The translations under genes were made by a program, and so were the position numbers. Below the pieces are notes generated by a model. The model was not told the DNA's origin, searched no databases, and worked only from the letters and a program-made list of their open reading frames with translations. A DNA stretch of 64,000 nt, taken from IMG/VR virus record IMGVR_UViG_3300030104_006170; one strand, 5' to 3'. Below are positions 1 to 64,000 of this stretch, piece after piece. Source of the stretch: a virus. Taxonomy: Duplodnaviria > Caudoviricetes. How positions within the stretch are numbered: position 1 is the first letter of the stretch; each line of letters begins with the position of its first letter.

Positions 1-721
1 CGTCTAATAAAAATCCTTGGAGTTGAAACTGGTAGTTTTGTTGGTAATATCTTCTTTCTTCTGTATCTATTTTACTCTCGTCACCTATAGAATTCATTAC
101 TATAGGAATATAATGTCCTTTTACAAATGTATAAGCCTGTCTAGACGTAAACTTTTGTAGTACAACCCTATTAAAATTATTTAACTCTCTCATCCTATTA
201 CAAATAATTTTAACATCATAAGTTATGTCAACAGGAACTGGTTGAGGTATTGTATATATGTCGTATCCTTTTCTATTTCCATCCCATGTTGGTACCTTTG
301 CATAATGAAATTGTTTTCTATCTGGTATTGTATATTGTAGTGCTGGGTTGGTTCCGTACTGTACTTCTGGATTTCTAACAACCACAATAAAAGGAAGTTC
401 TACGTTTTTGTCTTTTGTAGAAAATTTCCATGTTTGTGCCAACTCCCCCCATCTTTGTAACGTAAGAATTCTATCTATAACATTAATTTTTTTACCACTA
501 CTTACAGTTTTTAGTTGTTCTTCTACAAAATCTAACATACCTCTATCCATATCTGCATGTAAAACAGATTTTGGTAGGTAAGTCCCATCTTCAGTTATTA
601 GATTTGCTAGTTCTTTTCTTCTATTAGGTGTGGTTATACCATTGTACCCAGTAGGATAGTGTCCCTGGATTGGTCCCGGAGATATATTCAAACTCTTTTT
701 TACTTTTTTTGGTAATGCCAT
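1..721 (-). CDS. Tail terminator / sheath stabilizer-like protein (T4 gp15-like), 3'-truncated by the window edge; absent from the ORF track
   Basis: Manual translation from ATG at 721 (overlaps the stop of the upstream gene) stays open to base 2: MALPKKVKK...LPFIVVVRNP...PVPVDITYDVKIICNRMRELNNF...IPIVMNSIGDES...RRYYQQNYQFQLQGFLLD, which resembles the gp15 pattern. It follows a gp14-like gene. Confidence 0.65.
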   Translation of the reverse strand, partial: MALPKKVKKSLNISPGPIQGHYPTGYNGITTPNRRKELANLITEDGTYLPKSVLHADMDRGMLDFVEEQLKTVSSGKKINVIDRILTLQRWGELAQTWKFSTKDKNVELPFIVVVRNPEVQYGTNPALQYTIPDRKQFHYAKVPTWDGNRKGYDIYTIPQPVPVDITYDVKIICNRMRELNNFNRVVLQKFTSRQAYTFVKGHYIPIVMNSIGDESKIDTEERRYYQQNYQFQLQGFLLD

Positions 722-1236
722 TATACTCCTTTAAATTCATTAGGACTCACATAAGAACATGTAACAGTTCTATAAAAAGCCTTATACCCACCTATAGTGT
801 GTTTATTATCAGATGTTACTCTACCATCATTTGTTACCGTATAATATCTCATTTTATTTTCAGTTTCAGGATAACCTATATAGTCACCATAATTAATATC
901 TATATTTAGTTCATTTAAATGTTTTATATAAACACCTAGTGTCATATTTCCAGGCTCTAAATCCTTAACTAAACCATTAGCATAACTATCAAGTTTTGGT
1001 TCATCTATTTTAACATAAGCATTAAACTCTACCGGTGCTTTATATCTAATTTCTTCTGGACCAGATTCACCATAAACATCGTCTACATCTGAAAGTCTAG
1101 CATCCACCCTAAATAAAACCAAAGTAAAATGCATGTCACCGTGTAACCACTCCATACCTACGTTCTGTTCTAACTGAAAATCTTCAGAACTAAAAAATCT
1201 GGATATCCTTGTAATAGGTATTTTTTTATTTGCCAT
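721..1236 (-). CDS. Neck / head-closure protein (T4 gp14-like)
   Basis: 171 aa; DDVYGE...YKAPVEFNAYV...GDYIGY pattern typical of head-closure proteins; late motif upstream; adjacent to the gp15-like gene. Confidence 0.6.
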   Translation of the reverse strand: MANKKIPITRISRFFSSEDFQLEQNVGMEWLHGDMHFTLVLFRVDARLSDVDDVYGESGPEEIRYKAPVEFNAYVKIDEPKLDSYANGLVKDLEPGNMTLGVYIKHLNELNIDINYGDYIGYPETENKMRYYTVTNDGRVTSDNKHTIGGYKAFYRTVTCSYVSPNEFKGV

Positions 1237-1253
1237 ATAATATGTCCTTTTAT

Positions 1254-1261
1254 TATAAATA
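1254..1261 (-). promoter_or_regulatory. Putative late promoter TATTTATA
   Basis: Motif lies 17 nt upstream of the ATG at 1236; recurs at 18 gene starts. Confidence 0.7.
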
Positions 1262-1264
1262 CAA

Positions 1265-1296
1265 TTTGTCTTTCTTTTCTCTTTTTATTATATTTT
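1265..1296 (+). promoter_or_regulatory. Putative early promoter, Bacteroidota type (TTTG-N20-TATATTTT)
   Basis: Fits the -33 TTTG / -7 TAnnTTTG arrangement; ends 4 nt before the SNF2 ATG. Confidence 0.5.
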
Positions 1297-1300
1297 TAAT

Positions 1301-3034
1301 ATGGAAAATTTCCCACCAGAAATTAAAGCTAAGAATTTATTAGCTGATTATAGTGGGGCCAATAACTATATTATAGGCCTCAGAAATAATATGCTTAATA
1401 GTAAAACATTTACATTAACACGTTCACAAGCGGACTACATTAATAAAAATTATAGTGAAAAACCTAAGGTTGTGAGGTTATGGATGGAGATAGATGATTA
1501 TTTAGCTAAAGAATACATGTCAACCAAATTTTTACAATCTCCACCCAAATCTATTTGGATTGAGAAGTTACTTAGTGAGACAGAAAAAGCTTACCATGTT
1601 TGGGGTAAGGTGATTGATTCGGATATACTTAATTCTTTTTGGGTTCCTAAAAATCAAATTATTCCTAGAGCTAATCCTGATGTTAAGGTTGATTTTGGTG
1701 AGTTTTCCCATCGTCCACCATTTGAACACCAAAAAATAGCTATAACTAAATTAGTGTCAAATAAAAAATATATCCTAGCAGACGATATGGGTTTAGGTAA
1801 AACTAGTTCTGCTATTATGGCTAGTATAAGTTGTAAAGCAAAAAAAATATTAATTATTTGTCCTGCATCTTTAAAGGTTAATTGGAAGAGAGAAATAGAA
1901 AACTACACTGACGAAACGGTGGGTATAGTAGAAGGTAAGAAATGGGTAGATGGTAAATACATAATTATTAATTACGATATACTTAAAAACTTCCACTCCC
2001 TACCCAAAGACAAAGATAAGAAAAAACAAATTTTAGATTCTAGGTTTGACTTGGTTATCATAGACGAAGCACACTATGTGTCTAATGGAAAAGCTCAAAG
2101 AACTAAATTGGTCAACAACTTAACTTCTAGAATAGATAGATTGTGGTTATTATCTGGTACCCCTATGACATCGAGACCTATGAATTACTATAACCTGTTA
2201 AAGTTGGTTGGGTCAAGAGTTGCAAATAATTGGATTAATTATGTTAGGAGGTATTGTGACGGTAAACAAATTTTTAGGGGGTATAGGAAAATATGGTTGA
2301 CTTTTGGTGCTACTAATTTAGAGGAGTTACGTGATAAAACTAACGATAAAGTTTTACGTAGATTAAAAGAAGATGTGTTAGATTTACCCGATAAGATTAT
2401 AACCCCTATTCATATGGAACTAAAATCTAAAACATATGAAGACGAAATGGGTGATTATCTTGACTGGAGGAGACAAAATAGGAATAAGGGACTATCCATA
2501 CAACTTTCAAAGTTGATGAAGGTTAGACAAATCATAGCTTTAGAAAAAGTTAAGGAGACAATCCAACTAATAGAACAGTGTTTACAACAAGATAAAAAAG
2601 TTATTGTATTTACTAATTTTACAGAACCTTTAATGACTTTACATGAAAAATATAAAAAAGAATCTGTAATTCTTAATGGTACAATGAAAAAAGAAGATAG
2701 ACAAGAAAGTGTAGATAGATTTCAGAATGACGAAAAAGTAAAGGTTTTTATAGGTAATGTAAAAGCAGCAGGAGTAGGAATCACACTAACAGCTGCTGAA
2801 GTAGTAATATTTAATGACTTATCTTTTGTACCCTCAGATATGTCTCAATGTGAAGACCGTGCATTTAGAATAGGACAAGATAAAAAAGTATCTTGTATGT
2901 ACCCTATTTATGACAATACTATAGAAAGAACTATCTATGAATTAGTAAATAAAAAGAAATCAGTTATAGACACTGTTATGGGTGATAACATTAATGAAGA
3001 AGATATTTTAGGTGAAATTTTAAGTGGTTTGTAA
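1301..3034 (+). CDS. SNF2-family helicase/ATPase (SMARCAL1-like)
   Basis: Motifs ADDMGLGKT, DEAH, SGTP, GVGITL, QCEDRAFRIGQ. Confidence 0.92.
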   Translation: MENFPPEIKAKNLLADYSGANNYIIGLRNNMLNSKTFTLTRSQADYINKNYSEKPKVVRLWMEIDDYLAKEYMSTKFLQSPPKSIWIEKLLSETEKAYHVWGKVIDSDILNSFWVPKNQIIPRANPDVKVDFGEFSHRPPFEHQKIAITKLVSNKKYILADDMGLGKTSSAIMASISCKAKKILIICPASLKVNWKREIENYTDETVGIVEGKKWVDGKYIIINYDILKNFHSLPKDKDKKKQILDSRFDLVIIDEAHYVSNGKAQRTKLVNNLTSRIDRLWLLSGTPMTSRPMNYYNLLKLVGSRVANNWINYVRRYCDGKQIFRGYRKIWLTFGATNLEELRDKTNDKVLRRLKEDVLDLPDKIITPIHMELKSKTYEDEMGDYLDWRRQNRNKGLSIQLSKLMKVRQIIALEKVKETIQLIEQCLQQDKKVIVFTNFTEPLMTLHEKYKKESVILNGTMKKEDRQESVDRFQNDEKVKVFIGNVKAAGVGITLTAAEVVIFNDLSFVPSDMSQCEDRAFRIGQDKKVSCMYPIYDNTIERTIYELVNKKKSVIDTVMGDNINEEDILGEILSGL

Positions 3035-3051
3035 AAACCAACTTTTCCTTA

Positions 3052-3059
3052 TATTTATA
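3052..3059 (+). promoter_or_regulatory. Putative late promoter TATTTATA
   Basis: 14 nt upstream of the ATG at 3074. Confidence 0.7.
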
Positions 3060-3073
3060 TAGAAACAATTGTT

Positions 3074-3484
3074 ATGGATAAAAAAGAATTCACGAAAAAA
3101 CAACTTAAAAAACAGTTAACAACTTTAACTGAATCTAAAGCTGACATTAAATCAGAATTAAAAAAAGCTTATAAGGCTTTAAAAAGTCTTAAGTCTTTGT
3201 TAGTGGGTCATAAAGCGGGAGATGCTACACTTAGTTTTAGTGATTTAAAAAAGATTAAGACAGCTGCAAGACATATTGAAGACATCTATGAAGATATGGT
3301 GGATACGGAGATGAATGAAAAAGAAAAAGAAAAAGAGTCTGAAGTGGAAAAGAAAAATGAACAATCTGAAGGTCATGGAAAAATGTATAATGCTTTACAA
3401 GGTGTAAGAGAAGGTAAGGTTGTTAAGATTAACCAAGGTACACTTAAAAGAATTGTAGAAAGAGTAATTAAAGAACAAAAGTAA
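3074..3484 (+). CDS. Hypothetical late protein with a C-terminal amphipathic motif (KVVKINQGTLKRIVERVIKE)
   Basis: 136 aa ORF with late motif upstream and terminator downstream. Confidence 0.7.
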   Translation: MDKKEFTKKQLKKQLTTLTESKADIKSELKKAYKALKSLKSLLVGHKAGDATLSFSDLKKIKTAARHIEDIYEDMVDTEMNEKEKEKESEVEKKNEQSEGHGKMYNALQGVREGKVVKINQGTLKRIVERVIKEQK

Positions 3485-3505
3485 TTATTTAAACACATAT
3501 TTTAT

Positions 3506-3530
3506 AAAAGGTCCTTACGGGACCTTTTTT
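3506..3530. terminator. Intrinsic terminator hairpin
   Basis: AAAAGGTCC-TTACG-GGACCTTTTTT. Confidence 0.85.
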
Positions 3531-3546
3531 AATGCCAACTTCTAAG

Positions 3547-3554
3547 TATTTATA
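3547..3554 (+). promoter_or_regulatory. Putative late promoter TATTTATA
   Basis: 15 nt upstream of the neck gene ATG at 3570. Confidence 0.7.
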
Positions 3555-3569
3555 TAGAAAGGATATATT

Positions 3570-4706
3570 ATGCCAGCAACAATTGAACCAGCAAAAAGAG
3601 AAAAATTATTTAACCAGGTAAGACATATGTTAGGTGCACCTATTAGAGGTGTTGAACTTGAGGATGAAATGTTAGATACTGCTATTGAATTGGCAATACT
3701 TGATTATGGTCAGTACGTCCAAGATTGGTTAATAGAAAATCAGTGGTCGTCTTTATACGGTCAAGACCTTGATGTTATTTCTTTGACTAGTGCTTTTTTA
3801 ACAAGGGATTTAAATTTTGAAACGTCGTTTACGTACGCTTATTCTAAAATCGTTGGATTACAAGCTGGTGGACCTTACCAACTAAAACAAGATTATTTTA
3901 ATCTTAGTGCAAATACCCAAATTTATGAAATACCAGCTGGTAGAGAAATAAACGAAATTCTGTGGTATAGTAGAGCTGAATTAAACGAATCTTTTATTGA
4001 CCCATTTTTAGGTGCTTTTGGTGGTTTTGGTGGAGGTATGGGTCTAGGTGGGCCAGGAGGTTTTGCTCAAATGGGAATTCAAGGTTCATATTTTTTAATG
4101 CCAGCTTTTGATATTTTACTTAGAATGCAAGATAGAAATCTTAAAAATAGATTAATAGGTGGTGATATGACATACAGAATAACTGCGGGTGCTGGTGGTA
4201 TACATGGACCTAAATATGTTCACTTATATAATGTACCTGGAGGTAGATTTGATTTTGGTAATGTAGAATTCAACGAGCATCGTGTGTATTATTGGTACTA
4301 TGATTCTGGTCCTGAAAATAGGGATGAGTGTTTAGCGGCCAATAAAGATATTGTGTTATTACCTAGTGATGTAACTTTAGACGAAATGACTTTTACTGAA
4401 CTTAATGCACCAGCTCAAGCATGGGTAAGAAGATACTTTTTTGCAAAAGCAAAAGAAATGTTAGGTAGAGTAAGAGGTAAATTTAGTGGTAATCTTAAAA
4501 CACCTGACTCAGAATTAACTATGGAATATTCTGACTTACTTAGTGAAGCAAAAGATGAAATGGCTAAGTTAGTAGAAGAATTAATGACAAGATTAGAAAG
4601 ACTTCGTAACGATAAAATGTTAGAAAGAAAGGCTATGGAAGCTGAAAATTTAAATAAATCACTAGGGTATCGACCAATGAATCCTGGTTCTATATTTGTA
4701 ATATAA
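3570..4706 (+). CDS. Neck / head-tail adaptor protein (T4 gp13-like)
   Basis: N-terminus VRHMLGAPIRGVELEDEMLDTAIELA resembles gp13 (LRRLGAP..VEL); C-terminal AKEMLGRVRGKF. Confidence 0.8.
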   Translation: MPATIEPAKREKLFNQVRHMLGAPIRGVELEDEMLDTAIELAILDYGQYVQDWLIENQWSSLYGQDLDVISLTSAFLTRDLNFETSFTYAYSKIVGLQAGGPYQLKQDYFNLSANTQIYEIPAGREINEILWYSRAELNESFIDPFLGAFGGFGGGMGLGGPGGFAQMGIQGSYFLMPAFDILLRMQDRNLKNRLIGGDMTYRITAGAGGIHGPKYVHLYNVPGGRFDFGNVEFNEHRVYYWYYDSGPENRDECLAANKDIVLLPSDVTLDEMTFTELNAPAQAWVRRYFFAKAKEMLGRVRGKFSGNLKTPDSELTMEYSDLLSEAKDEMAKLVEELMTRLERLRNDKMLERKAMEAENLNKSLGYRPMNPGSIFVI

Positions 4707-4707
4707 C

Positions 4708-5769
4708 ATGGGATTTTATACTAAAGTAGATTATAGCAGACAACTAAAACAAAGTGGGGACACAGTTGGTGTCTTTTCTGGTTCGTCTACTTTTGAACAA
4801 ACGGTGGATATTGGTTCAGCTTGTACAGTAGGTGCAGGTCTAACAGGTTGTGGTGATTTTATGGCCTATAAATGTAAAGACTGGACCGAACTTTGTGGTG
4901 CTTGTAATTATACCGCTTCTACCACAGGATATACATTTATGGTTGCACCCTATTCTGCAACTTCGGGTTCGTCCATGGTAACCGTCACACCATTTTCAGC
5001 TATAACTGGATATACACCAGTAGTAGCCATAGGAAAATTACCAACACCACCATTAAGTGGTACTAACAGTAGTTTGTCAACAAATCCAGGTATAAGTGCG
5101 AGTACACTACAAATAGGTAATTTAGGTCTATTATTAGATACCGTTACTAGTGGAAATGTGGATTTACAAATAGACGAATCTGGAAATGTCGTTAGAGGTT
5201 CTTCTTCTTCTAGAAGATACAAAACATCATTAAGAGCTATAGGAACTGAAAGGTATAAAAAATTATTAGATTTAAATACATATTTTTTTAAATATATAGA
5301 AACTGGTGCTGATGGTTTTGGTTTAATAGCTGAAGAACTGGATGCTTTAGGATTTAGAGAATTGGTTATATACGATGGTAAAGGTAGACCGGACAACATT
5401 CAATACAAGCTATTATCGGTTGCTCTTTTAAACCTATTACAAGGATTGTATAAAGACGGTATGAACTTATACATAGACCCAACAGTAGAAACCGATACCA
5501 CAACAAAAGTAATTAATAAAGATTATATTAGTAATGGAGAAGATTTATTAGTTGTTACTGAAAGTTGTAAAATAACTTTAAACTCTAAAAAAGATAAAAA
5601 ATTAAAAATAAAATCTTTGTCTTCTGTTGAGGTGATTCCAGATAATGGTTTAATAGATATGAAATGGGAGTCACTACATTTAGATGGTGATAGTTGTGTT
5701 GAATTTTCTTATGTTGAAGACTTATCCTCTTGGGTGATAGTTAGTTCTGATGGTCTAAAGAATTCCTAA
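4708..5769 (+). CDS. Fiber/spike-like structural protein with a peptidase S74-type chaperone domain and an extra C-terminal domain
   Basis: S/T/G-rich N-terminus; SSRRYK...GFGLIAEEL...DNIQYKLL...LLNLLQ matches the S74 pattern. Confidence 0.7.
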   Translation: MGFYTKVDYSRQLKQSGDTVGVFSGSSTFEQTVDIGSACTVGAGLTGCGDFMAYKCKDWTELCGACNYTASTTGYTFMVAPYSATSGSSMVTVTPFSAITGYTPVVAIGKLPTPPLSGTNSSLSTNPGISASTLQIGNLGLLLDTVTSGNVDLQIDESGNVVRGSSSSRRYKTSLRAIGTERYKKLLDLNTYFFKYIETGADGFGLIAEELDALGFRELVIYDGKGRPDNIQYKLLSVALLNLLQGLYKDGMNLYIDPTVETDTTTKVINKDYISNGEDLLVVTESCKITLNSKKDKKLKIKSLSSVEVIPDNGLIDMKWESLHLDGDSCVEFSYVEDLSSWVIVSSDGLKNS

Positions 5770-8490
5770 TTCTTCCATAAAATAGTTTTCACTCAGATTC
5801 ATTTTTGTCCAATAATCTTTTTCCTCTGGTGATAATGTTAATATTTCCTCTAATGAGTCTTGGTCACTTTCTTTCCTAGGTACTCCATTAATTAACGTAC
5901 ATTGAGTTTTAGTGTAGTATTCTCTATCTTCTGGTTTCTTTTTTAATAAACTGTCTCTCACTTCTTTTTTAAAACAAACTAATAATGGTTCTACACGTTT
6001 ATTAAAAGTGTTTATATATCTAGGTACATTGTATTCACCTTTCATACCATTTTCTAAATCATTTTCGGAAATTAGATAGGAATTTAAAACAATTTCTTCT
6101 GTCCCATCCTTTTTCTTTTTTCTTTGTACATCACCATGTGACATAGCTTTACCATTATTCACATAGTAAATCGTATCCCCTAAAGATACTTGTAAATTAT
6201 TAGCTATAACCAACTCCATATGTGCTTGTCTAGCCATTAAATTTCCGGCTTTTGTTCTTTGTGTACATCTTTTTTTATAGGATTCTATAGTTTGTTTTAC
6301 TCTAGACTTGTTAGCTATTTTTGCGAGTAAAATATCTCTATCGTAGATTTTTTGTAAGTACTCATAATAATATTCTACAAAATCACCACCTCTACCTTCT
6401 AATAACATTCTAAGTCCTTTATCTATAAACTCTTCTAGATATCCTTGTATTTTTTTAGACTTAATAGAATTACCAGTTAATTTAACTTTTCCACTAGACA
6501 TTAATAACGCATAATTTTTTCTAGCTACATTAATACAAGAAGGCCATTGACCATCTGTATCTAACCCCATCTCACCTCTCATAAATAAATCGTTATATTC
6601 AGCAACATCAGCCTCACTACCCTTATATTCCTTACCTTTTTTAACTAATTCGTTATTACCTAAACCAACATAAGACCTATCCTCCACATCTAAAGGACAA
6701 GAAAAGTTAACACCATCCGTATCCATAACCAATGGGTCATAACCTTTATCCATAAAAAATCTAACCATCTGTCTTAGATATTGTCTAGCTGTACAGGTTA
6801 CTTTTTCACCCATATTCATATCACCCCAAGGAAAAACTTGTGGTGCTGACAAAGAACCAAACATAGAGTTTATAAAAATTTTAATAGGTAATTGTTTTCT
6901 ACCATAAGACTCAGATTTCTTTTTATCTTTACTGTAATATTCAGAGGCTAAGTTTTTATACATAATTCTAGTATCTCTAAAATACTTTAACATACCTTTC
7001 ATAGCATCTGTAATATCACATTCTGGAAACACGTTGTGAACCAATTGTATTGATGGGTAAAGTGAACTAAAGTCTAACTTTAGTACATTAGTGGAGTAAC
7101 CTGTTTTTACAAGTCTAGAAAGTCCACCTACAAAAGGCCTTTTAGAGTCTTTTGATGGTACCGCTAATCCTTTGTGATAAGACCACGCCAACATTAACAT
7201 TTTCCATAAAGTAGCTGTACCCATTGTTGACACTCTTTCATATGATGTTGGTACCATACTTGCTAGTAAAAATGATGCTTGATTAAATTGTCCGTCTACT
7301 TCCATAGTTTCCCATAAATCATCCATTAGGTACTGTTCTACTATTTCTGCACCACCAACCTTTTTATATACTTTTGGGAATTTCTTGTCTATATCAAATA
7401 GTCCTTCCCCACCAACAGGTTTATATTTTCCATTTTCAACATTTAAATAAAACTCCTTATTCTCTCTATACGTAGAAGCGATTTTATCCCCAGGAACATA
7501 AACTCGATTAGGTTTTTCTGATTTAGAAAATTGTGTTATATATTTTAATCCCCAACTTTTTATTTCAGAATTAATTGTTTGTGCTCTCCTAACAGCATGT
7601 GCAATATCCAAAGAATTATAACCCCAAATTTTTATTTGTTTATAATCCTCAATTTCTGCACCTAATTTTAAAACACCATCATTAATTTTATATCCTTCAT
7701 TAGGATTTAGCGTTTTAAATTGTGTGGTATCCATCTGAAGTATTTCTGCTCTTTTAAATAACCAGTTCCAGTCGAAGTTAGATGAGTTGTACCCACCTAT
7801 GATTGTTGGTCTTAAGTTATTTATAGTTTCAAAAAATTCATATATAGCCTCAACTTCTTCAGTCTCACTTTCACCAATTTCTATAACCTTTTCAAACCCC
7901 CTATTATCTTTCATACCAATCATAAAAATTCTACCGTCTTCTGGATTTAATGCTGTAGTCTCCAAGTCAAAAACAAATCTATGTATGTCGTCATATTCTT
8001 CAAAACCCTTAAACAATCTTTTTTCTTTTTGTACCAAGTATTGTTCTATTGGTGGTAGAATCATAATTGCATCCCTGTTGTCACTATCCCAAGGATTTAT
8101 ACCACCTTGTCTAAAAAAACTTACTAAATCTCTATATGTTTTTGTTGTTTTAATTAAATAAGTTAAACCATTATTTAATCTTTCATCGTCACCACTATGT
8201 AATTTTTCTATTAAAATACCGTGTTTAGATATAGCCTCTTTTTGAGCCTGTTTACTACCGTTATAAAAATTCTTTTTACTCAAATCACCAACCCAACAAA
8301 AAGGGATAAATGTATCAGTTTCAATTATTTTACCTTTTTTTGGGTCTTCCTTTATTTTATATATTTTACTACTTCTCCACCCATATTCCAAGGCTACAAT
8401 ATACTTTTCTGGGTCATTACCAAGTAAAAACGCTTCTATCTCCTCCGGAGTAGCTTTTTCTGTCATATTTTCTTTATTTAATTCTTGCAT
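5755..8490 (-). CDS. DNA polymerase family B with 3'-5' exonuclease domain
   Basis: FDLET (ExoI), YNSSNFD (ExoII), DFSSLYPS (A), KIFINSMFG (B), DTDG (C). Confidence 0.96.
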   Translation of the reverse strand: MQELNKENMTEKATPEEIEAFLLGNDPEKYIVALEYGWRSSKIYKIKEDPKKGKIIETDTFIPFCWVGDLSKKNFYNGSKQAQKEAISKHGILIEKLHSGDDERLNNGLTYLIKTTKTYRDLVSFFRQGGINPWDSDNRDAIMILPPIEQYLVQKEKRLFKGFEEYDDIHRFVFDLETTALNPEDGRIFMIGMKDNRGFEKVIEIGESETEEVEAIYEFFETINNLRPTIIGGYNSSNFDWNWLFKRAEILQMDTTQFKTLNPNEGYKINDGVLKLGAEIEDYKQIKIWGYNSLDIAHAVRRAQTINSEIKSWGLKYITQFSKSEKPNRVYVPGDKIASTYRENKEFYLNVENGKYKPVGGEGLFDIDKKFPKVYKKVGGAEIVEQYLMDDLWETMEVDGQFNQASFLLASMVPTSYERVSTMGTATLWKMLMLAWSYHKGLAVPSKDSKRPFVGGLSRLVKTGYSTNVLKLDFSSLYPSIQLVHNVFPECDITDAMKGMLKYFRDTRIMYKNLASEYYSKDKKKSESYGRKQLPIKIFINSMFGSLSAPQVFPWGDMNMGEKVTCTARQYLRQMVRFFMDKGYDPLVMDTDGVNFSCPLDVEDRSYVGLGNNELVKKGKEYKGSEADVAEYNDLFMRGEMGLDTDGQWPSCINVARKNYALLMSSGKVKLTGNSIKSKKIQGYLEEFIDKGLRMLLEGRGGDFVEYYYEYLQKIYDRDILLAKIANKSRVKQTIESYKKRCTQRTKAGNLMARQAHMELVIANNLQVSLGDTIYYVNNGKAMSHGDVQRKKKKDGTEEIVLNSYLISENDLENGMKGEYNVPRYINTFNKRVEPLLVCFKKEVRDSLLKKKPEDREYYTKTQCTLINGVPRKESDQDSLEEILTLSPEEKDYWTKMNLSENYFMEELGIL

Positions 8491-8501
8491 GTGATTACAT
8501 A

Positions 8502-8532
8502 CAAAGATAGGTAAAGAAATTTAAGTAATCAA
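8502..8532 (-). promoter_or_regulatory. Early promoter, Bacteroidota type (TTG-N20-TATCTTTG)
   Basis: Exact TAnnTTTG box 11 nt upstream of the polymerase ATG, with TTG 20 nt further upstream. Confidence 0.7.
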
Positions 8533-8536
8533 TAAA

Positions 8537-8932
8537 TTAACAAGGTGGTGTACAAGGTTGTCCCACAAAAGAATCCGTTATGTTAATAAATAAATCTTCA
8601 CGGATAGGAACAATTAATTCTGAACAATTTTGTTCATGAAAATATATGATAAATTGCCCTTCAAATCTACCCACTTTATTAACATCTCTAGATTTCCATT
8701 TATAATAAATGTAGTATTCTGTGGGTGCATTAACCGATGTGGGTGTTTTTGCGACGATATTTGCCGCAGCATTTAATATTTTAGGAATTCCAGTCTTAAC
8801 ATCTTTCATAGAAAAATATATACTAGAATTAGCTAGTTTATCGTGAAAACTATTAAAGTCGTTTCTACCATCTTGTACGACTTGCATCTTTAGTATTGGT
8901 TCTAATGAGTTTTTTCTAATAAAAAATTCCAT
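8537..8932 (-). CDS. BppU-N-like (baseplate upper) domain protein
   Basis: 131 aa; IYYKWKSRDVNKVGRFEGQFIIYF...LIVP pattern; late motif upstream. Confidence 0.5.
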   Translation of the reverse strand: MEFFIRKNSLEPILKMQVVQDGRNDFNSFHDKLANSSIYFSMKDVKTGIPKILNAAANIVAKTPTSVNAPTEYYIYYKWKSRDVNKVGRFEGQFIIYFHEQNCSELIVPIREDLFINITDSFVGQPCTPPC

Positions 8933-8946
8933 TTATCTTATTTTAT

Positions 8947-8954
8947 TATAAATA
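8947..8954 (-). promoter_or_regulatory. Putative late promoter TATTTATA
   Basis: 14 nt upstream of the ATG at 8932. Confidence 0.7.
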
Positions 8955-8973
8955 TCATACAAATTACTTATTA

Positions 8974-11634
8974 TTAACTACAAATACATGGGTTACCATT
9001 AGACATAAAAATATTGACTCCTGGAAGTGCGTTTATTTGACTAAGAGTCATAGAACTAGTTATTGGTGCTCCTGCGTTTACAAAATAATCTATAACATCC
9101 GACCATGTAGACGTTCCTGGTAGAACCTGAGACATCGTACCAGTATATTTTACCCACACCCCAACCAGGTACCACATAAAATGAGTTCCACCACTCATTA
9201 AACCAGTACAAAAAGGCCTTCCTTCTGGAGCGTACCAACTTGATGTATAGCATGCAGCTGATATAGGTGCTCCATCTAAAAGGTAATCGTTGTAAAACTC
9301 CCAAAAAACATCCTCAAAAGGAGTGTTCTGATTCATTGGGTCGTCCGAGAAGTAAGTTAGTGGGTGAATAATCCAATCCCAAGTAACTGGGTCTATGTCA
9401 TACAAACCTATAAATGTTTTTCCTGCACAATCTCCTGGTGTATTATTTGTTATTATACATGCTTCTTCTGTTGTAAAGGTTGATGGGTTTATGGTTACAT
9501 TACTATCTGCCGATGGTAAACTACAGTCTACACATCCATTATTACAATGTTCACATTCTTCACAATCTATAAGATTATATCGGTCTTTATTAATGGTAAA
9601 ATTATGGTATATCTCATCCGGAGTTAACGGTTTAATATAATACATCATTTGTGATATACCCCCAACAAATGACCCCGCAAAATTATCACTTAATAATCGC
9701 CTATCTGGTGTTAAATTTAAATCTATAAAAGTAGTACTATTATCTATGGTACATTGGTCACCAGTTAATGGTAAGTTTCTTTGTATTAGACTTTCCCTTA
9801 GTCCAAAAGTTCCACCACCCCAAGACATATTATAAGCAACACCAACCTGGGTTTGTCTATTGGTATTTAATTGTCTAGGTATTATTTCTTCATAATTTTC
9901 AACTTTATGAACTCTTCTTCCATTAACATAAAAAGTTAGGGTACCCAATCTATATTCTCTTTCTCCAAACCAACTTTGTACTTGTGCACCATGACAATCA
10001 AAATTAAAATAAGCATCTTCTATAAATCTTGGGTACTGGTCTTTACATGGTTTATCTTCTGGTATTGGTGGTGTTGGGTGACAACCGTAAGGACTAGAAC
10101 TCCCTTTATGTGTTCCATACCTTTGAAATTTATCAGTCCTAACTTTAACTAAGTCATTAATTCCACCATTATTAAATATTTCGCAATCTTCCAGGTATAA
10201 ATTTCTTTCAAAAACAACATCTACTTGTATCCACGTATCCTTACAATTACCATTTGCAATTATAAAATTACATATTGGTTCTGAATAACTTTCTTCTATC
10301 ACATAATCACAATTAAAAGTACTACCAGTATTACAAGTTTCACCTGTGGTTACACACTCTCCAGTATATCTAATCGTTCTATACCCCAATCTCATATCAT
10401 CAGTTAATCTAACACCAAAGGCGTTACTATAGACATCATATTTAGGGTTTGGTGACTTGTTTTGGTTGGTTAGTTTTACCTCTTTTTCTTCTGTATTACA
10501 ACATCCTGTAATTCCTGTTAGTGTGGTACATGCGGATAAATAATCAAGTTGTGTGTCCGCAGATAAACCATTCCTATGTTGGTATTTGTCCTCAGCTCTT
10601 ATTCCTTTATAGAAAAAGAACCCACCATTATTTGTGTCCATAACAGACATACCAAATCGTCCAGCTAAACTATAATTTAACAAATACATTGGCATGTCAT
10701 TACTACTTAATGGACTACACACTGTAGTTGCACTACCAAAATTGTATGTTGTAGCTGTACTCTTAAATTGATATAGGTTCCATCCACTTGCATTATAACA
10801 ATTACCATCACTACCACATATAATTTCTTGGTCCCCAACAGGAGTACCACAACAAGGAGAAGTAAAACCGTTACATACACTGTCAGTAATTGTTGTTAAT
10901 TTTAAATAAGTTTCAAAAGACCATCCTTTATTTGGTCTTGTTGGGAGTACTTCATATGGGTAACCATATAATTTATAAAATCCTTGGTAGAACCCACCTC
11001 TTAATTCTTGATAGTACCCTGATGAATCTGTCGCGTTCAGTATTGAGGTGTCTGTGTACCATTGAGTTCCTGCCATTTGGGTACCGAAGGCTTTAACCTG
11101 ATTCATTTTAAATCTTTTATCAAACGATAGAGTAGTGTTGAGTGATGCAGCATTATTGTCACAGTATAAAGTTAGATGTGTTGTATAAGGGTCCATCTCT
11201 GATAAATTAAGTAAACCATTATCTAGTCCTGTCCATATAATATCTGCTACTTCATAATAACCAGTACCACTATAAAGACCTGATGGGACCCCACTATAAG
11301 GACAATCACAACAAGATTTTGCTTTAGACCAGTGGTTTTTACTTAGAATACTAAAAGGTCTATAATTTGTGTCAGTATAATAAGTTGATACTGTACCCAT
11401 AGGGTATTGGTACATACATGCTGTACTTGGTTGTGTACCACAGTTAGGGTCTGATAAATCAATCCATACAGGAAGTGTGTCACCATTATTATGTCCTACG
11501 ATAGAGTTTGACCAAACTACCTCTGTATTAAAATCTTTTTCATCGGACGCTAAAAATAAATCATAATACTCACTATAATTAAGTTTACTGTCCAATCTGT
11601 TGAAGTAAAAGTTATTTAAATTTTGTGTTCCCAT
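8974..11634 (-). CDS. Large Cys/Thr/Gly-rich structural protein, probably with a LamG/concanavalin-like fold
   Basis: 886 aa; GWSFETYLK, LTFYVNG, SFVGGISQMMYYIKPLTPDEIYHNF are LamG-like signatures; late motif upstream. Confidence 0.55.
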   Translation of the reverse strand: MGTQNLNNFYFNRLDSKLNYSEYYDLFLASDEKDFNTEVVWSNSIVGHNNGDTLPVWIDLSDPNCGTQPSTACMYQYPMGTVSTYYTDTNYRPFSILSKNHWSKAKSCCDCPYSGVPSGLYSGTGYYEVADIIWTGLDNGLLNLSEMDPYTTHLTLYCDNNAASLNTTLSFDKRFKMNQVKAFGTQMAGTQWYTDTSILNATDSSGYYQELRGGFYQGFYKLYGYPYEVLPTRPNKGWSFETYLKLTTITDSVCNGFTSPCCGTPVGDQEIICGSDGNCYNASGWNLYQFKSTATTYNFGSATTVCSPLSSNDMPMYLLNYSLAGRFGMSVMDTNNGGFFFYKGIRAEDKYQHRNGLSADTQLDYLSACTTLTGITGCCNTEEKEVKLTNQNKSPNPKYDVYSNAFGVRLTDDMRLGYRTIRYTGECVTTGETCNTGSTFNCDYVIEESYSEPICNFIIANGNCKDTWIQVDVVFERNLYLEDCEIFNNGGINDLVKVRTDKFQRYGTHKGSSSPYGCHPTPPIPEDKPCKDQYPRFIEDAYFNFDCHGAQVQSWFGEREYRLGTLTFYVNGRRVHKVENYEEIIPRQLNTNRQTQVGVAYNMSWGGGTFGLRESLIQRNLPLTGDQCTIDNSTTFIDLNLTPDRRLLSDNFAGSFVGGISQMMYYIKPLTPDEIYHNFTINKDRYNLIDCEECEHCNNGCVDCSLPSADSNVTINPSTFTTEEACIITNNTPGDCAGKTFIGLYDIDPVTWDWIIHPLTYFSDDPMNQNTPFEDVFWEFYNDYLLDGAPISAACYTSSWYAPEGRPFCTGLMSGGTHFMWYLVGVWVKYTGTMSQVLPGTSTWSDVIDYFVNAGAPITSSMTLSQINALPGVNIFMSNGNPCICS

Positions 11635-11639
11635 GTATT

Positions 11640-11673
11640 AATAAATACTATTTGATTGGTTTAGATATTTATA
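11640..11673. promoter_or_regulatory. Divergent pair of putative late promoters
   Basis: TATTTATT on the - strand (11640-11647) and TATTTATA on the + strand (11666-11673), each facing its own gene. Confidence 0.75.
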
Positions 11674-11685
11674 TATAAAAGTAAA

Positions 11686-12519
11686 ATGAAAAGAACCGAA
11701 GCAATTAATCATGTTATTGATGAACTTAAGGTCTTAAGAAAGGATTTAAATGAAGGAAAAAGTATTTCTCCTTTAAAATTTTTAACTCTTTCTGAAATTT
11801 TTAAGTTTAATATAGAACCTAAATCCGATAGGTTTACAGCTAAGTGTTTAGATGAAGCCGCAAAGACCAATAAAGATGAAGAACATTTAAAATTAATACA
11901 AGATATTTTAGATGATGAATTAGATAACGAAGATACATCGGAGAAAGAAGTTACCGAACTAGTAGATTTTGATGGGTCAATGGTTAGTAGTAAAATACCA
12001 CCTGGAACAGACACTAACAAGACTATAGGAGCAAGAAAAACTACTGATGACGCTGTAAAAGGAACCAGTCAAGCAGGTGTGTGGACTGGTGGTGGTCATT
12101 ATTTTAAAAGATATTATGGTGAGTCTGTTGAGGAGTTAGGTGAACATGATATGAGTGAAGTTTTAGGTTATGAAGATACAGAATTTAAAAATGCTGAAGA
12201 GACTATAGAATATTTTAAAAAAGAACATGATATGGAGGAGGATGAAGCTAAAGAAAGAGCTGAAGCTATGGGTAAAACTAAATCCTTGGATAAAAAAGGA
12301 CAGCAAAGATTAACTGAAAAAGAAAAAATTAAAAAATTAGCAGAAGATAAAGCTAAAAATATGATTGAGGTTATATTATCTACTAGGGAGGACGATAAGG
12401 ATTTGTCCGATGGTAAAAATTCTATGTTGGATGTAAAAATAAAACAATTACTTAGACTTGCATCTGCTGAAGGTGTTTCTATCGAGGAATTACTAAATAA
12501 GATAAGTAGTAATGAATAA
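11686..12519 (+). CDS. Hypothetical acidic late protein
   Basis: 277 aa ORF, first gene of a late operon. Confidence 0.7.
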   Translation: MKRTEAINHVIDELKVLRKDLNEGKSISPLKFLTLSEIFKFNIEPKSDRFTAKCLDEAAKTNKDEEHLKLIQDILDDELDNEDTSEKEVTELVDFDGSMVSSKIPPGTDTNKTIGARKTTDDAVKGTSQAGVWTGGGHYFKRYYGESVEELGEHDMSEVLGYEDTEFKNAEETIEYFKKEHDMEEDEAKERAEAMGKTKSLDKKGQQRLTEKEKIKKLAEDKAKNMIEVILSTREDDKDLSDGKNSMLDVKIKQLLRLASAEGVSIEELLNKISSNE

Positions 12520-12967
12520 TGATTTAAAAAATGATGTTTATGTAATACCTGATTCTTTAATAGATTTATTAAAGGTTGGTTTATCTAAATTACAAGCTGG
12601 AGATAAGGGGTATACTCGTTGTAGTAATATGGTGAGTGACGGTAAACTAACCTACCCTCAAGCCAAAAAATTTAAACATGAATTAGAAAACGATTTAGAA
12701 GGTGATGAATATTCATTGGTTGGTGGTGATGATATGTTAGATTTTATAAATAATTCTCTAGAGGGAAGAAGAGATAGTGTTTATCAGTCTAAAAAAATTA
12801 GACAAAATGCGGGTGAAGAAAACGTTTTTAAAAAAACCCATACCAAAGATAAGTCTAAAAACCCAACAAAAGTAAGAAAAATTAAAGTAGCAAAAAATAG
12901 TGACGATATACTTAATAATAGAGCTGTTTACGAAGAGATAAACAGAATAAAACAACTTTTAAAATAA
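12512..12967 (+). CDS. Hypothetical protein (C-terminal YEEINRIKQLLK motif)
   Basis: 151 aa; overlaps the upstream stop. Confidence 0.7.
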   Translation: MNNDLKNDVYVIPDSLIDLLKVGLSKLQAGDKGYTRCSNMVSDGKLTYPQAKKFKHELENDLEGDEYSLVGGDDMLDFINNSLEGRRDSVYQSKKIRQNAGEENVFKKTHTKDKSKNPTKVRKIKVAKNSDDILNNRAVYEEINRIKQLLK

Positions 12968-12973
12968 AAAATT

Positions 12974-13315
12974 ATGCCAGATTATAATCAAAAAAAACCA
13001 GGTGAACAATTAACACAACAATCAGCTAAATTTAGAGAACAAATGATTGTTAAAAATACCTATCAAGTAGGGGATGAAACTGGGTATAGTGCAAACCACC
13101 CAAACGCCTTATCTAATGGTGACGATAAAGGTAAGGGTAGTGCAATATATCTTGATGTTTTCGGTGAAGACATCGGAACACGTACTGATATTATGGGGAA
13201 TGGTGAAGCAAACACCGGTAGAATCAATAATTTAAAAACCAACCTATATAGTAAACAAAACGAATATAGTGCAGGTAATTTAGATTCAGGTAATGGTTAC
13301 GCACCACAACAATAA
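12974..13315 (+). CDS. Hypothetical Gly/Asn-rich protein, possibly virion-associated
   Basis: 113 aa; A-rich leader; within the late operon. Confidence 0.65.
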   Translation: MPDYNQKKPGEQLTQQSAKFREQMIVKNTYQVGDETGYSANHPNALSNGDDKGKGSAIYLDVFGEDIGTRTDIMGNGEANTGRINNLKTNLYSKQNEYSAGNLDSGNGYAPQQ

Positions 13316-13319
13316 TTAA

Positions 13320-13721
13320 ATGAAATTAATAGGTTCTTTAATAGAGTTATTAACTGAGAATGTTTCTAATAGTGTTATAAAAGACGCTATCACCAACAAA
13401 CATACTTGTGAGCTTAGGTATTTAGATGACGAAAAATTACCTGATGGTGGTAATGTGCGAGTAATCCAACCAGTAGCTTACGGATACTCTAAAAAAAATA
13501 ACCCTGTTATAAGAGCATACCAAACATCGGGTCCCTCACTTAAAGTTAATGAAAAAGGAATTCCTTTGCCTGACTGGAGGTTGTTTAGGGTCGATAGGAT
13601 AAAAAGTATGAAACCTAAGAAAGGTGATGATAGTTTATTCTTGACTTTTGGTGAACCTCCACTATATAATCCTGTAGGGGATAACTCTATGACAAGAGTA
13701 ATGTACAATTCAAAATTTTAA
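13320..13721 (+). CDS. Stand-alone WYL-like domain protein
   Basis: CELRY...RVIQPVAYG...IRAYQ...DWRLFRVDRI matches the WYL signature (FRLDRI). Confidence 0.75.
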   Translation: MKLIGSLIELLTENVSNSVIKDAITNKHTCELRYLDDEKLPDGGNVRVIQPVAYGYSKKNNPVIRAYQTSGPSLKVNEKGIPLPDWRLFRVDRIKSMKPKKGDDSLFLTFGEPPLYNPVGDNSMTRVMYNSKF

Positions 13722-13725
13722 AATT

Positions 13726-14358
13726 ATGCCAGACATGACAACTTTACAACAATCTTTAATAAACGCTAGAAAAGTGATGACTAAAGTAGATGATGGTGAT
13801 TTTCCAAAAGGAAACACTAACCGTGCTATGTCTATGGGTAATATAACTGATTCTAATGGATTATTAAGTGAATCGACACCTAGTACTATACCCACACCTA
13901 ATTTACCCAACATAGACATCAATAGTGCAAAAAAAGACCTAACACCAAAAGCACGTATGACAGAATCACAAATAAAAAATTCTAAATTACCTGAAGCTAT
14001 AAAAAAAGCTATGATTGAAAATCCTATACCTGATGTTCCTTTTAATGGTGGTGGTGTTGGTTTAAGTGAAGAGTTTTTAAGTGGTGTTAAAAATGAAATG
14101 AATAAACAAGGTATGGGAACAACCTCAACACAAAAACCACAAAGACACAACAAACCAACTAGTAACACAAAAAAACTATCTTCTAAAAACTTAAAAAGTA
14201 TCATAAAAGAATCTGTAAGAGAAATTCTAGATGAGGTTGTTGATACCAAAATCAATGAAAGTATTGGCCTTAGAAGTGATATGAATGAAAATTTCCAATT
14301 CCGTGTTGGTGATAAAGTTTTTTACGGTAAGATAACTTCTACAAAGACTGTAAAATAA
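13726..14358 (+). CDS. Hypothetical protein
   Basis: 210 aa; last gene of the late operon; contains LKSIIKESVREILDE. Confidence 0.7.
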   Translation: MPDMTTLQQSLINARKVMTKVDDGDFPKGNTNRAMSMGNITDSNGLLSESTPSTIPTPNLPNIDINSAKKDLTPKARMTESQIKNSKLPEAIKKAMIENPIPDVPFNGGGVGLSEEFLSGVKNEMNKQGMGTTSTQKPQRHNKPTSNTKKLSSKNLKSIIKESVREILDEVVDTKINESIGLRSDMNENFQFRVGDKVFYGKITSTKTVK

Positions 14359-14371
14359 ACCCCTAAACCCC

Positions 14372-14403
14372 TTTGACAAATTCGTTTTTTCCTGTTATAA
14401 TTA
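14372..14403 (+). promoter_or_regulatory. Strong early promoter heading the glycosylation island
   Basis: TTGACA(14373-78)-17 nt-TATAAT(14396-401) with an extended TG; also fits TTTG-N20-TAnnTT. The ATG is at 14408. Confidence 0.8.
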
Positions 14404-14407
14404 AAAC

Positions 14408-15646
14408 ATGGAAAAAAAGAAATATAAAATTTGTGTACTACCCTCTGATAGAACAGGGGTATCAAAGTTTAGGTCTGTCGACCCACATACATACTTACAA
14501 GACATGTACCCGGAAGAGTTTTGGGTAGATATAGTTTATGACCCACCTTACTATGATGATGATTTTTGGAAAGGTTATGATTTAATTCATTACCATAGAA
14601 GTATAGGCCCAGATTATGAAGCTTCTGCTGCATTAGCTAAAAGATTAACACAGTGGGGTATACCTCATGTGTGTGATATAGATGACTACTGGTTACCTAC
14701 TGTGGACCATCCGGCTCATATGATTGTAAAAAATAATAAAATAGATGAAAAAATAAGAACAAATCTTACTTTAGCGAGATATGTTACAACTACAACTACA
14801 GTATTTGCTGACGAAATCAAAAAACTAAATAAAAATGTTTTTATATATCCAAATGCTATAGACCACGAAGAAAAACAATATATCCCAAAACCAACAAAAA
14901 GTAATAAAGTTAGAGTTGGTTGGTTGGGTGGCTCCTCTCACATAAAAGATTTGGAAATTTTAAGTGGTGTTGCTGGTAGACTATATAATGATAGAAAAGA
15001 CAAGTTTCAAGTAGTTTTATGTGGTTATGATTTAAGAGGTACTATGACTGTTTTTGATGAAAAAACTGGACAACAGACTCAAAGACCTATCCAACCTATG
15101 GAGTCTGTGTGGTACAAATACGAACAAATTATGACTGATAATTATAGAATTTTAGGTGACGAATCTTACAGAGAAGAACTTTTATCTTTTAAGAAAAAAC
15201 AAATTACCGGTGATGAAAATTCTAACTATAGAAGAGTCTGGACTAAACCAATCACAACTTACGCTTCTAATTATAACAATTTTGATGTGAGTTTGGCACC
15301 ACTTAAAGAACATATTTTTAATAAGGTAAAATCACAACTAAAAGTTATAGAAGCTGGATTCCATAAAAAAGCTTTAGTATTACAGGATTATGGTCCATAC
15401 ACTATTGATTGTGTAAACGCTGTTAAGTTTGGTGGTGGTTTTGATGATAAGGGCAATGCTATGATGATACCAAAAAGTAAAAATCATAAATTGTGGTACC
15501 AGCACATTAAAAAACTAATAGACAACCCTTCTCTAGTGGAGGATTTGGGTGAAAGATTGTATGAGACTGTATACCCTAGGTATACATTAAAAACTGTAAC
15601 CACCCAAAGAGCAGAATGGTATAGAGAAATAATAAATAAATCTTAG
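14408..15646 (+). CDS. Glycosyltransferase, GT-B fold (GT4-like)
   Basis: DIDDYW, RVGWLGGSSH, FDVSLAPL...KSQLKVIEAG motifs. Confidence 0.85.
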   Translation: MEKKKYKICVLPSDRTGVSKFRSVDPHTYLQDMYPEEFWVDIVYDPPYYDDDFWKGYDLIHYHRSIGPDYEASAALAKRLTQWGIPHVCDIDDYWLPTVDHPAHMIVKNNKIDEKIRTNLTLARYVTTTTTVFADEIKKLNKNVFIYPNAIDHEEKQYIPKPTKSNKVRVGWLGGSSHIKDLEILSGVAGRLYNDRKDKFQVVLCGYDLRGTMTVFDEKTGQQTQRPIQPMESVWYKYEQIMTDNYRILGDESYREELLSFKKKQITGDENSNYRRVWTKPITTYASNYNNFDVSLAPLKEHIFNKVKSQLKVIEAGFHKKALVLQDYGPYTIDCVNAVKFGGGFDDKGNAMMIPKSKNHKLWYQHIKKLIDNPSLVEDLGERLYETVYPRYTLKTVTTQRAEWYREIINKS

Positions 15647-15647
15647 T

Positions 15648-15755
15648 ATGGGTATATTAACATTAATAGTAGGTTTTGGGGTTGGTCTTGTAAGTGGACT
15701 ATACCTTTCTAGTCAAATAGAAAAAAACATAAATAAAAGAATAAATAAAAAATAA
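15648..15755 (+). CDS. Small membrane peptide (35 aa), absent from the ORF track
   Basis: MGILTLIVGFGVGLVSGLYLSSQIEKNINKRINKK; fills the gap between two genes exactly; one hydrophobic segment and a basic tail. Confidence 0.6.
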   Translation: MGILTLIVGFGVGLVSGLYLSSQIEKNINKRINKK

Positions 15756-15760
15756 AAATT

Positions 15761-15991
15761 ATGTATTATCAAGCAATAGTAGCATTTGAAACCGGAGTTT
15801 TAGATAACGAGGGGAACGCAAAAGTAAAAAAATTTAAGTACGTAGTAGAGGCAGAGTCACTATACGAAGTTAATAAAAGGTTGGCAACTTATTTGTCTGA
15901 AGACACTAGAGATTCTGAAGTTGTGTCTATAGTTAAGGCTCCTTTTGAGGATATTTTACACCCGGAACTAACACCACAATATTACAAATAA
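15761..15991 (+). CDS. DUF4494-like small protein
   Basis: DNEGNAKVKKFKYVVEAESLYEVNKRL resembles the Bacteroidota DUF4494 N-terminal region. Confidence 0.55.
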   Translation: MYYQAIVAFETGVLDNEGNAKVKKFKYVVEAESLYEVNKRLATYLSEDTRDSEVVSIVKAPFEDILHPELTPQYYK

Positions 15992-15992
15992 A

Positions 15993-16601
15993 ATGAAAGA
16001 TAAATTAGGTAGTACATGGGACAGAATTAAAAGTGTTGTTAGTAACGAAGAAAATTCTATAAGTGATGAAAAAATGTTATCTCATTTAGGTGTAGATTCT
16101 AAAATGTTAAAGGATTTGGAAGACGAAACTGTTAAGTCTGCTATGGAGGGTGTGAAACCCGTAATCAAATATCAGAACAATTCTACAAACTTAGATTTAT
16201 CTTACAAATATATAGACGATAGTGGTATGGATTTAAGAGCTAATCTAAAAGAACCTATGACACTTAAATCTTTAGAAAGAGGATTAGTACCTACAGGAAT
16301 TCATTTTGAGTTACCCGAAAGTTTAGAAATCCAAGTTAGACCTAGAAGTGGTCTAGCTATTAAAAGTGGGATAACCGTACTAAACACACCAGGTACTGTA
16401 GATAGAGGTTATAACGGAGAAATAAAAATTATTTTAATGAACTTAAGTAAAGATGATTTTGTTATTAATCATGGTGATAGAATAGCACAGGCGGTAGTTT
16501 CTCCAGTAATTTCAGGTAGGTGGGCTAGACTAGTAAAAGTAAATAACTTAACAAAAACCCAAAGGGGTGATGGTGGATTTGGGTCAACAGGTATAGAATA
16601 A
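15993..16601 (+). CDS. dut: dUTP diphosphatase (trimeric) with N-terminal extension
   Basis: Five motifs: DLRA, RPRSGLA, GTVDRGYNGEI, RIAQAV, RGDGGFGSTG. Confidence 0.96.
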   Translation: MKDKLGSTWDRIKSVVSNEENSISDEKMLSHLGVDSKMLKDLEDETVKSAMEGVKPVIKYQNNSTNLDLSYKYIDDSGMDLRANLKEPMTLKSLERGLVPTGIHFELPESLEIQVRPRSGLAIKSGITVLNTPGTVDRGYNGEIKIILMNLSKDDFVINHGDRIAQAVVSPVISGRWARLVKVNNLTKTQRGDGGFGSTGIE

Positions 16602-16602
16602 A

Positions 16603-17700
16603 ATGAGTTTATCGATAGTATTTAGTACAAAAAAAATAAATGAAGATTTTGTTAAATTAATAAAGTCTACTTGTGGGGTACATAATGTTGAGGTTTTGCC
16701 TTACGAAAATCCTGGAAAATACTCACTTAATGAGGTCTATAACATGGGTTTAAAAAAAGCTACTAACGATAAAGTCGTATTTTGTCATGATGATATAAAA
16801 TTTGATACGAAAAATTGGGGTAGAAAAATGTTAAAGAACTTTTCTAAACATCCTGATTTTGGAATTATAGGCGTAGCAGGCACTAGATACCTTTCAACTA
16901 CCGGTAGATGGTGGGACGACTTTTCAAAAATGCATGGTGCTGTATACCACGAAAAAGATGGCAATAGGTGGTTAACAAGATATTCTAAAGATATAGGACT
17001 TAATTTAATGCCTGTAGTCTTAGTGGATGGGTTGTTTTTTGGGGTTTCTAAAAGTAAGTTAGTTAAACATTTTGACGAAAGTATAAAAGGATTTCACTTC
17101 TACGATGTAGAATTTTGTTTTTCTAATTTTTTAGAGAACGTTAAAATAGGTGTTTGTACTAATGTTAGAATAACTCATTTATCTATTGGTCAAACTAATG
17201 ATGAATGGGAAAAAAACAGAGAGGTTTTTGCTGAAAAATATAAAGATAAGTTACCTGTTAAAATGAATAGACCTTTTTACGATAATGAAAAATTTGATAT
17301 TTTAATTAGTACCGTATCTTTAAATGAAGAAATAATGGACCTATCAATAAACATTAAGAAACTAGGGCATAATTTATCTTTATTATGTGAACACTCTAGT
17401 TCACATAAGAAATTTTTAAATAGAAAAGGTATCGATATTCATCCTATTAATACACCCCCTGGTTTTAAAATGGGTGATGGGGAGTGGGCTTTGAGTGGGC
17501 CTAAAGGTCCTATCCAATCCGAAAAAGGTAAATTATATAAAATGAAAGAGATTAAATTTGATGTTATACATACCACGGACAATCAAATTATGGAGTACAT
17601 GAAAAATTTCTTTCCTAACACACCACAATTCAATAGTGATGATGATGAGGGGTTAAAGGGTGATTTAATAAAAAAATATAAAAAAGTTTTAGAATGGTAA
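16603..17700 (+). CDS. Glycosyltransferase, GT-A (GT2-like) with extra C-terminal region
   Basis: YNMG...VVFCHDDI...GIIGVAG...VDGLFF...FHFYDVEFC. Confidence 0.8.
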   Translation: MSLSIVFSTKKINEDFVKLIKSTCGVHNVEVLPYENPGKYSLNEVYNMGLKKATNDKVVFCHDDIKFDTKNWGRKMLKNFSKHPDFGIIGVAGTRYLSTTGRWWDDFSKMHGAVYHEKDGNRWLTRYSKDIGLNLMPVVLVDGLFFGVSKSKLVKHFDESIKGFHFYDVEFCFSNFLENVKIGVCTNVRITHLSIGQTNDEWEKNREVFAEKYKDKLPVKMNRPFYDNEKFDILISTVSLNEEIMDLSINIKKLGHNLSLLCEHSSSHKKFLNRKGIDIHPINTPPGFKMGDGEWALSGPKGPIQSEKGKLYKMKEIKFDVIHTTDNQIMEYMKNFFPNTPQFNSDDDEGLKGDLIKKYKKVLEW

Positions 17701-18479
17701 AAATAGTTTCTGGTTGGAGTAATCGTGGTGGTTCTACTTTCGCATTTATAAATCTTACAAATGCATTAAATAAAGCTGGTTATGATACTACATTTTATGG
17801 TCCTCATGAATGGCATTTAGATAAATGTAAATCTGGTAGGATGAATGAAATAAACATGAGTAAAAATGATAATATGATTTTTCATTTTATACCTTTAAAT
17901 GGTAGACCTGATGTTAGAAAAGTTTTGTTATCTTGTCACGAAAAGAATATTTTTGAAGTTGGTGATATCCCTCAGTATTGGGATGAGGTTGTTTTTTTAA
18001 ATAAAAAACAAAGAGAATACCATAATAGATACAAAGGTAGATATAACATAATACCTAATCTTAAAGAAGTTTTAGAAAATAAACCTAAGTCAGCAACAGC
18101 AAAAGGTGTAGCAGGAATTATTGGTTCTATAGACGAAAATAAACAAACTCATATTTCAATACAAAAAGCTGTAAAAGACGGATTTAAGAAAATTATGTTA
18201 TTTGGTAATGTGACCGACCCTAACTATTATAATAATTTTGTAAAACCACTTATCGATGAAAAGGTGATAGAAAGAGGTTTTATTAGTGATAAACAAAAAA
18301 TATATGATGAAGTAGAAGCTGTGTACCTATCATCAAATAGTGAAGTAGCTTCATTAGTAAAAGATGAGTGTGAAACTACTGGCACAAAATTTTATGGTAG
18401 TAAAGCTACTGAACATGATGTAATAAACCTATCTAATGATGAAATCATAAAAGAATGGGTTAAAGTTTTAGATTTATGA
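17694..18479 (+). CDS. Glycosyltransferase, GT-B fold
   Basis: GGSTFAFINLTNALNKAGYD N-terminus; GIIGSIDENK; VYLSS. Confidence 0.7.
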   Translation: MVKIVSGWSNRGGSTFAFINLTNALNKAGYDTTFYGPHEWHLDKCKSGRMNEINMSKNDNMIFHFIPLNGRPDVRKVLLSCHEKNIFEVGDIPQYWDEVVFLNKKQREYHNRYKGRYNIIPNLKEVLENKPKSATAKGVAGIIGSIDENKQTHISIQKAVKDGFKKIMLFGNVTDPNYYNNFVKPLIDEKVIERGFISDKQKIYDEVEAVYLSSNSEVASLVKDECETTGTKFYGSKATEHDVINLSNDEIIKEWVKVLDL

Positions 18480-19162
18480 TTATAGGTAATGGACTTATCG
18501 CTAAATCATTTTTAAAAAAACACGATAAAGATGATATTGTTATTTTTGCGTCAGGAGTATCAAACTCAAAAGAAGATAATCCAAAAAATTTTAAAAGAGA
18601 AAAAGACTTATTACTAAAAACCCTAGAAACCCACCAAGAAATAAAATTTATATATTTTAGTACTGTCCTTATTGGTTATAAACATAATCCATACTATTCA
18701 CATAAAAAAGAAATGGAGAATTTAATAAGATTACACGCTAAAGATTATATCATATTTAGAGTTCCACAATTAATAGGTAGTTGTGGAAATAATAATAATC
18801 TTATAAACTATCTAGTGGGTAAGATAAAGTCAGGTGAGTCTTTTAAAGTTTATGGTAACCTTAAAAGAGCTGTGGTAGATATAGAAGATTTAGTTAATTT
18901 TGTTATGTATTGTGAAAACAAAATTAGTTGTAAAACTGTTTATGTGGGGGGTATAGAACCTATTTCTGTTGTTGACTTATCAAAAATAATTCAATATTTT
19001 TTTAATGTTAATGATGGTAATTTAAAGATGGAAATTAAAGATACTAATGAAGATAATAGATGGACTTCATTGACAAGTCCCATTTTTAAAGATTATTTAT
19101 CTGATTTTAGTATTGAGTCTAGGGGTTACACACAAAAAATAATAGAAAAATATATAAAATAA
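18476..19162 (+). CDS. NAD-dependent epimerase/dehydratase (SDR)
   Basis: IIGNGLIA, FASGVSNS, YFST, YYSHK (YxxxK). Confidence 0.85.
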   Translation: MIIGNGLIAKSFLKKHDKDDIVIFASGVSNSKEDNPKNFKREKDLLLKTLETHQEIKFIYFSTVLIGYKHNPYYSHKKEMENLIRLHAKDYIIFRVPQLIGSCGNNNNLINYLVGKIKSGESFKVYGNLKRAVVDIEDLVNFVMYCENKISCKTVYVGGIEPISVVDLSKIIQYFFNVNDGNLKMEIKDTNEDNRWTSLTSPIFKDYLSDFSIESRGYTQKIIEKYIK

Positions 19163-19168
19163 TAAATT

Positions 19169-19891
19169 ATGATAGTACTAACTGGTTTTTATAACGCTGA
19201 ACAATATATAGAGCGTTGTCTTGCTACTATTCAGTCTCAAGACTATAAAGATTTTACATGTTATATAACACATGACCATTCTACAGATAATTCAGTAAAT
19301 TTAGTAAAAGAATTTATTAAAGATGACAAAAGATTTGTTCTAGTTGAGGAGAGTGATAAAAAATTATATCAAGCTGGAAACTTTGATACTGTTATTCGTA
19401 ATAACCCTAATATAAAAGACAGTGATGTCCTAGTAGAGGTAGATGGTGATGACTATCTTCCTGATAGAGGGGTTTTGAGTAGAATTAATAAACTTTACGA
19501 GGATGAAAATGTCTGGATTGCTAACGGTAGTTTTAGATATTCTAGTGGACAACCAGGATTTTCCCAAAAACAAACAGGTTTTGATAACTTGAGACAGGTT
19601 AGGTTTACAGCTTCTCATATTAGAACTTGGCGTGCATTTTTATGGAGAAATATAAAAGAAGAAGACTTACGTGATGAAAATGGTGATTACTGGCAGTGGA
19701 GTGGTGATTTGTGTTTTATGTACCCAATGTTAGAAATGTCAGGAGAAGAACATTATAGATTTATGAATGAGGTAAATTACGTATATAACGAAACCAACCC
19801 AATAAATGAACACAAAATAGATATGACGATGGTTAATAACCACGCATCAAGAATAAGAAGTAAAAAACCATATAAAAAATTAAAAATATGA
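19169..19891 (+). CDS. Glycosyltransferase family 2
   Basis: YNAEQYIERCLATI, DHSTDNS, VDGDD. Confidence 0.88.
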   Translation: MIVLTGFYNAEQYIERCLATIQSQDYKDFTCYITHDHSTDNSVNLVKEFIKDDKRFVLVEESDKKLYQAGNFDTVIRNNPNIKDSDVLVEVDGDDYLPDRGVLSRINKLYEDENVWIANGSFRYSSGQPGFSQKQTGFDNLRQVRFTASHIRTWRAFLWRNIKEEDLRDENGDYWQWSGDLCFMYPMLEMSGEEHYRFMNEVNYVYNETNPINEHKIDMTMVNNHASRIRSKKPYKKLKI

Positions 19892-21189
19892 AAAAAATAG
19901 ATAGTATATTACCAACACTGTTAAATTATTTACAGGAAAATAAACCAAAATACTTATACAACCAATCCTTTGTGCCTGGTGAAAGTCAAGTACTATATTC
20001 AGGACCTTACTGGGATGAGGAAGAAATTATGGCAGCCATTAAAACTTTTATAGAAGGTAAGTGGGTAGTTGCTGGAGAAAATGTAAATAAATTTGAACGT
20101 GCTTTTGGTAGAGTTTTTGGTGCAAAATTTGTACAAATGGTAAATTCTGGTAGTTCAGCTAATTTAGTTCTAATATCGGCTCTAAAAAAATATTTTGGTT
20201 GGGAGGATGGTGACGAAGTCATAGTTTCTCCCGTTGGATTCCCAACAACTATATCTGTTTTGGTGCAGAATGGTTTAAAACCAGTTTTTATAGATATAGA
20301 GTATGAAACACTTAACTTTGACATTACAAAAATAGAAGAAAAGATAACCCCTAAAACTAAAGCTATTTTTGTTTCTCCTGTCCTGGGTAATGTTCCTGAC
20401 ATGGACTTTTTAACTGAATTATGTAAAAAACACGACATAAGATTAATTGGTGATAGTTGTGATAGTATTGGGTCTAAATGGGATGGTAAACACTTAAGTG
20501 AATATTACGAAGCGTGGACATCTTCTTTTTATCCTGCACACCACATATCAACAGGAGAAGGTGGAGCTGTATGTACTAACATAGCACCATTAAAAAGATT
20601 ATTTACTAGTTTTGCTTGGTGGGGTAGAGATTGTTATTGTGTTGGTTCTGCTAATTTATTATCGTGTGGTACTTGTGGTAAAAGATTCGATAAATGGTTA
20701 GATTCTTATGACGGAATAATTGACCACAAATATGTTTTTACTAATATGGGTTATAACCTAAAACCTATGGATTTACAAGGTTCTATTGGACTTATTCAGT
20801 TAAAGAAATTTGAGGAGATTGACAACAATAGAAAAAGAAGTAAAAATACCATAGAATCTATATTTTTAAAATATGTTGATGGGATTAAGGGTGTATCTAT
20901 GTTACCTAAAGCTGACACTTGTTGGTTTGGTACTCCTTTTATTTGTGATAATAAACAATTAAAAGATAAACTAGTTGCTTTTCTAGAAGAGAATAAAATA
21001 CAAACTAGAAATTACTTTGCTGGAAACATACTAATGCACCCAGGTTATAAACATTTAGATGATTTAAATAAGTACCCAAACGCTAATACAGTTTTAGACA
21101 AAGTATTTTTTGTGGGGGCAGCACCACATTACACAGAAGAAGTTTTTGATTATATAGAAAGTATATTTGTTAATAAATGGGAAAATTAA
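19888..21189 (+). CDS. rfbH: NDP-4-keto-6-deoxyhexose 3-dehydratase (RfbH/DdhC E1-type, DegT family)
   Basis: NSGSSANL, GFPTT, DSCDSIG, SFYPAHH (His in place of the PLP Lys), WGRDCYC...CGKRF Cys cluster, YDHKY-like, TRNYFAGN. Confidence 0.88.
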   Translation: MKKIDSILPTLLNYLQENKPKYLYNQSFVPGESQVLYSGPYWDEEEIMAAIKTFIEGKWVVAGENVNKFERAFGRVFGAKFVQMVNSGSSANLVLISALKKYFGWEDGDEVIVSPVGFPTTISVLVQNGLKPVFIDIEYETLNFDITKIEEKITPKTKAIFVSPVLGNVPDMDFLTELCKKHDIRLIGDSCDSIGSKWDGKHLSEYYEAWTSSFYPAHHISTGEGGAVCTNIAPLKRLFTSFAWWGRDCYCVGSANLLSCGTCGKRFDKWLDSYDGIIDHKYVFTNMGYNLKPMDLQGSIGLIQLKKFEEIDNNRKRSKNTIESIFLKYVDGIKGVSMLPKADTCWFGTPFICDNKQLKDKLVAFLEENKIQTRNYFAGNILMHPGYKHLDDLNKYPNANTVLDKVFFVGAAPHYTEEVFDYIESIFVNKWEN

Positions 21190-22583
21190 AAGTTTTAGTA
21201 TTAGGTGATGGTTTACTAGGTTCGGAAATTGTTAAACAAACCGAATGGGACTATATTTCTAGAAAGAAAGATGGTTTTGATATTACTGATATGGAAACTT
21301 ATCATTTACTAACAAATGTAGAATTTGGTGCTATACAACATTGTAAATATGATATTATTCTTAATTGTATTGCAAATACAGACACTTACAGTACTGATAA
21401 AGATTTACACTGGAAAGTTAATTACGAAGGTTTATCTAATCTAATTAAATTTTGTAATGACTGGAAAGTAAAATTAGTTCACATATCCACAGACTATGTT
21501 TATTCTGGTTCTGATACAGAGGCTACAGAAAATACCGTACCTGTTCACTGTAACAACTGGTATGGTTACACTAAGTTGTTAGGTGATGGTTTGGTTCAAC
21601 TAAACTCAAATAATTACCTTTTATGTAGGTGTACTCACAAACCTAAACCATTTCCTTATGATGGTGCTTGGATTGACCAGGTTGGTAATTTTGACTATGT
21701 CTCTAACATCTCAAAACTTATCATAGATATGATAACCAATAATTTAAGTGGTTTATATAATGTGGGTACTGAAACTAAAACAATATATGAACTGGCTTCC
21801 GAAACAAGAAAAGTTAAAAAAATATATGCACCACAACAAGTACCTAAAAATCTTTCTATGAATTTAGATAAATTACATAAAGGTTTAAATAAACCATTTT
21901 TTTCCATAGCTATACCAACTTATGGATACAATGGAAGAGGGGTTGAGTTTTTAGATTTTAGTTTAGAAATTATAAGTAAACAAACTTTTAAAGACTTTGA
22001 AGTTGTGTTATCAGACCATAGTGAAGATGATACTATAAAAGAGGTTTACGATAAGTGGGCTGACAAGTTAAATATCAAATATTTTAGGAATTCTAAAGGT
22101 AGGGGTATCATATCTCCTAATATAAATAACGCTATGAAGTTATGTAACGGTAAATGGATTAAAGTTTTATTCCAAGACGATTTCCTATATAACGAAAACT
22201 CTTTAGAACTACAACACGAATTACTAAACGCTCAACCAAACATAAGTTGGGTTATGACTAAATTCTATCATAGTAATGACGGTAAGTCGTTTTATAGACT
22301 ATACAACCCAAGATGGAATAATATGATATGGACTGGAAATAATACCATGGGATGTCCTACTGGTATGACCATTAAAAATAAAAATCTAATATTTTTTGAC
22401 GAAGGTTTAAATTGGTTGATGGACGTAGATTATTACAAACGTATGTTTGATTTACATGGTGAACCAACTATATTAGATGAAATAACAGTAGTTAATAGGA
22501 CTTGGGGTAATAGACTTACTGATACCATACCTCAGTCTTTAAAAGATAAAGAATTTGAAATGTTAAAACTTAAATATGCTTAA
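21177..22583 (+). CDS. Fusion of an RmlD-like sugar reductase and a GT2 glycosyltransferase
   Basis: N-terminal VLVLGDGLLG, HISTDYVY, YGYTK; C-terminal FSIAIPTY, SDHSEDD, LFQDDF. Confidence 0.85.
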   Translation: MGKLKVLVLGDGLLGSEIVKQTEWDYISRKKDGFDITDMETYHLLTNVEFGAIQHCKYDIILNCIANTDTYSTDKDLHWKVNYEGLSNLIKFCNDWKVKLVHISTDYVYSGSDTEATENTVPVHCNNWYGYTKLLGDGLVQLNSNNYLLCRCTHKPKPFPYDGAWIDQVGNFDYVSNISKLIIDMITNNLSGLYNVGTETKTIYELASETRKVKKIYAPQQVPKNLSMNLDKLHKGLNKPFFSIAIPTYGYNGRGVEFLDFSLEIISKQTFKDFEVVLSDHSEDDTIKEVYDKWADKLNIKYFRNSKGRGIISPNINNAMKLCNGKWIKVLFQDDFLYNENSLELQHELLNAQPNISWVMTKFYHSNDGKSFYRLYNPRWNNMIWTGNNTMGCPTGMTIKNKNLIFFDEGLNWLMDVDYYKRMFDLHGEPTILDEITVVNRTWGNRLTDTIPQSLKDKEFEMLKLKYA

Positions 22584-23241
22584 TTTAAAAAATGTAACAC
22601 TTATAGCCCTAAGTTCAATAAAACTAGAAAAAACCATTAAAGCTTTAGAGTATAGTTGTCGTGGAATTAGTTTTGGTGAGGTTAAATTAGTTTCTGACAC
22701 AAGACCTGATAATTTACCTGATTTTATCACTCATGAATTTTGTCCTAAAATGTCCAATATAGATGAATGGAATTACGCTGCGATATATGAGTTACCTAAA
22801 CATGTGTCTACGGAATTTGCTATGTTAATACATGATGATGGATTTGTTGTTAACCCAGAATCTTGGCGTGATGAGTTTTTTGAGTATGATTATATAGGTG
22901 CTCCTTACCCACTACCACAAGATAATTTTTCGTATAGAGACATAAATGGTAATCTGATAAGAGTTGGTAATAGTGTTTCTTTAAGAAGTAAAAAATTACT
23001 AGACTTACCTATAGAATTAGATTTGGAATGGAAAGCTTTTCATGGATATTATAATGAAGACGGTTATATTTGTGTAAACTATCGACATAAGTATCTTGAA
23101 CATGGTATGAAATTTGCTGATATAGACGTTGCCAAATATTTTTCACACGAAAATATGATGCCTGAGATTCAAGGAATAAAACCTTTTGCTTTCCATAGAC
23201 ACTATGGAACAAACTCTATTTACCCAAACTATGGAAAATAA
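22576..23241 (+). CDS. DUF5672-like protein (putative GT-A fold)
   Basis: LIHDDGFV, YDYIGAP, VGNSVSLRSKKL, EDGYIC, PFAFH. Confidence 0.75.
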   Translation: MLNLKNVTLIALSSIKLEKTIKALEYSCRGISFGEVKLVSDTRPDNLPDFITHEFCPKMSNIDEWNYAAIYELPKHVSTEFAMLIHDDGFVVNPESWRDEFFEYDYIGAPYPLPQDNFSYRDINGNLIRVGNSVSLRSKKLLDLPIELDLEWKAFHGYYNEDGYICVNYRHKYLEHGMKFADIDVAKYFSHENMMPEIQGIKPFAFHRHYGTNSIYPNYGK

Positions 23242-23965
23242 AAAAATACATACTAATTTTGTAGTCGCTAGTGATTACAATTGGTTACCTGAAAATCTAG
23301 AGGATTCCTGGGTACACCAATACACAGATAACTATTTAATCTATGATAAATTTCATAGATTTGAAGAATCCGATAAAGTTAAACATCAACTAAATGTGGG
23401 TCAAAATATTTATGATATGTTTGATTTCATTGTTAGAAATTATGATAACTTACCTGAATGTACTTTATTTTGTAGAGCATGTTTATTATGGCCAAAAGAT
23501 ACTGGTACACCTAGATTAGACGATAATGGGAATAGGTTGTCTAATGGTAATTGTGGGTTAGATAAATTCCATGAGTTGATGAATAACAATACATTTACAG
23601 AATTGCATGATTTTGGTCCTGAAGCACACAAAGGTCCTGGAAGTAAGATGGCTGAAGATGGTGGGTTTTTAGAAATTAATAACAGTTGGTATTTCCACCA
23701 TGTACCATCTAGACACTTTAACAATACCAATGCTTTTCTACAGGACGTATTTGTAAATCCAGAATTACCAGAATATATAAGATTTTCACCTGGTGGAAAC
23801 TATATAATACCTAAACACACTATATTAAAGTATAGTAAAAACTTTTATGAACAAATAAGAAAAATACTTAACTGGGATGTTGTTGTTGGTGAAGCACATC
23901 TTATTGAGCGTTGTATATATACTTTTTTTACTTGTGACTATGAGGTAAACGAAAAATATAAATAA
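23231..23965 (+). CDS. DUF3431-like protein
   Basis: YLIYDK...NVGQNI...FIVRNYDNLP...EAHLIER; the ATG at 23231 is a more likely start than 23186. Confidence 0.65.
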   Translation: MENKKIHTNFVVASDYNWLPENLEDSWVHQYTDNYLIYDKFHRFEESDKVKHQLNVGQNIYDMFDFIVRNYDNLPECTLFCRACLLWPKDTGTPRLDDNGNRLSNGNCGLDKFHELMNNNTFTELHDFGPEAHKGPGSKMAEDGGFLEINNSWYFHHVPSRHFNNTNAFLQDVFVNPELPEYIRFSPGGNYIIPKHTILKYSKNFYEQIRKILNWDVVVGEAHLIERCIYTFFTCDYEVNEKYK

Positions 23966-24876
23966 TGTCAACAATCAGAGCTTTCATGTTTCACGATGTT
24001 AGGGATTTATCACAAACTGAGTACCCTAGCAGATATAATCTAAGGTCTTTTATAGATAAAAAGGAATTTAACCACCAACTAAACTTTATAAATAAAAATT
24101 ATAAAATAATAAGTAGTTTGGAGGTGCCTAATTTAAATTTAGATGATGGTAATATAAATTATGCTGTTTTAACTTTTGATGATGGGTTGGTCGACCATTT
24201 TTATGTTCACCAACAATTAAAAAAACTGAATATTAGTGGTACTTTTCTAATACCTACGGCTCCTGTTGTTGAACAAAAAATGATTCACAGTCACACAATA
24301 CAATTTATTTTAGCTGCGAGAGATGAAAAATTATTAACCAAAGAAATTTTATTAAACTTTGAGAACTCTTCTGACTTATGGATTAAGTATTCCCACACCA
24401 ACTGGGTAGACAATTGGTGGACTAAAGAGATGATATTTGTTACTAACTTTTTAAGACGGTACAAATCTCCGACTTTTAATAATTACCAGTATACGGAACA
24501 TCTTTTCCAAAAATACGTTTCTAAAGATATCCATTCTTTCGCTTCTAACTTTTATCTTAACCCAAACCAAATAGAAGAAATGAGTTACAATAATATGGTT
24601 ATAGGTGGACATGGTAATTCCTCAGACAATCTTTTACTGGTAGAAGATATCGAGGCTGATATAAATAGGTCACATTGGTTTGTTGAGCATTTTTCCGATG
24701 ATTTTGTTTTTTCTTACCCTAATGGTGGTTTTAATCAAGAAATAAAAAATACTTTAAAAAAGTATAAATGTAAGTTATCTTATACCGTAGTACCCCAAAC
24801 CCTAACTTCATTAGATAATATAGACGTTTTAGAGTTTCCTCGTTACGATTCTCCACAAAGAATACCATTAAAATGA
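23965..24876 (+). CDS. Polysaccharide deacetylase (NodB-like)
   Basis: FMFHDV, LTFDDG, IGGHG, FSYPNG. Confidence 0.85.
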   Translation: MSTIRAFMFHDVRDLSQTEYPSRYNLRSFIDKKEFNHQLNFINKNYKIISSLEVPNLNLDDGNINYAVLTFDDGLVDHFYVHQQLKKLNISGTFLIPTAPVVEQKMIHSHTIQFILAARDEKLLTKEILLNFENSSDLWIKYSHTNWVDNWWTKEMIFVTNFLRRYKSPTFNNYQYTEHLFQKYVSKDIHSFASNFYLNPNQIEEMSYNNMVIGGHGNSSDNLLLVEDIEADINRSHWFVEHFSDDFVFSYPNGGFNQEIKNTLKKYKCKLSYTVVPQTLTSLDNIDVLEFPRYDSPQRIPLK

Positions 24877-25511
24877 AAATAGTTTATTATGGATATCGTG
24901 AATGGTCTTTTAAAATATTTAATAAACTTAAAGTAACAGACAAATATTTAGTCACACATAAAGATTATAGTATTATAGACACAATTAAACCAGACTTGGT
25001 TTTTTTTGTTGGGTGGAGCGATATTATACCCCAAGAAATAATAGAAAATAATTTATGTGTTTGTTTACACCCATCACCCCTACCCAAATATAGAGGGGGT
25101 AGTCCTATACAAAACCAATTATTAAAAAATGAAAAAAATAGTATGGTTAGTTTATTTGTTATGGATAAGGGTATTGACACTGGGGACATCCTATTTCAAT
25201 CACCCATTAGTCTACTTGGTGAGTTAGATGATATTTTTAATGAAATAGTAAGAGAAGGAATCAAAGGTATTGACTTTATAGTGGACAATTTCCAAGAAAT
25301 TCCTACTTTTAGAAAAAAGCAAGATTTAGATTCTGGTACTTTTTTTAATAGATTGAAACCGACTGATAGTGAGTTAAAGGTTGAGGATTTTATTGAGTAC
25401 GGTCCAGAGTATTTTCATAACAAAATTAGAGGGTTATCTTCACCTTACCCTAACGCTTATATAAAGTGTAAAAATGGTGAAAAACTATACATATTAAAAA
25501 CAAGATATTAA
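24873..25511 (+). CDS. Formyltransferase (Fmt-like, probable sugar N-formyltransferase)
   Basis: HPSPLPKYRGGSP, IDTGDI, IRGLSSPYPNA. Confidence 0.85.
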   Translation: MKIVYYGYREWSFKIFNKLKVTDKYLVTHKDYSIIDTIKPDLVFFVGWSDIIPQEIIENNLCVCLHPSPLPKYRGGSPIQNQLLKNEKNSMVSLFVMDKGIDTGDILFQSPISLLGELDDIFNEIVREGIKGIDFIVDNFQEIPTFRKKQDLDSGTFFNRLKPTDSELKVEDFIEYGPEYFHNKIRGLSSPYPNAYIKCKNGEKLYILKTRY

Positions 25512-26437
25512 TGAGAAATGAAAAAATATTCATAACAGGTGGAGCGGGGTTTTTAGGTAGGAATCTCGTTAAAAGATTATATAAAGATAATGAAATAACA
25601 GTATATTCTAGAGACGAAGCTAAACATTATTACATGAAAAAAGATTATCCTTCTGTTAAGTTTGTTGTTGGGGATATAAGAAATAGAGATTTATTAATTA
25701 GAAAATCTAAAGGTCATACTGTTGGTATTTTTGCTGCGTCTTTAAAACAAATTGAGGCGTGTAATGACAATTACGAAGAGGCCGCTAAAACAATTGTAGA
25801 CGGAGCCTTTAACTCAAGACTAGCAGCTGAACAAAATAATTTTAAGTCTGCTTGTTTTATTTCCACAGATAAGAGTAGAGCTGCCACAACATTATATGGT
25901 GCAATGAAATATGTCGCTGGTGAAGGTTTTGTGGTGGGTGAGTCTAATTGTAAGTTAACTACAGCTATATATGGAAATGTTACAAACTCTACTGGTTCTA
26001 TAATACCATTAATTTGGAATTTCATTAATAAAAATGCAATATTGTCATTATACGGCACTGAAATGACCAGATTTTTACTAGATGTAGATGATGCTGTAGA
26101 TTTAATTATGAAGTCACCATCTTACGCTGGGTGTAATTTAATTCCTATAGCAAAATCATTTAAGGTTAAAGACTTATTTGATATTTATTCGGAAGAATTT
26201 GGTTTACAATATAAAGTTACAGAACCTCGTACTGGTGAAAAAATACATGAAATAATGGCATCCAATGAAGAGGTTAGGAGAATGGAATTAATAAAAAATG
26301 ATGGAATCTATTTATTACACCCACAAAAAGACATACACCAAATATCGTTTAAACATGGAGAATATTCCTCCAGAGACCACTGTCTTACTAAAAATGAATT
26401 ATATAATTATTTAAAATCTAAAAATTTTTACAAATAA
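25511..26437 (+). CDS. UDP-GlcNAc 4,6-dehydratase-like enzyme (PseB/FnlA/CapD family)
   Basis: TGGAGFLG, YSRDEAK, STDK, YGAMK, YGNVTNSTGS, MTRF, GEKIHE. Confidence 0.88.
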   Translation: MRNEKIFITGGAGFLGRNLVKRLYKDNEITVYSRDEAKHYYMKKDYPSVKFVVGDIRNRDLLIRKSKGHTVGIFAASLKQIEACNDNYEEAAKTIVDGAFNSRLAAEQNNFKSACFISTDKSRAATTLYGAMKYVAGEGFVVGESNCKLTTAIYGNVTNSTGSIIPLIWNFINKNAILSLYGTEMTRFLLDVDDAVDLIMKSPSYAGCNLIPIAKSFKVKDLFDIYSEEFGLQYKVTEPRTGEKIHEIMASNEEVRRMELIKNDGIYLLHPQKDIHQISFKHGEYSSRDHCLTKNELYNYLKSKNFYK

Positions 26438-27147
26438 TGAAAGTTTTAGTTTTAGGTCATAAAGGTATGTTGGGTCATATGGTATCAAAATACCTACGTG
26501 ATAATAAGGTAGAGGTTGTCACTAGTGATGTGAGATGGCCAGAATCCCCTTTTAAACGAGATATTAAATTAGATTATGTTATTAACTGCATTGGTGCTAT
26601 ACCCCAAAGAACCAAAACTTTTGATATAAATTGGCACCTTCCGATATGGTTAGACTTTAATTCTCCTTGTAGAGTTATTCATCCTGGTACTGATTGTGAA
26701 ATGGATGACGATGATTATGGTAAATCTAAAAAAACCGCTGCCGACTTTCTAAACTCAATTGGGACCCAAACTAAAATACTAAAGACTTCTATTATTGGTC
26801 CAGAACTAAACAGTAACTCTAGTTTATTGGAGTGGTTTTTATCACAAAATGAAGATGTTTTTGGTTATACTAAAGCTATGTGGAATGGGAATACCACACT
26901 AGAGTGGGCAAAACAATGTCTTGCCCTTATGACTGTTTGGGACGATTATCCAACGGAAACAATATTAGAAGGTCAATGTGTGAGTAAGTATGTATTGTTG
27001 GAGACTATTAATGGTGTTTTTGGGAAAGGGTTAACTATAAATCCTAAGGAGGATGGTAAGGATAAATGTCTTACAGGTAGAATTAAAACTGACAATATCA
27101 AAGAACAATTAGAAGAACTAAAAAAATATTATTATGATAACAACTAA
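26437..27147 (+). CDS. RmlD-like NDP-sugar reductase (SDR)
   Basis: VLVLGHKGMLG, INCIG, TDC, YGKSK, TSIIGPE, WNGNTTLE. Confidence 0.8.
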   Translation: MKVLVLGHKGMLGHMVSKYLRDNKVEVVTSDVRWPESPFKRDIKLDYVINCIGAIPQRTKTFDINWHLPIWLDFNSPCRVIHPGTDCEMDDDDYGKSKKTAADFLNSIGTQTKILKTSIIGPELNSNSSLLEWFLSQNEDVFGYTKAMWNGNTTLEWAKQCLALMTVWDDYPTETILEGQCVSKYVLLETINGVFGKGLTINPKEDGKDKCLTGRIKTDNIKEQLEELKKYYYDNN

Positions 27148-28045
27148 TTTAACGGGTAATTTAGGAAATCACATGTGGCAATATGCTGTTTGTAGAACTA
27201 TAGCAGAAGAACTAGGGTATGAATGGGGTATTAACCCAACGCCTAGTCACGATTATTTTAACGGTGCAAATCAAATGGATTTTATGGATGTAGATTTTGG
27301 TATGGTGGTAAGTGGTATTGTTAACGAATATCATGAGCCTTGGAAAACCTACCACCATGTAGACGCTGTAAACATAACAATGTTAAACTCTAGTTTATAT
27401 GAAATAGATGATAATACCATTTTAATAGGAGATAATGGAGCGAAAGGTGGTATATATCAATCTGAAGAATATATTAAAGATAGGAAGGATGATATTTTAA
27501 AGTGGTTTAAGATAAAAGACAATAAAAAGAAAGAATACAATACTAAATTAAATGAACTAGGAGTTACCTTAGATGAAAATACTTGTATTATTAATTTTAG
27601 AGGTGGTGAATATAGAGGTATACCTAATGTTTTATTACGTAGAGAGTATTGGCGAGATTGTGTGAATTACATGTTAACTTTAAATCCAAATATGAATTTT
27701 GTGGTAGTTACTGATGACCCACCAACAGCCTCACAATTTATGCCTTTTCAAATGAAATGTATTCACATAGACGTAGGTTTTGATTATTATTGTGTTAACC
27801 AAGCTAAATGGTTAATCATATCCAACTCAACGTTTGGGTGGTGGGCTGCATGGTTAAATGAAACTTGTAACAAAATTATAGCTCCCAAATATTGGGCAAG
27901 ACATAATGTTAGTGATGGTTATTGGGCAACAGGTGACGCTTACACCTCATGTTTTAATTATATGGATAGAGAAGGTTCTGTATCTGATTTTGAAACTTGT
28001 AAATCTGAAGCATTAAATTATTATAAATTAAAAAATATTATTTAA
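27134..28045 (+). CDS. Alpha-1,2-fucosyltransferase (GT11)
   Basis: GNLGNHMWQYA, YQSEEY, NFRGGEY, IISNSTFGWWAAWL. Confidence 0.88.
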   Translation: MITTNLTGNLGNHMWQYAVCRTIAEELGYEWGINPTPSHDYFNGANQMDFMDVDFGMVVSGIVNEYHEPWKTYHHVDAVNITMLNSSLYEIDDNTILIGDNGAKGGIYQSEEYIKDRKDDILKWFKIKDNKKKEYNTKLNELGVTLDENTCIINFRGGEYRGIPNVLLRREYWRDCVNYMLTLNPNMNFVVVTDDPPTASQFMPFQMKCIHIDVGFDYYCVNQAKWLIISNSTFGWWAAWLNETCNKIIAPKYWARHNVSDGYWATGDAYTSCFNYMDREGSVSDFETCKSEALNYYKLKNII

Positions 28046-28909
28046 ATGGGAAAAATATATGATTGTTTTAATTTCTTTAATGAGTTAGACATTTTAGAAC
28101 TAAGATTAAATATTCTCTACGAACATGTAGATTATTTTGTAATTGTAGAATCTACAGTTACTCACTCTGGCCAACCTAAACCTTTTTACCTAGAAGAAAA
28201 TAAGGAACGTTTTTCTAAGTTTTGGGACAAGATTATTAGTTTTAAAGTATCTGACACACCTGAAGATTTTGTTAACCTTACTAACACAGGATTTTTCGAC
28301 GCTGAATTAGATAAGGTACACTACTATATCCGTACACAAACTAATAGGTTTGATAGGCGTACACAAGTAGATTATGGTAGAGATTTTTTTCAAAAAGAAT
28401 CGGTTAGAAGAGCTCTAGTAAATTGTAATGAAGATGATATAATTATTATATCAGATGCTGACGAAATACCAAACCCAGAAATACTTAAAGATTTAAAGTC
28501 TCTTTCTTTAGATAATACAATATATTCCCTCTCCCAACCAATGTATTCTTATTACTTAAATATGTTAAGTGATTCGGACTGGCACGGTTCAAAAATGGGT
28601 CTATATAAAAACGTAAAAGAATTATCTTTTAACGAAATTAGGGGTGATTCAAACCTAACAACTAAATTGACTAATGGTGGATGGCATTTTAGTTTTATGG
28701 GTGGTGAAGAAATGGTGAAAACAAAAATAACATCTTATTCGGCTAGGGATTTAGTCAATGACCAAGTCCTATCAAGTATTAAGAGTAATATAGAAAATGA
28801 CCAAGATGTTTTTTTTAGAGGTAAATTAACAAAAGTAAAATTAGACGAAAGTTTTCCAGAATACGTATTAAATAATATACCATATTATAGTAAAATGATT
28901 AAAGAGTAA
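28046..28909 (+). CDS. GT17-like beta-1,4-N-acetylglucosaminyltransferase
   Basis: YDCFNFFNELDILELRL, VDYFVIVES, THSG, ISDADEIP, GGWHFSF. Confidence 0.85.
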   Translation: MGKIYDCFNFFNELDILELRLNILYEHVDYFVIVESTVTHSGQPKPFYLEENKERFSKFWDKIISFKVSDTPEDFVNLTNTGFFDAELDKVHYYIRTQTNRFDRRTQVDYGRDFFQKESVRRALVNCNEDDIIIISDADEIPNPEILKDLKSLSLDNTIYSLSQPMYSYYLNMLSDSDWHGSKMGLYKNVKELSFNEIRGDSNLTTKLTNGGWHFSFMGGEEMVKTKITSYSARDLVNDQVLSSIKSNIENDQDVFFRGKLTKVKLDESFPEYVLNNIPYYSKMIKE

Positions 28910-28913
28910 CTCT

Positions 28914-29690
28914 ATGATTATTAGTAAAATAATGGGTGGGCTAGGTAATCAAATGTTTCAGTATGCTTACGCAAGAAATTTATCTAATTTAAATAACACT
29001 AACTTTTATCTAGATACCTCGTTTTATAATAATCAAATTGGTGTGACCCCTAGAGTGTTTAGTTTAAATTCTTTCCCTAAAGCTTCTATAAATATAGAAA
29101 TTCCACAAGTAGAAAGTATCCAAGTCATTAATGACAACTTTAAATATGATTCCACCAAATTAATTAAGGGTACCTGTCTATTACAAGGTTATTGGCAAAG
29201 CGAAAAATACTTTAATGACTCTAAAAATTTAGTACTAGAGGACTTTTCTCCTGATGAAACCAATAGAAAAAAGTTACTTAAAAAATACCCTAAAGTAGGG
29301 GGTAATACAATATCTTTACATATTAGAAGAACAGATTATTTAACATCTAATGGTTATCATCCAGTACAAACTATTGATTATTACAATAAAGCTATAGATA
29401 TTTTAGGTACATATGAAAATATTTTTATATTTTCAGATGATATAGACTGGTGTAAAAATAATTTAAATTTCAAAAATATGGTTTTTGTTGAGGGTAATAA
29501 AGATATAGAAGATTTATGGTTAATGTCTTTATGTAGAAATAACATTATAGTTAATTCTTCTTTTAGTTGGTGGGGTGCTTATTTAAATAAGAATGTCGAT
29601 AAAATAGTTATTGCTCCATCTAAGTGGTTTGGTGATGGTGTTACCTTAAATACTGAGGACATACTACCAAAAAAATGGATTAAACTTTAA
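28914..29690 (+). CDS. Alpha-1,2-fucosyltransferase (GT11)
   Basis: GGLGNQMFQYA, GYWQSEKYF, HIRRTDY, NSSFSWWGAYL. Confidence 0.93.
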   Translation: MIISKIMGGLGNQMFQYAYARNLSNLNNTNFYLDTSFYNNQIGVTPRVFSLNSFPKASINIEIPQVESIQVINDNFKYDSTKLIKGTCLLQGYWQSEKYFNDSKNLVLEDFSPDETNRKKLLKKYPKVGGNTISLHIRRTDYLTSNGYHPVQTIDYYNKAIDILGTYENIFIFSDDIDWCKNNLNFKNMVFVEGNKDIEDLWLMSLCRNNIIVNSSFSWWGAYLNKNVDKIVIAPSKWFGDGVTLNTEDILPKKWIKL

Positions 29691-29694
29691 TAAT

Positions 29695-30678
29695 ATGGGT
29701 ACGAATAAAACAGCTTTAATAACAGGGATAAATGGTCAAGATGGTTCATATCTTGCTGAACTACTTTTAAAAAAAGGTTACAATGTTTGGGGTATATTAA
29801 AAAGAAATTCTGTTTCTGAGAACCAGACAGCTAGAATACCGGAAAACATATACCAAAAACTTAATTTAGTTTATGGTGATTTATTAGACATCCCATCTTT
29901 AATTAATGTATTACAGAAATCTAAACCAGATGAGGTATATAATTTGGCGGCACAATCACATGTGAGAATAAGTTTTGACCAACCAATTTACACAACCCAG
30001 GTCACAGGATTAGGTACTCTAAATTTATTAGAAGCTATAAGATTAACCAACCCCAACATTAAAATATATCAGGCTAGTTCTTCTGAAATGTTTGGCAATA
30101 ATATAGATAGTGATGGATACCAAAGAGAAACCACACCAATGGAACCGGTATCACCATATGGGTGTGCAAAAGTTTTTTCTTACAATATTTGTAAAAACTA
30201 TAGAAACTCATATAATATGTTTATTTCAAATGGGATTCTATTTAACCATGAATCACCAAGGAGAGGTACAAACTTTGTAACTAATAAAGTCGTTAAAGAA
30301 GCTGTAAAAATAAAATTAGGGTTATCTAATGAACTTAAATTAGGTAATATGAACGCCAGTAGAGATTGGGGACACGCTAAAGATTATGTAAAAGCGATGT
30401 GGTTAATGTTACAAGAAGACTCCCCGGCTGACTACGTATGTTCTACAGGGATTTCACATACGGTTAAAGATTTGGTAGAATATGTATTTGGTTCATTAGA
30501 ATTGGATTGGGAAAAATATGTGAGACAGGATAAAAAGTATTTACGACCTGAAGAATTAGAACATTTAAAAGGCGACTGTTCAAAAATAAAATCAGAGTTG
30601 GGTTGGTCACCTAACTATAATTTCGAATCTATGTTAGATGAGATGATTGAATATTGGTTAGAGTATTATGAAAAATGA
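29695..30678 (+). CDS. gmd: GDP-mannose 4,6-dehydratase
   Basis: ALITGINGQDGSYLAE, NLAAQSHV, QASSSE, SPYG, GILFNHESPRRG, RDWGHAKDYV. Confidence 0.97.
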   Translation: MGTNKTALITGINGQDGSYLAELLLKKGYNVWGILKRNSVSENQTARIPENIYQKLNLVYGDLLDIPSLINVLQKSKPDEVYNLAAQSHVRISFDQPIYTTQVTGLGTLNLLEAIRLTNPNIKIYQASSSEMFGNNIDSDGYQRETTPMEPVSPYGCAKVFSYNICKNYRNSYNMFISNGILFNHESPRRGTNFVTNKVVKEAVKIKLGLSNELKLGNMNASRDWGHAKDYVKAMWLMLQEDSPADYVCSTGISHTVKDLVEYVFGSLELDWEKYVRQDKKYLRPEELEHLKGDCSKIKSELGWSPNYNFESMLDEMIEYWLEYYEK

Positions 30679-31618
30679 TATGGAAATAATGGATGTTGGT
30701 GAGGTACATGTGAAAAGACCTAATTTATTAGTTACTGGTGGTCATGGTTTGGTCGGTAGCCAAATTAGTTCTGGTATAAAAATAGGTAGTATTGTAGATT
30801 TAAGAAATTCACAGATTTGTGATGCTTTTTTTAATGACACAAAACCCATAAACGTTGTTCATTGTGCAGCTAAAGTAGGTGGTTTAGGTGGTAATATGAA
30901 TCTAAAGGGTGAGTTTTTTTACGACAATATCATGATAAATACAAATGTGATAGAATCCTGTAGAAAATATGGGGTAAAAAAATTAGTTTGTTTTTTATCA
31001 ACTTGTGTTTTTCCAGATAATGTAGAATACCCATTAACAGAAAAAAAGATACATCTAGGTGAACCCCATAACTCTAATTATCCGTATGCATATGCTAAAA
31101 GAATGGCAGATATACAAATTAGAGCATATAGAGAGCAATACGATTTAAATTATGTATCTGTAATACCAACTAATATATATGGACCAAACGATAACTTTAA
31201 CTTAGAAAATGGACATGTAATACCTTCATTAATCCACAAATGTTATTTAGCCAAAAAAAATAATACCCCTTTTAAAATATGGGGAAGTGGTAAACCACTT
31301 AGAGAATTTATATACTCAGAAGATGTTGCTAAGCTAACTGAATGGGTTTTAGAGAATTATAATGAAGAAGAACCAATTATATTATCTACGTCTGAAGAAA
31401 TATCTATTAGAGATGTTGTTAAATTAATAATTAAACATATGGACTTTAAAGGTGATGTCATATGGGAAGATGAGAAACCTGATGGACAATTTAGGAAACC
31501 TAGTGATAATAGTAAATTAATGTCTTATTTACCAGATTTTAAATTCACTAGTTTAGATGAAGGATTAAAAAAAACAGTTGATTGGTTTGTATCAAACTAT
31601 AAATTATGTAGAAAATAA
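30668..31618 (+). CDS. fcl: GDP-L-fucose synthase
   Basis: AAKVGG, LSTCVFP, YAYAKR, PTNIYGPNDNF, HVIPSL, WGSGKPLREF, KPDG. Confidence 0.95.
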   Translation: MKNDMEIMDVGEVHVKRPNLLVTGGHGLVGSQISSGIKIGSIVDLRNSQICDAFFNDTKPINVVHCAAKVGGLGGNMNLKGEFFYDNIMINTNVIESCRKYGVKKLVCFLSTCVFPDNVEYPLTEKKIHLGEPHNSNYPYAYAKRMADIQIRAYREQYDLNYVSVIPTNIYGPNDNFNLENGHVIPSLIHKCYLAKKNNTPFKIWGSGKPLREFIYSEDVAKLTEWVLENYNEEEPIILSTSEEISIRDVVKLIIKHMDFKGDVIWEDEKPDGQFRKPSDNSKLMSYLPDFKFTSLDEGLKKTVDWFVSNYKLCRK

Positions 31619-31628
31619 ATAATTAAAA

Positions 31629-32372
31629 ATGGGAAGAAGAAGTAAAAAATTAAGTAGAGAGGAACAAATGGAGGTAGAAGAATGGATTTACCAAAATAAT
31701 ACCGAAGAAAAAAGACTTTCGGACACTATGACGATTAGTGTTAAGTGTAAAACAGAAAACCAAAAATCTCTGGTTAACGCTATAAAAGAAAAAGAGGTCA
31801 TAATTTGTTCTGGACCAGCTGGTACAGGTAAAACTTATTTAGCGTGTGCTGAAGCACTAAAACTAATCAAACGTTACGCTAAATATAAAAAAATTGTAAT
31901 TGTAAAATCTGTAACCACATTAAAGAATGAGGAAATTGGGTTTCTTAAAGGTGGTTTAAGAGAAAAAATGGAACCTTTTATGTTTTCATTTGTACATAAT
32001 TTTGAGAAGTTGGTGGGACAAGCTATAACTTCTAGACTTAGAGAATTAAAAACTATAGAAGAATTACCTATTGCTTATATGAGAGGTATTAATTTGGATA
32101 GGTCTATTATTATTATAGATGAGGCTCAAAATATATCACAAGAAAATATAAGAACTATTATGACTAGGTTAGGTAAAGATTCTAAAATGATATTCTTGGG
32201 TGATGAAAGACAACAAGATTCTAAAGGACATAATGGACTGACCTTTTTAATGGACCACTTCCAAGACATAGAGGAGATTGGGTGTGTTCAGTTTAATAAA
32301 TCAGACGTGGTAAGAAACCCATTAATAGCTAAAATAGAAAGGGTTTTTGATTCTTTACATATTGGTAGATAA
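31629..32372 (+). CDS. phoH: PhoH-like ATPase
   Basis: GPAGTGKT, AYMRG, DEAQN, TRLG, GDERQ, DVVRNPL. Confidence 0.95.
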   Translation: MGRRSKKLSREEQMEVEEWIYQNNTEEKRLSDTMTISVKCKTENQKSLVNAIKEKEVIICSGPAGTGKTYLACAEALKLIKRYAKYKKIVIVKSVTTLKNEEIGFLKGGLREKMEPFMFSFVHNFEKLVGQAITSRLRELKTIEELPIAYMRGINLDRSIIIIDEAQNISQENIRTIMTRLGKDSKMIFLGDERQQDSKGHNGLTFLMDHFQDIEEIGCVQFNKSDVVRNPLIAKIERVFDSLHIGR

Positions 32373-32387
32373 TAATTAGGTTTAAAT

Positions 32388-32960
32388 ATGATAATTAGTG
32401 TAAGTATAAACGGTGTATTAAGAGATATTTTGGGTAAGTTCGAACAAATTTATGAAAAATATAGTGGTAAAGAGGTAAAATCTCCGGTAATAACACCTGA
32501 CTTGATGGAGTATGTGGATTTTAAAGATGATGACGAATTATTAGATTTTTTATATAATGATGCAACTATGGAAATATTTGGTCAGGCAAAAGAAACAGAA
32601 AATAATGTTATTTCTCACTTAGTAGAACTTTACAAAGAAATGCCTGTAGATTATAAATTAAGAATAGTTAGTGATGATTTAGGTAAATCTAAATCTGCCA
32701 CATTATGGTTTTTATCTAAATATGGTTTAGTTTGTGATGAAATAGTTTTTTATACAACCGATACCATATCCGAATTATGGGATAAGAGTGATATTTTTAT
32801 AACTGCAGATACAGACATAATAAATAATAAACCAAAAGATAAAAAATTAATAATAATAGATAAGTGTTATAATGAAGGAATGAAAAGTGACTTGAGGATT
32901 AACACACTAAGAAAAATAAAATCGTTAGAAAATGCCTTTGAAAAAAACACTATCATATAG
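32388..32960 (+). CDS. HAD-fold 5'(3')-nucleotidase-like protein with degenerate motif I
   Basis: N-terminal SVSINGVLRD aligns with the HAD motif (x)DxDGV; LWFLSKYG; C-terminal pattern of this family. Confidence 0.6.
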   Translation: MIISVSINGVLRDILGKFEQIYEKYSGKEVKSPVITPDLMEYVDFKDDDELLDFLYNDATMEIFGQAKETENNVISHLVELYKEMPVDYKLRIVSDDLGKSKSATLWFLSKYGLVCDEIVFYTTDTISELWDKSDIFITADTDIINNKPKDKKLIIIDKCYNEGMKSDLRINTLRKIKSLENAFEKNTII

Positions 32961-33234
32961 TAAACTAAGACTTAAGGTTGGTTCCGAACAACTTTATTTT
33001 GATGTTGATGAATTAATGACTAACATTGAAATGGCGGGAAGTAAGGATGGTAAACCTACTGTAGAAATAAATTTACCTAAATTTGAGTTTTTTAAACTTA
33101 TGCTAGATACCACCTGTGGTATTGTGGAAGAGGCTGATGAGAATTTAGGTGTGGTGTCAATGAATAAATTATCTTTACCTTATAAGTTGGCTCTTAATAC
33201 ATTAATAAAATATAATATAATTAAAAAACTATAA
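32932..33234 (+). CDS. Hypothetical protein
   Basis: 100 aa ORF within the operon; start uncertain. Confidence 0.6.
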   Translation: MPLKKTLSYSKLRLKVGSEQLYFDVDELMTNIEMAGSKDGKPTVEINLPKFEFFKLMLDTTCGIVEEADENLGVVSMNKLSLPYKLALNTLIKYNIIKKL

Positions 33235-33238
33235 TTAA

Positions 33239-34306
33239 ATGGAAATGGAAAAACAATTATCCCAGTTAAAGTCTGGGTTGTCAAAAATGGAAAACAAAGA
33301 AGCTAAAATTTACTTTCTAACTCAGGATACGGAGGGTAGAGCGATAGCTTCTGTTAACTTAAACTATCAGTATGTAAAGTATTTAAAAGAAGCGGGATTT
33401 AACGCATACATTCTTTACGAGAAAAAAGAATACAAGGGTGTTGGTGATTGGTTACCTAAAGAGTATTCAGAATTACCACACGCTAACATAGAAAGTGGTG
33501 AACTTAAAGTAGGACCACAAGATTTTGTAATTATACCTGAATTATATGGTCACGTATTAGAACAAATAAAAGATATGCCTTGTACTAAAATGATATTCTG
33601 TCAAGCTTATGACTATATTTTAGAAACTTTACAACCTGGATTTAGTTGGGTTAATTACGGTGTAACAAAATGTATTACAACTACTGAATCACAAAAAGAG
33701 TATATTTCTGGTCTTTTTCCTTCAGTAGAAGTTAGTGTTATAAAACCTTCTATACCTGAATACTTTAAACCTTCTAAAAAACCTAAAACTCCTTTAGTAG
33801 CTGTTCATACTCGTGACCCTAGAGAAACTATGAAAATTATAAAAGAATTTTATTTAAGAAATCCACAATTTAAATGGTTAACTTTTAGAGATATGAGAAA
33901 TATGAGTAGAGAAGAATTTGCTAAAGTATTAGGTGAAGCTTGTGTTGGTGTTTGGGTGGATAGAATTAGTGGTTTTGGTACATTCCCTTTAGAGGCTATG
34001 AATTGTAATACACCTGTTATTGGTAACTTACCTATTTTAAAACCTGATTGGATGTCCCAAGAAAATGGTTTATGGGTTTACGACGAATCTAAAATTGTTG
34101 AGGTTTTGGGTAACTACGTTAAGAACTGGTTGGAGGATAATTTACCATCTAAACTATATGAAGAAATGGCAAAAACAGTCGTCCCTTATAAAGAAGAAGA
34201 TGAACGTAAATCAGTAATTTCTTATTTTACTAACTTATTTAATGAAAAAACGGAAGAATTTAAAAATTCCATAAACAAATTATCCCCTGTGGGTGTAAAC
34301 GCTTAA
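33239..34306 (+). CDS. Glycosyltransferase, GT-B (GT4-like)
   Basis: FVIIPE, SGFGTFPLEAMNCNTPVIG. Confidence 0.82.
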   Translation: MEMEKQLSQLKSGLSKMENKEAKIYFLTQDTEGRAIASVNLNYQYVKYLKEAGFNAYILYEKKEYKGVGDWLPKEYSELPHANIESGELKVGPQDFVIIPELYGHVLEQIKDMPCTKMIFCQAYDYILETLQPGFSWVNYGVTKCITTTESQKEYISGLFPSVEVSVIKPSIPEYFKPSKKPKTPLVAVHTRDPRETMKIIKEFYLRNPQFKWLTFRDMRNMSREEFAKVLGEACVGVWVDRISGFGTFPLEAMNCNTPVIGNLPILKPDWMSQENGLWVYDESKIVEVLGNYVKNWLEDNLPSKLYEEMAKTVVPYKEEDERKSVISYFTNLFNEKTEEFKNSINKLSPVGVNA

Positions 34307-34311
34307 AAGAT

Positions 34312-35109
34312 ATGAATAATAAAGATGTAACAGTTATATTACCTATACATAGTGTAGATGGTAAATTTGATGAATGGTTTTCTAAAGCCATAAAAAGTTT
34401 AGAACAGACACAAGTAAAACCGGGTTATTTATATTTGGTTTGTGCTGATGATAAAGAAATTAAAAATTATATGGAATCCTGGACACAACCAGAAGGGTTA
34501 ACAACTAAAATACTATATAATGGAGGAGAAACTGATTATTGTAGTCAAATAAATTTTGGTGTTGAGTCTTGTGAAACAGAATTTTTCTCTATTTTAGAAT
34601 ATGATGACGAATATTCAAATATTTGGTTTAAACAATTTAATGAATACGTAGAGGCTTATGAGGATGTTGATTTATTTTTCCCGTTAGTTGTAGATACTGA
34701 TGAAAATGGACAGTTTATAGGTTTTACTAATGAGGCTTTATGGGCAATGGGATTCTCTGAAGATTTAGGATATTTGGATAATAACACACTATTAAAGTAC
34801 CAAAATTTCCAAGTGAGTGGTATGATAATGAAAAAAGATAAGTTTGAAGAGGTTGGTGGTTTAAAACCTTCTATGAAACTAACCTTTAATTATGAATTTT
34901 TATTACGTGCTACATATAATGACACTGTTATCATGACCATACCTAAGGTAGGTTACAAACACACTAATCAAAGAGCAGATTCTTTGTTCTGGGATTACAA
35001 ATTTAATAAGGATAAACAACTAACACCAGATGAGGCTAAATTTTGGATTGAGTTGGCTAAAAAAGAGTATTTTTTTACTAAAGATAGGAAAGTAGAATAT
35101 TCAGTATAG
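34312..35109 (+). CDS. Glycosyltransferase family 2
   Basis: VTVILPI, INFGV, FSILEYDDEY, NYEFLLR. Confidence 0.82.
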   Translation: MNNKDVTVILPIHSVDGKFDEWFSKAIKSLEQTQVKPGYLYLVCADDKEIKNYMESWTQPEGLTTKILYNGGETDYCSQINFGVESCETEFFSILEYDDEYSNIWFKQFNEYVEAYEDVDLFFPLVVDTDENGQFIGFTNEALWAMGFSEDLGYLDNNTLLKYQNFQVSGMIMKKDKFEEVGGLKPSMKLTFNYEFLLRATYNDTVIMTIPKVGYKHTNQRADSLFWDYKFNKDKQLTPDEAKFWIELAKKEYFFTKDRKVEYSV

Positions 35110-35111
35110 TT

Positions 35112-35816
35112 ATGGGACGTAAACCACTAACTAAACAATATTTTGGGCCTGAACAGGAATTAGCTGTCCGTATATTTTTGACAGCTACTACCTGGGAAGA
35201 AAAAAATACTGTTTACAATACATTCCTTCGTGACCCCTTAACTAAAATGATTGATAGTATTATTAGACGTTATAGGTTATATAGACCCAACATGGAATTT
35301 AGAGATATACATGTAGATACGTTGTCTTTTTTGGTTACTAAGATGGAAAAATTTAAACCCGCAAAGGGAAAAAAGGCCTATTCTTATTTTGGCACTATTT
35401 GTAAAAACTACTTAATGGGTCAAATAATGAAAGATAATAGAGATAGGAATAGAAAAATTTCATATGAAGACATATCTTATAGTTTAGAACAAGATGTGAA
35501 ATATTCTTATGAAATATTAGAGGACGATGAATTACCTTTAGAAAAAATAATTCATTCATTAGTTGTAGAAATAAAACAGTTTATAAATGAAAATAGATTA
35601 AATATAAACGAAGAAAAAATAGGTTATTGCCTTATAGACGTGTTTGAAAATTATAAAACTATATTCATAGCTGGAAAAGGTAATAAATTTAATAAGAACG
35701 TAATACTTTATCAGTTACGTGAGATGAGTGGTCTAACGACAAAAGAAATTAGGGCTTCTTTAAAACCTTACAAAAATATATATAAAGATATCCTAGGGTC
35801 ATTAGTAAACCAGTAA
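35112..35816 (+). CDS. Phage sigma factor (T4 gp55-like late sigma)
   Basis: EKFKPAKGKKAYSYFGTICKNYL resembles sigma region 2 of gp55-type factors (FDP.K...FAYFT.I). Confidence 0.7.
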   Translation: MGRKPLTKQYFGPEQELAVRIFLTATTWEEKNTVYNTFLRDPLTKMIDSIIRRYRLYRPNMEFRDIHVDTLSFLVTKMEKFKPAKGKKAYSYFGTICKNYLMGQIMKDNRDRNRKISYEDISYSLEQDVKYSYEILEDDELPLEKIIHSLVVEIKQFINENRLNINEEKIGYCLIDVFENYKTIFIAGKGNKFNKNVILYQLREMSGLTTKEIRASLKPYKNIYKDILGSLVNQ

Positions 35817-35821
35817 TAAGA

Positions 35822-35829
35822 TATTTATA
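35822..35829 (+). promoter_or_regulatory. Putative late promoter TATTTATA
   Basis: 3 nt upstream of the ATG at 35833. Confidence 0.65.
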
Positions 35830-35832
35830 GGT

Positions 35833-36207
35833 ATGCCTAGACCTAAAAGAAAAGAAATAAAATTAACTCATGAAAGTGCTGTATCTCTAATGCAAGAGAT
35901 TTACAATGAATGTGTCGAGCAGCGTAGTACAGCCATTAGAATCCAAAATAAAATGATTGGATTTATGAAAGAGGCTGCCGATATGGCTTTAATTGGTCCT
36001 GTACTTAAAGAACAACAAAAAATTATCGACTCTTCAATCGATAAAAAACTACAATTATCAAAATTATTGGCTACTATTGTTTCTAAAAGTATGGAAGATG
36101 CTCAAAGTCCACATTCTTTAGGTGAAGATATTAAAGAATCCATCAACCAGTTACTAACCCAATCAAAAGATGGTGATGGTGATAATACTATTAAATATAA
36201 TATGTAA
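35833..36207 (+). CDS. Hypothetical helical protein
   Basis: 124 aa; late motif upstream. Confidence 0.7.
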   Translation: MPRPKRKEIKLTHESAVSLMQEIYNECVEQRSTAIRIQNKMIGFMKEAADMALIGPVLKEQQKIIDSSIDKKLQLSKLLATIVSKSMEDAQSPHSLGEDIKESINQLLTQSKDGDGDNTIKYNM

Positions 36208-38315
36208 TGGCCAATGATTCTATACAAACCCAAAAAGATATATTCGCTGGAATTCAAGGTTTATTAGCTTTTTTAGATACAACTGATGAAAAAAAGAATA
36301 GGGAAAATTTAGAAGCTTGGAAAAATACTCTAGAGTCCTTAAGAAATATTACTAGTAATCCACTCCCATTTCTTCTAGAGTTACTCAAAGTCTTAAAACA
36401 AAAAAAGTCTAATGAAAAAGCTGGACAAAAGGCTAAAAAAATGCGTGCCGCAAAACGTAAAAAAAGGAGAGGACAAAAAAATAAAACTGAAGATGGTAAA
36501 TTTAAAGAGACTAAAAAATCTTTTGCTGAAAAATTCGGGTTAGATGTTTCTTCGGATGCTTGGTTAAGGATATTAAATCAAATAATTAGAGAGTCTATTA
36601 TAGAGACACTACCCAAAGTTGATGATATACTCTATGAGGAGATAATTAAAGCTTTTAATTGTGACCTTTCTATGTTGGTACCTGTAGATGGTGATGGTTT
36701 AAATGGTCCCATAGTTATTAACATTAGTGCGGTCGACCAGTTAAAACAATTATTTAATGACCCCAATAGTGAGGTCGGTAAGTTTATGTATGAACAAGAC
36801 CAACTTAACTCTGGTGTGTATTCACCAGGTCAATCACCATACCCGGTTAATAGATTTTTAAGAGATATAATTTTTAATAACGGCGCTTTAGTTTCAGGGG
36901 CAGCTGGTACAAAACAAACTATATATGGTAGAAGTGGGAGAGCTCTTTTTGATATTGAAGCGTTAAACGGTCAATTTCTTATTTATCCTTATTATAAATT
37001 TGAGCCTGGTAACGCTCAGTATGTTTCTGCTCCTTCAGTCGCTGGTCCCGTACCTGGAGCACAAAAATTTACTTTTGTAGAATTTCTAAAAGATTACTTC
37101 GGTAATATAAAACTTATTGAGTTACAAAACTTTTTAGGAGCTCTTATGGAAATACTAACAGGATTTATGAGTGTGAGAAATAAAAACTTTAGTATAGAGG
37201 ATTTATTAGGTTTACAGAAATTTATGGCTTCGATTAATAAGATGTTAGAATCTTGTGACGGGATGGAAATGCATACATCTACTGATTCATTAAATGCTTT
37301 ATCTGAGTTACATCAGGACGATAGTTTTTTTGAGTTTACTGCTGAAGAAATTAAAAATATAGAAATAGAAACTGAAAAAAAATCTCAGAATGTAATTAGT
37401 TTATTAAGTTGTGGGGTTGTAGACGTACCTGTGGATAATGATGTTATAGATGAGGGGGTCGACGCAATATTAGCAACTTTTAATAAAGACGAACAAATTA
37501 AAGAGTTTGATTTGGTTTTACAAAAATTTGCTAGTACTTCCGCTAAGAAATATGGTTTTCAGATTGATTTAGGTTCTTTATCTTTACCCGCAGAGATAGA
37601 CTTTAAGGAAAATTTAATTAAAAAATTACCACAAATATTAATGTATTGTGTTCTTAACCCTAAGGGTGTTCTACCTATTGTTTTAACAGCTAAAATGTTA
37701 AATCAAAATGGAGCGATACCTACAGGTATCGATGTTTGGGCAAAAATATTTAAAAGAGTTATAATAAGAGTAATTAAAGAATTTTTAGCCGCAGTAGCTA
37801 GAAGAATATTAGCTTTAGTTAAAGAAATACTTTTACGTTATATAAGAGATTTAATAAAAAGAAAATTATCAGAAATGAATAAGAAGAAAATTAGAATGAT
37901 TAGAAAATTATTAGACATTTTACTACCTCTTATTATAGCTTTACAAGAAGCCAAAACATGTAAAGAAATATATGATATTTTATTAGCAACTTTGGCTGCT
38001 AATATGCCTGATATTCCTTTTGGGGTCCCACCTTTCTTAGTTTCTGCGGCAAGTCTACGTCCAGGAACTAGTGCTCTAGGTACTTTTGAAAAACTGATTG
38101 GTAAGCTACAGGACCAAGGAATACCTATCGGTGATATGCCTGATGGTTCACCCAATTTATTTATGTTATCACAATTTTCATTAATTCAGGCACAAGATGA
38201 AGAAAAAACAGATAATGGTTCCGCACAAGGAGTTATAATGAACGGACAAGTTATCCACCCATTAGGTCCCGGTATAATAAAACCTTTTACAAGAACTGAT
38301 AGTATATTAAAATAA
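36207..38315 (+). CDS. Hypothetical structural protein (baseplate region)
   Basis: 702 aa; translationally coupled; upstream of the gp5-like gene. Confidence 0.6.
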   Translation: MANDSIQTQKDIFAGIQGLLAFLDTTDEKKNRENLEAWKNTLESLRNITSNPLPFLLELLKVLKQKKSNEKAGQKAKKMRAAKRKKRRGQKNKTEDGKFKETKKSFAEKFGLDVSSDAWLRILNQIIRESIIETLPKVDDILYEEIIKAFNCDLSMLVPVDGDGLNGPIVINISAVDQLKQLFNDPNSEVGKFMYEQDQLNSGVYSPGQSPYPVNRFLRDIIFNNGALVSGAAGTKQTIYGRSGRALFDIEALNGQFLIYPYYKFEPGNAQYVSAPSVAGPVPGAQKFTFVEFLKDYFGNIKLIELQNFLGALMEILTGFMSVRNKNFSIEDLLGLQKFMASINKMLESCDGMEMHTSTDSLNALSELHQDDSFFEFTAEEIKNIEIETEKKSQNVISLLSCGVVDVPVDNDVIDEGVDAILATFNKDEQIKEFDLVLQKFASTSAKKYGFQIDLGSLSLPAEIDFKENLIKKLPQILMYCVLNPKGVLPIVLTAKMLNQNGAIPTGIDVWAKIFKRVIIRVIKEFLAAVARRILALVKEILLRYIRDLIKRKLSEMNKKKIRMIRKLLDILLPLIIALQEAKTCKEIYDILLATLAANMPDIPFGVPPFLVSAASLRPGTSALGTFEKLIGKLQDQGIPIGDMPDGSPNLFMLSQFSLIQAQDEEKTDNGSAQGVIMNGQVIHPLGPGIIKPFTRTDSILK

Positions 38316-38317
38316 TT

Positions 38318-38500
38318 ATGGCTGAATTTTTTAAAGAATATAAAGAAAAATCTAATAATGAAATATTAGAAATAATGCAAAAACTAAAAGATGAGTTTGA
38401 GAGAAGTAAGGATATAATGATACAACTTACATATCATATAGACGATGTTGAGAAGAAATTTAATTTATTAAATGATGAAATTAAAAAAAGAAAGGGGTAA
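38318..38500 (+). CDS. Small coiled-coil protein
   Basis: 60 aa; fills the gap in the late operon. Confidence 0.65.
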   Translation: MAEFFKEYKEKSNNEILEIMQKLKDEFERSKDIMIQLTYHIDDVEKKFNLLNDEIKKRKG

Positions 38501-38503
38501 AAA

Positions 38504-40303
38504 ATGGCTTTAGGATATCAAAATAGGGATAATGCACAGAATTCTGTGGTAAGAAATAAGTTTATTACTTTTGCCACTTGTGTAAATAATTCTGACCCAA
38601 AAAGAGCTGGTAGAATTCGTGCTATACCATCAGAAGGTGAAAATGTCACAATATCCAAGTGTGATGACCCAATTCAGTGTATAAAAATATATGATGAATT
38701 AGCTGCAAAAGGTGAACTTATTATTGGTGGTTCAAAACTACAGTACATACCCTGGGGTGTAAATGACCCATATGTGTTCCCATCTTTTTTACCACTTCCT
38801 ATTAATGTTATACCTAAAGTAGGTGAAGGTGTAAAGTTAATATCTTGGGAATCGGAAAAAAATCTAAACCAGGAGTATATTGGTCCCATGATTTCACAAC
38901 CAGGTAGTATAGAATTAGAAAATTATAAAAGTGGTAAAGAAAACACTGCTGCGGGGGTTAATAACTCACCTCTTATGCCTTATGCTGTACCGGTGGGCGA
39001 TTCAAAAATAAACCCAATAAATTTACCACTCCCCCAAAGTAAAGGAAGTTTTGTGAATCCTGACGACATAGGAATTTATGGTAGAAATAATACAGATATT
39101 ATTTTAGGTATGTCGGAAAATGCTGTAGAAGACGAAACTCCGGAAGATGTTGAGGCGTCTTATCCCCAGATACTTTTACGTTCTGGTAAATTAATTAAAA
39201 ATACTTCTATTAGTTCGAGACCAACAACTAATTTTAAACCTACTTTTATACAAATAAGCACCTTTCCACAAACTCTAACTAGAGTAGAAGTGGAAAAAGA
39301 AATAGTTACAACAGAAGATTTACCTTTAAATACTTTAATAGAATATAAGATGGACCGTGCAGCCCTATGTCAATCACCAATGGTTTTTAATGGTGAAGTA
39401 GTGGTATATAAAATGCCCCCTAAAGATAGTGCAGGACAAGCACCTATGTGTTGGCAGTCTACAAATTCAACCCCATACAATACTAGTGCACCCCCAGCAC
39501 CTACTACACCACAGGTTGGTCTTACAATGAATTTTGTAAATGCTCCTTCTATAGAAGATATAGGTAGACAAATAAATTCTTTAATATCCCATATAGATAA
39601 AGAACAATGGAATAAGGTTTTAAAACAACCAAATGTTAGTTGGGCAACTAAAACATTTAGTAGTTCTGTAGATTTAAATAATCAAAATAATCTAGGTGCA
39701 TTTTTAGGTAATACACACCCATTATATTTTAGACCTGAAGCCACACTATTAGAAACAATGGAAGAAGGTGAACCTGCAGCTTGGCCTGTTCCTGGTACAT
39801 TTGATGCTGTAAAAGAAGAAGTTACAAAATTAAAAGCTACTATAGGTTTAGATGGGGTAAAAAATAAAGGTGGTGGTTTAGCTTTTGAGAATGCTGAAGG
39901 TAGTAGAGAGGTTAAACAAGAAACCAAAAAGGTAAAGGAGACTGTACCTGGACCCCCAAAACCACAACAAGAAGGTATAATTACCGCGGCAGGTGAAAAA
40001 ATATATTTATTTTCATATAACACGACTGATTTAAATGGTCCTATTACATTAACCTCTAATTACGGAATACCCCAAGCAAAATTTATAGATGATATAGATA
40101 AAAAAACTAATTCCCTTGTTAGAGGAGAAAAACTTCTGGAACTTTTAGTGAAAATGGCAGCGTTTCAAGCTAATCACACACACTCCTGTCCTGGAGTTGC
40201 TTCTTGTCCTACAGCACATGATGGTACAACCACCTCAGATATAGATAAATTAATTAAAGAAGCTGGTGAAACTATCCTTAATAAAAATATAAGGATTAAC
40301 TAG
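38504..40303 (+). CDS. Baseplate central spike / hub (T4 gp5 / VgrG-like)
   Basis: N-terminal OB-fold motif CVNNSDPKRAGRIRA; GRNNTDI; C-terminal LVRGEKL...NHTH (HxH tip motif). Confidence 0.75.
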   Translation: MALGYQNRDNAQNSVVRNKFITFATCVNNSDPKRAGRIRAIPSEGENVTISKCDDPIQCIKIYDELAAKGELIIGGSKLQYIPWGVNDPYVFPSFLPLPINVIPKVGEGVKLISWESEKNLNQEYIGPMISQPGSIELENYKSGKENTAAGVNNSPLMPYAVPVGDSKINPINLPLPQSKGSFVNPDDIGIYGRNNTDIILGMSENAVEDETPEDVEASYPQILLRSGKLIKNTSISSRPTTNFKPTFIQISTFPQTLTRVEVEKEIVTTEDLPLNTLIEYKMDRAALCQSPMVFNGEVVVYKMPPKDSAGQAPMCWQSTNSTPYNTSAPPAPTTPQVGLTMNFVNAPSIEDIGRQINSLISHIDKEQWNKVLKQPNVSWATKTFSSSVDLNNQNNLGAFLGNTHPLYFRPEATLLETMEEGEPAAWPVPGTFDAVKEEVTKLKATIGLDGVKNKGGGLAFENAEGSREVKQETKKVKETVPGPPKPQQEGIITAAGEKIYLFSYNTTDLNGPITLTSNYGIPQAKFIDDIDKKTNSLVRGEKLLELLVKMAAFQANHTHSCPGVASCPTAHDGTTTSDIDKLIKEAGETILNKNIRIN

Positions 40304-40304
40304 A

Positions 40305-40312
40305 TATTTATA
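40305..40312 (+). promoter_or_regulatory. Putative late promoter TATTTATA
   Basis: 15 nt upstream of the ATG at 40328. Confidence 0.7.
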
Positions 40313-40327
40313 GTAAAAGTAAAAAGA

Positions 40328-41821
40328 ATGATACACAGGTCATATTTTAGCAAAAACAATACTCTACTTGCAAATAACGAAGTTAATACTGGGAGAAATC
40401 CAGTAACACAACTTTTTTACGGTAAGGGTGTAACTAATAGTTGTAGATTTACTGGTTCTGCTGACCACATATGTAATGGACAAACAGGATTTACTAAAAA
40501 TTTAGATACTGGATTTAGTAGATTTATTTTTAATTTAGATTTAGAAGATTTAAGAGAAAAAATAAACAGTTGTTGTATACCCGCATTAACATCTTTAACT
40601 CACACCATAAAAATGACTAATACTTCTCATTTTGATGATACTTTGATGAATGATAAAATATTAGTTGATGGTACCAGACGTGCTACATCTTTTACTTTGA
40701 TGTTATTTAAAGCTACTACTGGTAGCTCTTGGTCAGAAGGTGTTGGTTATGATTATCAAGTTGCTGATGGTATGTTTGCACCGGAATTTGATTTAACTCA
40801 TTCTACAAGACCCAGTAATTGGTTTTCCTCGACAACTCTAAGTATGTGGGCTATTCCAGGTACCTATGATAATAATGATAATACAACTTATACTGTTTTA
40901 GACACGCAAGTTTTTGACCAAGGTAATGAAAATATAGAATTTAATAGTTTAGCACTTAATACGGAGATAAATAATTTACTAATTTTACCAACAGCAACTA
41001 CTTCAGCTAACACATATGGGATTGCTTTTATTCCAGCTTTTGAAAATATAACCGGTTTAACAGAGGCTTATTCTGTTGGTTTTTTTAGTAGACACACTCA
41101 AACATTTTATGAACCTTTTTTAGAAACTACTTTTGATGATGTTATAAATGATGATAGGGGAGATTTTCATTTAGGGGTTAATAATAGATTATTTTTGTAC
41201 GCTTATGACCATAATGGTCATCCAATATGTTTTGATTTATTACCTACTGTAGATATTAAGGACTGTAATGAAAGTACGGTTGCTACTTACACCGCAACCC
41301 AATTAACTTGTGGTGTTTATTATATACCACTATCTTTAACTAGTGTAGCACAAAGTCCACCAGTTATATATACCGATACTTGGTCTAATTTATTTGTGGG
41401 TGGTATATCACAACCTAACGTAACAAATGAATTTATAATTTATAATAATAATTTAAGTATTGGTTCAACCGCGGGTGAACCTAAAATATATGGTTATTCT
41501 GTATCTGGAATTAAAGAAGATGAAAAAGTAACTAATGGAGAAACAAGAAAAGTATTTGTTTCAACCAGAGTTCCTTACACTGTAGATGAACAAGTTTTAG
41601 TCGATAATTTGCAATATCGTCTCTATGTAACCCAAGGTACCACTCAAGTGGAGGTAATTCCTTGGACACCCATTAACAAGTCATTTACACACAATTATTT
41701 TATGTTAGATACAGGATGGATGATTCCTAATGAATATCACCTAGATATCAAAGCAACTTCTAACCAACAAGTAGATATTTATAGGAAAGTAATAAAATTT
41801 CAAGTAATTAATCAATTATGA
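40328..41821 (+). CDS. Putative structural protein (beta-rich, S/T-rich)
   Basis: 497 aa; late motif upstream; SWSEGVGYDY and YEPFLET patterns. Confidence 0.6.
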   Translation: MIHRSYFSKNNTLLANNEVNTGRNPVTQLFYGKGVTNSCRFTGSADHICNGQTGFTKNLDTGFSRFIFNLDLEDLREKINSCCIPALTSLTHTIKMTNTSHFDDTLMNDKILVDGTRRATSFTLMLFKATTGSSWSEGVGYDYQVADGMFAPEFDLTHSTRPSNWFSSTTLSMWAIPGTYDNNDNTTYTVLDTQVFDQGNENIEFNSLALNTEINNLLILPTATTSANTYGIAFIPAFENITGLTEAYSVGFFSRHTQTFYEPFLETTFDDVINDDRGDFHLGVNNRLFLYAYDHNGHPICFDLLPTVDIKDCNESTVATYTATQLTCGVYYIPLSLTSVAQSPPVIYTDTWSNLFVGGISQPNVTNEFIIYNNNLSIGSTAGEPKIYGYSVSGIKEDEKVTNGETRKVFVSTRVPYTVDEQVLVDNLQYRLYVTQGTTQVEVIPWTPINKSFTHNYFMLDTGWMIPNEYHLDIKATSNQQVDIYRKVIKFQVINQL

Positions 41822-42303
41822 AAAAAATAAGAATATCTGAAAGTGAACTAGTAGATTTAATAGAAAAACTAGTTAAAGAAAATCTAAGTAATGGTACTGG
41901 ATTTGACTTTGGTATGTTGGGTACACCTACATCAAAGTATAAGGATTTATACGAAGATGAAGATATGGAAGAGGAAAAAGAGTTAGATGAAGATGAAGTT
42001 AATGTGGATACAGCACAGACTGGTGATAAAACATTAAATGTTAATGTAATGAAACAAACTAACCAATCTGACTGGATGGGTGAAAATAAAATTACTGAAT
42101 CTCAGTTAGTTAGAAGGTTATCAAAAAAATTACATGAAGCAGAAGGAAAAGGATGTGCTGAATCAGAAGGTGGTTCTGGTTGTATTAAAAAAAGAGGAGA
42201 CGGCTGGGTTATATTAAATAACAAAAAAGGTGGTGTCTGGAGAAAATGTACTAGTGAAAAAGATTGTCAAGAACAATTAGACGCTTTTCACGCTAATAAA
42301 TAA
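41818..42303 (+). CDS. Hypothetical protein with N-terminal MKKIRISESELVDLIEKLVKE motif and a small Cys-containing C-terminal domain
   Basis: 161 aa; ATGA overlap with the upstream stop. Confidence 0.7.
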   Translation: MKKIRISESELVDLIEKLVKENLSNGTGFDFGMLGTPTSKYKDLYEDEDMEEEKELDEDEVNVDTAQTGDKTLNVNVMKQTNQSDWMGENKITESQLVRRLSKKLHEAEGKGCAESEGGSGCIKKRGDGWVILNNKKGGVWRKCTSEKDCQEQLDAFHANK

Positions 42304-42323
42304 AACTTAAAAAATTAAAAATT

Positions 42324-42389
42324 ATGAAATGTGATTGTCAAATATGTAAGTGTGGTACTAAATGTGACTGTACTTGTTGTGACTGTTAG
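42324..42389 (+). CDS. Metallothionein-like micro-protein (21 aa, 9 Cys), absent from the ORF track
   Basis: MKCDCQICKCGTKCDCTCCDC-TAG; leader AAAATTAAAAATT-ATG like other genes here; terminator 31 nt downstream. Confidence 0.7.
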   Translation: MKCDCQICKCGTKCDCTCCDC

Positions 42390-42420
42390 ATAACAGTTAA
42401 TTAAAAAATAAAGATATAAA

Positions 42421-42449
42421 AAAACCACTCAAAAGAGTGGTTTTTGTTT
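42421..42449. terminator. Bidirectional intrinsic terminator
   Basis: AAAACCACTC-AAAA-GAGTGGTTTT perfect stem between convergent genes. Confidence 0.88.
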
Positions 42450-42450
42450 T

Positions 42451-42741
42451 TTAGATATCTTCCTCATCATAATCATATTCATGAGTTACAGTTGTTCTAG
42501 TTGGTTCTGGTTCTTCTTCCACAACAACCTCATCTTTCGGTGAGAAATTTTCTGCAGCTGTAAAACCAAGACCTGCCATTACAATCCATTGTAAAGACTC
42601 GAATAAATTATTGTCAATTGTGAAATCCCAAAAAAGATTTGCTGTGTAACCAATTAACATAAATAGAAGACATACGAAAGTAACAAATCTTTTACTAGAG
42701 ACTTTACCTTCACTACTTAACATGTTTTTAAAGAAGTTCAT
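42451..42741 (-). CDS. Two-TM membrane protein, holin candidate
   Basis: Likely start is the ATG at 42741 (MNFFKNMLSSEGKVSSKRFVTFVCLLFMLIG...LQWIVMAGLGF); acidic tail; late motif upstream. Confidence 0.55.
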   Translation of the reverse strand: MNFFKNMLSSEGKVSSKRFVTFVCLLFMLIGYTANLFWDFTIDNNLFESLQWIVMAGLGFTAAENFSPKDEVVVEEEPEPTRTTVTHEYDYDEEDI

Positions 42742-42753
42742 AAGCGTTTTTAT

Positions 42754-42761
42754 TATAAATA
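42754..42761 (-). promoter_or_regulatory. Putative late promoter TATTTATA
   Basis: 12 nt upstream of the ATG at 42741. Confidence 0.7.
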
Positions 42762-42770
42762 TCAGTGCAT

Positions 42771-42797
42771 AAAAAAAAGCCCTCATAAAGAGGGCTT
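42771..42797 (-). terminator. Intrinsic terminator after the major capsid gene
   Basis: AAGCCCTC-ATAAA-GAGGGCTT stem followed by a U8 run on the - strand. Confidence 0.88.
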
Positions 42798-42822
42798 CTT
42801 TTATATATAACTTATTCAGTTA

Positions 42823-44655
42823 TTAGAATCTTTTCAATTCTCTTACATCAAATGTTCTAACTCCATCAACAGTGATTCTTCCATAGAATCTGTTGTTAAC
42901 CATTTTCTTAGCGTATCTAGTCATGATACCTTTGATTGGTGTAAAGTTGAATGGGTTATACATTGTAGGTGTCAACTGTAATGGTACATATGGTGCGTAA
43001 ACGTACCCAGTATCCAATAAAGATGTTCCTTTATGTCCAATTAACACTTGGTTAGCTGGGAAGTAAGGGTCTCTATATACAGTAAATCTACCTGATAAAG
43101 TACCTATTTTCTCAATACCCATGTTATATTGGTCTTGTTCTGGTGCTGCGTTTGAAACGTGGAAGTACTCCAAGTCATCAAATATTGCAGAAACTTCAGA
43201 AGAACATACAATCCAGTTAGCCCCACCTCTCAATGTTGACTTGTGAATTTGAGCTGATAACTGATTAATAGCAGTAATCAACGTTTGATTCCAGTCTTTT
43301 TGAGTGTAAGGTGCTTGACCTGCAGAGAATCTCTTCCATCCGTTGTAATCCCATCTTAAGTCCCAAGCTGCTCCTTTTCTAAGGTCTCTCAAGATTTCTC
43401 TATCGATTTCAGCTGCAACTTCTTCAGATAATAAAGCTGTTAATTCAGCTTCAGCATCGATGTTATGGAATGCAGAAACATCTTGTGCAAGTTCTGGTGA
43501 CCATTGTGCTCTTAATTTTCTTTCAGTAACAGAAACTGTAACAGCTTGTAAGTCGAAAGAAACTTCACCCATTTGGTCTTCAAATTCAAGAGTTGAGTAC
43601 TGTCTCCAAGTAGCTGTGATATTTTGTGACGCTGCTGTAGAACCTACATAACCATCAATCGAACGATAAGATGTTTCACCACAATCAACACATGCTGGAC
43701 ATGAAGTATCAACTTCTAAATAAATATTTCCTTGTGAATCACAAACGTCAGTTCTATCAACAATTCCAAAACCATACTTTTGTGTAACAACACGGAATAA
43801 CATTGGTTTATCAACACCGTAAACCATTGTTCCACCTGAGTTTGCGTTAGTAGAAGAATTACAACACCATACTCCAGATGCGTTTGATAACGTTAATGAA
43901 GCTAAGAACTCTTCAGTATCTTGCTCATTTCCATCAGGTCCAGTTAATTTACCAACACCAGCAGTATTAAATCCTGCTAATTTAACGATAGCACTTCTTG
44001 TACCACCTTTTGGTATACCCACACCATAACCTAAAGTTGTAGTAGCGTTACATCCAGATAATGAGTTCATCGCTGCATAATCTTGTAATGTATTACCGTT
44101 CCAAATTACGTTTGTTGTAGAAGCTGCACTTGACGTGTAGTTACCTTTTGAGTAGTCATAAAGACCGTCATCAGCTGCTGTAGGTGCGTTACCAGCATAG
44201 TACTCATCATATAATGAAGTAGATGCTGCAGAAAATGCTGCTCCTGGTGTAGTAGGTACATTAGGTGCAGTACCAGTTTCTGGTGCTCCATAAGGTGCAT
44301 AGTGTGTTCCACCTGGTTGTGCTCCAATTTTAGGTACAAAGTAGAACAATTTACCGATTGGTAAGTTCATAGCTTGTACAGAAACGATATCGTTTGCCAA
44401 TAATTTAGAGAAAACTCTTCTAATTATTGGGAAAACAACTGTTTCGAATGAACCTGAATCAGAAGCTGTAGTAGCTTCGTTGATTAGGTTTGTTGCTTGG
44501 TTTTCATATAGCTGAGCTATATTTTCTCTAACGTGACCTTTAAGTCCGTCTAGGAATCCAAGACCATCCCATTTTGCTAAGGTATCTTCTTTGATAACTT
44601 TTAGGTGTTTTAACCCAATGTTACCAACCATACCTGATTCTAATAGTGCTCCCAT
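42823..44655 (-). CDS. gp23: Major capsid protein (T4 gp23-like) with a large insertion
   Basis: IVSVQAMNLPIGKLFY, RKLRAQWSPELAQDVSAFHNIDAEAEL...EIDREI, GYVYAPYVPL, FTPIKGIMTRYA. Confidence 0.97.
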   Translation of the reverse strand: MGALLESGMVGNIGLKHLKVIKEDTLAKWDGLGFLDGLKGHVRENIAQLYENQATNLINEATTASDSGSFETVVFPIIRRVFSKLLANDIVSVQAMNLPIGKLFYFVPKIGAQPGGTHYAPYGAPETGTAPNVPTTPGAAFSAASTSLYDEYYAGNAPTAADDGLYDYSKGNYTSSAASTTNVIWNGNTLQDYAAMNSLSGCNATTTLGYGVGIPKGGTRSAIVKLAGFNTAGVGKLTGPDGNEQDTEEFLASLTLSNASGVWCCNSSTNANSGGTMVYGVDKPMLFRVVTQKYGFGIVDRTDVCDSQGNIYLEVDTSCPACVDCGETSYRSIDGYVGSTAASQNITATWRQYSTLEFEDQMGEVSFDLQAVTVSVTERKLRAQWSPELAQDVSAFHNIDAEAELTALLSEEVAAEIDREILRDLRKGAAWDLRWDYNGWKRFSAGQAPYTQKDWNQTLITAINQLSAQIHKSTLRGGANWIVCSSEVSAIFDDLEYFHVSNAAPEQDQYNMGIEKIGTLSGRFTVYRDPYFPANQVLIGHKGTSLLDTGYVYAPYVPLQLTPTMYNPFNFTPIKGIMTRYAKKMVNNRFYGRITVDGVRTFDVRELKRF

Positions 44656-44685
44656 AGTTTTTTTATTTTTTTTAAAAAGCGTTTA

Positions 44686-46212
44686 TTATAATTTAGACAT
44701 TAAGTCTTTCATCCTACTAAATTGAGGGTTTTCGTAAATTTTTGATTCCAATAATTTACCTCCACCACTAGTAGGTGATTTAGTAATTTTCTGCTCCACT
44801 GACTCAGAAATTGTTTTTGTAGGTTTAGCTACTTCCTGAGAAAGTTCTTCTTTGATTACCTTATACAACTCTTTAGAACCTTTTAATGAGTTTATCCCAT
44901 CAAAACGTTTTAATATGTTGATTTTTTCCTGCTTGGTAGTTGAATGTTCAGTAAATAGACGTGTTACGTAAGCTAAGTTTGAATTAAACACACCCACTTC
45001 ATTCAGTTTATCTCTAAAAGTTGTCAAAGCTTTCTTATAGTCAGAATTTTTAACTTTTAAAGTTTCTACCTCTTCTTTAAGAAGATTGTAGGACTTTCTT
45101 ATACGACTTTCACCAAGGTTACGATTGTTAGTGATTCCTTTTCTAAAAGAAGGCTTGTGTTTTCCACCAGACTCTCTTCCAAACCCTAAAGTTCTTGAAG
45201 CTTCTTTCATTTCGTAATCTCTATGAGTTGCTGACTGGTCACCTTTTTTAGCTCCACCTTCTTTTACTTCTTCGTAATCTAAATGTGTTGCTGATTGGTC
45301 CCCTTTTTTAGCTCCTCCTTCTTTCATTTCGTAATCTCTGTGAGTTGCAGATTGGTCTCCTTTTTTAGCACCCCCTTCCTTCATATAATCTCTATGTGTT
45401 GCTGATTGGTCTCCCTTCTTAGCACCACCTTCCTTCATATAATCTCTGTGAGTTGCGGATTGGTCACCTTTTTTAGCTCCGCCTTCTTCCATATCTTCCA
45501 TTTCCATCATGTCTCCACCTTCCTTTTCATAATCTTTAAGTTTCCTTTTCGATTCAGGTTGGTCTACGCCCATAACTTTACCATGTCCTTCGTCCATGTC
45601 ATCCATTTCGTCTAGCTCAATTTCATAAACTATTTCTTCGTCCATTTCTTCCATCTCATCCATGTCATCCATTTCGTCCATGTTATCCATGTCCATTTCT
45701 GACACTTCTGTTTTGTTTTCGTTGACTGCTTTTTTCATAGTTTTTGTTTTTTTGCTTTCGTCTAATTTAATGATGTATTCAGTATCAGTAGTATTGTCGG
45801 TTAACTCAATTTCGTCATCGTCCTGTTGGATAATGATTCCATCTTCGTCTCCCATTGCTTTAAATACTTTTAATACTTCTTCATCGGATGCTAATGTTAA
45901 ATCTAGAGGTGGCAGTTCAGGTAACTCTACGTCGTCTGTCTCGTCCTCAATATCAAGTTCCATATCATCTCCCATTTCAGTTTCCATGTCCATTTCCATT
46001 TCGTCATCGTCCATGTCATCGTCTAGGTCAATCATATCAACTTCTTCTTCTTCTTGCTCCTTAAGGTAATCGTCTGTATTTAACGATTCTTTTACTAATT
46101 CGTGAATTTCTTCCTTCATTGTTGAAGCAAGTATTTCTTTTGCATTAGACTTCATAGTTTCTTCCAACTGTTCCGCCTCGAGCAACGCTTTTTCTAAAAT
46201 TGATTCGCTCAC
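44686..46212 (-). CDS. Prohead core scaffolding protein (gp22-like)
   Basis: Lies between the protease and capsid genes; highly acidic and coiled-coil; LNEVGVFNSNLAY C-terminal motif; GTG start. Confidence 0.8.
   Translation of the reverse strand: MSESILEKALLEAEQLEETMKSNAKEILASTMKEEIHELVKESLNTDDYLKEQEEEEVDMIDLDDDMDDDEMEMDMETEMGDDMELDIEDETDDVELPELPPLDLTLASDEEVLKVFKAMGDEDGIIIQQDDDEIELTDNTTDTEYIIKLDESKKTKTMKKAVNENKTEVSEMDMDNMDEMDDMDEMEEMDEEIVYEIELDEMDDMDEGHGKVMGVDQPESKRKLKDYEKEGGDMMEMEDMEEGGAKKGDQSATHRDYMKEGGAKKGDQSATHRDYMKEGGAKKGDQSATHRDYEMKEGGAKKGDQSATHLDYEEVKEGGAKKGDQSATHRDYEMKEASRTLGFGRESGGKHKPSFRKGITNNRNLGESRIRKSYNLLKEEVETLKVKNSDYKKALTTFRDKLNEVGVFNSNLAYVTRLFTEHSTTKQEKINILKRFDGINSLKGSKELYKVIKEELSQEVAKPTKTISESVEQKITKSPTSGGGKLLESKIYENPQFSRMKDLMSKL
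45203..45488 (-). repeat. Five tandem coding repeats EGGAKKGDQSATH(R/L)DY(E)(M/V)K (54-60 nt units)
   Basis: Visible in protein and DNA; synonymous positions differ between copies; boundaries approximate. Confidence 0.92.
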
Positions 46213-46274
46213 GTTTTTTTATTTTTTTAAAAGTTTATTATTATACCGCACCGCATACCGCAGCATGGTTTATT

Positions 46275-46282
46275 AATAAATA
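46275..46282 (-). promoter_or_regulatory. Putative late promoter TATTTATT for the scaffold-capsid transcript
   Basis: 62 nt upstream of the GTG at 46212. Confidence 0.6.
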
Positions 46283-46329
46283 TAAACTTTTTGTAAAAAA
46301 TCTTTATTTTGAGGTTTTTAGTGGGGAAT

Positions 46330-47022
46330 TTATCTATTTAAGAAATTGTCTAGTTTAGACATCATAGATAATGACTTGTTTACTGTATTAGATTTTGACG
46401 ATTCTATCATTTCTGTTGGTTCATCTACACTGTCAGCTTTTTCGTCTTCTTTAAATAAATATGACCCTGGAGTTGATGGTGAAGAAACCAAATCGAAACA
46501 AATTAATTCAAAATCTTCTTGTACTTCATTATACTCTCCATTTTTAGTTAATGAACCCACACCTCTAGAAGAAATACCTAATGTTACACCTTGTCTTAAT
46601 AAATTAGCGGCCATATCACCAACACACGATATTACACCTTCTTTTAAATAACCTGGAGATGTTAATAATTTAAGTTTACCTATTAATCTATTTCCATCCC
46701 ACCAGGTTTCTGTAATTATGTGAGAAGCTCTATCTAAATCGATAAGTGAAGATTCTGGGTGGTTAAGTTCTGATATTGCACCACCTCTTTTTATAACTTC
46801 CTGGTATCTTTCGTTTTCTCTTTTTAATATATTTTCTGGGTATATTCTACCGTTTCTATTTGGGGTGTTATATTTTTGGAGTATTGCGTTCATATATATT
46901 TCACCATCGAAGTTGTCTTTTGCCATTTCTCTTAAGATTCCTTTGTTGTCATCTGGTGAAAGGTGTCCGTCATGCTCAACTAATATTCCATGACCGATTT
47001 CTCTTGCTTCTAATACTCTCAT
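46330..47022 (-). CDS. gp21: Prohead core protease (T4 gp21-like)
   Basis: NRNGRIYP, ELNHP, GISSRGVGS, FDLVSSPS. Confidence 0.95.
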   Translation of the reverse strand: MRVLEAREIGHGILVEHDGHLSPDDNKGILREMAKDNFDGEIYMNAILQKYNTPNRNGRIYPENILKRENERYQEVIKRGGAISELNHPESSLIDLDRASHIITETWWDGNRLIGKLKLLTSPGYLKEGVISCVGDMAANLLRQGVTLGISSRGVGSLTKNGEYNEVQEDFELICFDLVSSPSTPGSYLFKEDEKADSVDEPTEMIESSKSNTVNKSLSMMSKLDNFLNR

Positions 47023-47035
47023 AATATTCTTTTTA

Positions 47036-47043
47036 AATAAATA
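47036..47043 (-). promoter_or_regulatory. Putative late promoter TATTTATT
   Basis: 13 nt upstream of the protease ATG. Confidence 0.65.
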
Positions 47044-47069
47044 GTGGTGTTAGACAAAAAAATCTTATA

Positions 47070-47507
47070 TCACTTTTTAGATTTATAGAACTGAAATGTC
47101 TCGGAAGTTAGTAAAGTTTTATTTATTATCTCATTTGTGAGATTATTAACTGATTCGGAAATAGAAGGTACTTTAATATCTTTATGTTTAAGGTCTTTAA
47201 GGAATAAGGTTATTTCACACCTAAGAAAACTTCTTTTACCTTTTTTTATCCCACTAGCTCTTAAATCTAAATCTACTATAGTTTTTGTTTTGAATGGGGT
47301 TTCTGACAATTTATTATATACTCTATGTTTTATATCGTTTTTTACTTTTTTAATAGGTCTTTCCCAGTTTAGTAAGTCTTCTTTTGGTTCTGCCCAACTA
47401 GATAAATTTAAGTATATAGATTTTAGTGAAGACACATCTACAGTGCCATAGGATGTTTTAAATACATCGGAAATTTTAGTGTTTATTTCTCGTCCTTGTT
47501 TTATCAT
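47070..47507 (-). CDS. Hypothetical protein, apparently early-expressed within the head module
   Basis: 145 aa; YGTVD...KSIYL...W...IVDLDLRASGI. Confidence 0.7.
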   Translation of the reverse strand: MIKQGREINTKISDVFKTSYGTVDVSSLKSIYLNLSSWAEPKEDLLNWERPIKKVKNDIKHRVYNKLSETPFKTKTIVDLDLRASGIKKGKRSFLRCEITLFLKDLKHKDIKVPSISESVNNLTNEIINKTLLTSETFQFYKSKK

Positions 47508-47527
47508 ACCATATATTTTTTATACTT

Positions 47528-47558
47528 TAAATATAAAAAATACGTGTAGTTAGTTCAA
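47528..47558 (-). promoter_or_regulatory. Putative early promoter (TTG-N20-TATATTTA)
   Basis: Same spacing as the other early promoters; upstream of the ATG at 47507. Confidence 0.5.
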
Positions 47559-48290
47559 GTCCTCTAGGAGACTCCTAACCCTAATATATGATTTTTTTGT
47601 AATATTTAACCCTCTTATTTCGTTTTTAACTTCCACTAACTTAGCTGATAAATTATCATCTTTAGACTCTTTTAATAAATCGTTAATTTTATTTAGGGTT
47701 ATTTCTTTAACATTATTAAACTCAGAACTTAAATTATCTTCTGTCATTAACAATGTATTTTTTAAAATGGTTTGTTGGTTTTCACTTAGTGAATTTCCAT
47801 ATTCTTCTCCATAATTTTTAGATAAAACATGGGAAAGTATTTTAGGGTTTTTTATTTTACCTTGGGTTTTTTTGGTTTTTAGGGTATTTTCACTTAGTAT
47901 ATTTTTTGAATTACTAACACTCTCTAAGTTAATTATAGAATTACTATAAACTATATTATCTATATTCTCATAAATAGTATTTGTTTTTTTGGTACATAGT
48001 TCTTTTCTATCAGAGATAATTTTATCTAGAATAGGACTAACTTTATTTAGTTTATGTTTGTTTCTTTTTAAAAAATCTACAGCTTCATTTATGTAGTTAA
48101 CCGAATCTTTTTCATTTTTAAACTTTTTAGTCTCTATTTCATTGTATAAAGTAAAGAATTCCCTCAATACCTTGGAGTACTTCATTGCTCCCATTACTAC
48201 AGATAAATTTCTTTTAAATTTATTAGTATCAGTAAAGGAGTTTTCTAAAATACTGTCTATATTATTTTTGTAGTAACCGAAATTTTTCAT
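47550..48290 (-). CDS. Hypothetical helical protein downstream of the portal gene
   Basis: 246 aa; late motif upstream. Confidence 0.7.
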   Translation of the reverse strand: MKNFGYYKNNIDSILENSFTDTNKFKRNLSVVMGAMKYSKVLREFFTLYNEIETKKFKNEKDSVNYINEAVDFLKRNKHKLNKVSPILDKIISDRKELCTKKTNTIYENIDNIVYSNSIINLESVSNSKNILSENTLKTKKTQGKIKNPKILSHVLSKNYGEEYGNSLSENQQTILKNTLLMTEDNLSSEFNNVKEITLNKINDLLKESKDDNLSAKLVEVKNEIRGLNITKKSYIRVRSLLEDLN

Positions 48291-48303
48291 AAGTGTCTTT
48301 TAT

Positions 48304-48311
48304 AATAAATA
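48304..48311 (-). promoter_or_regulatory. Putative late promoter TATTTATT
   Basis: 13 nt upstream of the ATG at 48290. Confidence 0.65.
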
Positions 48312-48314
48312 TAC

Positions 48315-50159
48315 TTAATCCTCTAATAATGAATCTACCTTATCATTTATACTATCAATATTATTTTTTGTTCTATTTACTACCTCCTGTAACCCATCCA
48401 AAGATAGACCTTTTTCTTCCATTAATAATGGTAACCCTTTTTCTTTTTTAAACGATTCTGCTGCTGGAACTGGTTCTGTCACTTCATCTCCACCACCAGG
48501 AGCCTCAGTTTCAGGACCACCCATATCAAAATCTGCAACATCCTGACTTCCCGTATCTAGTCCTGGTTCATCACCTGCTGTATCTGCTCCACCTTCACCA
48601 CCTTCCTCAGTTGGTGGTTCTCCGTATAATTTGTCAACAGTATTAAATAATCCTGTTTTCTTAATAGTTTCTGCAGTTTTTTCTAATTCACCTGATAATG
48701 CTTTTTCAAATCTTTGTTGTTGTAAATCTAATTTAATTTCTTCATCACTCATCCCTAAAATAAATTTCTTTGCCCATGTTGCTGATACCGGAGCTATACC
48801 ACTACCAGGGTCTCCTACAGCATCTTTATATAAAGTTATTTTAGTTTGCCATTGTTCTAACTTTAATAATTCAGCTTGTGTCGATGGGTTCGTCAATCCT
48901 AAAGAAAAATTCTCTAGTTCATCCTCAAAACCTAAAACATATAAATGAATAATAGCTATTTTATTTAATTCTTGTATAATAGCTTTTTGAATCTTATTTA
49001 TGGTTCTTGCAAATCTAATATCTAATAAAGCCAAATTTTTACCTTCTCCAACAACCTCCTCAAAACCTAAAAATGCTTTTGGTATTCTAAGAGATGCTAG
49101 GAGTTTTTTCTGGATATATTCAATATCTGCAATTTCACTTAGGTTGGTTGCTCCAGGTAGTGTATCTATTGGACTTGCCGCTGCTTGGTCTCTTACAGGT
49201 ATAAAATAATCTTGGTCAACAGCCATTTGATTCATTCTCAAATCTACATTACCGTTTTGTGGGTCAACAATAGGGTCTCTTTTAAATTTATTTGCAACTT
49301 TTTGGATATAAGCTTCGACATCCTTATCATCCATATTACCAACAAAAACTTTAAAAACTCTCCTTTCAGGTGCTCTAGAAGTTCTATAGACTAACATAGC
49401 GTCCTCAGCTAACAATAATTGTTTCCATATTCTTCTACATTTTTCCAACATTGACGTACCGTAAGGTAGTCTTCTATCATCACCTAGTAACCTAAAGTGA
49501 GCTACCTCCCAAGAATTGAATTTGATGTCTTTTTCTCTCCAATTAAATTCTACTTTATGAGCGTTAGGGTCATCGTTACTTATCTGGTTTAACGCACTAT
49601 GCCCCTCATTTCTTTCCAATTCAATATTAGGTAATTGATTAACACCGATAATTCCTTTTTCCGGGTCAATTTTAAGATAAACAAAATTATCACCATATTT
49701 ACACGTATTACGAATCCACATAGGTAAATTTGTATTAACATCTAATACGTTATTAAATAAATCACCTAAAATAGATTTAATTCTAGTGGACTCAGAGTAT
49801 ATGGACAACATGTAACCTTTTTCTGATGGTGTAGTTGCTTCTTCGGAGTATATATCTAACGCTGCTGATATTTCTGGTGTAAATTCCATTGATTCATAAT
49901 CGTAATATGAAGCTAGTCTTGTTGGTTCATAGTATACTGATTTTGTATATAATTCATTATCTATTTTTTGCCATTGATTGGATAGATAAAGTGATTGTTG
50001 CATTTGAAGTTTTTCCTTTTCAAACTCATCTTTCGAGTCTGTTTTAAGGATATCTTTTGGTAACATCTTAAATTTTTGGTACGTTGGTTCCTCTTGTGTG
50101 GGGCCACCAGGTCCAAATAATTTACTCAGTCTTTGGTATATTGTTAAGTTATCTGCCAT
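48315..50159 (-). CDS. gp20: Portal protein (T4 gp20-like)
   Basis: PEISAALDIY, RAPERRVF, QDYFIPVR, DIEYIQKKLLASLRIP; acidic C-terminal tail. Confidence 0.96.
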   Translation of the reverse strand: MADNLTIYQRLSKLFGPGGPTQEEPTYQKFKMLPKDILKTDSKDEFEKEKLQMQQSLYLSNQWQKIDNELYTKSVYYEPTRLASYYDYESMEFTPEISAALDIYSEEATTPSEKGYMLSIYSESTRIKSILGDLFNNVLDVNTNLPMWIRNTCKYGDNFVYLKIDPEKGIIGVNQLPNIELERNEGHSALNQISNDDPNAHKVEFNWREKDIKFNSWEVAHFRLLGDDRRLPYGTSMLEKCRRIWKQLLLAEDAMLVYRTSRAPERRVFKVFVGNMDDKDVEAYIQKVANKFKRDPIVDPQNGNVDLRMNQMAVDQDYFIPVRDQAAASPIDTLPGATNLSEIADIEYIQKKLLASLRIPKAFLGFEEVVGEGKNLALLDIRFARTINKIQKAIIQELNKIAIIHLYVLGFEDELENFSLGLTNPSTQAELLKLEQWQTKITLYKDAVGDPGSGIAPVSATWAKKFILGMSDEEIKLDLQQQRFEKALSGELEKTAETIKKTGLFNTVDKLYGEPPTEEGGEGGADTAGDEPGLDTGSQDVADFDMGGPETEAPGGGDEVTEPVPAAESFKKEKGLPLLMEEKGLSLDGLQEVVNRTKNNIDSINDKVDSLLED

Positions 50160-50183
50160 GTTGTTTAATAATATTAATTATTT

Positions 50184-50191
50184 TATAAATA
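50184..50191 (-). promoter_or_regulatory. Putative late promoter TATTTATA
   Basis: 24 nt upstream of the portal ATG. Confidence 0.65.
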
Positions 50192-50203
50192 GTAAATCAT
50201 TTG

Positions 50204-51949
50204 TTATCGGACCTTCCCAAATAACCACCCGTAATCTTTATACATCTGTTTTGCATCACTATTTTGATTTCCTGGTTGTCCAAAAATCCCTCTATTAGCT
50301 GGTGGTTTTCTATGTTCTGGTTCTTTACTTTCTCCATTTGCACTCCCTGAAGTGGTCCAACTATCCAACATAGCTTTAGTTAAACTATCTGCTTTTTGTA
50401 GTTGTGAAAAAGAATTTTCCCCCACATATAAAGCCATTGCTATTGCCATTATTAAATCATCGTGTTTTCCCTTCATATGATTAGGTTTACCATTTATATA
50501 GACAAAAGTATATAATTCGTTCAATAATCTTTTAGAACGTATAGTAAATTTATGTCTTAATGACTCTTCAAATGCCGCTACAATTTGACTTCGTTTATTA
50601 TTAAAAGCCAATCCTGGAGTTTTATTTCCATCATTAGGGTTGTATTTCCATTTATCAGCGGTATTCATACCTTCAACATATAGGTCTTTATACCCTAGTT
50701 CTTGTAGTTTTCTAGATGTTGCGACACCCATACCACCTGTAATGTCAGTAACAACATAAGCATTGTACATACTCCCCCATTTATATACTATATCTGCTGC
50801 TAAATCTGGCGGTATCTTACCTAAATATTCTAAAACCTGACACCTTTCATCAAAATCTATTATGATGATAGAAGTAAAATCTTCTGAGTCACCCCTACTA
50901 ACATCACACCCCAAAATATATCTGTGACCTTCTTTAGGTTTTTCCCAAACCCATAACTGATTACCCACAAACATTTCTTCTGGGTCTCTGATATCTTCAT
51001 TTTTTATTCTCTCTATTGTCTCTACTGGTATTACATTATCTCCTGAACCTAAAAAAGCACTTTCTAATTCTTGTGAAACTTTTCTTCTATCGTACTTAAG
51101 TTTTTTAACCATACTCTCAAACCAAGAAGAACAAGGTTTATAACCATTCCTAATTAAATCCTCAAACTTATCTAAACTTTTTTCATGTATAAATTCATCC
51201 TCATTATAATCTTCCCTATTTAATAAAAAATGCACTATATCTTTACATTTAACCCAAAAAAGGTCTTTTGTAAATCTGGGGTCATTTTCCCAATGTAGTT
51301 CAGAAATATGAAAACTATTTAAACCTTTGATGGCTTGTTCATATATTTCATAATATATTTTATCATAACCATTAGGTGTAGATATCACTATTACTTTACC
51401 ACCCGTGGATAAGGATGCCATACATGCCGCCCAAAAATCATCACCAGCTTCAATATATGCAGCTTCGTCAAATATTAGTGTTGTTGGTGTGTATCCCCTT
51501 AATGCATCTACTGATGTTGCTACTGCTTTAACTTCACAACCATTATTTAACTTGAAATGTTTTTGTGAGTCTTTTTCTTTAGAAAAACCTACGTTAATCC
51601 AATCAGGCCACTGATTTAAAAAACCTCTAACTTTATTTGCAAATTCAGATGCAGTATCTAATTTATTTGCAATAATAAGTATTTTTTCTGGTTTAGTTTT
51701 AGAAGCAAATTGTAATTTTTTGGACACCCAAGCTGCTGTAGCTGTTGAAACTCCGGCTTGTCTATACTTTTTAGTTATGTTGTCACTATACTCATCAAAA
51801 TTAGATAACATCATCTCCTGTTCAGGAAACAAATTAAAAGGTACATATTTAGATTGTGTATTGTCGTATGTTTCTAGATATGTTTTAATAGCATAATTAG
51901 TATCTTGTAAGCATCTTGCATATTCTTTTATCAACTCTTGTTTGTCCAT
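50204..51949 (-). CDS. gp17: Terminase large subunit (T4 gp17-like)
   Basis: YRQAGVST, IFDEAA, ISTPNG, LGCDVSRG, HDDLIMA. Confidence 0.96.
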   Translation of the reverse strand: MDKQELIKEYARCLQDTNYAIKTYLETYDNTQSKYVPFNLFPEQEMMLSNFDEYSDNITKKYRQAGVSTATAAWVSKKLQFASKTKPEKILIIANKLDTASEFANKVRGFLNQWPDWINVGFSKEKDSQKHFKLNNGCEVKAVATSVDALRGYTPTTLIFDEAAYIEAGDDFWAACMASLSTGGKVIVISTPNGYDKIYYEIYEQAIKGLNSFHISELHWENDPRFTKDLFWVKCKDIVHFLLNREDYNEDEFIHEKSLDKFEDLIRNGYKPCSSWFESMVKKLKYDRRKVSQELESAFLGSGDNVIPVETIERIKNEDIRDPEEMFVGNQLWVWEKPKEGHRYILGCDVSRGDSEDFTSIIIIDFDERCQVLEYLGKIPPDLAADIVYKWGSMYNAYVVTDITGGMGVATSRKLQELGYKDLYVEGMNTADKWKYNPNDGNKTPGLAFNNKRSQIVAAFEESLRHKFTIRSKRLLNELYTFVYINGKPNHMKGKHDDLIMAIAMALYVGENSFSQLQKADSLTKAMLDSWTTSGSANGESKEPEHRKPPANRGIFGQPGNQNSDAKQMYKDYGWLFGKVR

Positions 51950-51953
51950 ATGC

Positions 51954-51961
51954 TATAAATA
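51954..51961 (-). promoter_or_regulatory. Putative late promoter TATTTATA
   Basis: 4 nt upstream of the terminase ATG. Confidence 0.65.
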
Positions 51962-51980
51962 TCGTAAAAATATTAACTCT

Positions 51981-53300
51981 TTACAAGTTGTATAAAAAGT
52001 CTTTCTCGGCTTTTGTTAAAGAATCCATACCACTTTTATTTATTTTGTCTAAAATAGTATCCATATCTAATTCTTCAACATCTGGAGTTGGCGGTGTGTC
52101 GTCTATTGGGGTGGGAGTTTCACCAGAAACATCTTCATAGTCTTCTTGTTTTAACTGTTTAACAATATCATCAACCATTTTCTTAACCTGGTCCTTACCT
52201 TTTTGACTACCGGACAATATTTCTTTAGCTAATTTAAGAAATTCTTCAGCTTCTAGACTTACAAATTTAAAATAAAAGTAATTTTTAATTCTTTTTTGTT
52301 CCTCCATATCAAAAAAGTTATCTGGGTAAACTTCCAAAAATTTCTCCCAAATTACTGGTCCTAATCTTAAGTCCCATACTTCTGCTGGTAATGTATCTTC
52401 CATTCCAATTACCTCATCTGCCATTTCTGGGTCTGAAGGTAAACCATGAGCTGATATATATTCCATAACACCCTTATATAATTCATGAACTAAAATAGGG
52501 AACATTAGTCCTGTTGCTTTAATTGTTGGTGGGTCTGTTTCTAGGTCTAGTTCTTCTTTTCCAGCCATTGCAGACTCTGCTCCTCCTCCACCCATCATAC
52601 CTTCCATATCTGGCATCACCCAATAAAGTAAGTCATTTACTGACATTACTATAGAATATAAACCAACTAAATCTGGATTAATATCATTCAATTTTTCATT
52701 AACTAAATGATACATATAGTGTGCTTTTTTTGCTGACCCTTGTATTAAAGAATTTATAAATCTTCTTTTTTGTTTTTCCAAATCTAATTTCTGAAGTCTT
52801 TTTGCGGCCTCATCTTCCATTTCAAAGTTAGGGAATTCTAGTTCTTTTTTCTTCTTTTTTTGAGGTTTCATTTGCATTCCAGAAGTGTCAGGTTTTTCTA
52901 ATTTTGCGTCAAATTGTAAATCTCCTTCTGGTATACCCATTTCATCTACCACTAATTCTACAGCTAAATTTTCTAAAGTTTCTCTGTTTTGAGATTCTAT
53001 TTGCATAATTCTTCTTGCTGCTTGCATTAACATTGGTTGTAAAGACATGAAAGTTTGTGGGTCAATATTTTCCACACCTGTCGCGTCTTTTACTTTTTGT
53101 ACAACGTCTTGAAATCTTTGAGATGCGATTAATTCTTCAAAATTATCTGGAATACCATCTTTATCTACATCTGGAAATGCTTGATGGCCACCTAGTGGGT
53201 GTTCCTGTGACCTTAACTTACGCTCAATGTCTGGTGACATTCTTTCTCTACCAGCACCATAATCAATAGGAGGTGCTTCATTAAGTTTTTTCTTAGCCAT
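51981..53300 (-). CDS. Hypothetical protein
   Basis: 439 aa; ILVHELYKGVMEY; C-terminal LDMDTILDKINKSGMDSLTKAEKDFL. Confidence 0.75.
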   Translation of the reverse strand: MAKKKLNEAPPIDYGAGRERMSPDIERKLRSQEHPLGGHQAFPDVDKDGIPDNFEELIASQRFQDVVQKVKDATGVENIDPQTFMSLQPMLMQAARRIMQIESQNRETLENLAVELVVDEMGIPEGDLQFDAKLEKPDTSGMQMKPQKKKKKELEFPNFEMEDEAAKRLQKLDLEKQKRRFINSLIQGSAKKAHYMYHLVNEKLNDINPDLVGLYSIVMSVNDLLYWVMPDMEGMMGGGGAESAMAGKEELDLETDPPTIKATGLMFPILVHELYKGVMEYISAHGLPSDPEMADEVIGMEDTLPAEVWDLRLGPVIWEKFLEVYPDNFFDMEEQKRIKNYFYFKFVSLEAEEFLKLAKEILSGSQKGKDQVKKMVDDIVKQLKQEDYEDVSGETPTPIDDTPPTPDVEELDMDTILDKINKSGMDSLTKAEKDFLYNL

Positions 53301-54372
53301 GTTGTGTTAGTGCTTTACCTAAATTAGTTGATTTTAACCAATCCGGTAAAGAAGAGTCATTACCTCTAGCTTTAGGTTTTGGTTTGGTTTTTGGTTTTTC
53401 GAATGGTCCTCTTCTTTTCTTTTCTCCTGGTTTTGTTGGGGCTATGGTTGGTGTTTTTACTGGGGCAGTATCTACGGGAGCTCCTATATAGTCTCCTTCA
53501 TCATCTCTATCAGTTTCACTTAATTCCATACCACCTACAGCATTACCATTAAGTTTTATGTTACCTGATGGACAAATATTTAACTCTATAATTTGTTCGT
53601 TTTCTGGGTTTTGGAGGTACCCATTCATGTGTCCGTCATCATCAAACCCATCAACTTCCACTGTCATAGGAGGTGTCATTTCTGAAGCGATATCCATAAC
53701 CGTAGCAAATGAATCTTTTTGTGAATCAGTACCTATTGTATATGGTGAATCCGTATCCACACCATTTAAATTTTCTTTTATAGTTTTTATAAAATTTCCT
53801 TTTGTAATTGTTGGTAGTTCCCTAGATTCCACTAACGACATTATCCAACTCTCCAGAGCTTCTTGTTCATTTACATATTCAGGTAATTTTTCATAATCTG
53901 ACTTACTCATCTTTGATGCTAATTTTTCTGCTGCTGCAGGGTTAACTGAGTATAAGTATTTTTGTTGAGCTTTGGAGGCAAATTTTTCTTCCACTTCTTG
54001 TGGTAGTTCAACTAACAATGGTTCTCCATCTATATCAACTTCTGGATTTCCCATTGGGTCGGTTTCTATATTTTTTTCTTCTTCGGTTTTATATTCTTCA
54101 TTTGTAGTTACTGTTACCGAACCATCATCATTAGGTGTTACAGTACCGTCAACATTTAACCCACCATCATCCTGTTTCATTTTATCTACTTCTGATTTAG
54201 TATATGTTGTTTTTGTTACAGTTTTCTTTTCAGCTTCATTGAAGAGTTTTTTACTTAGTGCTTTTAACTGTGTGTCTGAAAATGAAGATAGGGTTCTATG
54301 AGTGAACCCTTCTTTTAAAAATCTTTTAACTAATTCTTTTCTATTATTTAACATGCTCGAATTTTTTATCAA
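53293..54372 (-). CDS. Hypothetical protein
   Basis: 359 aa; Pro/Lys-rich C-terminus. Confidence 0.7.
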   Translation of the reverse strand: MIKNSSMLNNRKELVKRFLKEGFTHRTLSSFSDTQLKALSKKLFNEAEKKTVTKTTYTKSEVDKMKQDDGGLNVDGTVTPNDDGSVTVTTNEEYKTEEEKNIETDPMGNPEVDIDGEPLLVELPQEVEEKFASKAQQKYLYSVNPAAAEKLASKMSKSDYEKLPEYVNEQEALESWIMSLVESRELPTITKGNFIKTIKENLNGVDTDSPYTIGTDSQKDSFATVMDIASEMTPPMTVEVDGFDDDGHMNGYLQNPENEQIIELNICPSGNIKLNGNAVGGMELSETDRDDEGDYIGAPVDTAPVKTPTIAPTKPGEKKRRGPFEKPKTKPKPKARGNDSSLPDWLKSTNLGKALTQHG

Positions 54373-54751
54373 ATTTTAATATTATATCACGTGAATATAA
54401 TTTATCTTTTACTTTTTGTAGTGTTTCCCCAAAATGAAAAACTAACCTTTCTTCATCACCATTCTCATAGTCTTCTTCATATGTTTCCCACCCTAGAGCT
54501 ATCACATTATCTAAAGCGTGTTCCATACTAAAATAATCTGAGTTTTGTACTAAATCTAAAGCTACTTTAGTATTATTTAATACTCCGACTGTTTCAATAT
54601 ATTGTAATTCTGGAGGTCCTGGTTTACCATGTGCTGGTATAGCGTCCCATTCATCACCCCATAATTCTTCTGTTTCACTACCAAAAATAAATTCATAAAT
54701 GTTCTCATTTTTGTAATTGGGTCCTAGTTCATTTATGAATAAAAGTTTCAT
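54344..54751 (-). CDS. Hypothetical protein
   Basis: 135 aa; within the operon. Confidence 0.7.
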   Translation of the reverse strand: MKLLFINELGPNYKNENIYEFIFGSETEELWGDEWDAIPAHGKPGPPELQYIETVGVLNNTKVALDLVQNSDYFSMEHALDNVIALGWETYEEDYENGDEERLVFHFGETLQKVKDKLYSRDIILKFDKKFEHVK

Positions 54752-54752
54752 C

Positions 54753-55946
54753 CTACTTTATACTACCATCTTTTTTTATAACTACTTTTTTGTTTGTGGA
54801 TTCTAAAATTACATCCCCGTCCTTGTTTTCTTTATTTAATTTAATGTCCTGATTTTCTTTTAATACTTTTTTAATACTTAACTCTTGTTCTACTGTTTTA
54901 GCTACTTTAGTTAGTTTATTTTCTTTTAGTACATTTTTTAATCTAGATTGTAAGTATTCTTTTGGGTCTACGGACTTAGTTTCTTTTTTTTTATCTTTTT
55001 TTGTAATATAAGATTCTAAAAGACTACCAACTCTTTGTTTTAGAGATTCCATAGCCATTTCTTCATCTTCCATATCCATATCCATATCTATCTCTTCATC
55101 ACCCATATCCATGTCATCATCAGAACCTTCCATATCCATATCCATATCTACATCCATTTCTTCTTCATCACCATAACTTGTTTCATCCTCTTCAAATCTA
55201 TCTAACACATCTTCTTTGTCCTCATCATCTAAATTATCTAAATCAACAGCAGAAATGACAGAATTTAAAACATACTTAATATCTGAACTACCCATTTCTT
55301 CCTCAACGTCACGTAATTTTTGTCCTAACTTACCAGTTAACTTTTGGATTGATTTCATAAAACCTTCCATGTCTTCTTCGCCACCCATTTCATCTTCAAC
55401 ATCAACATCCATTTCTTCATCACCCATCTCATCTTCCATATCCATATCCATGTCAATATCGTCATCTCCCATATCGTCTTCCATATCCATGTCCATATCC
55501 ATTTCTTCGTCACCACCTTCATTAGGTACATTTAAAACAAATTTTTCTTGTTCATCCATTTCATTATAGGCTTCATCTACTTCATCATAAGCTTCATACA
55601 TACTATCACCTTTTCCATCGTTATAAGCTTCGTTTAATGGTTTGAATATTAGATTCATTCTCTTAAGTGCAGCAGAATAACTTTTAAACCTATCTTTCTT
55701 TTTATTCATTCCACCACTTATATAGTCTAATTCAGATTCATTGATACCTGATTTTAAATAATAACCATCCTTTTCTTGGATTATAGCATATGTTTTACCG
55801 TCTGCTGCTTTTTTACTGAATGAATTAGTGTTAGTGTGATACTCGTCATTTTTTTTGACTTCACCATAACGAGCAATTTCCATGATTCTTTTAATCTTGT
55901 CTTGTCCCGTTAATTTTTCACTTCCTATAGGTTTTAATTTTCCCAT
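54753..55946 (-). CDS. Hypothetical protein with Asp/Glu/Met-rich low-complexity tracts
   Basis: 397 aa; two DMDMDMED-type tracts. Confidence 0.75.
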   Translation of the reverse strand: MGKLKPIGSEKLTGQDKIKRIMEIARYGEVKKNDEYHTNTNSFSKKAADGKTYAIIQEKDGYYLKSGINESELDYISGGMNKKKDRFKSYSAALKRMNLIFKPLNEAYNDGKGDSMYEAYDEVDEAYNEMDEQEKFVLNVPNEGGDEEMDMDMDMEDDMGDDDIDMDMDMEDEMGDEEMDVDVEDEMGGEEDMEGFMKSIQKLTGKLGQKLRDVEEEMGSSDIKYVLNSVISAVDLDNLDDEDKEDVLDRFEEDETSYGDEEEMDVDMDMDMEGSDDDMDMGDEEIDMDMDMEDEEMAMESLKQRVGSLLESYITKKDKKKETKSVDPKEYLQSRLKNVLKENKLTKVAKTVEQELSIKKVLKENQDIKLNKENKDGDVILESTNKKVVIKKDGSIK

Positions 55947-55973
55947 TTTATTTATCTTTAATTTTAATTTATT

Positions 55974-56336
55974 TTAACTATTTTGTCCACCATTACCAAT
56001 TATTGTTGGTTTCCATATATCGGAAGATGCACCTGAATAATTAACAGCTGATGGTGCTGTTATTCCGGACATTATTGATAGACAACTACAATCATAACAT
56101 AGAAAATATACTCCAACAGGTGCAGCTGTTAGTTGTCCTGGATTTAACAATAAATCTATATTTTCTGCTTCTCCTAGATTAAAAGTTACACCTCCTACTT
56201 GAAATGTGGCTGTGGTAGCACTAGCTACTACACCCGTACATGCATATGTTTTGTAGGTTGTATTTCTACTATCGTAAAGCGTAGTGCCTCCGATAGGTGT
56301 TGTTGGGATAGAACTTCCTCCGTAATTTCCTGCCAT
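55974..56336 (-). CDS. Small Thr/Gly/Cys-rich putative virion protein
   Basis: 120 aa; late motif upstream. Confidence 0.65.
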   Translation of the reverse strand: MAGNYGGSSIPTTPIGGTTLYDSRNTTYKTYACTGVVASATTATFQVGGVTFNLGEAENIDLLLNPGQLTAAPVGVYFLCYDCSCLSIMSGITAPSAVNYSGASSDIWKPTIIGNGGQNS

Positions 56337-56355
56337 AATTAATTAATTATTTATT

Positions 56356-56363
56356 TATAAATA
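56356..56363 (-). promoter_or_regulatory. Putative late promoter TATTTATA
   Basis: 19 nt upstream of the ATG at 56336. Confidence 0.65.
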
Positions 56364-56366
56364 TAC

Positions 56367-57110
56367 TTAAATACGAGAAACATTTTCATCTAATGTAAGA
56401 TTTTTATCTATTAGATAATTTCTAACATCATTTAATTTCTTTAAGTATCCATTTCTACGTAAAAATTTAAATGTTAAATTTTCATATGAGTACTCTCCTT
56501 TATCTTCTAATCCAGCTCCCCTATACTTTTTTATTTTATTTTTAAACTTCTGTATGTCGTCTAATACCTCATCAGGTTCTTGTCTTCTAGAGTTAACTTC
56601 AAATTTGTCTATTTGGGACATCCAATTCTTTGACTTATTTAATATTTTTTTGGAATCTATAGAAACTTCTTCTTCTTTTGGTTCTACTATCCAGTCATTA
56701 TATAATACTGAATAAACACCACTAGCAAAATGTGGTTCCTTACTATCTTGTACATATATCTCAACATCAAAACCTTTAACTGTCACATCTCGTAGTGAAT
56801 TCCATATAATTCTTTTACTATCTAAATATTTTTTAAGTAATGGGTCAGTATTTTCAAAATCCATAAGTATGTGTAAATCAACATCAGAAAATTCAGACCA
56901 ATTAAAATTAGATAAAGAACCGGTTAAAGTTATATCATCTATATCTAACTCTACATCTACAAAATCTTCATAATCTTTAACTATATCTAATAAAGAAATC
57001 CTAATTTCTGGTTTCATTTTATAGCTTTCGCCATCATAATACCAAATATTAGGATTAAGTTCATCTTGTACTTTAAAGCTACTTATAATATTTTTGTTTG
57101 TAGTTTCCAT
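56367..57110 (-). CDS. Nucleotidyltransferase (Pol-beta superfamily)
   Basis: LTGS-x10-SDVDLHI and a third acid in DVEIYVQD. Confidence 0.8.
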   Translation of the reverse strand: METTNKNIISSFKVQDELNPNIWYYDGESYKMKPEIRISLLDIVKDYEDFVDVELDIDDITLTGSLSNFNWSEFSDVDLHILMDFENTDPLLKKYLDSKRIIWNSLRDVTVKGFDVEIYVQDSKEPHFASGVYSVLYNDWIVEPKEEEVSIDSKKILNKSKNWMSQIDKFEVNSRRQEPDEVLDDIQKFKNKIKKYRGAGLEDKGEYSYENLTFKFLRRNGYLKKLNDVRNYLIDKNLTLDENVSRI

Positions 57111-57114
57111 ATAC

Positions 57115-57122
57115 TATAAATA
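57115..57122 (-). promoter_or_regulatory. Putative late promoter TATTTATA
   Basis: 4 nt upstream of the ATG at 57110. Confidence 0.65.
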
Positions 57123-57136
57123 TAGTTAAGAAAAGT

Positions 57137-57382
57137 CTACGACAATTTTTTGTATTTATAACTTTTAGAAATATTTTTAGAGAAGTAAGAACCTTGACTT
57201 TCCGCTAATCTCATTTGTGTGAATATCTTCATAGGTACTTTTTCATATGAATACTTACCCCCCTTTTTAAATTCAACAATTAGTTCACTGGTAATAGTAT
57301 TATACTCGGAACTTTTTAAGTTGGAGGAATCGTATTCATTTAAAATTAATTTACCCACTATTTTTTCTTTTTTAATACTCAT
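57137..57382 (-). CDS. KTSC domain protein
   Basis: SSNLKSSEY...ELIVEFKKGGKYSY..VP......AESQGSYFSKNI; likely start 57382 rather than 57430. Confidence 0.88.
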   Translation of the reverse strand: MSIKKEKIVGKLILNEYDSSNLKSSEYNTITSELIVEFKKGGKYSYEKVPMKIFTQMRLAESQGSYFSKNISKSYKYKKLS

Positions 57383-57383
57383 T

Positions 57384-57818
57384 TTATTGTGGATTTTGTG
57401 CAGCTTGTACTTGTGGTTGTCCTGGACCATTATTAATTGGTGGTTGAGTTGGGATTTTACCGTTTATCTGTTGCATAGTTTGGTTCATTTGATTTAACAA
57501 TAAAGTTAAGTTTTTAACCGTATTATGTAGTTGGTCGATTCTTTCCTCAAACCTTAGGGTCTTCATAGGTGTATTTTTAAAGTGATTAATTTTACCAATT
57601 AACTCTTCGGGTGTTCTAAAGTCTCTATTTGGTAACCAAATCTCTTCTTGCATTACAATAGTGGGTGTCATCCCAATACCGGTAATCCTAACTAATTCAT
57701 TCCATTCTTTTTCGTTATCTTTAGCTACTACTTCTTCGTATTCTAATTCTGCATTATTAAGTTGTTCCTTAATTCTATTACAATAATGACATGTTGGGTT
57801 TGTGTATATTTTAAACAT
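57384..57818 (-). CDS. Glutaredoxin-like protein with a C-terminal coiled coil and Q/P-rich tail
   Basis: IYTNPTCHYC, TPTI. Confidence 0.85.
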   Translation of the reverse strand: MFKIYTNPTCHYCNRIKEQLNNAELEYEEVVAKDNEKEWNELVRITGIGMTPTIVMQEEIWLPNRDFRTPEELIGKINHFKNTPMKTLRFEERIDQLHNTVKNLTLLLNQMNQTMQQINGKIPTQPPINNGPGQPQVQAAQNPQ

Positions 57819-57838
57819 AATTCTTTTTTTTTAAAATT

Positions 57839-57846
57839 TATAAATA
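57839..57846 (-). promoter_or_regulatory. Putative late promoter TATTTATA
   Basis: 20 nt upstream of the glutaredoxin ATG. Confidence 0.6.
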
Positions 57847-57851
57847 AAAAT

Positions 57852-57883
57852 AATGAAAGGAAACTCTTTTGTTTCCTTTCATT
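57852..57883 (-). terminator. Hairpin terminator after dnaK
   Basis: Perfect 13-bp stem AATGAAAGGAAAC-TCTTTT-GTTTCCTTTCATT. Confidence 0.8.
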
Positions 57884-57891
57884 TAATTAAT

Positions 57892-59766
57892 TTACTTTAC
57901 TTCTTCGTATTCTACATCTGTGGCGGATTCTTCAGAATTTCCTGTTGTGTCATCTGTCATATCTTGTTCGGTAGATTCATACATCTTAGTACTAATTTCT
58001 TGCCAAGTACTGTTTAATTTTTCTGTTAAATCTTCTACCCCTTCCATATCCTCTTCTTTACAAACTTCTCTAAGTTCTTTAATTGTGTTTTCTAGACGAG
58101 ATTTATCGGTGTCTTCTAATTTATCCCCAAATTCCTTAATTTGTTTTTCAGTTTGGAACATCAGTGAGTCGGCCTCGTTTAACTTTTGAATCTTTTCTAG
58201 TTTTTTTGTATCTGCTTCTGAATTTGCCTCGGCTTCTTTTCTCATTCTCTCTATTTCATCGTCAGATAGACTACTTCCAGACTCAATCTTAATATTTTGT
58301 TGTTTACCAGTACCTTTATCTACAGCCTTAACATCTATAATACCATTTGCGTCGATATCAAAAGTAACCTCTACTTGTGGAATACCTCTTGGTGATGGTG
58401 GTATGTCGGTTAGTTGGAATTTACCTAAAGTTCTATTGTCAGTGGCCATTGGTCTTTCACCTTGTAAGACATGAATGTCAACAGCTGGTTGGTTATCTAC
58501 CGCTGTAGAGAAAACTTGTGATTTGGAGGTTGGGATTGTTGTGTTTGCATCTATTAATTTAGTCATTACCTGTCCCATAGTTTCAATACCTAAAGATAGT
58601 GGTGTTACATCTAATAATAAAACATCATTTACGTCACCCGCTAAAACACCTCCTTGAATGGCTGCTCCCATCGCTACCACTTCATCCGGATTAACCCCTT
58701 TAGATGGTTTTTTATTAAATAATTTTTCTACAGCTTCCTGTACTGCTGGAATTCTAGTAGAACCCCCCACTAATAAAATTTCATCGATATCTGAAGCTTT
58801 TAATTTTGCGTCTTTTAAAGCTTTTCTACAGGGTGTTAAACTTTTTTTAACTAAATCACTAACCATAGACTCAAATTTTGCTCTAGATAAATTACGTACC
58901 AAATGTTTTGGTCCGGTATTGTCAGCTGTTATATATGGTAAATTAATTTCGGTTGTATTTGAGTTTGATAGTTCTACTTTTGCTTTTTCTGCAGCCTCTC
59001 TAAGTCTTTGTAGTGCAGATGGGTCTTTAGATAGGTCCATACCATTTTCATTATTAAACTCATCTAATAACCACTCGATTATTTTTTCATCAAAATTATC
59101 TCCACCTAAGTGAGTATCACCGTTAGTAGATTTTACTTCAAACACACCGTCACCGAGTTCTAAGATTGACACGTCAAATGTACCACCACCTAGGTCATAA
59201 ACAGCAACTGTCATATCTTTATTTTGTTTATCCATACCATAAGCTAATGCAGCAGCGGTAGGTTCATTTATAATTCTAAGTACTTCAAGACCGGCAATTT
59301 CTCCAGCTTCTTTTGTTGCTTTTCTTTGTTCGTCATTAAAATAAGCTGGTACTGTTATTACAGCTTGGGTTACTTTTTCACCGAGATAGTCTTCGGCTGT
59401 CTTTTTTAGGTTTTGTAGTACTACTGCTGAAATTTCTTGTGGTACATACTTTTTATCATTCACGTCTATAGTTACAACACCTTTTGTTCCTTTAACTACT
59501 GAGTAAGGCATTTTTTTTGCTTCCTTACTAATTTCACTAAATTTACTACCAATAAATCTTTTTACAGAATAAATAGTATTTTTAGGATTTGTAACTGCTT
59601 GTCTTTTTGCTGGGTCACCCACACTACGGTCACCATCTTTAAAAGATACAATAGAAGGTGTGGTTCTTTTTCCTTCTGCATTTACAATTATTTCTGGGTT
59701 TCCACCCTCTACCACAGAAACACACGAATTCGTTGTTCCTAAATCAATTCCAATTACTTTTGTCAT
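57892..59766 (-). CDS. dnaK: Chaperone DnaK (Hsp70), Bacteroidota-like
   Basis: [42 protein letters not shown]; C-terminal DVEYEEVK. Confidence 0.98.
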
Positions 59767-59824
59767 TTTTAATTAATTTTCTTTTTTTTATTTGTTTATG
59801 AAATTATTTTCATTAGTTTTGTAG

Positions 59825-59840
59825 TACAATTACTGTACCA
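59825..59840 (-). promoter_or_regulatory. Sigma54-like -24/-12 promoter for dnaK
   Basis: TGGTACAGTAATTGTA versus consensus TGGCACGnnnnTTGCW, with exact spacing. Confidence 0.55.
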
Positions 59841-59863
59841 AAAGTAATAAATAATAAGTAAGA

Positions 59864-59897
59864 TGTCAAACCTGACATAACTAATGACATTTTGTCA
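59864..59897. promoter_or_regulatory. Four TGACA/TGTCA half-sites (candidate regulator binding site)
   Basis: TGTCA-N4-TGACA-N7-TGACA-N3-TGTCA in the dnaK/clpC divergent spacer. Confidence 0.6.
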
Positions 59898-59901
59898 GTG
59901 G

Positions 59902-59931
59902 TTGATTCTTATAAGAAATATAGTAAATTTA
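59902..59931 (+). promoter_or_regulatory. Putative early promoter for clpC (TTG-N19-TAAATTTA)
   Basis: Fits the early consensus seen at the other sites. Confidence 0.45.
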
Positions 59932-59944
59932 AATAAAAAAGAAT

Positions 59945-61981
59945 ATGATAGATTTTAGTGCGGACTCCGAAATGGAAGAAATTAGTGGGAAAGAGGAACC
60001 TACACAATCAAATAGTGAAAGTGGTACACCAATACTAGACAATTTTTCACGTGATTTGACTGCTCTTGCAGCAAAAAATAGATTAGACCCAGTTATAGGT
60101 AGGGATGATGAAGTTAAAAGAATAGTGCAAATTCTTGCAAGACGTAAAAAAAATAACCCAGTTCTTATAGGTGAACCGGGTGCGGGAAAAACTTCCGTAG
60201 TTGAGATGTTAGCGACAATGATTCATAAAGGTCAGTGTCCTAGAAAATTATTAAATAAAAGAATAGTTCTTTTAGAACTTTCTTCATTGGTTGCGGGTAC
60301 CAAATATCGTGGTCAGTTTGAGGAGAGGATGAAAGCTATCATAGATGAGTTAAGAGAAAATAAGGATGTTATTATTTTTATAGATGAAATTCATACTGTG
60401 GTTGGTACTGGAAATTCTTCTGGGAATTTGGATGCTGCTAACATTTTTAAACCGCCTTTAGCTAGAGGTGAAGTACAGTGTATTGGTGCAACAACAATGG
60501 ATGAGTACCGTGAAAAAATTGAGAAAGATGGGGCCTTAGAAAGAAGGTTTCAAAAAGTAACTATAGAACCACCCACACTTAACGAAACTATTGAGATTTT
60601 AGAGAATATTAAGCATGTTTATGAAGACCATCATAATGTTATATATGATAAAAATTGTGTTGAGTTATGTGTTAAATTAGCGGATAGATATATAAGTGAT
60701 AGAGCTTTTCCAGATAAAGCTATAGACATTATGGATGAGGTCGGTTCGATGGTACAAATAGATGTTAAAACCCCAAAATCTTTAGAGAAATTAAAAAATG
60801 ATATTGGTGTATTAAAAAAGGAAAAGATTGATGTTGTTAAATCACAAGACTACGAAAAAGCTGCTGACTTAAGGGATAAGGAACGTAAATTAACCACTAA
60901 ATTAAAGACATTAACTCAGAATTGGGAGGAAAAACAATCTTTACATAAAATTCCTGTCACAGTAGAGAATATAATGTCGGTGGTTTCTAAAATAACAAAA
61001 ATTCCTTTAAGTAGAATGAATCAAAATGAAAAAAAGAATCTTCTTAATTTAGATAAGCATTTAAAAAAGAGTGTTGTCGGTCAAGATAAAGCGATTGATA
61101 CTATTGTAAAATCTGTAAGAAGAAATTCTGTCGGGATTAAGGAGTTAGATAAACCTATTGGTTCTTTTATTTGTTTGGGACCTACTGGTGTTGGTAAAAC
61201 TCATTTGGCAAAAAAATTAGCTGAACTAATGTTTGGTTCGGAAGAATCAATGATTAGAGTCGACATGTCCGAATACCAAGAAAAACATTCTGTATCAAGG
61301 TTAATAGGTTCTCCTCCAGGTTATGTTGGTTATAATGAAGGTGGTCAATTCACAGAAAAAGTTAGACAAAACCCATATTCTTTAATTCTTTTTGATGAGA
61401 TAGAAAAGGGTCATCGTGAAATATTTAATATTTTATTACAAATTTTAGATGATGGTTATGTGACTGATGCTTCTGGAAGAAAAATAAATTTTAAAAATAC
61501 CTTAATAATGATGACCTCAAACATAGGTGTTAAAAACTCACAAGATTTTAGTAATAGTTTAGGATTCACAACCAAAGCCTCTCAACAAACTGATAAAGAA
61601 AGAGTTAGAACAATAATCTCAAAATCTCTTAAAAATACTTTTAACCCTGAATTCCTTAATAGGTTAGATGATATTATTATTTTTGAGACTTTAGATAAAG
61701 AGAGTATTAAGAAAATTGTTAAAATTGAGTTGTCACATTTAACATCTAGATTAGTAGAAAAGGGGTATACAATTAAGTTTGGTCCTTCTATTGTTGACCA
61801 TATATGTAAAATTGGTTATGATGAAAAATTTGGAGCTAGACCATTAAAAAGGTCGATACAATCAGAAGTAGAAGATTTTATTGCAGCTCAAATACTTAAG
61901 AGTGATGTTACCGAAGGGAAAGTTTATAGTATGAGTTATAATAAAACGACAGAAAAATTTAAATTGATTGAAAAACAATAG
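59945..61981 (+). CDS. clpC: ClpC-like AAA+ unfoldase lacking the N-terminal Clp-repeat domain
   Basis: GEPGAGKT, GTKYRGQFEER, FIDEIH, UVR-type M-domain, GPTGVGKT, LFDEIEK, LGF loop, GARPL. Confidence 0.92.
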   Translation: MIDFSADSEMEEISGKEEPTQSNSESGTPILDNFSRDLTALAAKNRLDPVIGRDDEVKRIVQILARRKKNNPVLIGEPGAGKTSVVEMLATMIHKGQCPRKLLNKRIVLLELSSLVAGTKYRGQFEERMKAIIDELRENKDVIIFIDEIHTVVGTGNSSGNLDAANIFKPPLARGEVQCIGATTMDEYREKIEKDGALERRFQKVTIEPPTLNETIEILENIKHVYEDHHNVIYDKNCVELCVKLADRYISDRAFPDKAIDIMDEVGSMVQIDVKTPKSLEKLKNDIGVLKKEKIDVVKSQDYEKAADLRDKERKLTTKLKTLTQNWEEKQSLHKIPVTVENIMSVVSKITKIPLSRMNQNEKKNLLNLDKHLKKSVVGQDKAIDTIVKSVRRNSVGIKELDKPIGSFICLGPTGVGKTHLAKKLAELMFGSEESMIRVDMSEYQEKHSVSRLIGSPPGYVGYNEGGQFTEKVRQNPYSLILFDEIEKGHREIFNILLQILDDGYVTDASGRKINFKNTLIMMTSNIGVKNSQDFSNSLGFTTKASQQTDKERVRTIISKSLKNTFNPEFLNRLDDIIIFETLDKESIKKIVKIELSHLTSRLVEKGYTIKFGPSIVDHICKIGYDEKFGARPLKRSIQSEVEDFIAAQILKSDVTEGKVYSMSYNKTTEKFKLIEKQ

Positions 61982-61989
61982 TGTATGGA

Positions 61990-61997
61990 TATTTATA
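61990..61997 (+). promoter_or_regulatory. Putative late promoter TATTTATA
   Basis: 4 nt upstream of the ATG at 62002. Confidence 0.65.
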
Positions 61998-62001
61998 GGC
62001 C

Positions 62002-63102
62002 ATGAAACTGATAATAACAAAAAAACAATCTAGACGATTAATTAAAGAAGCTTTAGGTGTACCAAAATCTATAGAATTTTGGGTAGATACATTTTCTGAT
62101 GTAGTAAATGATGGTTTGTTAATGTTATTATCTTCTGATGATAAAGAAGTTTTTTTTACTGGAGATGATGTACAACAAAAAGCAGTTTCTAGAGGGTGGA
62201 ATAGTTCCAATGATAAATTTTTAGACTTCCCATTAGCTGAACCTCAGTTAAATCTAAAATTAGTAGTAGTACCTGATGAAAATATAAATACTGGTGACGA
62301 TTACATAGACGCTGCCTCTTTTGATACTAGTGAAATTAATTTGGTTGACGCTACTTTTGATGATGGTAAGACCTTCCCTTTAGTTGTTGGTGGTATCATC
62401 AATATGGAAATTAATATCCCTGAGTCTTCATATGAAAATGGTTCGTTTATTGAACTTTATAATTCTGAAATCAAACCTTATGCAGAATCTATTTTGTTTC
62501 ACGAACTAACTCATGTTTATGAATTTTACAAAAGAATATTAAGTAATTCGGCAAAACCAAATTTCGAACAGGTCGCTAATTTAACTCAGATGTTAAACAA
62601 GATGGGTGCTGTGGATGATTGGGACGAATTAATGTTCATGATTTATCTACATTTAAGTTTTGAACTTAACGCTAGGATATCTGAAGTTTATGGTTTACTA
62701 AGAAATAAAAATATTAATTCCAAGGAAGAGTTTATAGAGTTTTTAAAGACTTCTAGGGCTTTTTCTTACGCTAAAAGACTTAATAACTTTAGTGCTGAAA
62801 AGTTTTTTGAGGACTTTGAACTTTCTCAGGAAACTATAGATAGAGTTAGAGAATACGATGGTAAAAAAACACCAATAGATGAGATAAAGAATGTGGTATT
62901 AGACCAACTAATTCAAAATTGGTCTGTGACATACGAAGATTTCCTAAAAGATTTTTCTGCTGATGAAACTATAAAGATACCTAACTTACCCACTAAAGTA
63001 TTATCCTCACCTCAAAACTTCCTAAAATTTTGGGAGAAGCGGTTCAATAAAGCAGGTCACGATTCTTTAAGAAAAATTTCACGTTTATATTCGGCCATCT
63101 AA
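62002..63102 (+). CDS. Putative zinc metallopeptidase-like late protein
   Basis: ILFHELTH (HExxH) with downstream ELNA; N-terminal MKLIITKKQSRRLIKE motif. Confidence 0.6.
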   Translation: MKLIITKKQSRRLIKEALGVPKSIEFWVDTFSDVVNDGLLMLLSSDDKEVFFTGDDVQQKAVSRGWNSSNDKFLDFPLAEPQLNLKLVVVPDENINTGDDYIDAASFDTSEINLVDATFDDGKTFPLVVGGIINMEINIPESSYENGSFIELYNSEIKPYAESILFHELTHVYEFYKRILSNSAKPNFEQVANLTQMLNKMGAVDDWDELMFMIYLHLSFELNARISEVYGLLRNKNINSKEEFIEFLKTSRAFSYAKRLNNFSAEKFFEDFELSQETIDRVREYDGKKTPIDEIKNVVLDQLIQNWSVTYEDFLKDFSADETIKIPNLPTKVLSSPQNFLKFWEKRFNKAGHDSLRKISRLYSAI

Positions 63103-63113
63103 TATTTTTTTCT

Positions 63114-63121
63114 TATCTTTG
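63114..63121 (+). promoter_or_regulatory. Bacteroidota-type -7 promoter box TATCTTTG
   Basis: Exact TAnnTTTG, 4 nt before the ATG at 63126. Confidence 0.6.
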
Positions 63122-63125
63122 TAGT

Positions 63126-63626
63126 ATGAAATTAGAAAAAGCAAGAAATATAGCCCTTAAATTGATGAGACAACACGGTCTCAATGACTACACTTTTAAG
63201 TGGGACAGAGCGGTTCGTAGATTTGGTTGCCACAATGGTAGATTAAAAACACTTTCGCTTTCTAGACCTATGACTCAACACGAAACTAACGAAAAAAGAG
63301 TAATTAATACCATCCTTCATGAAATTGCACATGGACTAGATTATAAAAACAGAGGATATTCAAATCATGATTCCGAGTGGAAAAGAGTGGCTAGGTCTAT
63401 TGGTTGTAGTGGTGAAAGATGTAGTAGTGGGTCTGGTGTTGACAAGTCTCAATTTATGAAATGGGTAGCTACTTGCCCTAATTGTGAAAGAGAAGTTTAT
63501 TATGCAAGAAAAACAAAAGTAGAGAAAGCGTGTGGTAGTTGTTGTAAAAAACATAATAACAACAAATACACATCAAAGTATAAGTTTAACTGGGAATTAA
63601 ATCCCAAAGTTGTAAAATATAGATAA
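63126..63626 (+). CDS. SprT-like zinc metalloprotease with a C-terminal Zn ribbon
   Basis: AVRRFGCH, ILHEIAH, HDSEWK, CPNC...CGSC. Confidence 0.9.
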   Translation: MKLEKARNIALKLMRQHGLNDYTFKWDRAVRRFGCHNGRLKTLSLSRPMTQHETNEKRVINTILHEIAHGLDYKNRGYSNHDSEWKRVARSIGCSGERCSSGSGVDKSQFMKWVATCPNCEREVYYARKTKVEKACGSCCKKHNNNKYTSKYKFNWELNPKVVKYR

Positions 63627-64000
63627 TGGAAAGACTACAATATAAAATAAAAAATGGACCACGAGTAGAGTCGGTAAATGAATTTACTCTTAATGATAAT
63701 ACAATAGTTGCGATGTTTCAGGGATTTAGAGGTTCTTATCCTGAATTAGATTTTATTGTGAAGTATAAAGAACCAATAAAAAAATTAAGAACCCCATCTC
63801 ATACTCACTGGATTGTTGACCTTCTGGTGAAAGCAGAATTTAATAAAGAAATGGTTAGGGATTTTGTTCAAAAATATCTAGACCTATACGATGTTATGGT
63901 TCCTTTTGAGTCTCAAGAAGAACGTAATACATACGAACTACAACATGTAGGAGGGTCTCTAACAGACTTTCAGGACCTAGATGGTCGTGGATACCTTAGT
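63626..64000 (+). CDS. Hypothetical protein, 3'-truncated by the window edge; absent from the ORF track
   Basis: TAATG overlap; frame open to the end: MERLQYKIKNG...KLRTPSHTHWIVDLLVK... Confidence 0.7.
   Translation, partial: MERLQYKIKNGPRVESVNEFTLNDNTIVAMFQGFRGSYPELDFIVKYKEPIKKLRTPSHTHWIVDLLVKAEFNKEMVRDFVQKYLDLYDVMVPFESQEERNTYELQHVGGSLTDFQDLDGRGYLS

Follow-up and report, generated by a model that had tools for sequence, protein, structure and literature searches.

This locus raises the question of whether a phage can build a glycan with enzymes of its own and, if so, to what acceptor that glycan is attached. The window (the whole 64,000-nucleotide stretch analysed; features lie on the plus strand unless indicated) carries at 14.4-35.1 kb about 25 tightly packed, co-oriented genes. 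They include 12 glycosyltransferase-like genes, nine of which have family or fold support, and encode nine sugar-nucleotide or tailoring enzymes. All genes named in the initial annotation were found at the coordinates given there, on the plus strand.

Extent and borders of the gene run

The region had been described as one co-oriented, tightly coupled run, which is correct as to orientation and packing, but not as to content or limits. Genes unrelated to glycans intervene (dUTPase at 15993, PhoH at 31629, a weak NT5C-like gene at 32388 and small ORFs), and the co-oriented block spans 11686-42303, wider than the 14372-35109 first proposed. The flanks are clearly phage, with genes for a helicase, DNA polymerase, T4-like major head protein, portal and large terminase all in the same 64-kb window. 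The source is an uncultured marine jumbo phage with T4-like structural genes, DnaK and ClpB, whose genome is expected to be about 0.3 Mb.

The view that a single promoter heads the run is consistent with a sigma-70-type promoter-like site at 14373-14401 (TTGACA-17-TATAAT, with TG ahead of the -10 hexamer). The first gene starts after a further 6 nt, and the site is the sole 12/12 match within 11-45 kb. Its hexamers are kept in four relatives while the spacers have diverged, the form CCCCTTTGAC[AT]-17-TAT[AT]AT occurring in L003, L004 and L072; sites of this type form no common class in the relatives' genomes. The first strong terminator-like hairpin downstream of the block is bidirectional (42420-42445; 11-bp stem, T tracts on both strands), and none comparable was found between 14.4 and 42.4 kb.

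A conserved backbone and a hypervariable insertion

What had been taken for one island of about 21 kb is a conserved backbone, including three core glycosyltransferases, interrupted by a 15-kb insertion (16603-31618) at the dUTPase/PhoH junction. Synteny across relatives held for the backbone, whose order (GT-B, small ORF, dUTPase, PhoH, ..., GT-B, GT2) recurs in about 40 distant relatives with dUTPase directly abutting PhoH, but not for the insertion: close relatives carry 10-20 kb at this junction in at least seven configurations. Judged by these comparisons, the insertion is a hypervariable, swappable block set among three family-core glycosyltransferases.

The first of these (14408-15646; phrog_7162 glycosyltransferase, 6e-38) is a predicted retaining GT4-type GT-B enzyme, 44-92% identical across all relatives. 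The best folds for its AF2 model (pLDDT 89) were GlgM, MshA, BshA, PglA and SdgB; T4 AGT ranked only 49th. It is followed by a small 76-aa gene (15761-15991; 39-96% identity in relatives), the homologue of which in L072 and L186 weakly matches DUF4494. The hotspot is bordered on the left by the dUTPase (15993-16601; PF00692, 7.5e-26) and on the right by the PhoH-like ATPase (31629-32372; PF02562, 1e-58; 34-97% identity in all relatives). Two further backbone genes, both kept in relatives, occupy 32388-33234 and encode a 190-aa weakly NT5C/HAD-like protein (PF06941, only 0.0097) and a 100-aa protein.

The second core enzyme (33239-34306; 39-92% identity in all relatives) is a GT-B protein of the AmGGT/Agt subfamily. 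Its sole significant PDB relative is 8xsg, AmGGT (6e-16 with the single sequence, 1.4e-16 with the family profile), and homologues of AmGGT/Agt elongate glucose on cytoplasmically N-glycosylated peptides (PMC12159676). The third (34312-35109; 43-92% identity across all relatives) is a predicted GT2 of GT-A type, whose nearest Atlas clusters are 74-93% PF00535 and in whose family alignment the ExDD motif (E96, D98, D99) is invariant. All three retain 40-50% identity and their catalytic motifs over a broad phage family.

Predicted donor sugars and transferases of the insertion

The donor-sugar and tailoring enzymes initially recognised were recovered by profile searches, and they suggest three kinds of donor, drawn from host GDP-mannose and UDP-GlcNAc. 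GDP-L-fucose would be made by a GDP-mannose 4,6-dehydratase (Gmd, 29695-30678; PF16363, 4.6e-120) and a GDP-L-fucose synthase (Fcl/GMER), the last gene of the insertion (30668-31618; NCBIfam Fcl, 2e-70). Among cellular proteins, Gmd is closest (70-74% identity) to those of Saprospiraceae, Aureispira and Cryomorphaceae MAGs, and Fcl matches the human and Naegleria GDP-fucose synthases in PDB at 1e-93 to 2e-88 versus 4e-49 for that of E. coli.

A 3-deoxy- or 3,6-dideoxy-hexose may be the second, through an E1-type (RfbH-like) PMP-dependent NDP-4-keto-6-deoxyhexose 3-dehydratase (19888-21189; NCBIfam RfbH, 5.5e-109) and an RmlD-like 4-reductase fused to a GT2 (21177-22583; RmlD_sub_bind at residues 5-152, 1.8e-20; GT2 at 243-394, 1.3e-12). 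In PDB the dehydratase matches E1 (3bcx, 4.7e-80) ahead of ColD (5e-45); the PLP lysine is replaced by His and the aligned Cys residues are retained. LR756502, a phage of 642 kb, and L186 carry this fusion as well; L071 has the two parts as separate genes.

The third donor could be a 6-deoxy-HexNAc, possibly N-formylated. It would involve a PseB/FnlA-like UDP-GlcNAc 4,6-dehydratase (25511-26437; PF02719, 2.7e-39; NCBIfam PseB 4.5e-48 and FnlA 2e-31, both under the curated cut-offs), a 236-aa short SDR-like protein (26437-27147; weak N-terminal PF01370, 6.4e-04), whose gene position points to a possible 4-reductase, a NodB-type deacetylase-like protein (23965-24876; weak PF01522, 1e-06; TFDDG motif) and a compact 212-aa formyltransferase-like protein (24873-25511; PF00551, 2.8e-15). 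The latter retains HPSPLPKYRGG and DTGD, and has C-L-H where the N-x-H motif of formyltransferases is expected. The four-gene insert headed by the deacetylase-like gene was found only in the window type; this gene is absent from that place in L063, L066, L185 and L186. Another short SDR-like protein (228 aa, 18476-19162; partial, weak PF01370, 5.4e-06) stays with its neighbouring genes in L063 and L068.

These sugars would be added by about nine further transferases. The insertion opens with a Glyco_tranf_2_5 gene (16603-17700; PF13712, 1.5e-26), which has counterparts at the same position in G002, G003, G005 and G006 (44-67% identity). The next gene encodes a 261-aa protein (17694-18479) without a match in Pfam, NCBIfam, PHROG or PDB; its nearest Atlas feature clusters are viral, some with Glycos_transf_1, a lead to a possibly GT4-like enzyme. 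A GT2 (19169-19891; PF00535, 4e-15) is kept in L063, L066, L185 and L186. The DUF5672 protein (22576-23241; PF18922, 2.3e-10) is a predicted GT-A-fold enzyme: the best folds for its model (pLDDT 88.7) were GT6 alpha-1,3-GalT, BoGT6a, the WrtF fucosyltransferase and the capsid-glycosylating A064R of PBCV-1 (TMq 0.5-0.59). Its homologues form 2677 clusters on contigs as long as 642 kb, and identity in the top 120 is at least 71%. The adjacent DUF3431-like candidate glycosyltransferase (23186-23965; PF11913, 3.8e-07, residues 28-98 only) always adjoins DUF5672 or GT11 in relatives. Three genes complete the set: a GT11-like gene of the alpha-1,2-fucosyltransferase family (27134-28045; PF01531, 1.4e-05; 73-91% identity in L049, L051 and L058), a GT17 (28046-28909; PF04724, 2.5e-26) and a GT11 fucosyltransferase-family gene covering nearly the whole profile (28914-29690; PF01531, 6.6e-27).

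The system had been put forward as a candidate for self-contained glycan synthesis, a description that has to be withdrawn: no nucleotidyltransferase, ManB/ManC or E3 reductase (the partner of E1) was present among the genes of the glycan region, which therefore depends on host precursors. Nor is such a cluster new. The statement that phages more often carry one or a few glycosyltransferases fails for large marine myoviruses. The genome of S-SCSM2R encodes 13 glycosyltransferases and includes 22 envelope-type genes (PMC12801897), the hypervariable islands of pelagimyophages are rich in glycosyltransferases (PMC7029224), and comparable clusters are found in cultured cyanophages (the S-B05 group, S-SCSM2R and P-SSM2). 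The GT17-GT11 pair of the window recurs in the islands of cultured Synechococcus phages (RN05-S, RB11-B, S-B05, S-B43 and S-H68; 29% identity to the GT17) and in LR756502 (38%), which also has the core module in common with the window.

Possible acceptor of the glycan

A flippase, Wzy and an initiating transferase had been reported as missing, and wider searches bear this out. No island ORF of the window has two or more hydrophobic segments, and the same is true of all 171 island proteins from nine phages, so that polytopic membrane proteins are lacking from the set. A search with positive controls detected no Bac_transf, Glycos_transf_4, Wzx or Wzy_C in G001, G005, G006 and G012, whose completeness reaches 97%; polytopic candidates outside the islands included no glycan-export families. 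These data support a glycan pathway composed of several enzymes, all of them soluble.

That membrane components are missing makes a cytoplasmic acceptor more likely, as initially proposed, but it is suggestive rather than decisive, since soluble glycosyltransferases could use host Und-PP-linked or lipid A-core intermediates, with host flippases exporting the product. Remodelling of the host envelope is a serious rival, although we consider it somewhat doubtful. Gmd/Fcl/GT11, E1, the PseB-like dehydratase and the formyltransferase are typical of bacterial O-antigen or capsule loci, and authors describing comparable cyanophage and pelagimyophage clusters favour modification of the host surface (PMC12801897, PMC7029224). 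A host sigma-70-type promoter would fit early host takeover, and equally early stocking of enzymes. It also speaks against glycosylation of phage proteins that no known type of initiating protein glycosyltransferase was found, GT41/NGT being absent from four relatives. On the other hand, the core glycosyltransferases are conserved across the family, whereas host glycans vary between hosts, which fits better with a conserved acceptor made by the phage. Glycosylation of DNA is unlikely. A hydroxymethylase is absent from relatives up to 97% complete.

We tentatively prefer a lipid-free cytoplasmic assembly line whose acceptor would be made by the phage and would probably be fibre or capsid proteins of the virion; which sugars are made, in what order the steps follow and, above all, what the acceptor is are what we infer. 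Chloroviruses and mimiviruses use Gmd/GMER and soluble glycosyltransferases of their own to glycosylate their virions. Mycobacteriophage virions, too, are glycosylated by phage glycosyltransferases, according to Freeman (2023) as cited in PMC12619734. Assembly would proceed in two layers, the core GT-B, Agt-like GT-B and GT2 starting and building a conserved inner glycan on virion surface proteins, and the cassette between dUTPase and PhoH supplying the outer sugars. Since near-identical phages exchange this cassette in modules, each strain would have its own outer glycan, which, if the model is true, would be the phage counterpart of an O-antigen serotype.

Within the window, an 886-aa protein with 36 Cys (8974-11634, minus strand) may be an acceptor. 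By position and homology it corresponds to a fibre-like locus, and its residues from about 400 to 700 are 22-30% identical to ORFs in the same place in L006-L047. It has 13 N-x-S/T sites. Against such a role, it has no repeats, and mucin-like S/T tails were found in no protein of the window's own phage. Members of the family encode long collagen-like and S/T/P-repeat proteins, often less than 10 kb ahead of the block of core glycosyltransferases, and in distant relatives S/T/P-repeat ORFs occupy the fibre-like position in 26 of 42 loci.

Core backbone and variable insertion

Comparison with relatives divides what had been described as one 21-kb glycosylation island into a core backbone and a variable insertion. 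A search of IMG/VR with the genes flanking the island yielded 60 related loci. In about 40 of these, distant relatives on contigs of up to 324 kb, we found the same succession of genes: homologues of 13726 (genes are named here by their start in the window) and of the GT-B glycosyltransferase at 14408, a small ORF, dUTPase, PhoH, and homologues of 32388, of the GT-B glycosyltransferase at 33239, of the GT2 glycosyltransferase at 34312 and of 35112. The dUTPase gene directly abuts PhoH in these phages, and the insertion is absent; the flank is approximately 33% identical and the glycosyltransferases 40-50%. The conservation of this gene order indicates that the three glycosyltransferases are family-core genes. 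Their alignments keep catalytic-type motifs, and for 34312 the residues E96, D98 and D99 are invariant.

A nearer, marine subclade carries an insert of 10-20 kb exactly at the dUTPase-PhoH junction (16603-31618 in the window), which always starts with a Glyco_tranf_2_5 gene. The content of the insert differs among phages whose flanks are 62-99% identical, and at least seven configurations were recognised. One variant (locus L068) has other genes in place of the Gmd-Fcl pair; another (L071) contains radical-SAM/B12, SIS, split transketolase, nucleotidyltransferase and shikimate-dehydrogenase-like genes; a third (L072) carries methyltransferases, a kinase, FdtA, DegT and a cytidylyltransferase-HMGL fusion; a fourth (L186) encodes a large SDR-methyltransferase fusion, UDP-glucose dehydrogenase and a third GT11; and a compact one (L066) measures 10 kb. 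A recurrent sub-module, composed of GT2, E1, RmlD/GT2, DUF5672, DUF3431, GT11 and GT17 genes, was also found in the 642-kb huge phage LR756502.1. Within this sub-module, the window genes 23965-27147 (deacetylase, formyltransferase, PseB-like dehydratase and SDR) form an extra four-gene insert. The variants, together with the nested insert, indicate that the island is modular and is exchanged in the manner of O-antigen cassettes. This anatomy, i.e. core glycosyltransferases, a single insertion hotspot, cassette exchange and a lipid-free character throughout, is the main new result drawn from the relatives.

The genomic setting is that of a phage. PHROG profiles identified a helicase (1301-3034), a DNA polymerase (5755-8490), a T4-type major head protein (42823-44655), a portal (48315-50159) and a large terminase (50204-51949), the last four on the minus strand, and Pfam identified a full-length DnaK/Hsp70 (57892-59766, minus strand; 8e-264) and, divergent to it, a ClpB-like double-AAA ATPase, or disaggregase (59945-61981, plus strand). 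Since the flanks consist of replication and structural genes and the base composition of the window is even (28-34% GC), a host or prophage origin of the island, against which the initial annotation had cautioned, can be ruled out. No integrase or lysogeny genes were found among the window ORFs searched, and the window contains no tRNA genes. The closest record is an IMG/VR contig of 82.7 kb, 99% identical across the island; its estimated completeness of 26% implies a genome of about 0.3 Mb. A megablast search of the island against 50,697 phage records gave no matches, and island DNA is present in marine, sponge and seawater metagenomes from 14 studies. The best matches of the head protein (approximately 41-42% identity) were to Flavobacterium phage immuto, Microcystis phage Mel-JY01 and a 484-kb uncultured phage.

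Two further observations concern the surroundings of the island. A ClpB-like gene also adjoins the glycan module of the huge phage LR756502 (L185, 2746-4869). On the related contig G001, about 15 kb past the right end of the window, lies one uninterrupted reading frame of 5090 aa or more (67399-82671, minus strand; L188/L189), which is cut by the contig end; the first 4890 aa matched no family in Pfam.

Gene content and expression of the block

Between 14408 and 35109 there are about 25 co-oriented ORFs with intergenic gaps of -56 to +16 nt; the lone larger gap, of 346 nt, holds two small ORFs. Twelve glycosyltransferase-like and nine sugar-enzyme genes fall within 14.4-35.1 kb. Searches of Pfam, NCBIfam, PHROG, PDB and Atlas, together with two structure predictions, showed the gene inventory of the initial annotation to be essentially right. 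Its picture of a continuous glycan run holds as regards co-orientation and tight packing, but the run is interrupted by genes unrelated to glycans, and the co-oriented block is longer than had been stated, extending from 11686 to 42303.

All genes listed below are on the plus strand. The run opens with the core GT-B glycosyltransferase 14408 (PHROG, Atlas and structure prediction) and dUTPase (15993, Pfam), followed by Glyco_tranf_2_5 (16603) and GT2 (19169) genes, both recognised by Pfam. The product of 19888 is an E1/RfbH-type 3-dehydratase according to NCBIfam and PDB; an identity as ColD (colitose) was dropped on score (5e-45, versus 4.7e-80 for E1). It has a histidine in place of the PLP lysine of aminotransferases and keeps the cysteines that align with E1, and it is possible that it acts on the Gmd product. 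Next come an RmlD-like half fused to GT2 (21177, Pfam), a DUF5672 protein with a predicted GT-A fold (22576), for which there are 2677 homologous protein clusters on contigs of up to 642 kb, and a DUF3431 gene with a partial Pfam match only (23186). Pfam further indicated a weakly matching NodB-type deacetylase (23965), a compact formyltransferase-like protein (24873-25511), a PseB/FnlA-like dehydratase (25511; also NCBIfam), a weakly matching short SDR (26437) and the succession GT11, GT17, GT11 (27134-29690). Gmd (29695; 4.6e-120) and Fcl (30668-31618; NCBIfam 2e-70, PDB 1e-93) end the insertion. Beyond it lie PhoH (31629, Pfam), a weak NT5C-like gene (32388), an Agt/AmGGT-like GT-B (33239, PDB match) and the core GT2 glycosyltransferase (34312; Atlas and alignment motif). 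Sequence searches of PDB with 14408, 34312 and 17694 returned nothing significant, and tblastn of 33239 against the 50,697 phage records gave zero matches.

Several of these products deserve separate mention. Formyltransferases usually have an N-x-H motif, with a catalytic asparagine. The protein encoded at 24873-25511 keeps HPSxLPxxRG and DTGD and has C-L-H at the place of N-x-H, and it may be a formyltransferase-like enzyme with altered activity. Among GDP-fucose synthases, Fcl resembles those of the eukaryote type (human, Naegleria; 1e-93 to 2e-88) far more than the E. coli enzyme (4e-49). The sole sizeable gap of the block contains a 35-aa ORF with one strongly hydrophobic segment (15648-15755, plus strand), whose position is taken in relatives by a zf-CDGSH gene of 59-60 aa (L072, 1755-1934; L186, 3588-3770).

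The system had been regarded as self-contained. It lacks a nucleotidyltransferase, ManB/ManC and an E3 reductase, and therefore needs GDP-mannose and UDP-GlcNAc of the host.

The initial annotation placed one promoter at the head of the run. A perfect sigma-70-type site is indeed present (TTGACA-17-TATAAT, 14373-14401), the sole 12/12 match in 34 kb; a single transcript of 21-28 kb from it is hypothetical. The hexamers are kept in the relatives L003, L004 and L072 although the spacers have diverged, which argues for the function of the predicted promoter. Sigma-70 consensus sites were not found as a recurrent class in the relatives. The T4-type late promoter TATAAATA occurs at 26 sites (17.5 expected), many of them on the wrong strand, and is uninformative; an extended -35 motif occurs once. 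The first strong terminator past the block, at 42420-42445, is bidirectional, with a perfect 11-bp stem, and parts the convergent plus-strand block (11686-42303) from the minus-strand block of head genes.

In the distant relatives (L006-L047), another conserved motif (TTTG-T-rich ... TTATTATTTAGACATA) lies 40-90 nt upstream of the 14408 homologue, at the position where the marine subclade has the E. coli-type promoter. In L006 and L041 this motif contains TAnnTTTG, which recalls the -7 elements of Bacteroidota. Promoters of the E. coli type are unlike those typical of Bacteroidota. The difference in upstream motifs between the marine subclade and the distant relatives suggests that their hosts or promoter classes may differ.

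Candidate acceptors

The absence of a flippase, Wzy and an initiating transferase, first noticed in the window, extends to nine islands and four relatives. Hydropathy analysis revealed no protein with two or more hydrophobic segments among the island ORFs of the window or among 171 island proteins from nine phages. Profile searches for Bac_transf (PF02397), Glycos_transf_4 (PF00953, WecA/MraY type), Polysacc_synt (PF01943, Wzx) and Wzy_C (PF04932) gave positive results with control genomes and none in the relatives G001, G005, G006 and G012 (a set with completeness of 26%, 66%, 88% and 97%). Hydrophobic ORFs elsewhere in G005 and G006 belonged to no glycan-export families, and some of them were dismissed as antisense frames of repeat genes.

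Tentatively, we favour a cytoplasmic pathway of two layers whose acceptor is made by the phage and most probably consists of virion proteins. A conserved inner glycan would come from the family-core glycosyltransferases, and the enzymes of the cassette would attach to it fucose, a 3-deoxy- or 3,6-dideoxy-hexose and a derivative of 6-deoxy-HexNAc; these sugar identities and the order of steps are suggested by family membership. In its fuller form, which we put forward with rather more reserve, large marine phages would possess a self-contained cytoplasmic protein glycosylation free of lipid carriers, in which the three core glycosyltransferases prime fibre or capsid proteins of the virion and the swappable 10-20-kb cassette at the dUTPase-PhoH junction writes a strain-specific outer glycan, a kind of “phage serotype”. 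If true, this would be a counterpart of the capsid glycans of giant viruses and of bacterial O-antigens, shaping host recognition, the stickiness of particles or the avoidance of predators at sea.

Remodelling of the host envelope by an auxiliary metabolic cluster is nearly as likely as the virion-protein pathway. In that case, lipid-linked intermediates of the host (Und-PP-sugar, lipid A-core or a precursor of the general O-glycosylation of Bacteroidota) would be elongated by the soluble phage glycosyltransferases on the inner side of the membrane, and host flippases, ligases or oligosaccharyltransferases would expose a new fucosylated or deoxy-sugar glycan. Over a long infection the surface would thus change, so that superinfection could be blocked, progeny kept from re-adsorbing to debris, or grazers evaded. 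This is the published reading of similar clusters in S-SCSM2R, P-SSM2 and pelagimyophages (PMC12801897, PMC7029224), and it agrees with the O-antigen/capsule-type character of Gmd, Fcl, GT11, the E1 3-dehydratase, the PseB-like dehydratase and the formyltransferase, with the same cassette-like hypervariability of O-antigen loci, and with the promoter of host sigma-70 type. It is further favoured by the nearest cellular homologues of Gmd (70-74% identity), which come from Bacteroidota (Saprospiraceae, Aureispira and Cryomorphaceae MAGs); other homologues are from one Pelagibacter-labelled contig and several Acidobacteriota. Bacteroidota are a phylum with fucosylated surface glycans. However, an initiating transferase, flippase, polymerase, ligase or Gtr-type membrane protein is encoded in none of the nine islands and in none of the relatives of up to 97% completeness, so that the entire export route would have to be borrowed and to tolerate foreign glycans. 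The three glycosyltransferases are also core genes across a broad family with presumably varied hosts, which is unexpected for host-specific surface chemistry, and the window shows no integrase or lysogeny genes.

With regard to a protein acceptor, we searched the window and its relatives for candidates. No convincing S/T-rich acceptor tails or dense sequons were seen in window proteins; a stretch of 7.7 kb containing other genes separates the end of the island from the head gene, and the island is not adjacent to capsid or tail-tube genes. At the family level only, a link to repeat proteins is suggestive of such an acceptor. A fibre-like locus upstream of the core block is seen in L006-L047 (approximately 1500-7400, minus strand) and in G006 (1-17363 and 71873-82606, minus strand); in distant relatives it encodes proteins of up to 1443 aa with collagen-like (GSS/GTS) and TPS(I/V)TAT repeats. 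Of 42 distant loci, several of them near-identical, 26 have S/T/P-repeat ORFs of at least 250 aa no more than 10 kb upstream of the core glycosyltransferases, and G006 encodes ten giant proteins with collagen-like GSS/GTS (PF01391, 7e-130) or TPS(I/V)TAT repeats. Two S/T/P-repeat proteins submitted to Pfam matched no families. The syntenic homologue of the fibre-like locus in the window (8974-11634, minus strand) is a protein of 886 aa with 36 cysteines and without repeats.

Another lead comes from 33239, which, like its family profile, matches one solved structure only, that of AmGGT from Actinobacillus minor (8xsg; 6e-16 and 1.4e-16). Agt enzymes, close homologues of AmGGT, extend glucose on peptides glycosylated by the cytoplasmic N-glycosyltransferase NGT (PMC12159676). 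No GT41/NGT homologue (HMW1C; PF13844) was found in the window or in G001, G005, G006 and G012, and its absence from these four relatives indicates that this is not an NGT/Agt system; an Agt-like elongating GT-B is present (33239), the NGT initiator is not. AmGGT itself acts on free oligosaccharides, not on glycopeptides (PMC12159676), which lends some plausibility to an otherwise improbable alternative, namely that the core and the cassette serve different acceptors (e.g. the core a virion protein or DNA, the cassette host glycans), or that the pathway yields a glycolipid or an oligosaccharide that is soluble or secreted. The evolutionary histories of core and cassette do differ, and an insertion junction need not be functionally tied to its flanks. 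On the other hand, the genes of the cassette point the same way as the core glycosyltransferases that enclose them, are closely spaced and are interrupted by no terminator, and the insertion in the marine subclade is always at one site, which suggests functional coupling of the two parts.

DNA glycosylation is the least probable of these readings. According to this hypothesis, some or all of the glycosyltransferases would glycosylate modified phage bases as a defence against restriction, and the cassette would diversify the DNA glycan in an arms race, which would suit its hypervariability. The core glycosyltransferases do lie among nucleotide-metabolism genes (dUTPase, PhoH and the weak NT5C-like gene), and a diversity of DNA glycosyltransferases is known from phages (Pyle 2024, as cited in PMC12619734). 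The T4 alpha-glucosyltransferase appears among the fold matches of the 14408 model, at rank 49; the best matches are generic GT4 enzymes, and the fold does not discriminate the acceptor. Specificity of the GT63 or GT72 type was seen neither in this model nor in 33239, which matches AmGGT only. The only thymidylate-synthase-family gene in the relatives of 88% and 97% completeness (G006 and G012) encodes a canonical ThyA, which keeps the dUMP-type asparagine (PFNIASY) and is most similar in PDB to bacterial thymidylate synthases (6e-75). No gene of this type was found in G001 or G005, and no dCMP/dUMP hydroxymethylase is evident in any of the four relatives. Moreover, 12 transferases, GT11 and GT17 enzymes of branched-fucose types, and formyl- and deoxy-sugar pathways far exceed known DNA glycans. 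An indirect argument is that cyanophage S-B43, which shares the GT17-GT11 pair, was reported to have a carboxymethyl-cytosine system instead (PMC12783734, in which sugars were not among the reported searches). The canonical ThyA, the GT4-like core fold and the number and types of transferases thus make DNA glycosylation unlikely. The initial proposal of a cytoplasmic acceptor, virion proteins or DNA, is supported in part, and the observation behind it is confirmed.

Comparable clusters in other systems

Clusters of this kind are already known from large marine phages, and they rank among the commonest “auxiliary” gene sets of these viruses. S-SCSM2R carries 13 glycosyltransferases and 22 genes of “cell wall synthesis and modification”, and S-SCSM1 and P-SSM2 have homologous genes (PMC12801897). 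In pelagimyophages, many glycosyltransferases of the LPS type are gathered in a hypervariable island (PMC7029224), and moraphages, aquatic jumbo phages of 200-307 kb with predicted Bacteroidota hosts, possess four core glycosyltransferase orthogroups and DnaK/DnaJ (PMC12619734). In a 2026 preprint, glycosyltransferases are listed as one of the protein classes with a broad distribution in huge phages (10.64898/2026.10.24.761521). The window GT17 matches those of Synechococcus phages RN05-S, RB11-B, S-B05, S-B43 and S-H68 (29% identity over 99% of the length), each located beside a GT11; in RN05-S, the one inspected, the pair belongs to a sugar cluster some 15 kb long that also encodes Gmd, RmlC, SDRs, DegT and methyltransferases. 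Because of these S-SCSM2R, pelagimyophage, Synechococcus-phage and moraphage clusters, the premise of one or a few glycosyltransferases per phage is untrue for this ecological group. The acceptor was demonstrated in none of the papers on comparable clusters (PMC12801897, PMC7029224, PMC12619734, 10.64898/2026.10.24.761521), and the host-envelope role of the marine myovirus clusters is an assumption of the literature, demonstrated experimentally for no member (PMC12801897, PMC7029224).

The clusters of T4-like marine cyanophages (P-SSM2, S-SCSM1 and S-SCSM2R; S-B05, S-B43, RN05-S and RB11-B) are the closest in kind. They too belong to large lytic marine myoviruses and unite 10-13 glycosyltransferases (GT2, GT11, GT1/4 and others) with Gmd, SDR epimerases and reductases, DegT and methyltransferases in one co-oriented cluster. 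The features of such marine myovirus clusters recur here: a large lytic tailed phage, clustered glycosyltransferases and nucleotide-sugar enzymes, a variable region, and homology to cyanophages. The lineages differ, since the window GT17 is only 29% identical and the head protein groups with Flavobacterium and Microcystis phages and the 484-kb uncultured phage. In contrast to the cyanophages, the cluster in the window is an insertion at a defined dUTPase-PhoH hotspot flanked by family-core glycosyltransferases, and it includes an E1-type 3-dehydratase, a deacetylase-formyltransferase module, DUF5672 and DUF3431. The pelagimyophage island is likewise non-syntenic between conserved modules of marine T4-like phages, combines LPS-type glycosyltransferases with deoxy-sugar genes and varies among close relatives; it lies among tail-fibre genes between VrlC and gp14, with GT8 as the most common family (PMC7029224), whereas the window island, bordered by dUTPase and PhoH, encloses no fibre genes and is built of GT2, GT11, GT17 and DUF5672.

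The DnaK and the affinities of the major head protein fit the Bacteroidota-infecting moraphages (PMC12619734). Further common features are the aquatic jumbo-phage character, a full DnaK with a ClpB-like gene, three syntenic core glycosyltransferases and a Bacteroidota-like Gmd, a likeness by features and not by marker trees. However, the moraphages are set outside the T4 group in that paper, which describes no dUTPase-PhoH insertion or variability (PMC12619734). The uncultured 642-kb phage LR756502.1 shares a syntenic GT2, E1-type DegT (433 aa), RmlD-GT2 fusion, DUF5672 (74% identical), DUF3431, GT11 and GT17, and differs in a genome twice the size, other flanks, an extra GT6 and a large SDR-methyltransferase fusion. 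Its module stands in an unannotated record, and we found no description of it in the literature.

Chlorovirus PBCV-1 (Vp54 glycans) and Mimivirus/Megavirus (fibril glycans) have their own Gmd and GMER/Fcl, pathways of the 6-deoxy-HexNAc type, soluble cytoplasmic glycosyltransferases, no lipid carrier, and strain-variable clusters. A virus-encoded Gmd and Fcl and soluble, lipid-carrier-independent glycosyltransferases are shared by the window phage, as known from its genes alone. The DUF5672 model resembles the GT-A domain of PBCV-1 A064R at the level of fold; nevertheless, the window belongs to a tailed phage on a bacterial host and has no sequence-level homology to giant-virus glycosyltransferases. 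In mycobacteriophages, soluble phage glycosyltransferases modify structural proteins in the cytoplasm, the sole demonstrated tailed-phage case according to Freeman et al. 2023, as cited in PMC12619734. As summarised there, these phages have 2-4 glycosyltransferases beside capsid and tail-tube genes, C-terminal acceptor tails and no sugar-nucleotide pathways (PMC12619734); the window, by comparison, has 12 glycosyltransferase-like genes and three donor pathways, not beside the head gene, and no S/T tails were seen. Bacterial O-antigen and capsule loci of the Wzx/Wzy or ABC-transporter type share the enzyme families and cassette-like diversity, and differ in the membrane steps absent from the window (initiating phosphoglycosyltransferase, flippase or ABC transporter, polymerase and ligase). 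Nor does the island resemble temperate seroconverting phages (GtrA/GtrB/GtrC or acyltransferase): it encodes no polytopic protein, and no integrase occurs among the window ORFs searched.

The acceptor question is sharpened by the three-glycosyltransferase core and the one-hotspot cassette, the absence of lipid-carrier machinery in near-complete relatives, and the occurrence of repeat proteins close by in other family members. Should the sugars go to the virion, tailed phages would, like giant viruses, produce variable glycan coats of their own, with a bearing on adsorption, aggregation, particle sinking and serotype-like diversity; if it is the host envelope, the islands would represent a major and diverse form of superinfection exclusion in the ocean. 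Cultured cyanophages carry a homologous GT17-GT11-Gmd module, which makes a bench test feasible. Finally, E. coli Phapecoctaviruses, as seen in Escherichia phage ESCO5 (L187; NC_047776.2, 107401-110545), contain four consecutive glycosyltransferase genes beside primase/helicase, Dam methylase and DNA polymerase genes. The product of one of the four is distantly homologous to the core GT-B 14408 (26% identity), and these phages offer culturable models for this glycosyltransferase family.

Follow-up and report, generated by a model that had tools for sequence, protein, structure and literature searches.

A 21-codon, nine-cysteine gene of marine phages encodes a candidate free-standing metallothionein-like peptide

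Does an open reading frame of 21 codons, nine of which specify cysteine, encode a protein in a phage genome, and what would so small a protein do? The frame lies in a 64,000-nt stretch of DNA from a virus of the Caudoviricetes (IMG/VR record IMGVR_UViG_3300030104_006170), referred to below as the window. An earlier note on this DNA proposed that the frame is a minimal phage metallothionein, expressed late in infection. We have asked whether the frame is a gene, where else it occurs, how closely its product resembles known metallothioneins, and which other readings have to be weighed.

The micro-gene, its leader and its terminator

The features of the locus are as follows.

41818..42303, plus strand: gene for a 161-aa protein with a conserved four-Cys C-terminal motif; a constant neighbour in this phage clade
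42304..42323, plus strand: A-rich leader of 20 nt without a Shine-Dalgarno (SD) motif, between the TAA of the 161-aa gene and the ATG of the micro-ORF
42324..42389, plus strand: 21-codon micro-gene for MKCDCQICKCGTKCDCTCCDC, from ATG to TAG; supported by its sequence, its codons, conservation in relatives and a chance estimate
42420..42453 (hairpin 42420-42445), unstranded: terminator-like hairpin with an 11-bp stem, the loop AAAG and a T run, located between the convergent transcription units
42451..42786, minus strand: gene for a 111-aa hydrophobic protein, convergent; it ends the capsid-side transcription unit and forms a boundary outside the micro-gene

Translation of 42324..42389 gives the peptide that had been described from the sequence, with cysteine at 9 of 21 residues (43%) in CxC, CxxC and CC patterns and with neither aromatic residues nor histidine. 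The cysteines form the skeleton C-x-C-x2-C-x-C-x3-C-x-C-x-C-C-x-C, and all nine are encoded by TGT. The claim that nine in-frame TGT codons are unlikely to arise by chance stands: given the TGY frequency of the window, the expected number of 19-codon runs with nine or more TGY codons is 3.7e-5 per window, and when the window was simulated 200 times under an order-2 Markov model, no open 19-residue stretch had more than 7 cysteines. With an expectation of about 4e-5 and a simulated maximum of 7, we conclude that the nine-Cys frame is not a product of chance. Standard ORF callers miss a frame of 21 codons, as had been anticipated.

The leader is 65% A, which places it in the top 2.4% of all ATGs in the window, and the statement that it is of the kind used by real genes here proved correct. 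Indeed, the leaders of the 53 window ORFs of at least 150 aa average 48% A, as against 35% for all ATGs, and SD-like leaders precede only 3 of these 53. Leaders elsewhere in the family described below are A-rich as well (115 members), with an SD-like motif in just two. The 20-nt spacing after the 161-aa gene implies that the micro-ORF is co-transcribed with that gene. Downstream, the terminator-like hairpin starts 30 nt past the micro-ORF stop and scores on both strands. The earlier note had placed the frame at the end of a late transcript, ahead of a terminator. It is the last gene before the terminator, and that part of the statement holds; lateness was read from the convergent gp23-type major capsid protein gene, which lies beyond the 111-aa gene, and the co-directional genes upstream have no family matches and hence lend no evidence of lateness.

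Several observations concern the surroundings of the micro-gene. The 161-aa protein has no Pfam or PHROG match; its C-terminus (window 42150-42290) carries the four-Cys motif GKGCAESEGGSGC...GGVWRKC...C, which is kept in the related locus L004 and may form a small metal- or disulfide-stabilised domain. Further upstream, at 38504-41821, are two large genes (599 aa and 497 aa) that are co-directional with the micro-ORF; neither product matches a Pfam or PHROG family. IMG/VR relatives encode a counterpart with 70% identity to the 497-aa protein, and we take both products to be conserved, functionally unassigned proteins. For the 111-aa protein there is no significant family in Pfam or PHROG, and BLASTP finds no similarity between it and the holin with three transmembrane segments (3TM) that adjoins other members of the family. 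Metatranscriptome contigs over 40300-44700 cover mainly the capsid gene, and cover is thin near the micro-ORF. ARAGORN found no tRNA or tmRNA gene in window 1-64000.

Conservation, contexts and cellular copies

The region downstream of the 41818 orthologue in related phages had been named as the place where a lack of conservation would tell against the gene. We therefore anchored a search on orthologues of the 161-aa neighbour, which gave 24 IMG/VR loci and was blind to the cysteine pattern. The micro-ORF is directly downstream in 9 of the 24, and all nine cysteines are kept in every one, such that conservation is clear. When ten sequences are aligned, five of the cysteine codons vary, and only between TGT and TGC; glycine codons vary synonymously between GGT and GGC and threonine codons among ACA, ACG and ACT, and all replacements are conservative (Q/E/K, I/V, K/E, K/T, D/E, T/S/N). 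The terminator of relatives is at the same place with another stem sequence (ggtcc...ggacc), while the peptide is conserved. In four of the nine loci the neighbour protein can be aligned over its first 50 residues only, its C-terminal half and the terminator stem having diverged past recognition, and the peptide is still 81-86% identical. Elsewhere the gene is cleanly missing: in locus L002 the terminator comes straight after the neighbour gene, and in L009 the remnant is ATG AAA ACA TAA alone. An unrelated flavoprotein gene served as a second anchor; of its 73 evaluable loci, 12 have an intact nine-Cys ORF, three have decayed remnants and the others have nothing. The retention of nine cysteines, the synonymous changes, the conservative replacements and the clean absences together argue that, as far as sequence evolution can tell, 42324..42389 is a genuine protein-coding accessory gene under purifying selection at the level of the peptide.

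Pattern searches recovered many more copies. A strict degenerate pattern matched 19 IMG/VR contigs, and a pattern made of the cysteine skeleton, one polar codon and a stop matched at least 120 IMG/VR contigs and at least 120 contigs of a metagenome collection, many of them from TARA and other marine assemblies. Both collections together give at least 179 distinct peptides; the search pattern itself accounts for part of the cysteine invariance in such large sets, and unbiased support for it comes from the two neighbour-anchored samples. Among the matches listed, nearly all peptides are 20-23 aa long, with rare ones of 24-36 aa, and the layout is Met, 0-3 residues, C-x-C-x2-C-x-C-x3-C-x-C-x-C-C-x-C and stop. 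In the IMG/VR set the ATG is 0-3 codons ahead of the first cysteine in 115 of 116 matches listed, and in searches without a stop requirement all true members nonetheless end in Cys-stop. The 179 distinct peptides listed are 42% cysteine, the remainder being N, K, S, D, T, G and E; their approximately 3800 residues include one F, one Y, one H and no W. Beyond the pattern, Gly9 (69%), Ser11 (79%) and Asp or Asn at position 18 (87%) are favoured among the matches listed, and non-Cys codons have a pN/pS of 0.67. The subfamily of the window is Lys-rich, and the majority of the family is Asn-rich. Members of 36 aa (L286 798-905, minus strand, and three metagenome contigs) have 13 cysteines and a duplicated N-terminal CxCxxCxC block, a modular growth that resembles that of larger metallothioneins.

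Searches of deposited phage genomes were negative: tblastn with the peptide gave no match, although the low-complexity filter may hide one, blastn with two family members gave chance partial matches only, and Flavobacterium phage immuto, the nearest cultured phage, has no match even at two mismatches. On cellular genome contigs, a loose cysteine-skeleton pattern hit mostly (TGY)n microsatellites and one true member, in a Cryomorphaceae MAG contig, a result that gives no basis for claiming absence from cellular genomes. What the searches define is a large undescribed family of ocean-phage micro-proteins, also found in a few marine cellular contigs. Gene callers overlook the whole family (at least 179 sequence variants, on hundreds of contigs) simply through its 21-codon length.

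The micro-ORF has 77 different pairs of immediate neighbours among the 116 IMG/VR loci listed, and it is co-directional with the upstream gene in every one of these loci where such a gene lies within 400 nt. In the context of the window it follows the 161-aa gene and faces the capsid operon; in a second context it follows a 3TM holin gene and precedes a block with flavoprotein, AAA_28 kinase and terminase genes; in a third it is found near SegE-like and primase-like genes, in a region of replication type. In this third context it can overlap the gene ahead of it: in L037 and L038 the start overlaps the upstream stop (ATGA), and in other members the upstream TAA sits inside the codons for Cys1-Asn2. 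In some contexts the next gene starts 2-11 nt past the micro-ORF stop. No metal-responsive regulator, transporter or chaperone recurs among the neighbours. As expected of a moron-like gene, the micro-gene is patchy in close relatives (9/24 and 12/73), occupies many contexts and has a cellular counterpart. The gene is dispensable: close relatives and phage immuto do without it.

Three candidate links to neighbours were considered and rejected. A 437-aa FAD/NAD Rossmann flavoprotein is encoded about 115 nt downstream in 37 of the 116 loci listed, but a functional link was dismissed because the flavoprotein occurs without the micro-ORF in approximately 80% of anchored loci and a terminator lies between the two. 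A link to the holin was dismissed because the 3TM holin is found in one context and the membrane protein of the window is dissimilar. An in-frame fusion to an upstream 95-aa ORF was seen in two loci from different samples (L042 1631-1693; L043 7332-7682, minus strand), through one extra A, and a truncated four-Cys remnant (MECNCKNCTCNAS-stop) that overlaps the start of the next gene is fused to the 95-aa ORF in L383 (3230-3330). These fusions were set aside as a Rosetta-stone clue because they stem either from a poly-A run that is longer by one A or from a truncated remnant, and more than 1000 relatives are unfused.

Cellular copies have a context of their own. In six cellular marine contigs (L467, L469 at 2579-2641, L472, L486, L524 and L575) the gene order is glutamine synthetase, CaCA antiporter, tRNA-Arg(ACG), micro-ORF and pirin. 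Their peptides keep the nine cysteines and have changed at most other positions. L552 is likewise a cellular marine contig with a nine-Cys micro-gene. On one contig outside the six the micro-ORF lies between beta-lactamase-fold and PhoD-like genes. No ArsR/SmtB-type gene was seen in the cellular context annotated, where a cation antiporter and pirin are present. In the class to which the Cryomorphaceae MAG belongs, the micro-gene was found in 1 of 401 sampled genomes, namely that MAG. The many contexts and the cellular orthologues point to a general cell-physiological activity that is auxiliary in phages, rather than to a part of the virion or the dedicated partner of one neighbour, and suggest that phages borrow an ordinary cellular activity as an auxiliary gene. 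The idea of a role in late infection does not generalise, given the replication-region and other contexts, the absence of the gene from L002 and L009 and its presence in cellular contigs. The phage of the window recurs in marine and sponge metagenomes of 16 studies. It is a marine gp23-type myophage, and its host is probably among the Bacteroidota (Flavobacteriia), because its capsid is similar to that of a Flavobacterium phage, its leaders are A-rich and lack SD motifs, and a family member lies on the Cryomorphaceae MAG contig.

Resemblance to known metallothioneins

Metallothioneins (MTs) are recognised by low mass (well under 10 kDa), a high content of cysteine in CxC, CxxC and CC arrangements, and scarcity of aromatic residues and histidine. 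The window peptide has 21 residues, nine of them cysteines so arranged, and no aromatic residue or histidine. Judged by such sequence-level features it is metallothionein-like in every respect, and none of the described families includes it. Searches with the window peptide give no match in Pfam or NCBIfam at E up to 1 (none in Pfam up to 10) and none in PHROG. For 101 family members NCBIfam likewise returns nothing, and in Pfam 23 of them touch PF01439 below threshold, with a best E of 0.33. A profile of the 101 members searched against the PDB retrieves only wheat Ec-1 (2kak), with E 8.9, via C-x-C-G-x-x-C-x-C. An ESM Atlas look-up of a 36-aa member leads to a Metallothio_5 cluster at 0.81, which we regard as a weak lead. 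All of these sub-threshold resemblances are to metallothioneins, and at the level of sequence the likeness is compositional. The proposal of a minimal phage metallothionein is accordingly upheld in so far as the gene is conserved and its product has the expected sequence features; it does not extend to membership of a known metallothionein family, none of whose models matches significantly. Full-text literature searches returned no description of a phage mini-metallothionein. "Metallothionein" auxiliary genes are mentioned for soil and fumarole viruses in two reports (PMC12917443; PMC13317609).

The nearest parallel is with the nine-Cys (beta-type) domains of animal metallothioneins. These domains bind three divalent ions. 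Like the phage peptide they have nine cysteines, mostly in CxC pairs, and no aromatic residues, and Lys, Asn, Ser, Asp and Gly are abundant in them. In both, the positions other than cysteine are free to vary and may adjust the preference for a metal. According to two studies, each nine-Cys domain of snail metallothioneins binds three Cd, two-domain proteins form Cd6 or Cu12, and metal specificity is set by the non-Cys residues alone (PMC7084494; PMC3033865). By analogy, the phage peptide would be expected to hold three divalent ions or about six Cu(I) per unit. The animal sequences differ in being domains of proteins of at least 60 aa with another cysteine spacing, whereas the phage product is free-standing at 20-21 aa and has no detectable homology to them.

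Other parallels are more partial. The copper-thionein of the fungus Neurospora crassa, which has seven cysteines, is also a minimal, stand-alone, single-cluster protein built from CxC pairs; it differs in being eukaryotic, in its spacing and in its length of 26 residues, compared with 20-21 aa in the phage peptides. At that length it was "once considered the shortest MTs" (PMC4755600). Plant metallothioneins (PF01439), including wheat Ec-1, share the local C-x-C-G-x-x-C-x-C motif noted above. They are larger and multi-domain, the scores that connect them to the phage family are far short of significance, and Ec-1 also uses histidine. The bacterial proteins SmtA and BmtA (PF02069), together with the viral auxiliary genes mentioned above, are a precedent for the carriage of a metal-thiolate protein by prokaryotes and viruses. 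Proteins of the SmtA type have about 55 aa, a zinc-finger-like fold, histidine ligands and aromatic residues, and the phage peptide matches neither PF02069 nor any NCBIfam model.

Proposed metal binding and its alternatives

We propose that the micro-gene is a phage accessory gene for a free-standing, single-cluster metallothionein-like peptide, and we consider it reasonably probable that the predicted metal binding is its function. The micro-ORF would be the final cistron of a transcript that includes the 161-aa gene ahead of it and ends at the terminator, and its translation would yield a 21-residue peptide that is one nine-Cys ligand set and nothing else. With cysteine at nine of 19 positions and neither a hydrophobic core nor aromatic residues, the peptide has a metal-thiolate cluster as its only plausible folded state. 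The nine thiolates would wrap a single cluster, as in the animal nine-Cys domains, with a load of three Zn(II) or Cd(II) ions or, in the case of Cu(I), up to about six. Inside infected cells this small peptide could then buffer soft metals with high affinity, sequester them or donate them, and it may be unstable in vivo unless loaded with metal. That the Lys-rich and Asn-rich subfamilies reflect different metal preferences is speculation.

If the peptide binds metal, it is shorter than the 26-residue fungal protein once held to be the shortest metallothionein and provides a minimal natural sequence for a nine-thiolate cluster, and trace-metal handling joins the auxiliary functions of abundant marine phages. 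A wider reading, which we put forward tentatively, is that the single-cluster product of 20-21 residues is the smallest metallothionein so far met in nature, encoded in ocean phages and a few lineages of marine cells by an abundant unannotated auxiliary gene with which phages reshape the Zn, Cu and Cd economy of infected cells in trace-metal-limited seawater, with Lys-rich and Asn-rich subfamilies that may be metal-tuned.

A real peptide could also do something other than handle metal in bulk: it might, in a metal-structured or thiol-rich form, bind one particular protein and for example inhibit or modulate a host or phage factor, or it might serve as a redox or thiol scavenger. Binding to host proteins is a common mode of action of phage micro-proteins, the conserved Gly9, Ser11 and Asp/Asn18 could form a surface, and the accessory distribution of the gene resembles that of many host-takeover genes. 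However, nine cysteines in 19 positions leave little room for recognition, the remaining positions are weakly constrained (pN/pS 0.67), no partner gene is conserved across the 77 contexts, and cellular orthologues in a housekeeping-type context speak against a phage-specific target; we consider such a role unlikely. We find it much harder still to see the micro-ORF as a regulatory device, in which ribosomes stall at scarce Cys-tRNA and alter the expression of linked genes, the peptide itself being irrelevant. There is a documented model in the leaderless polycysteine short ORFs of mycobacteria, which are Cys-responsive attenuators (bioRxiv 10.1101/834739) and, like the phage micro-ORF, are tiny, unannotated and dense in cysteine codons; the next gene 2-11 nt past the stop in some contexts would suit this mechanism. 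The mycobacterial ORFs, however, come first in leaderless operons of Cys metabolism and act on downstream genes through stalling, whereas the micro-ORF of the window follows another gene behind a 20-nt leader and is the last cistron, with a terminator 30 nt on and a convergent gene beyond it, such that nothing downstream is left to regulate. The arrangement typical of attenuators, a short ORF upstream of the regulated genes with RNA structure at the downstream RBS, is absent from the window. Moreover, the neighbour-anchored sets conserve the exact spacing of the cysteines and the small polar residues between them, which a sensor that counts codons would not need.

We give very little credence to the two readings that remain. 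One is that the peptide is the precursor of a modified or secreted product, such as a RiPP core, a disulfide-rich toxin or a bacteriocin-like peptide. Its richness in cysteine and its invariant C-terminal cysteine recall some RiPP cores, and a flavoprotein is encoded downstream in 37 of the 116 loci listed. The flavoprotein gene, however, is separated from the micro-ORF by a terminator and occurs without it in most anchored loci, and ten annotated neighbour clusters contain no radical-SAM enzyme, cyclodehydratase, LanD-type enzyme or exporter. A RiPP precursor has a leader or follower and a co-localised maturase; here there is neither a leader nor a signal peptide, the first cysteine being residue 2-4, with 0-3 residues before it and none after the last. 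The other reading is that the frame is not expressed as protein, its conservation being that of a nucleic-acid element or a matter of chance, and the metatranscriptome contigs, which cover mainly the capsid gene, could be cited in its favour. Against a non-coding element, substitutions are codon-periodic, with synonymous TGT/TGC, GGT/GGC and ACN changes, the skeleton has its start and stop codons at constant distances in 115 of the 116 loci listed, and the micro-ORF persists while its flanks diverge; against chance stands the expectation of 4e-5. A metal-binding, metallothionein-like peptide is the reading that we prefer.

A separate observation concerns the flavoprotein gene of 437 aa in a marine phage lineage. 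In loci outside the window (L388-L466, L032, L110 and L294) the gene is preceded by a hairpin, for example in the last ~130 nt before its start, which is present with or without the Cys micro-ORF and has no Rfam match. Its loop, GATTCATAGCC, is nearly invariant, and its stem covaries (gttcg/cgaac, gactg/cagtc, gtccg/cggac, gactag/ctagtc). Next come a terminator hairpin of high GC content and the conserved box "cgtatatt".
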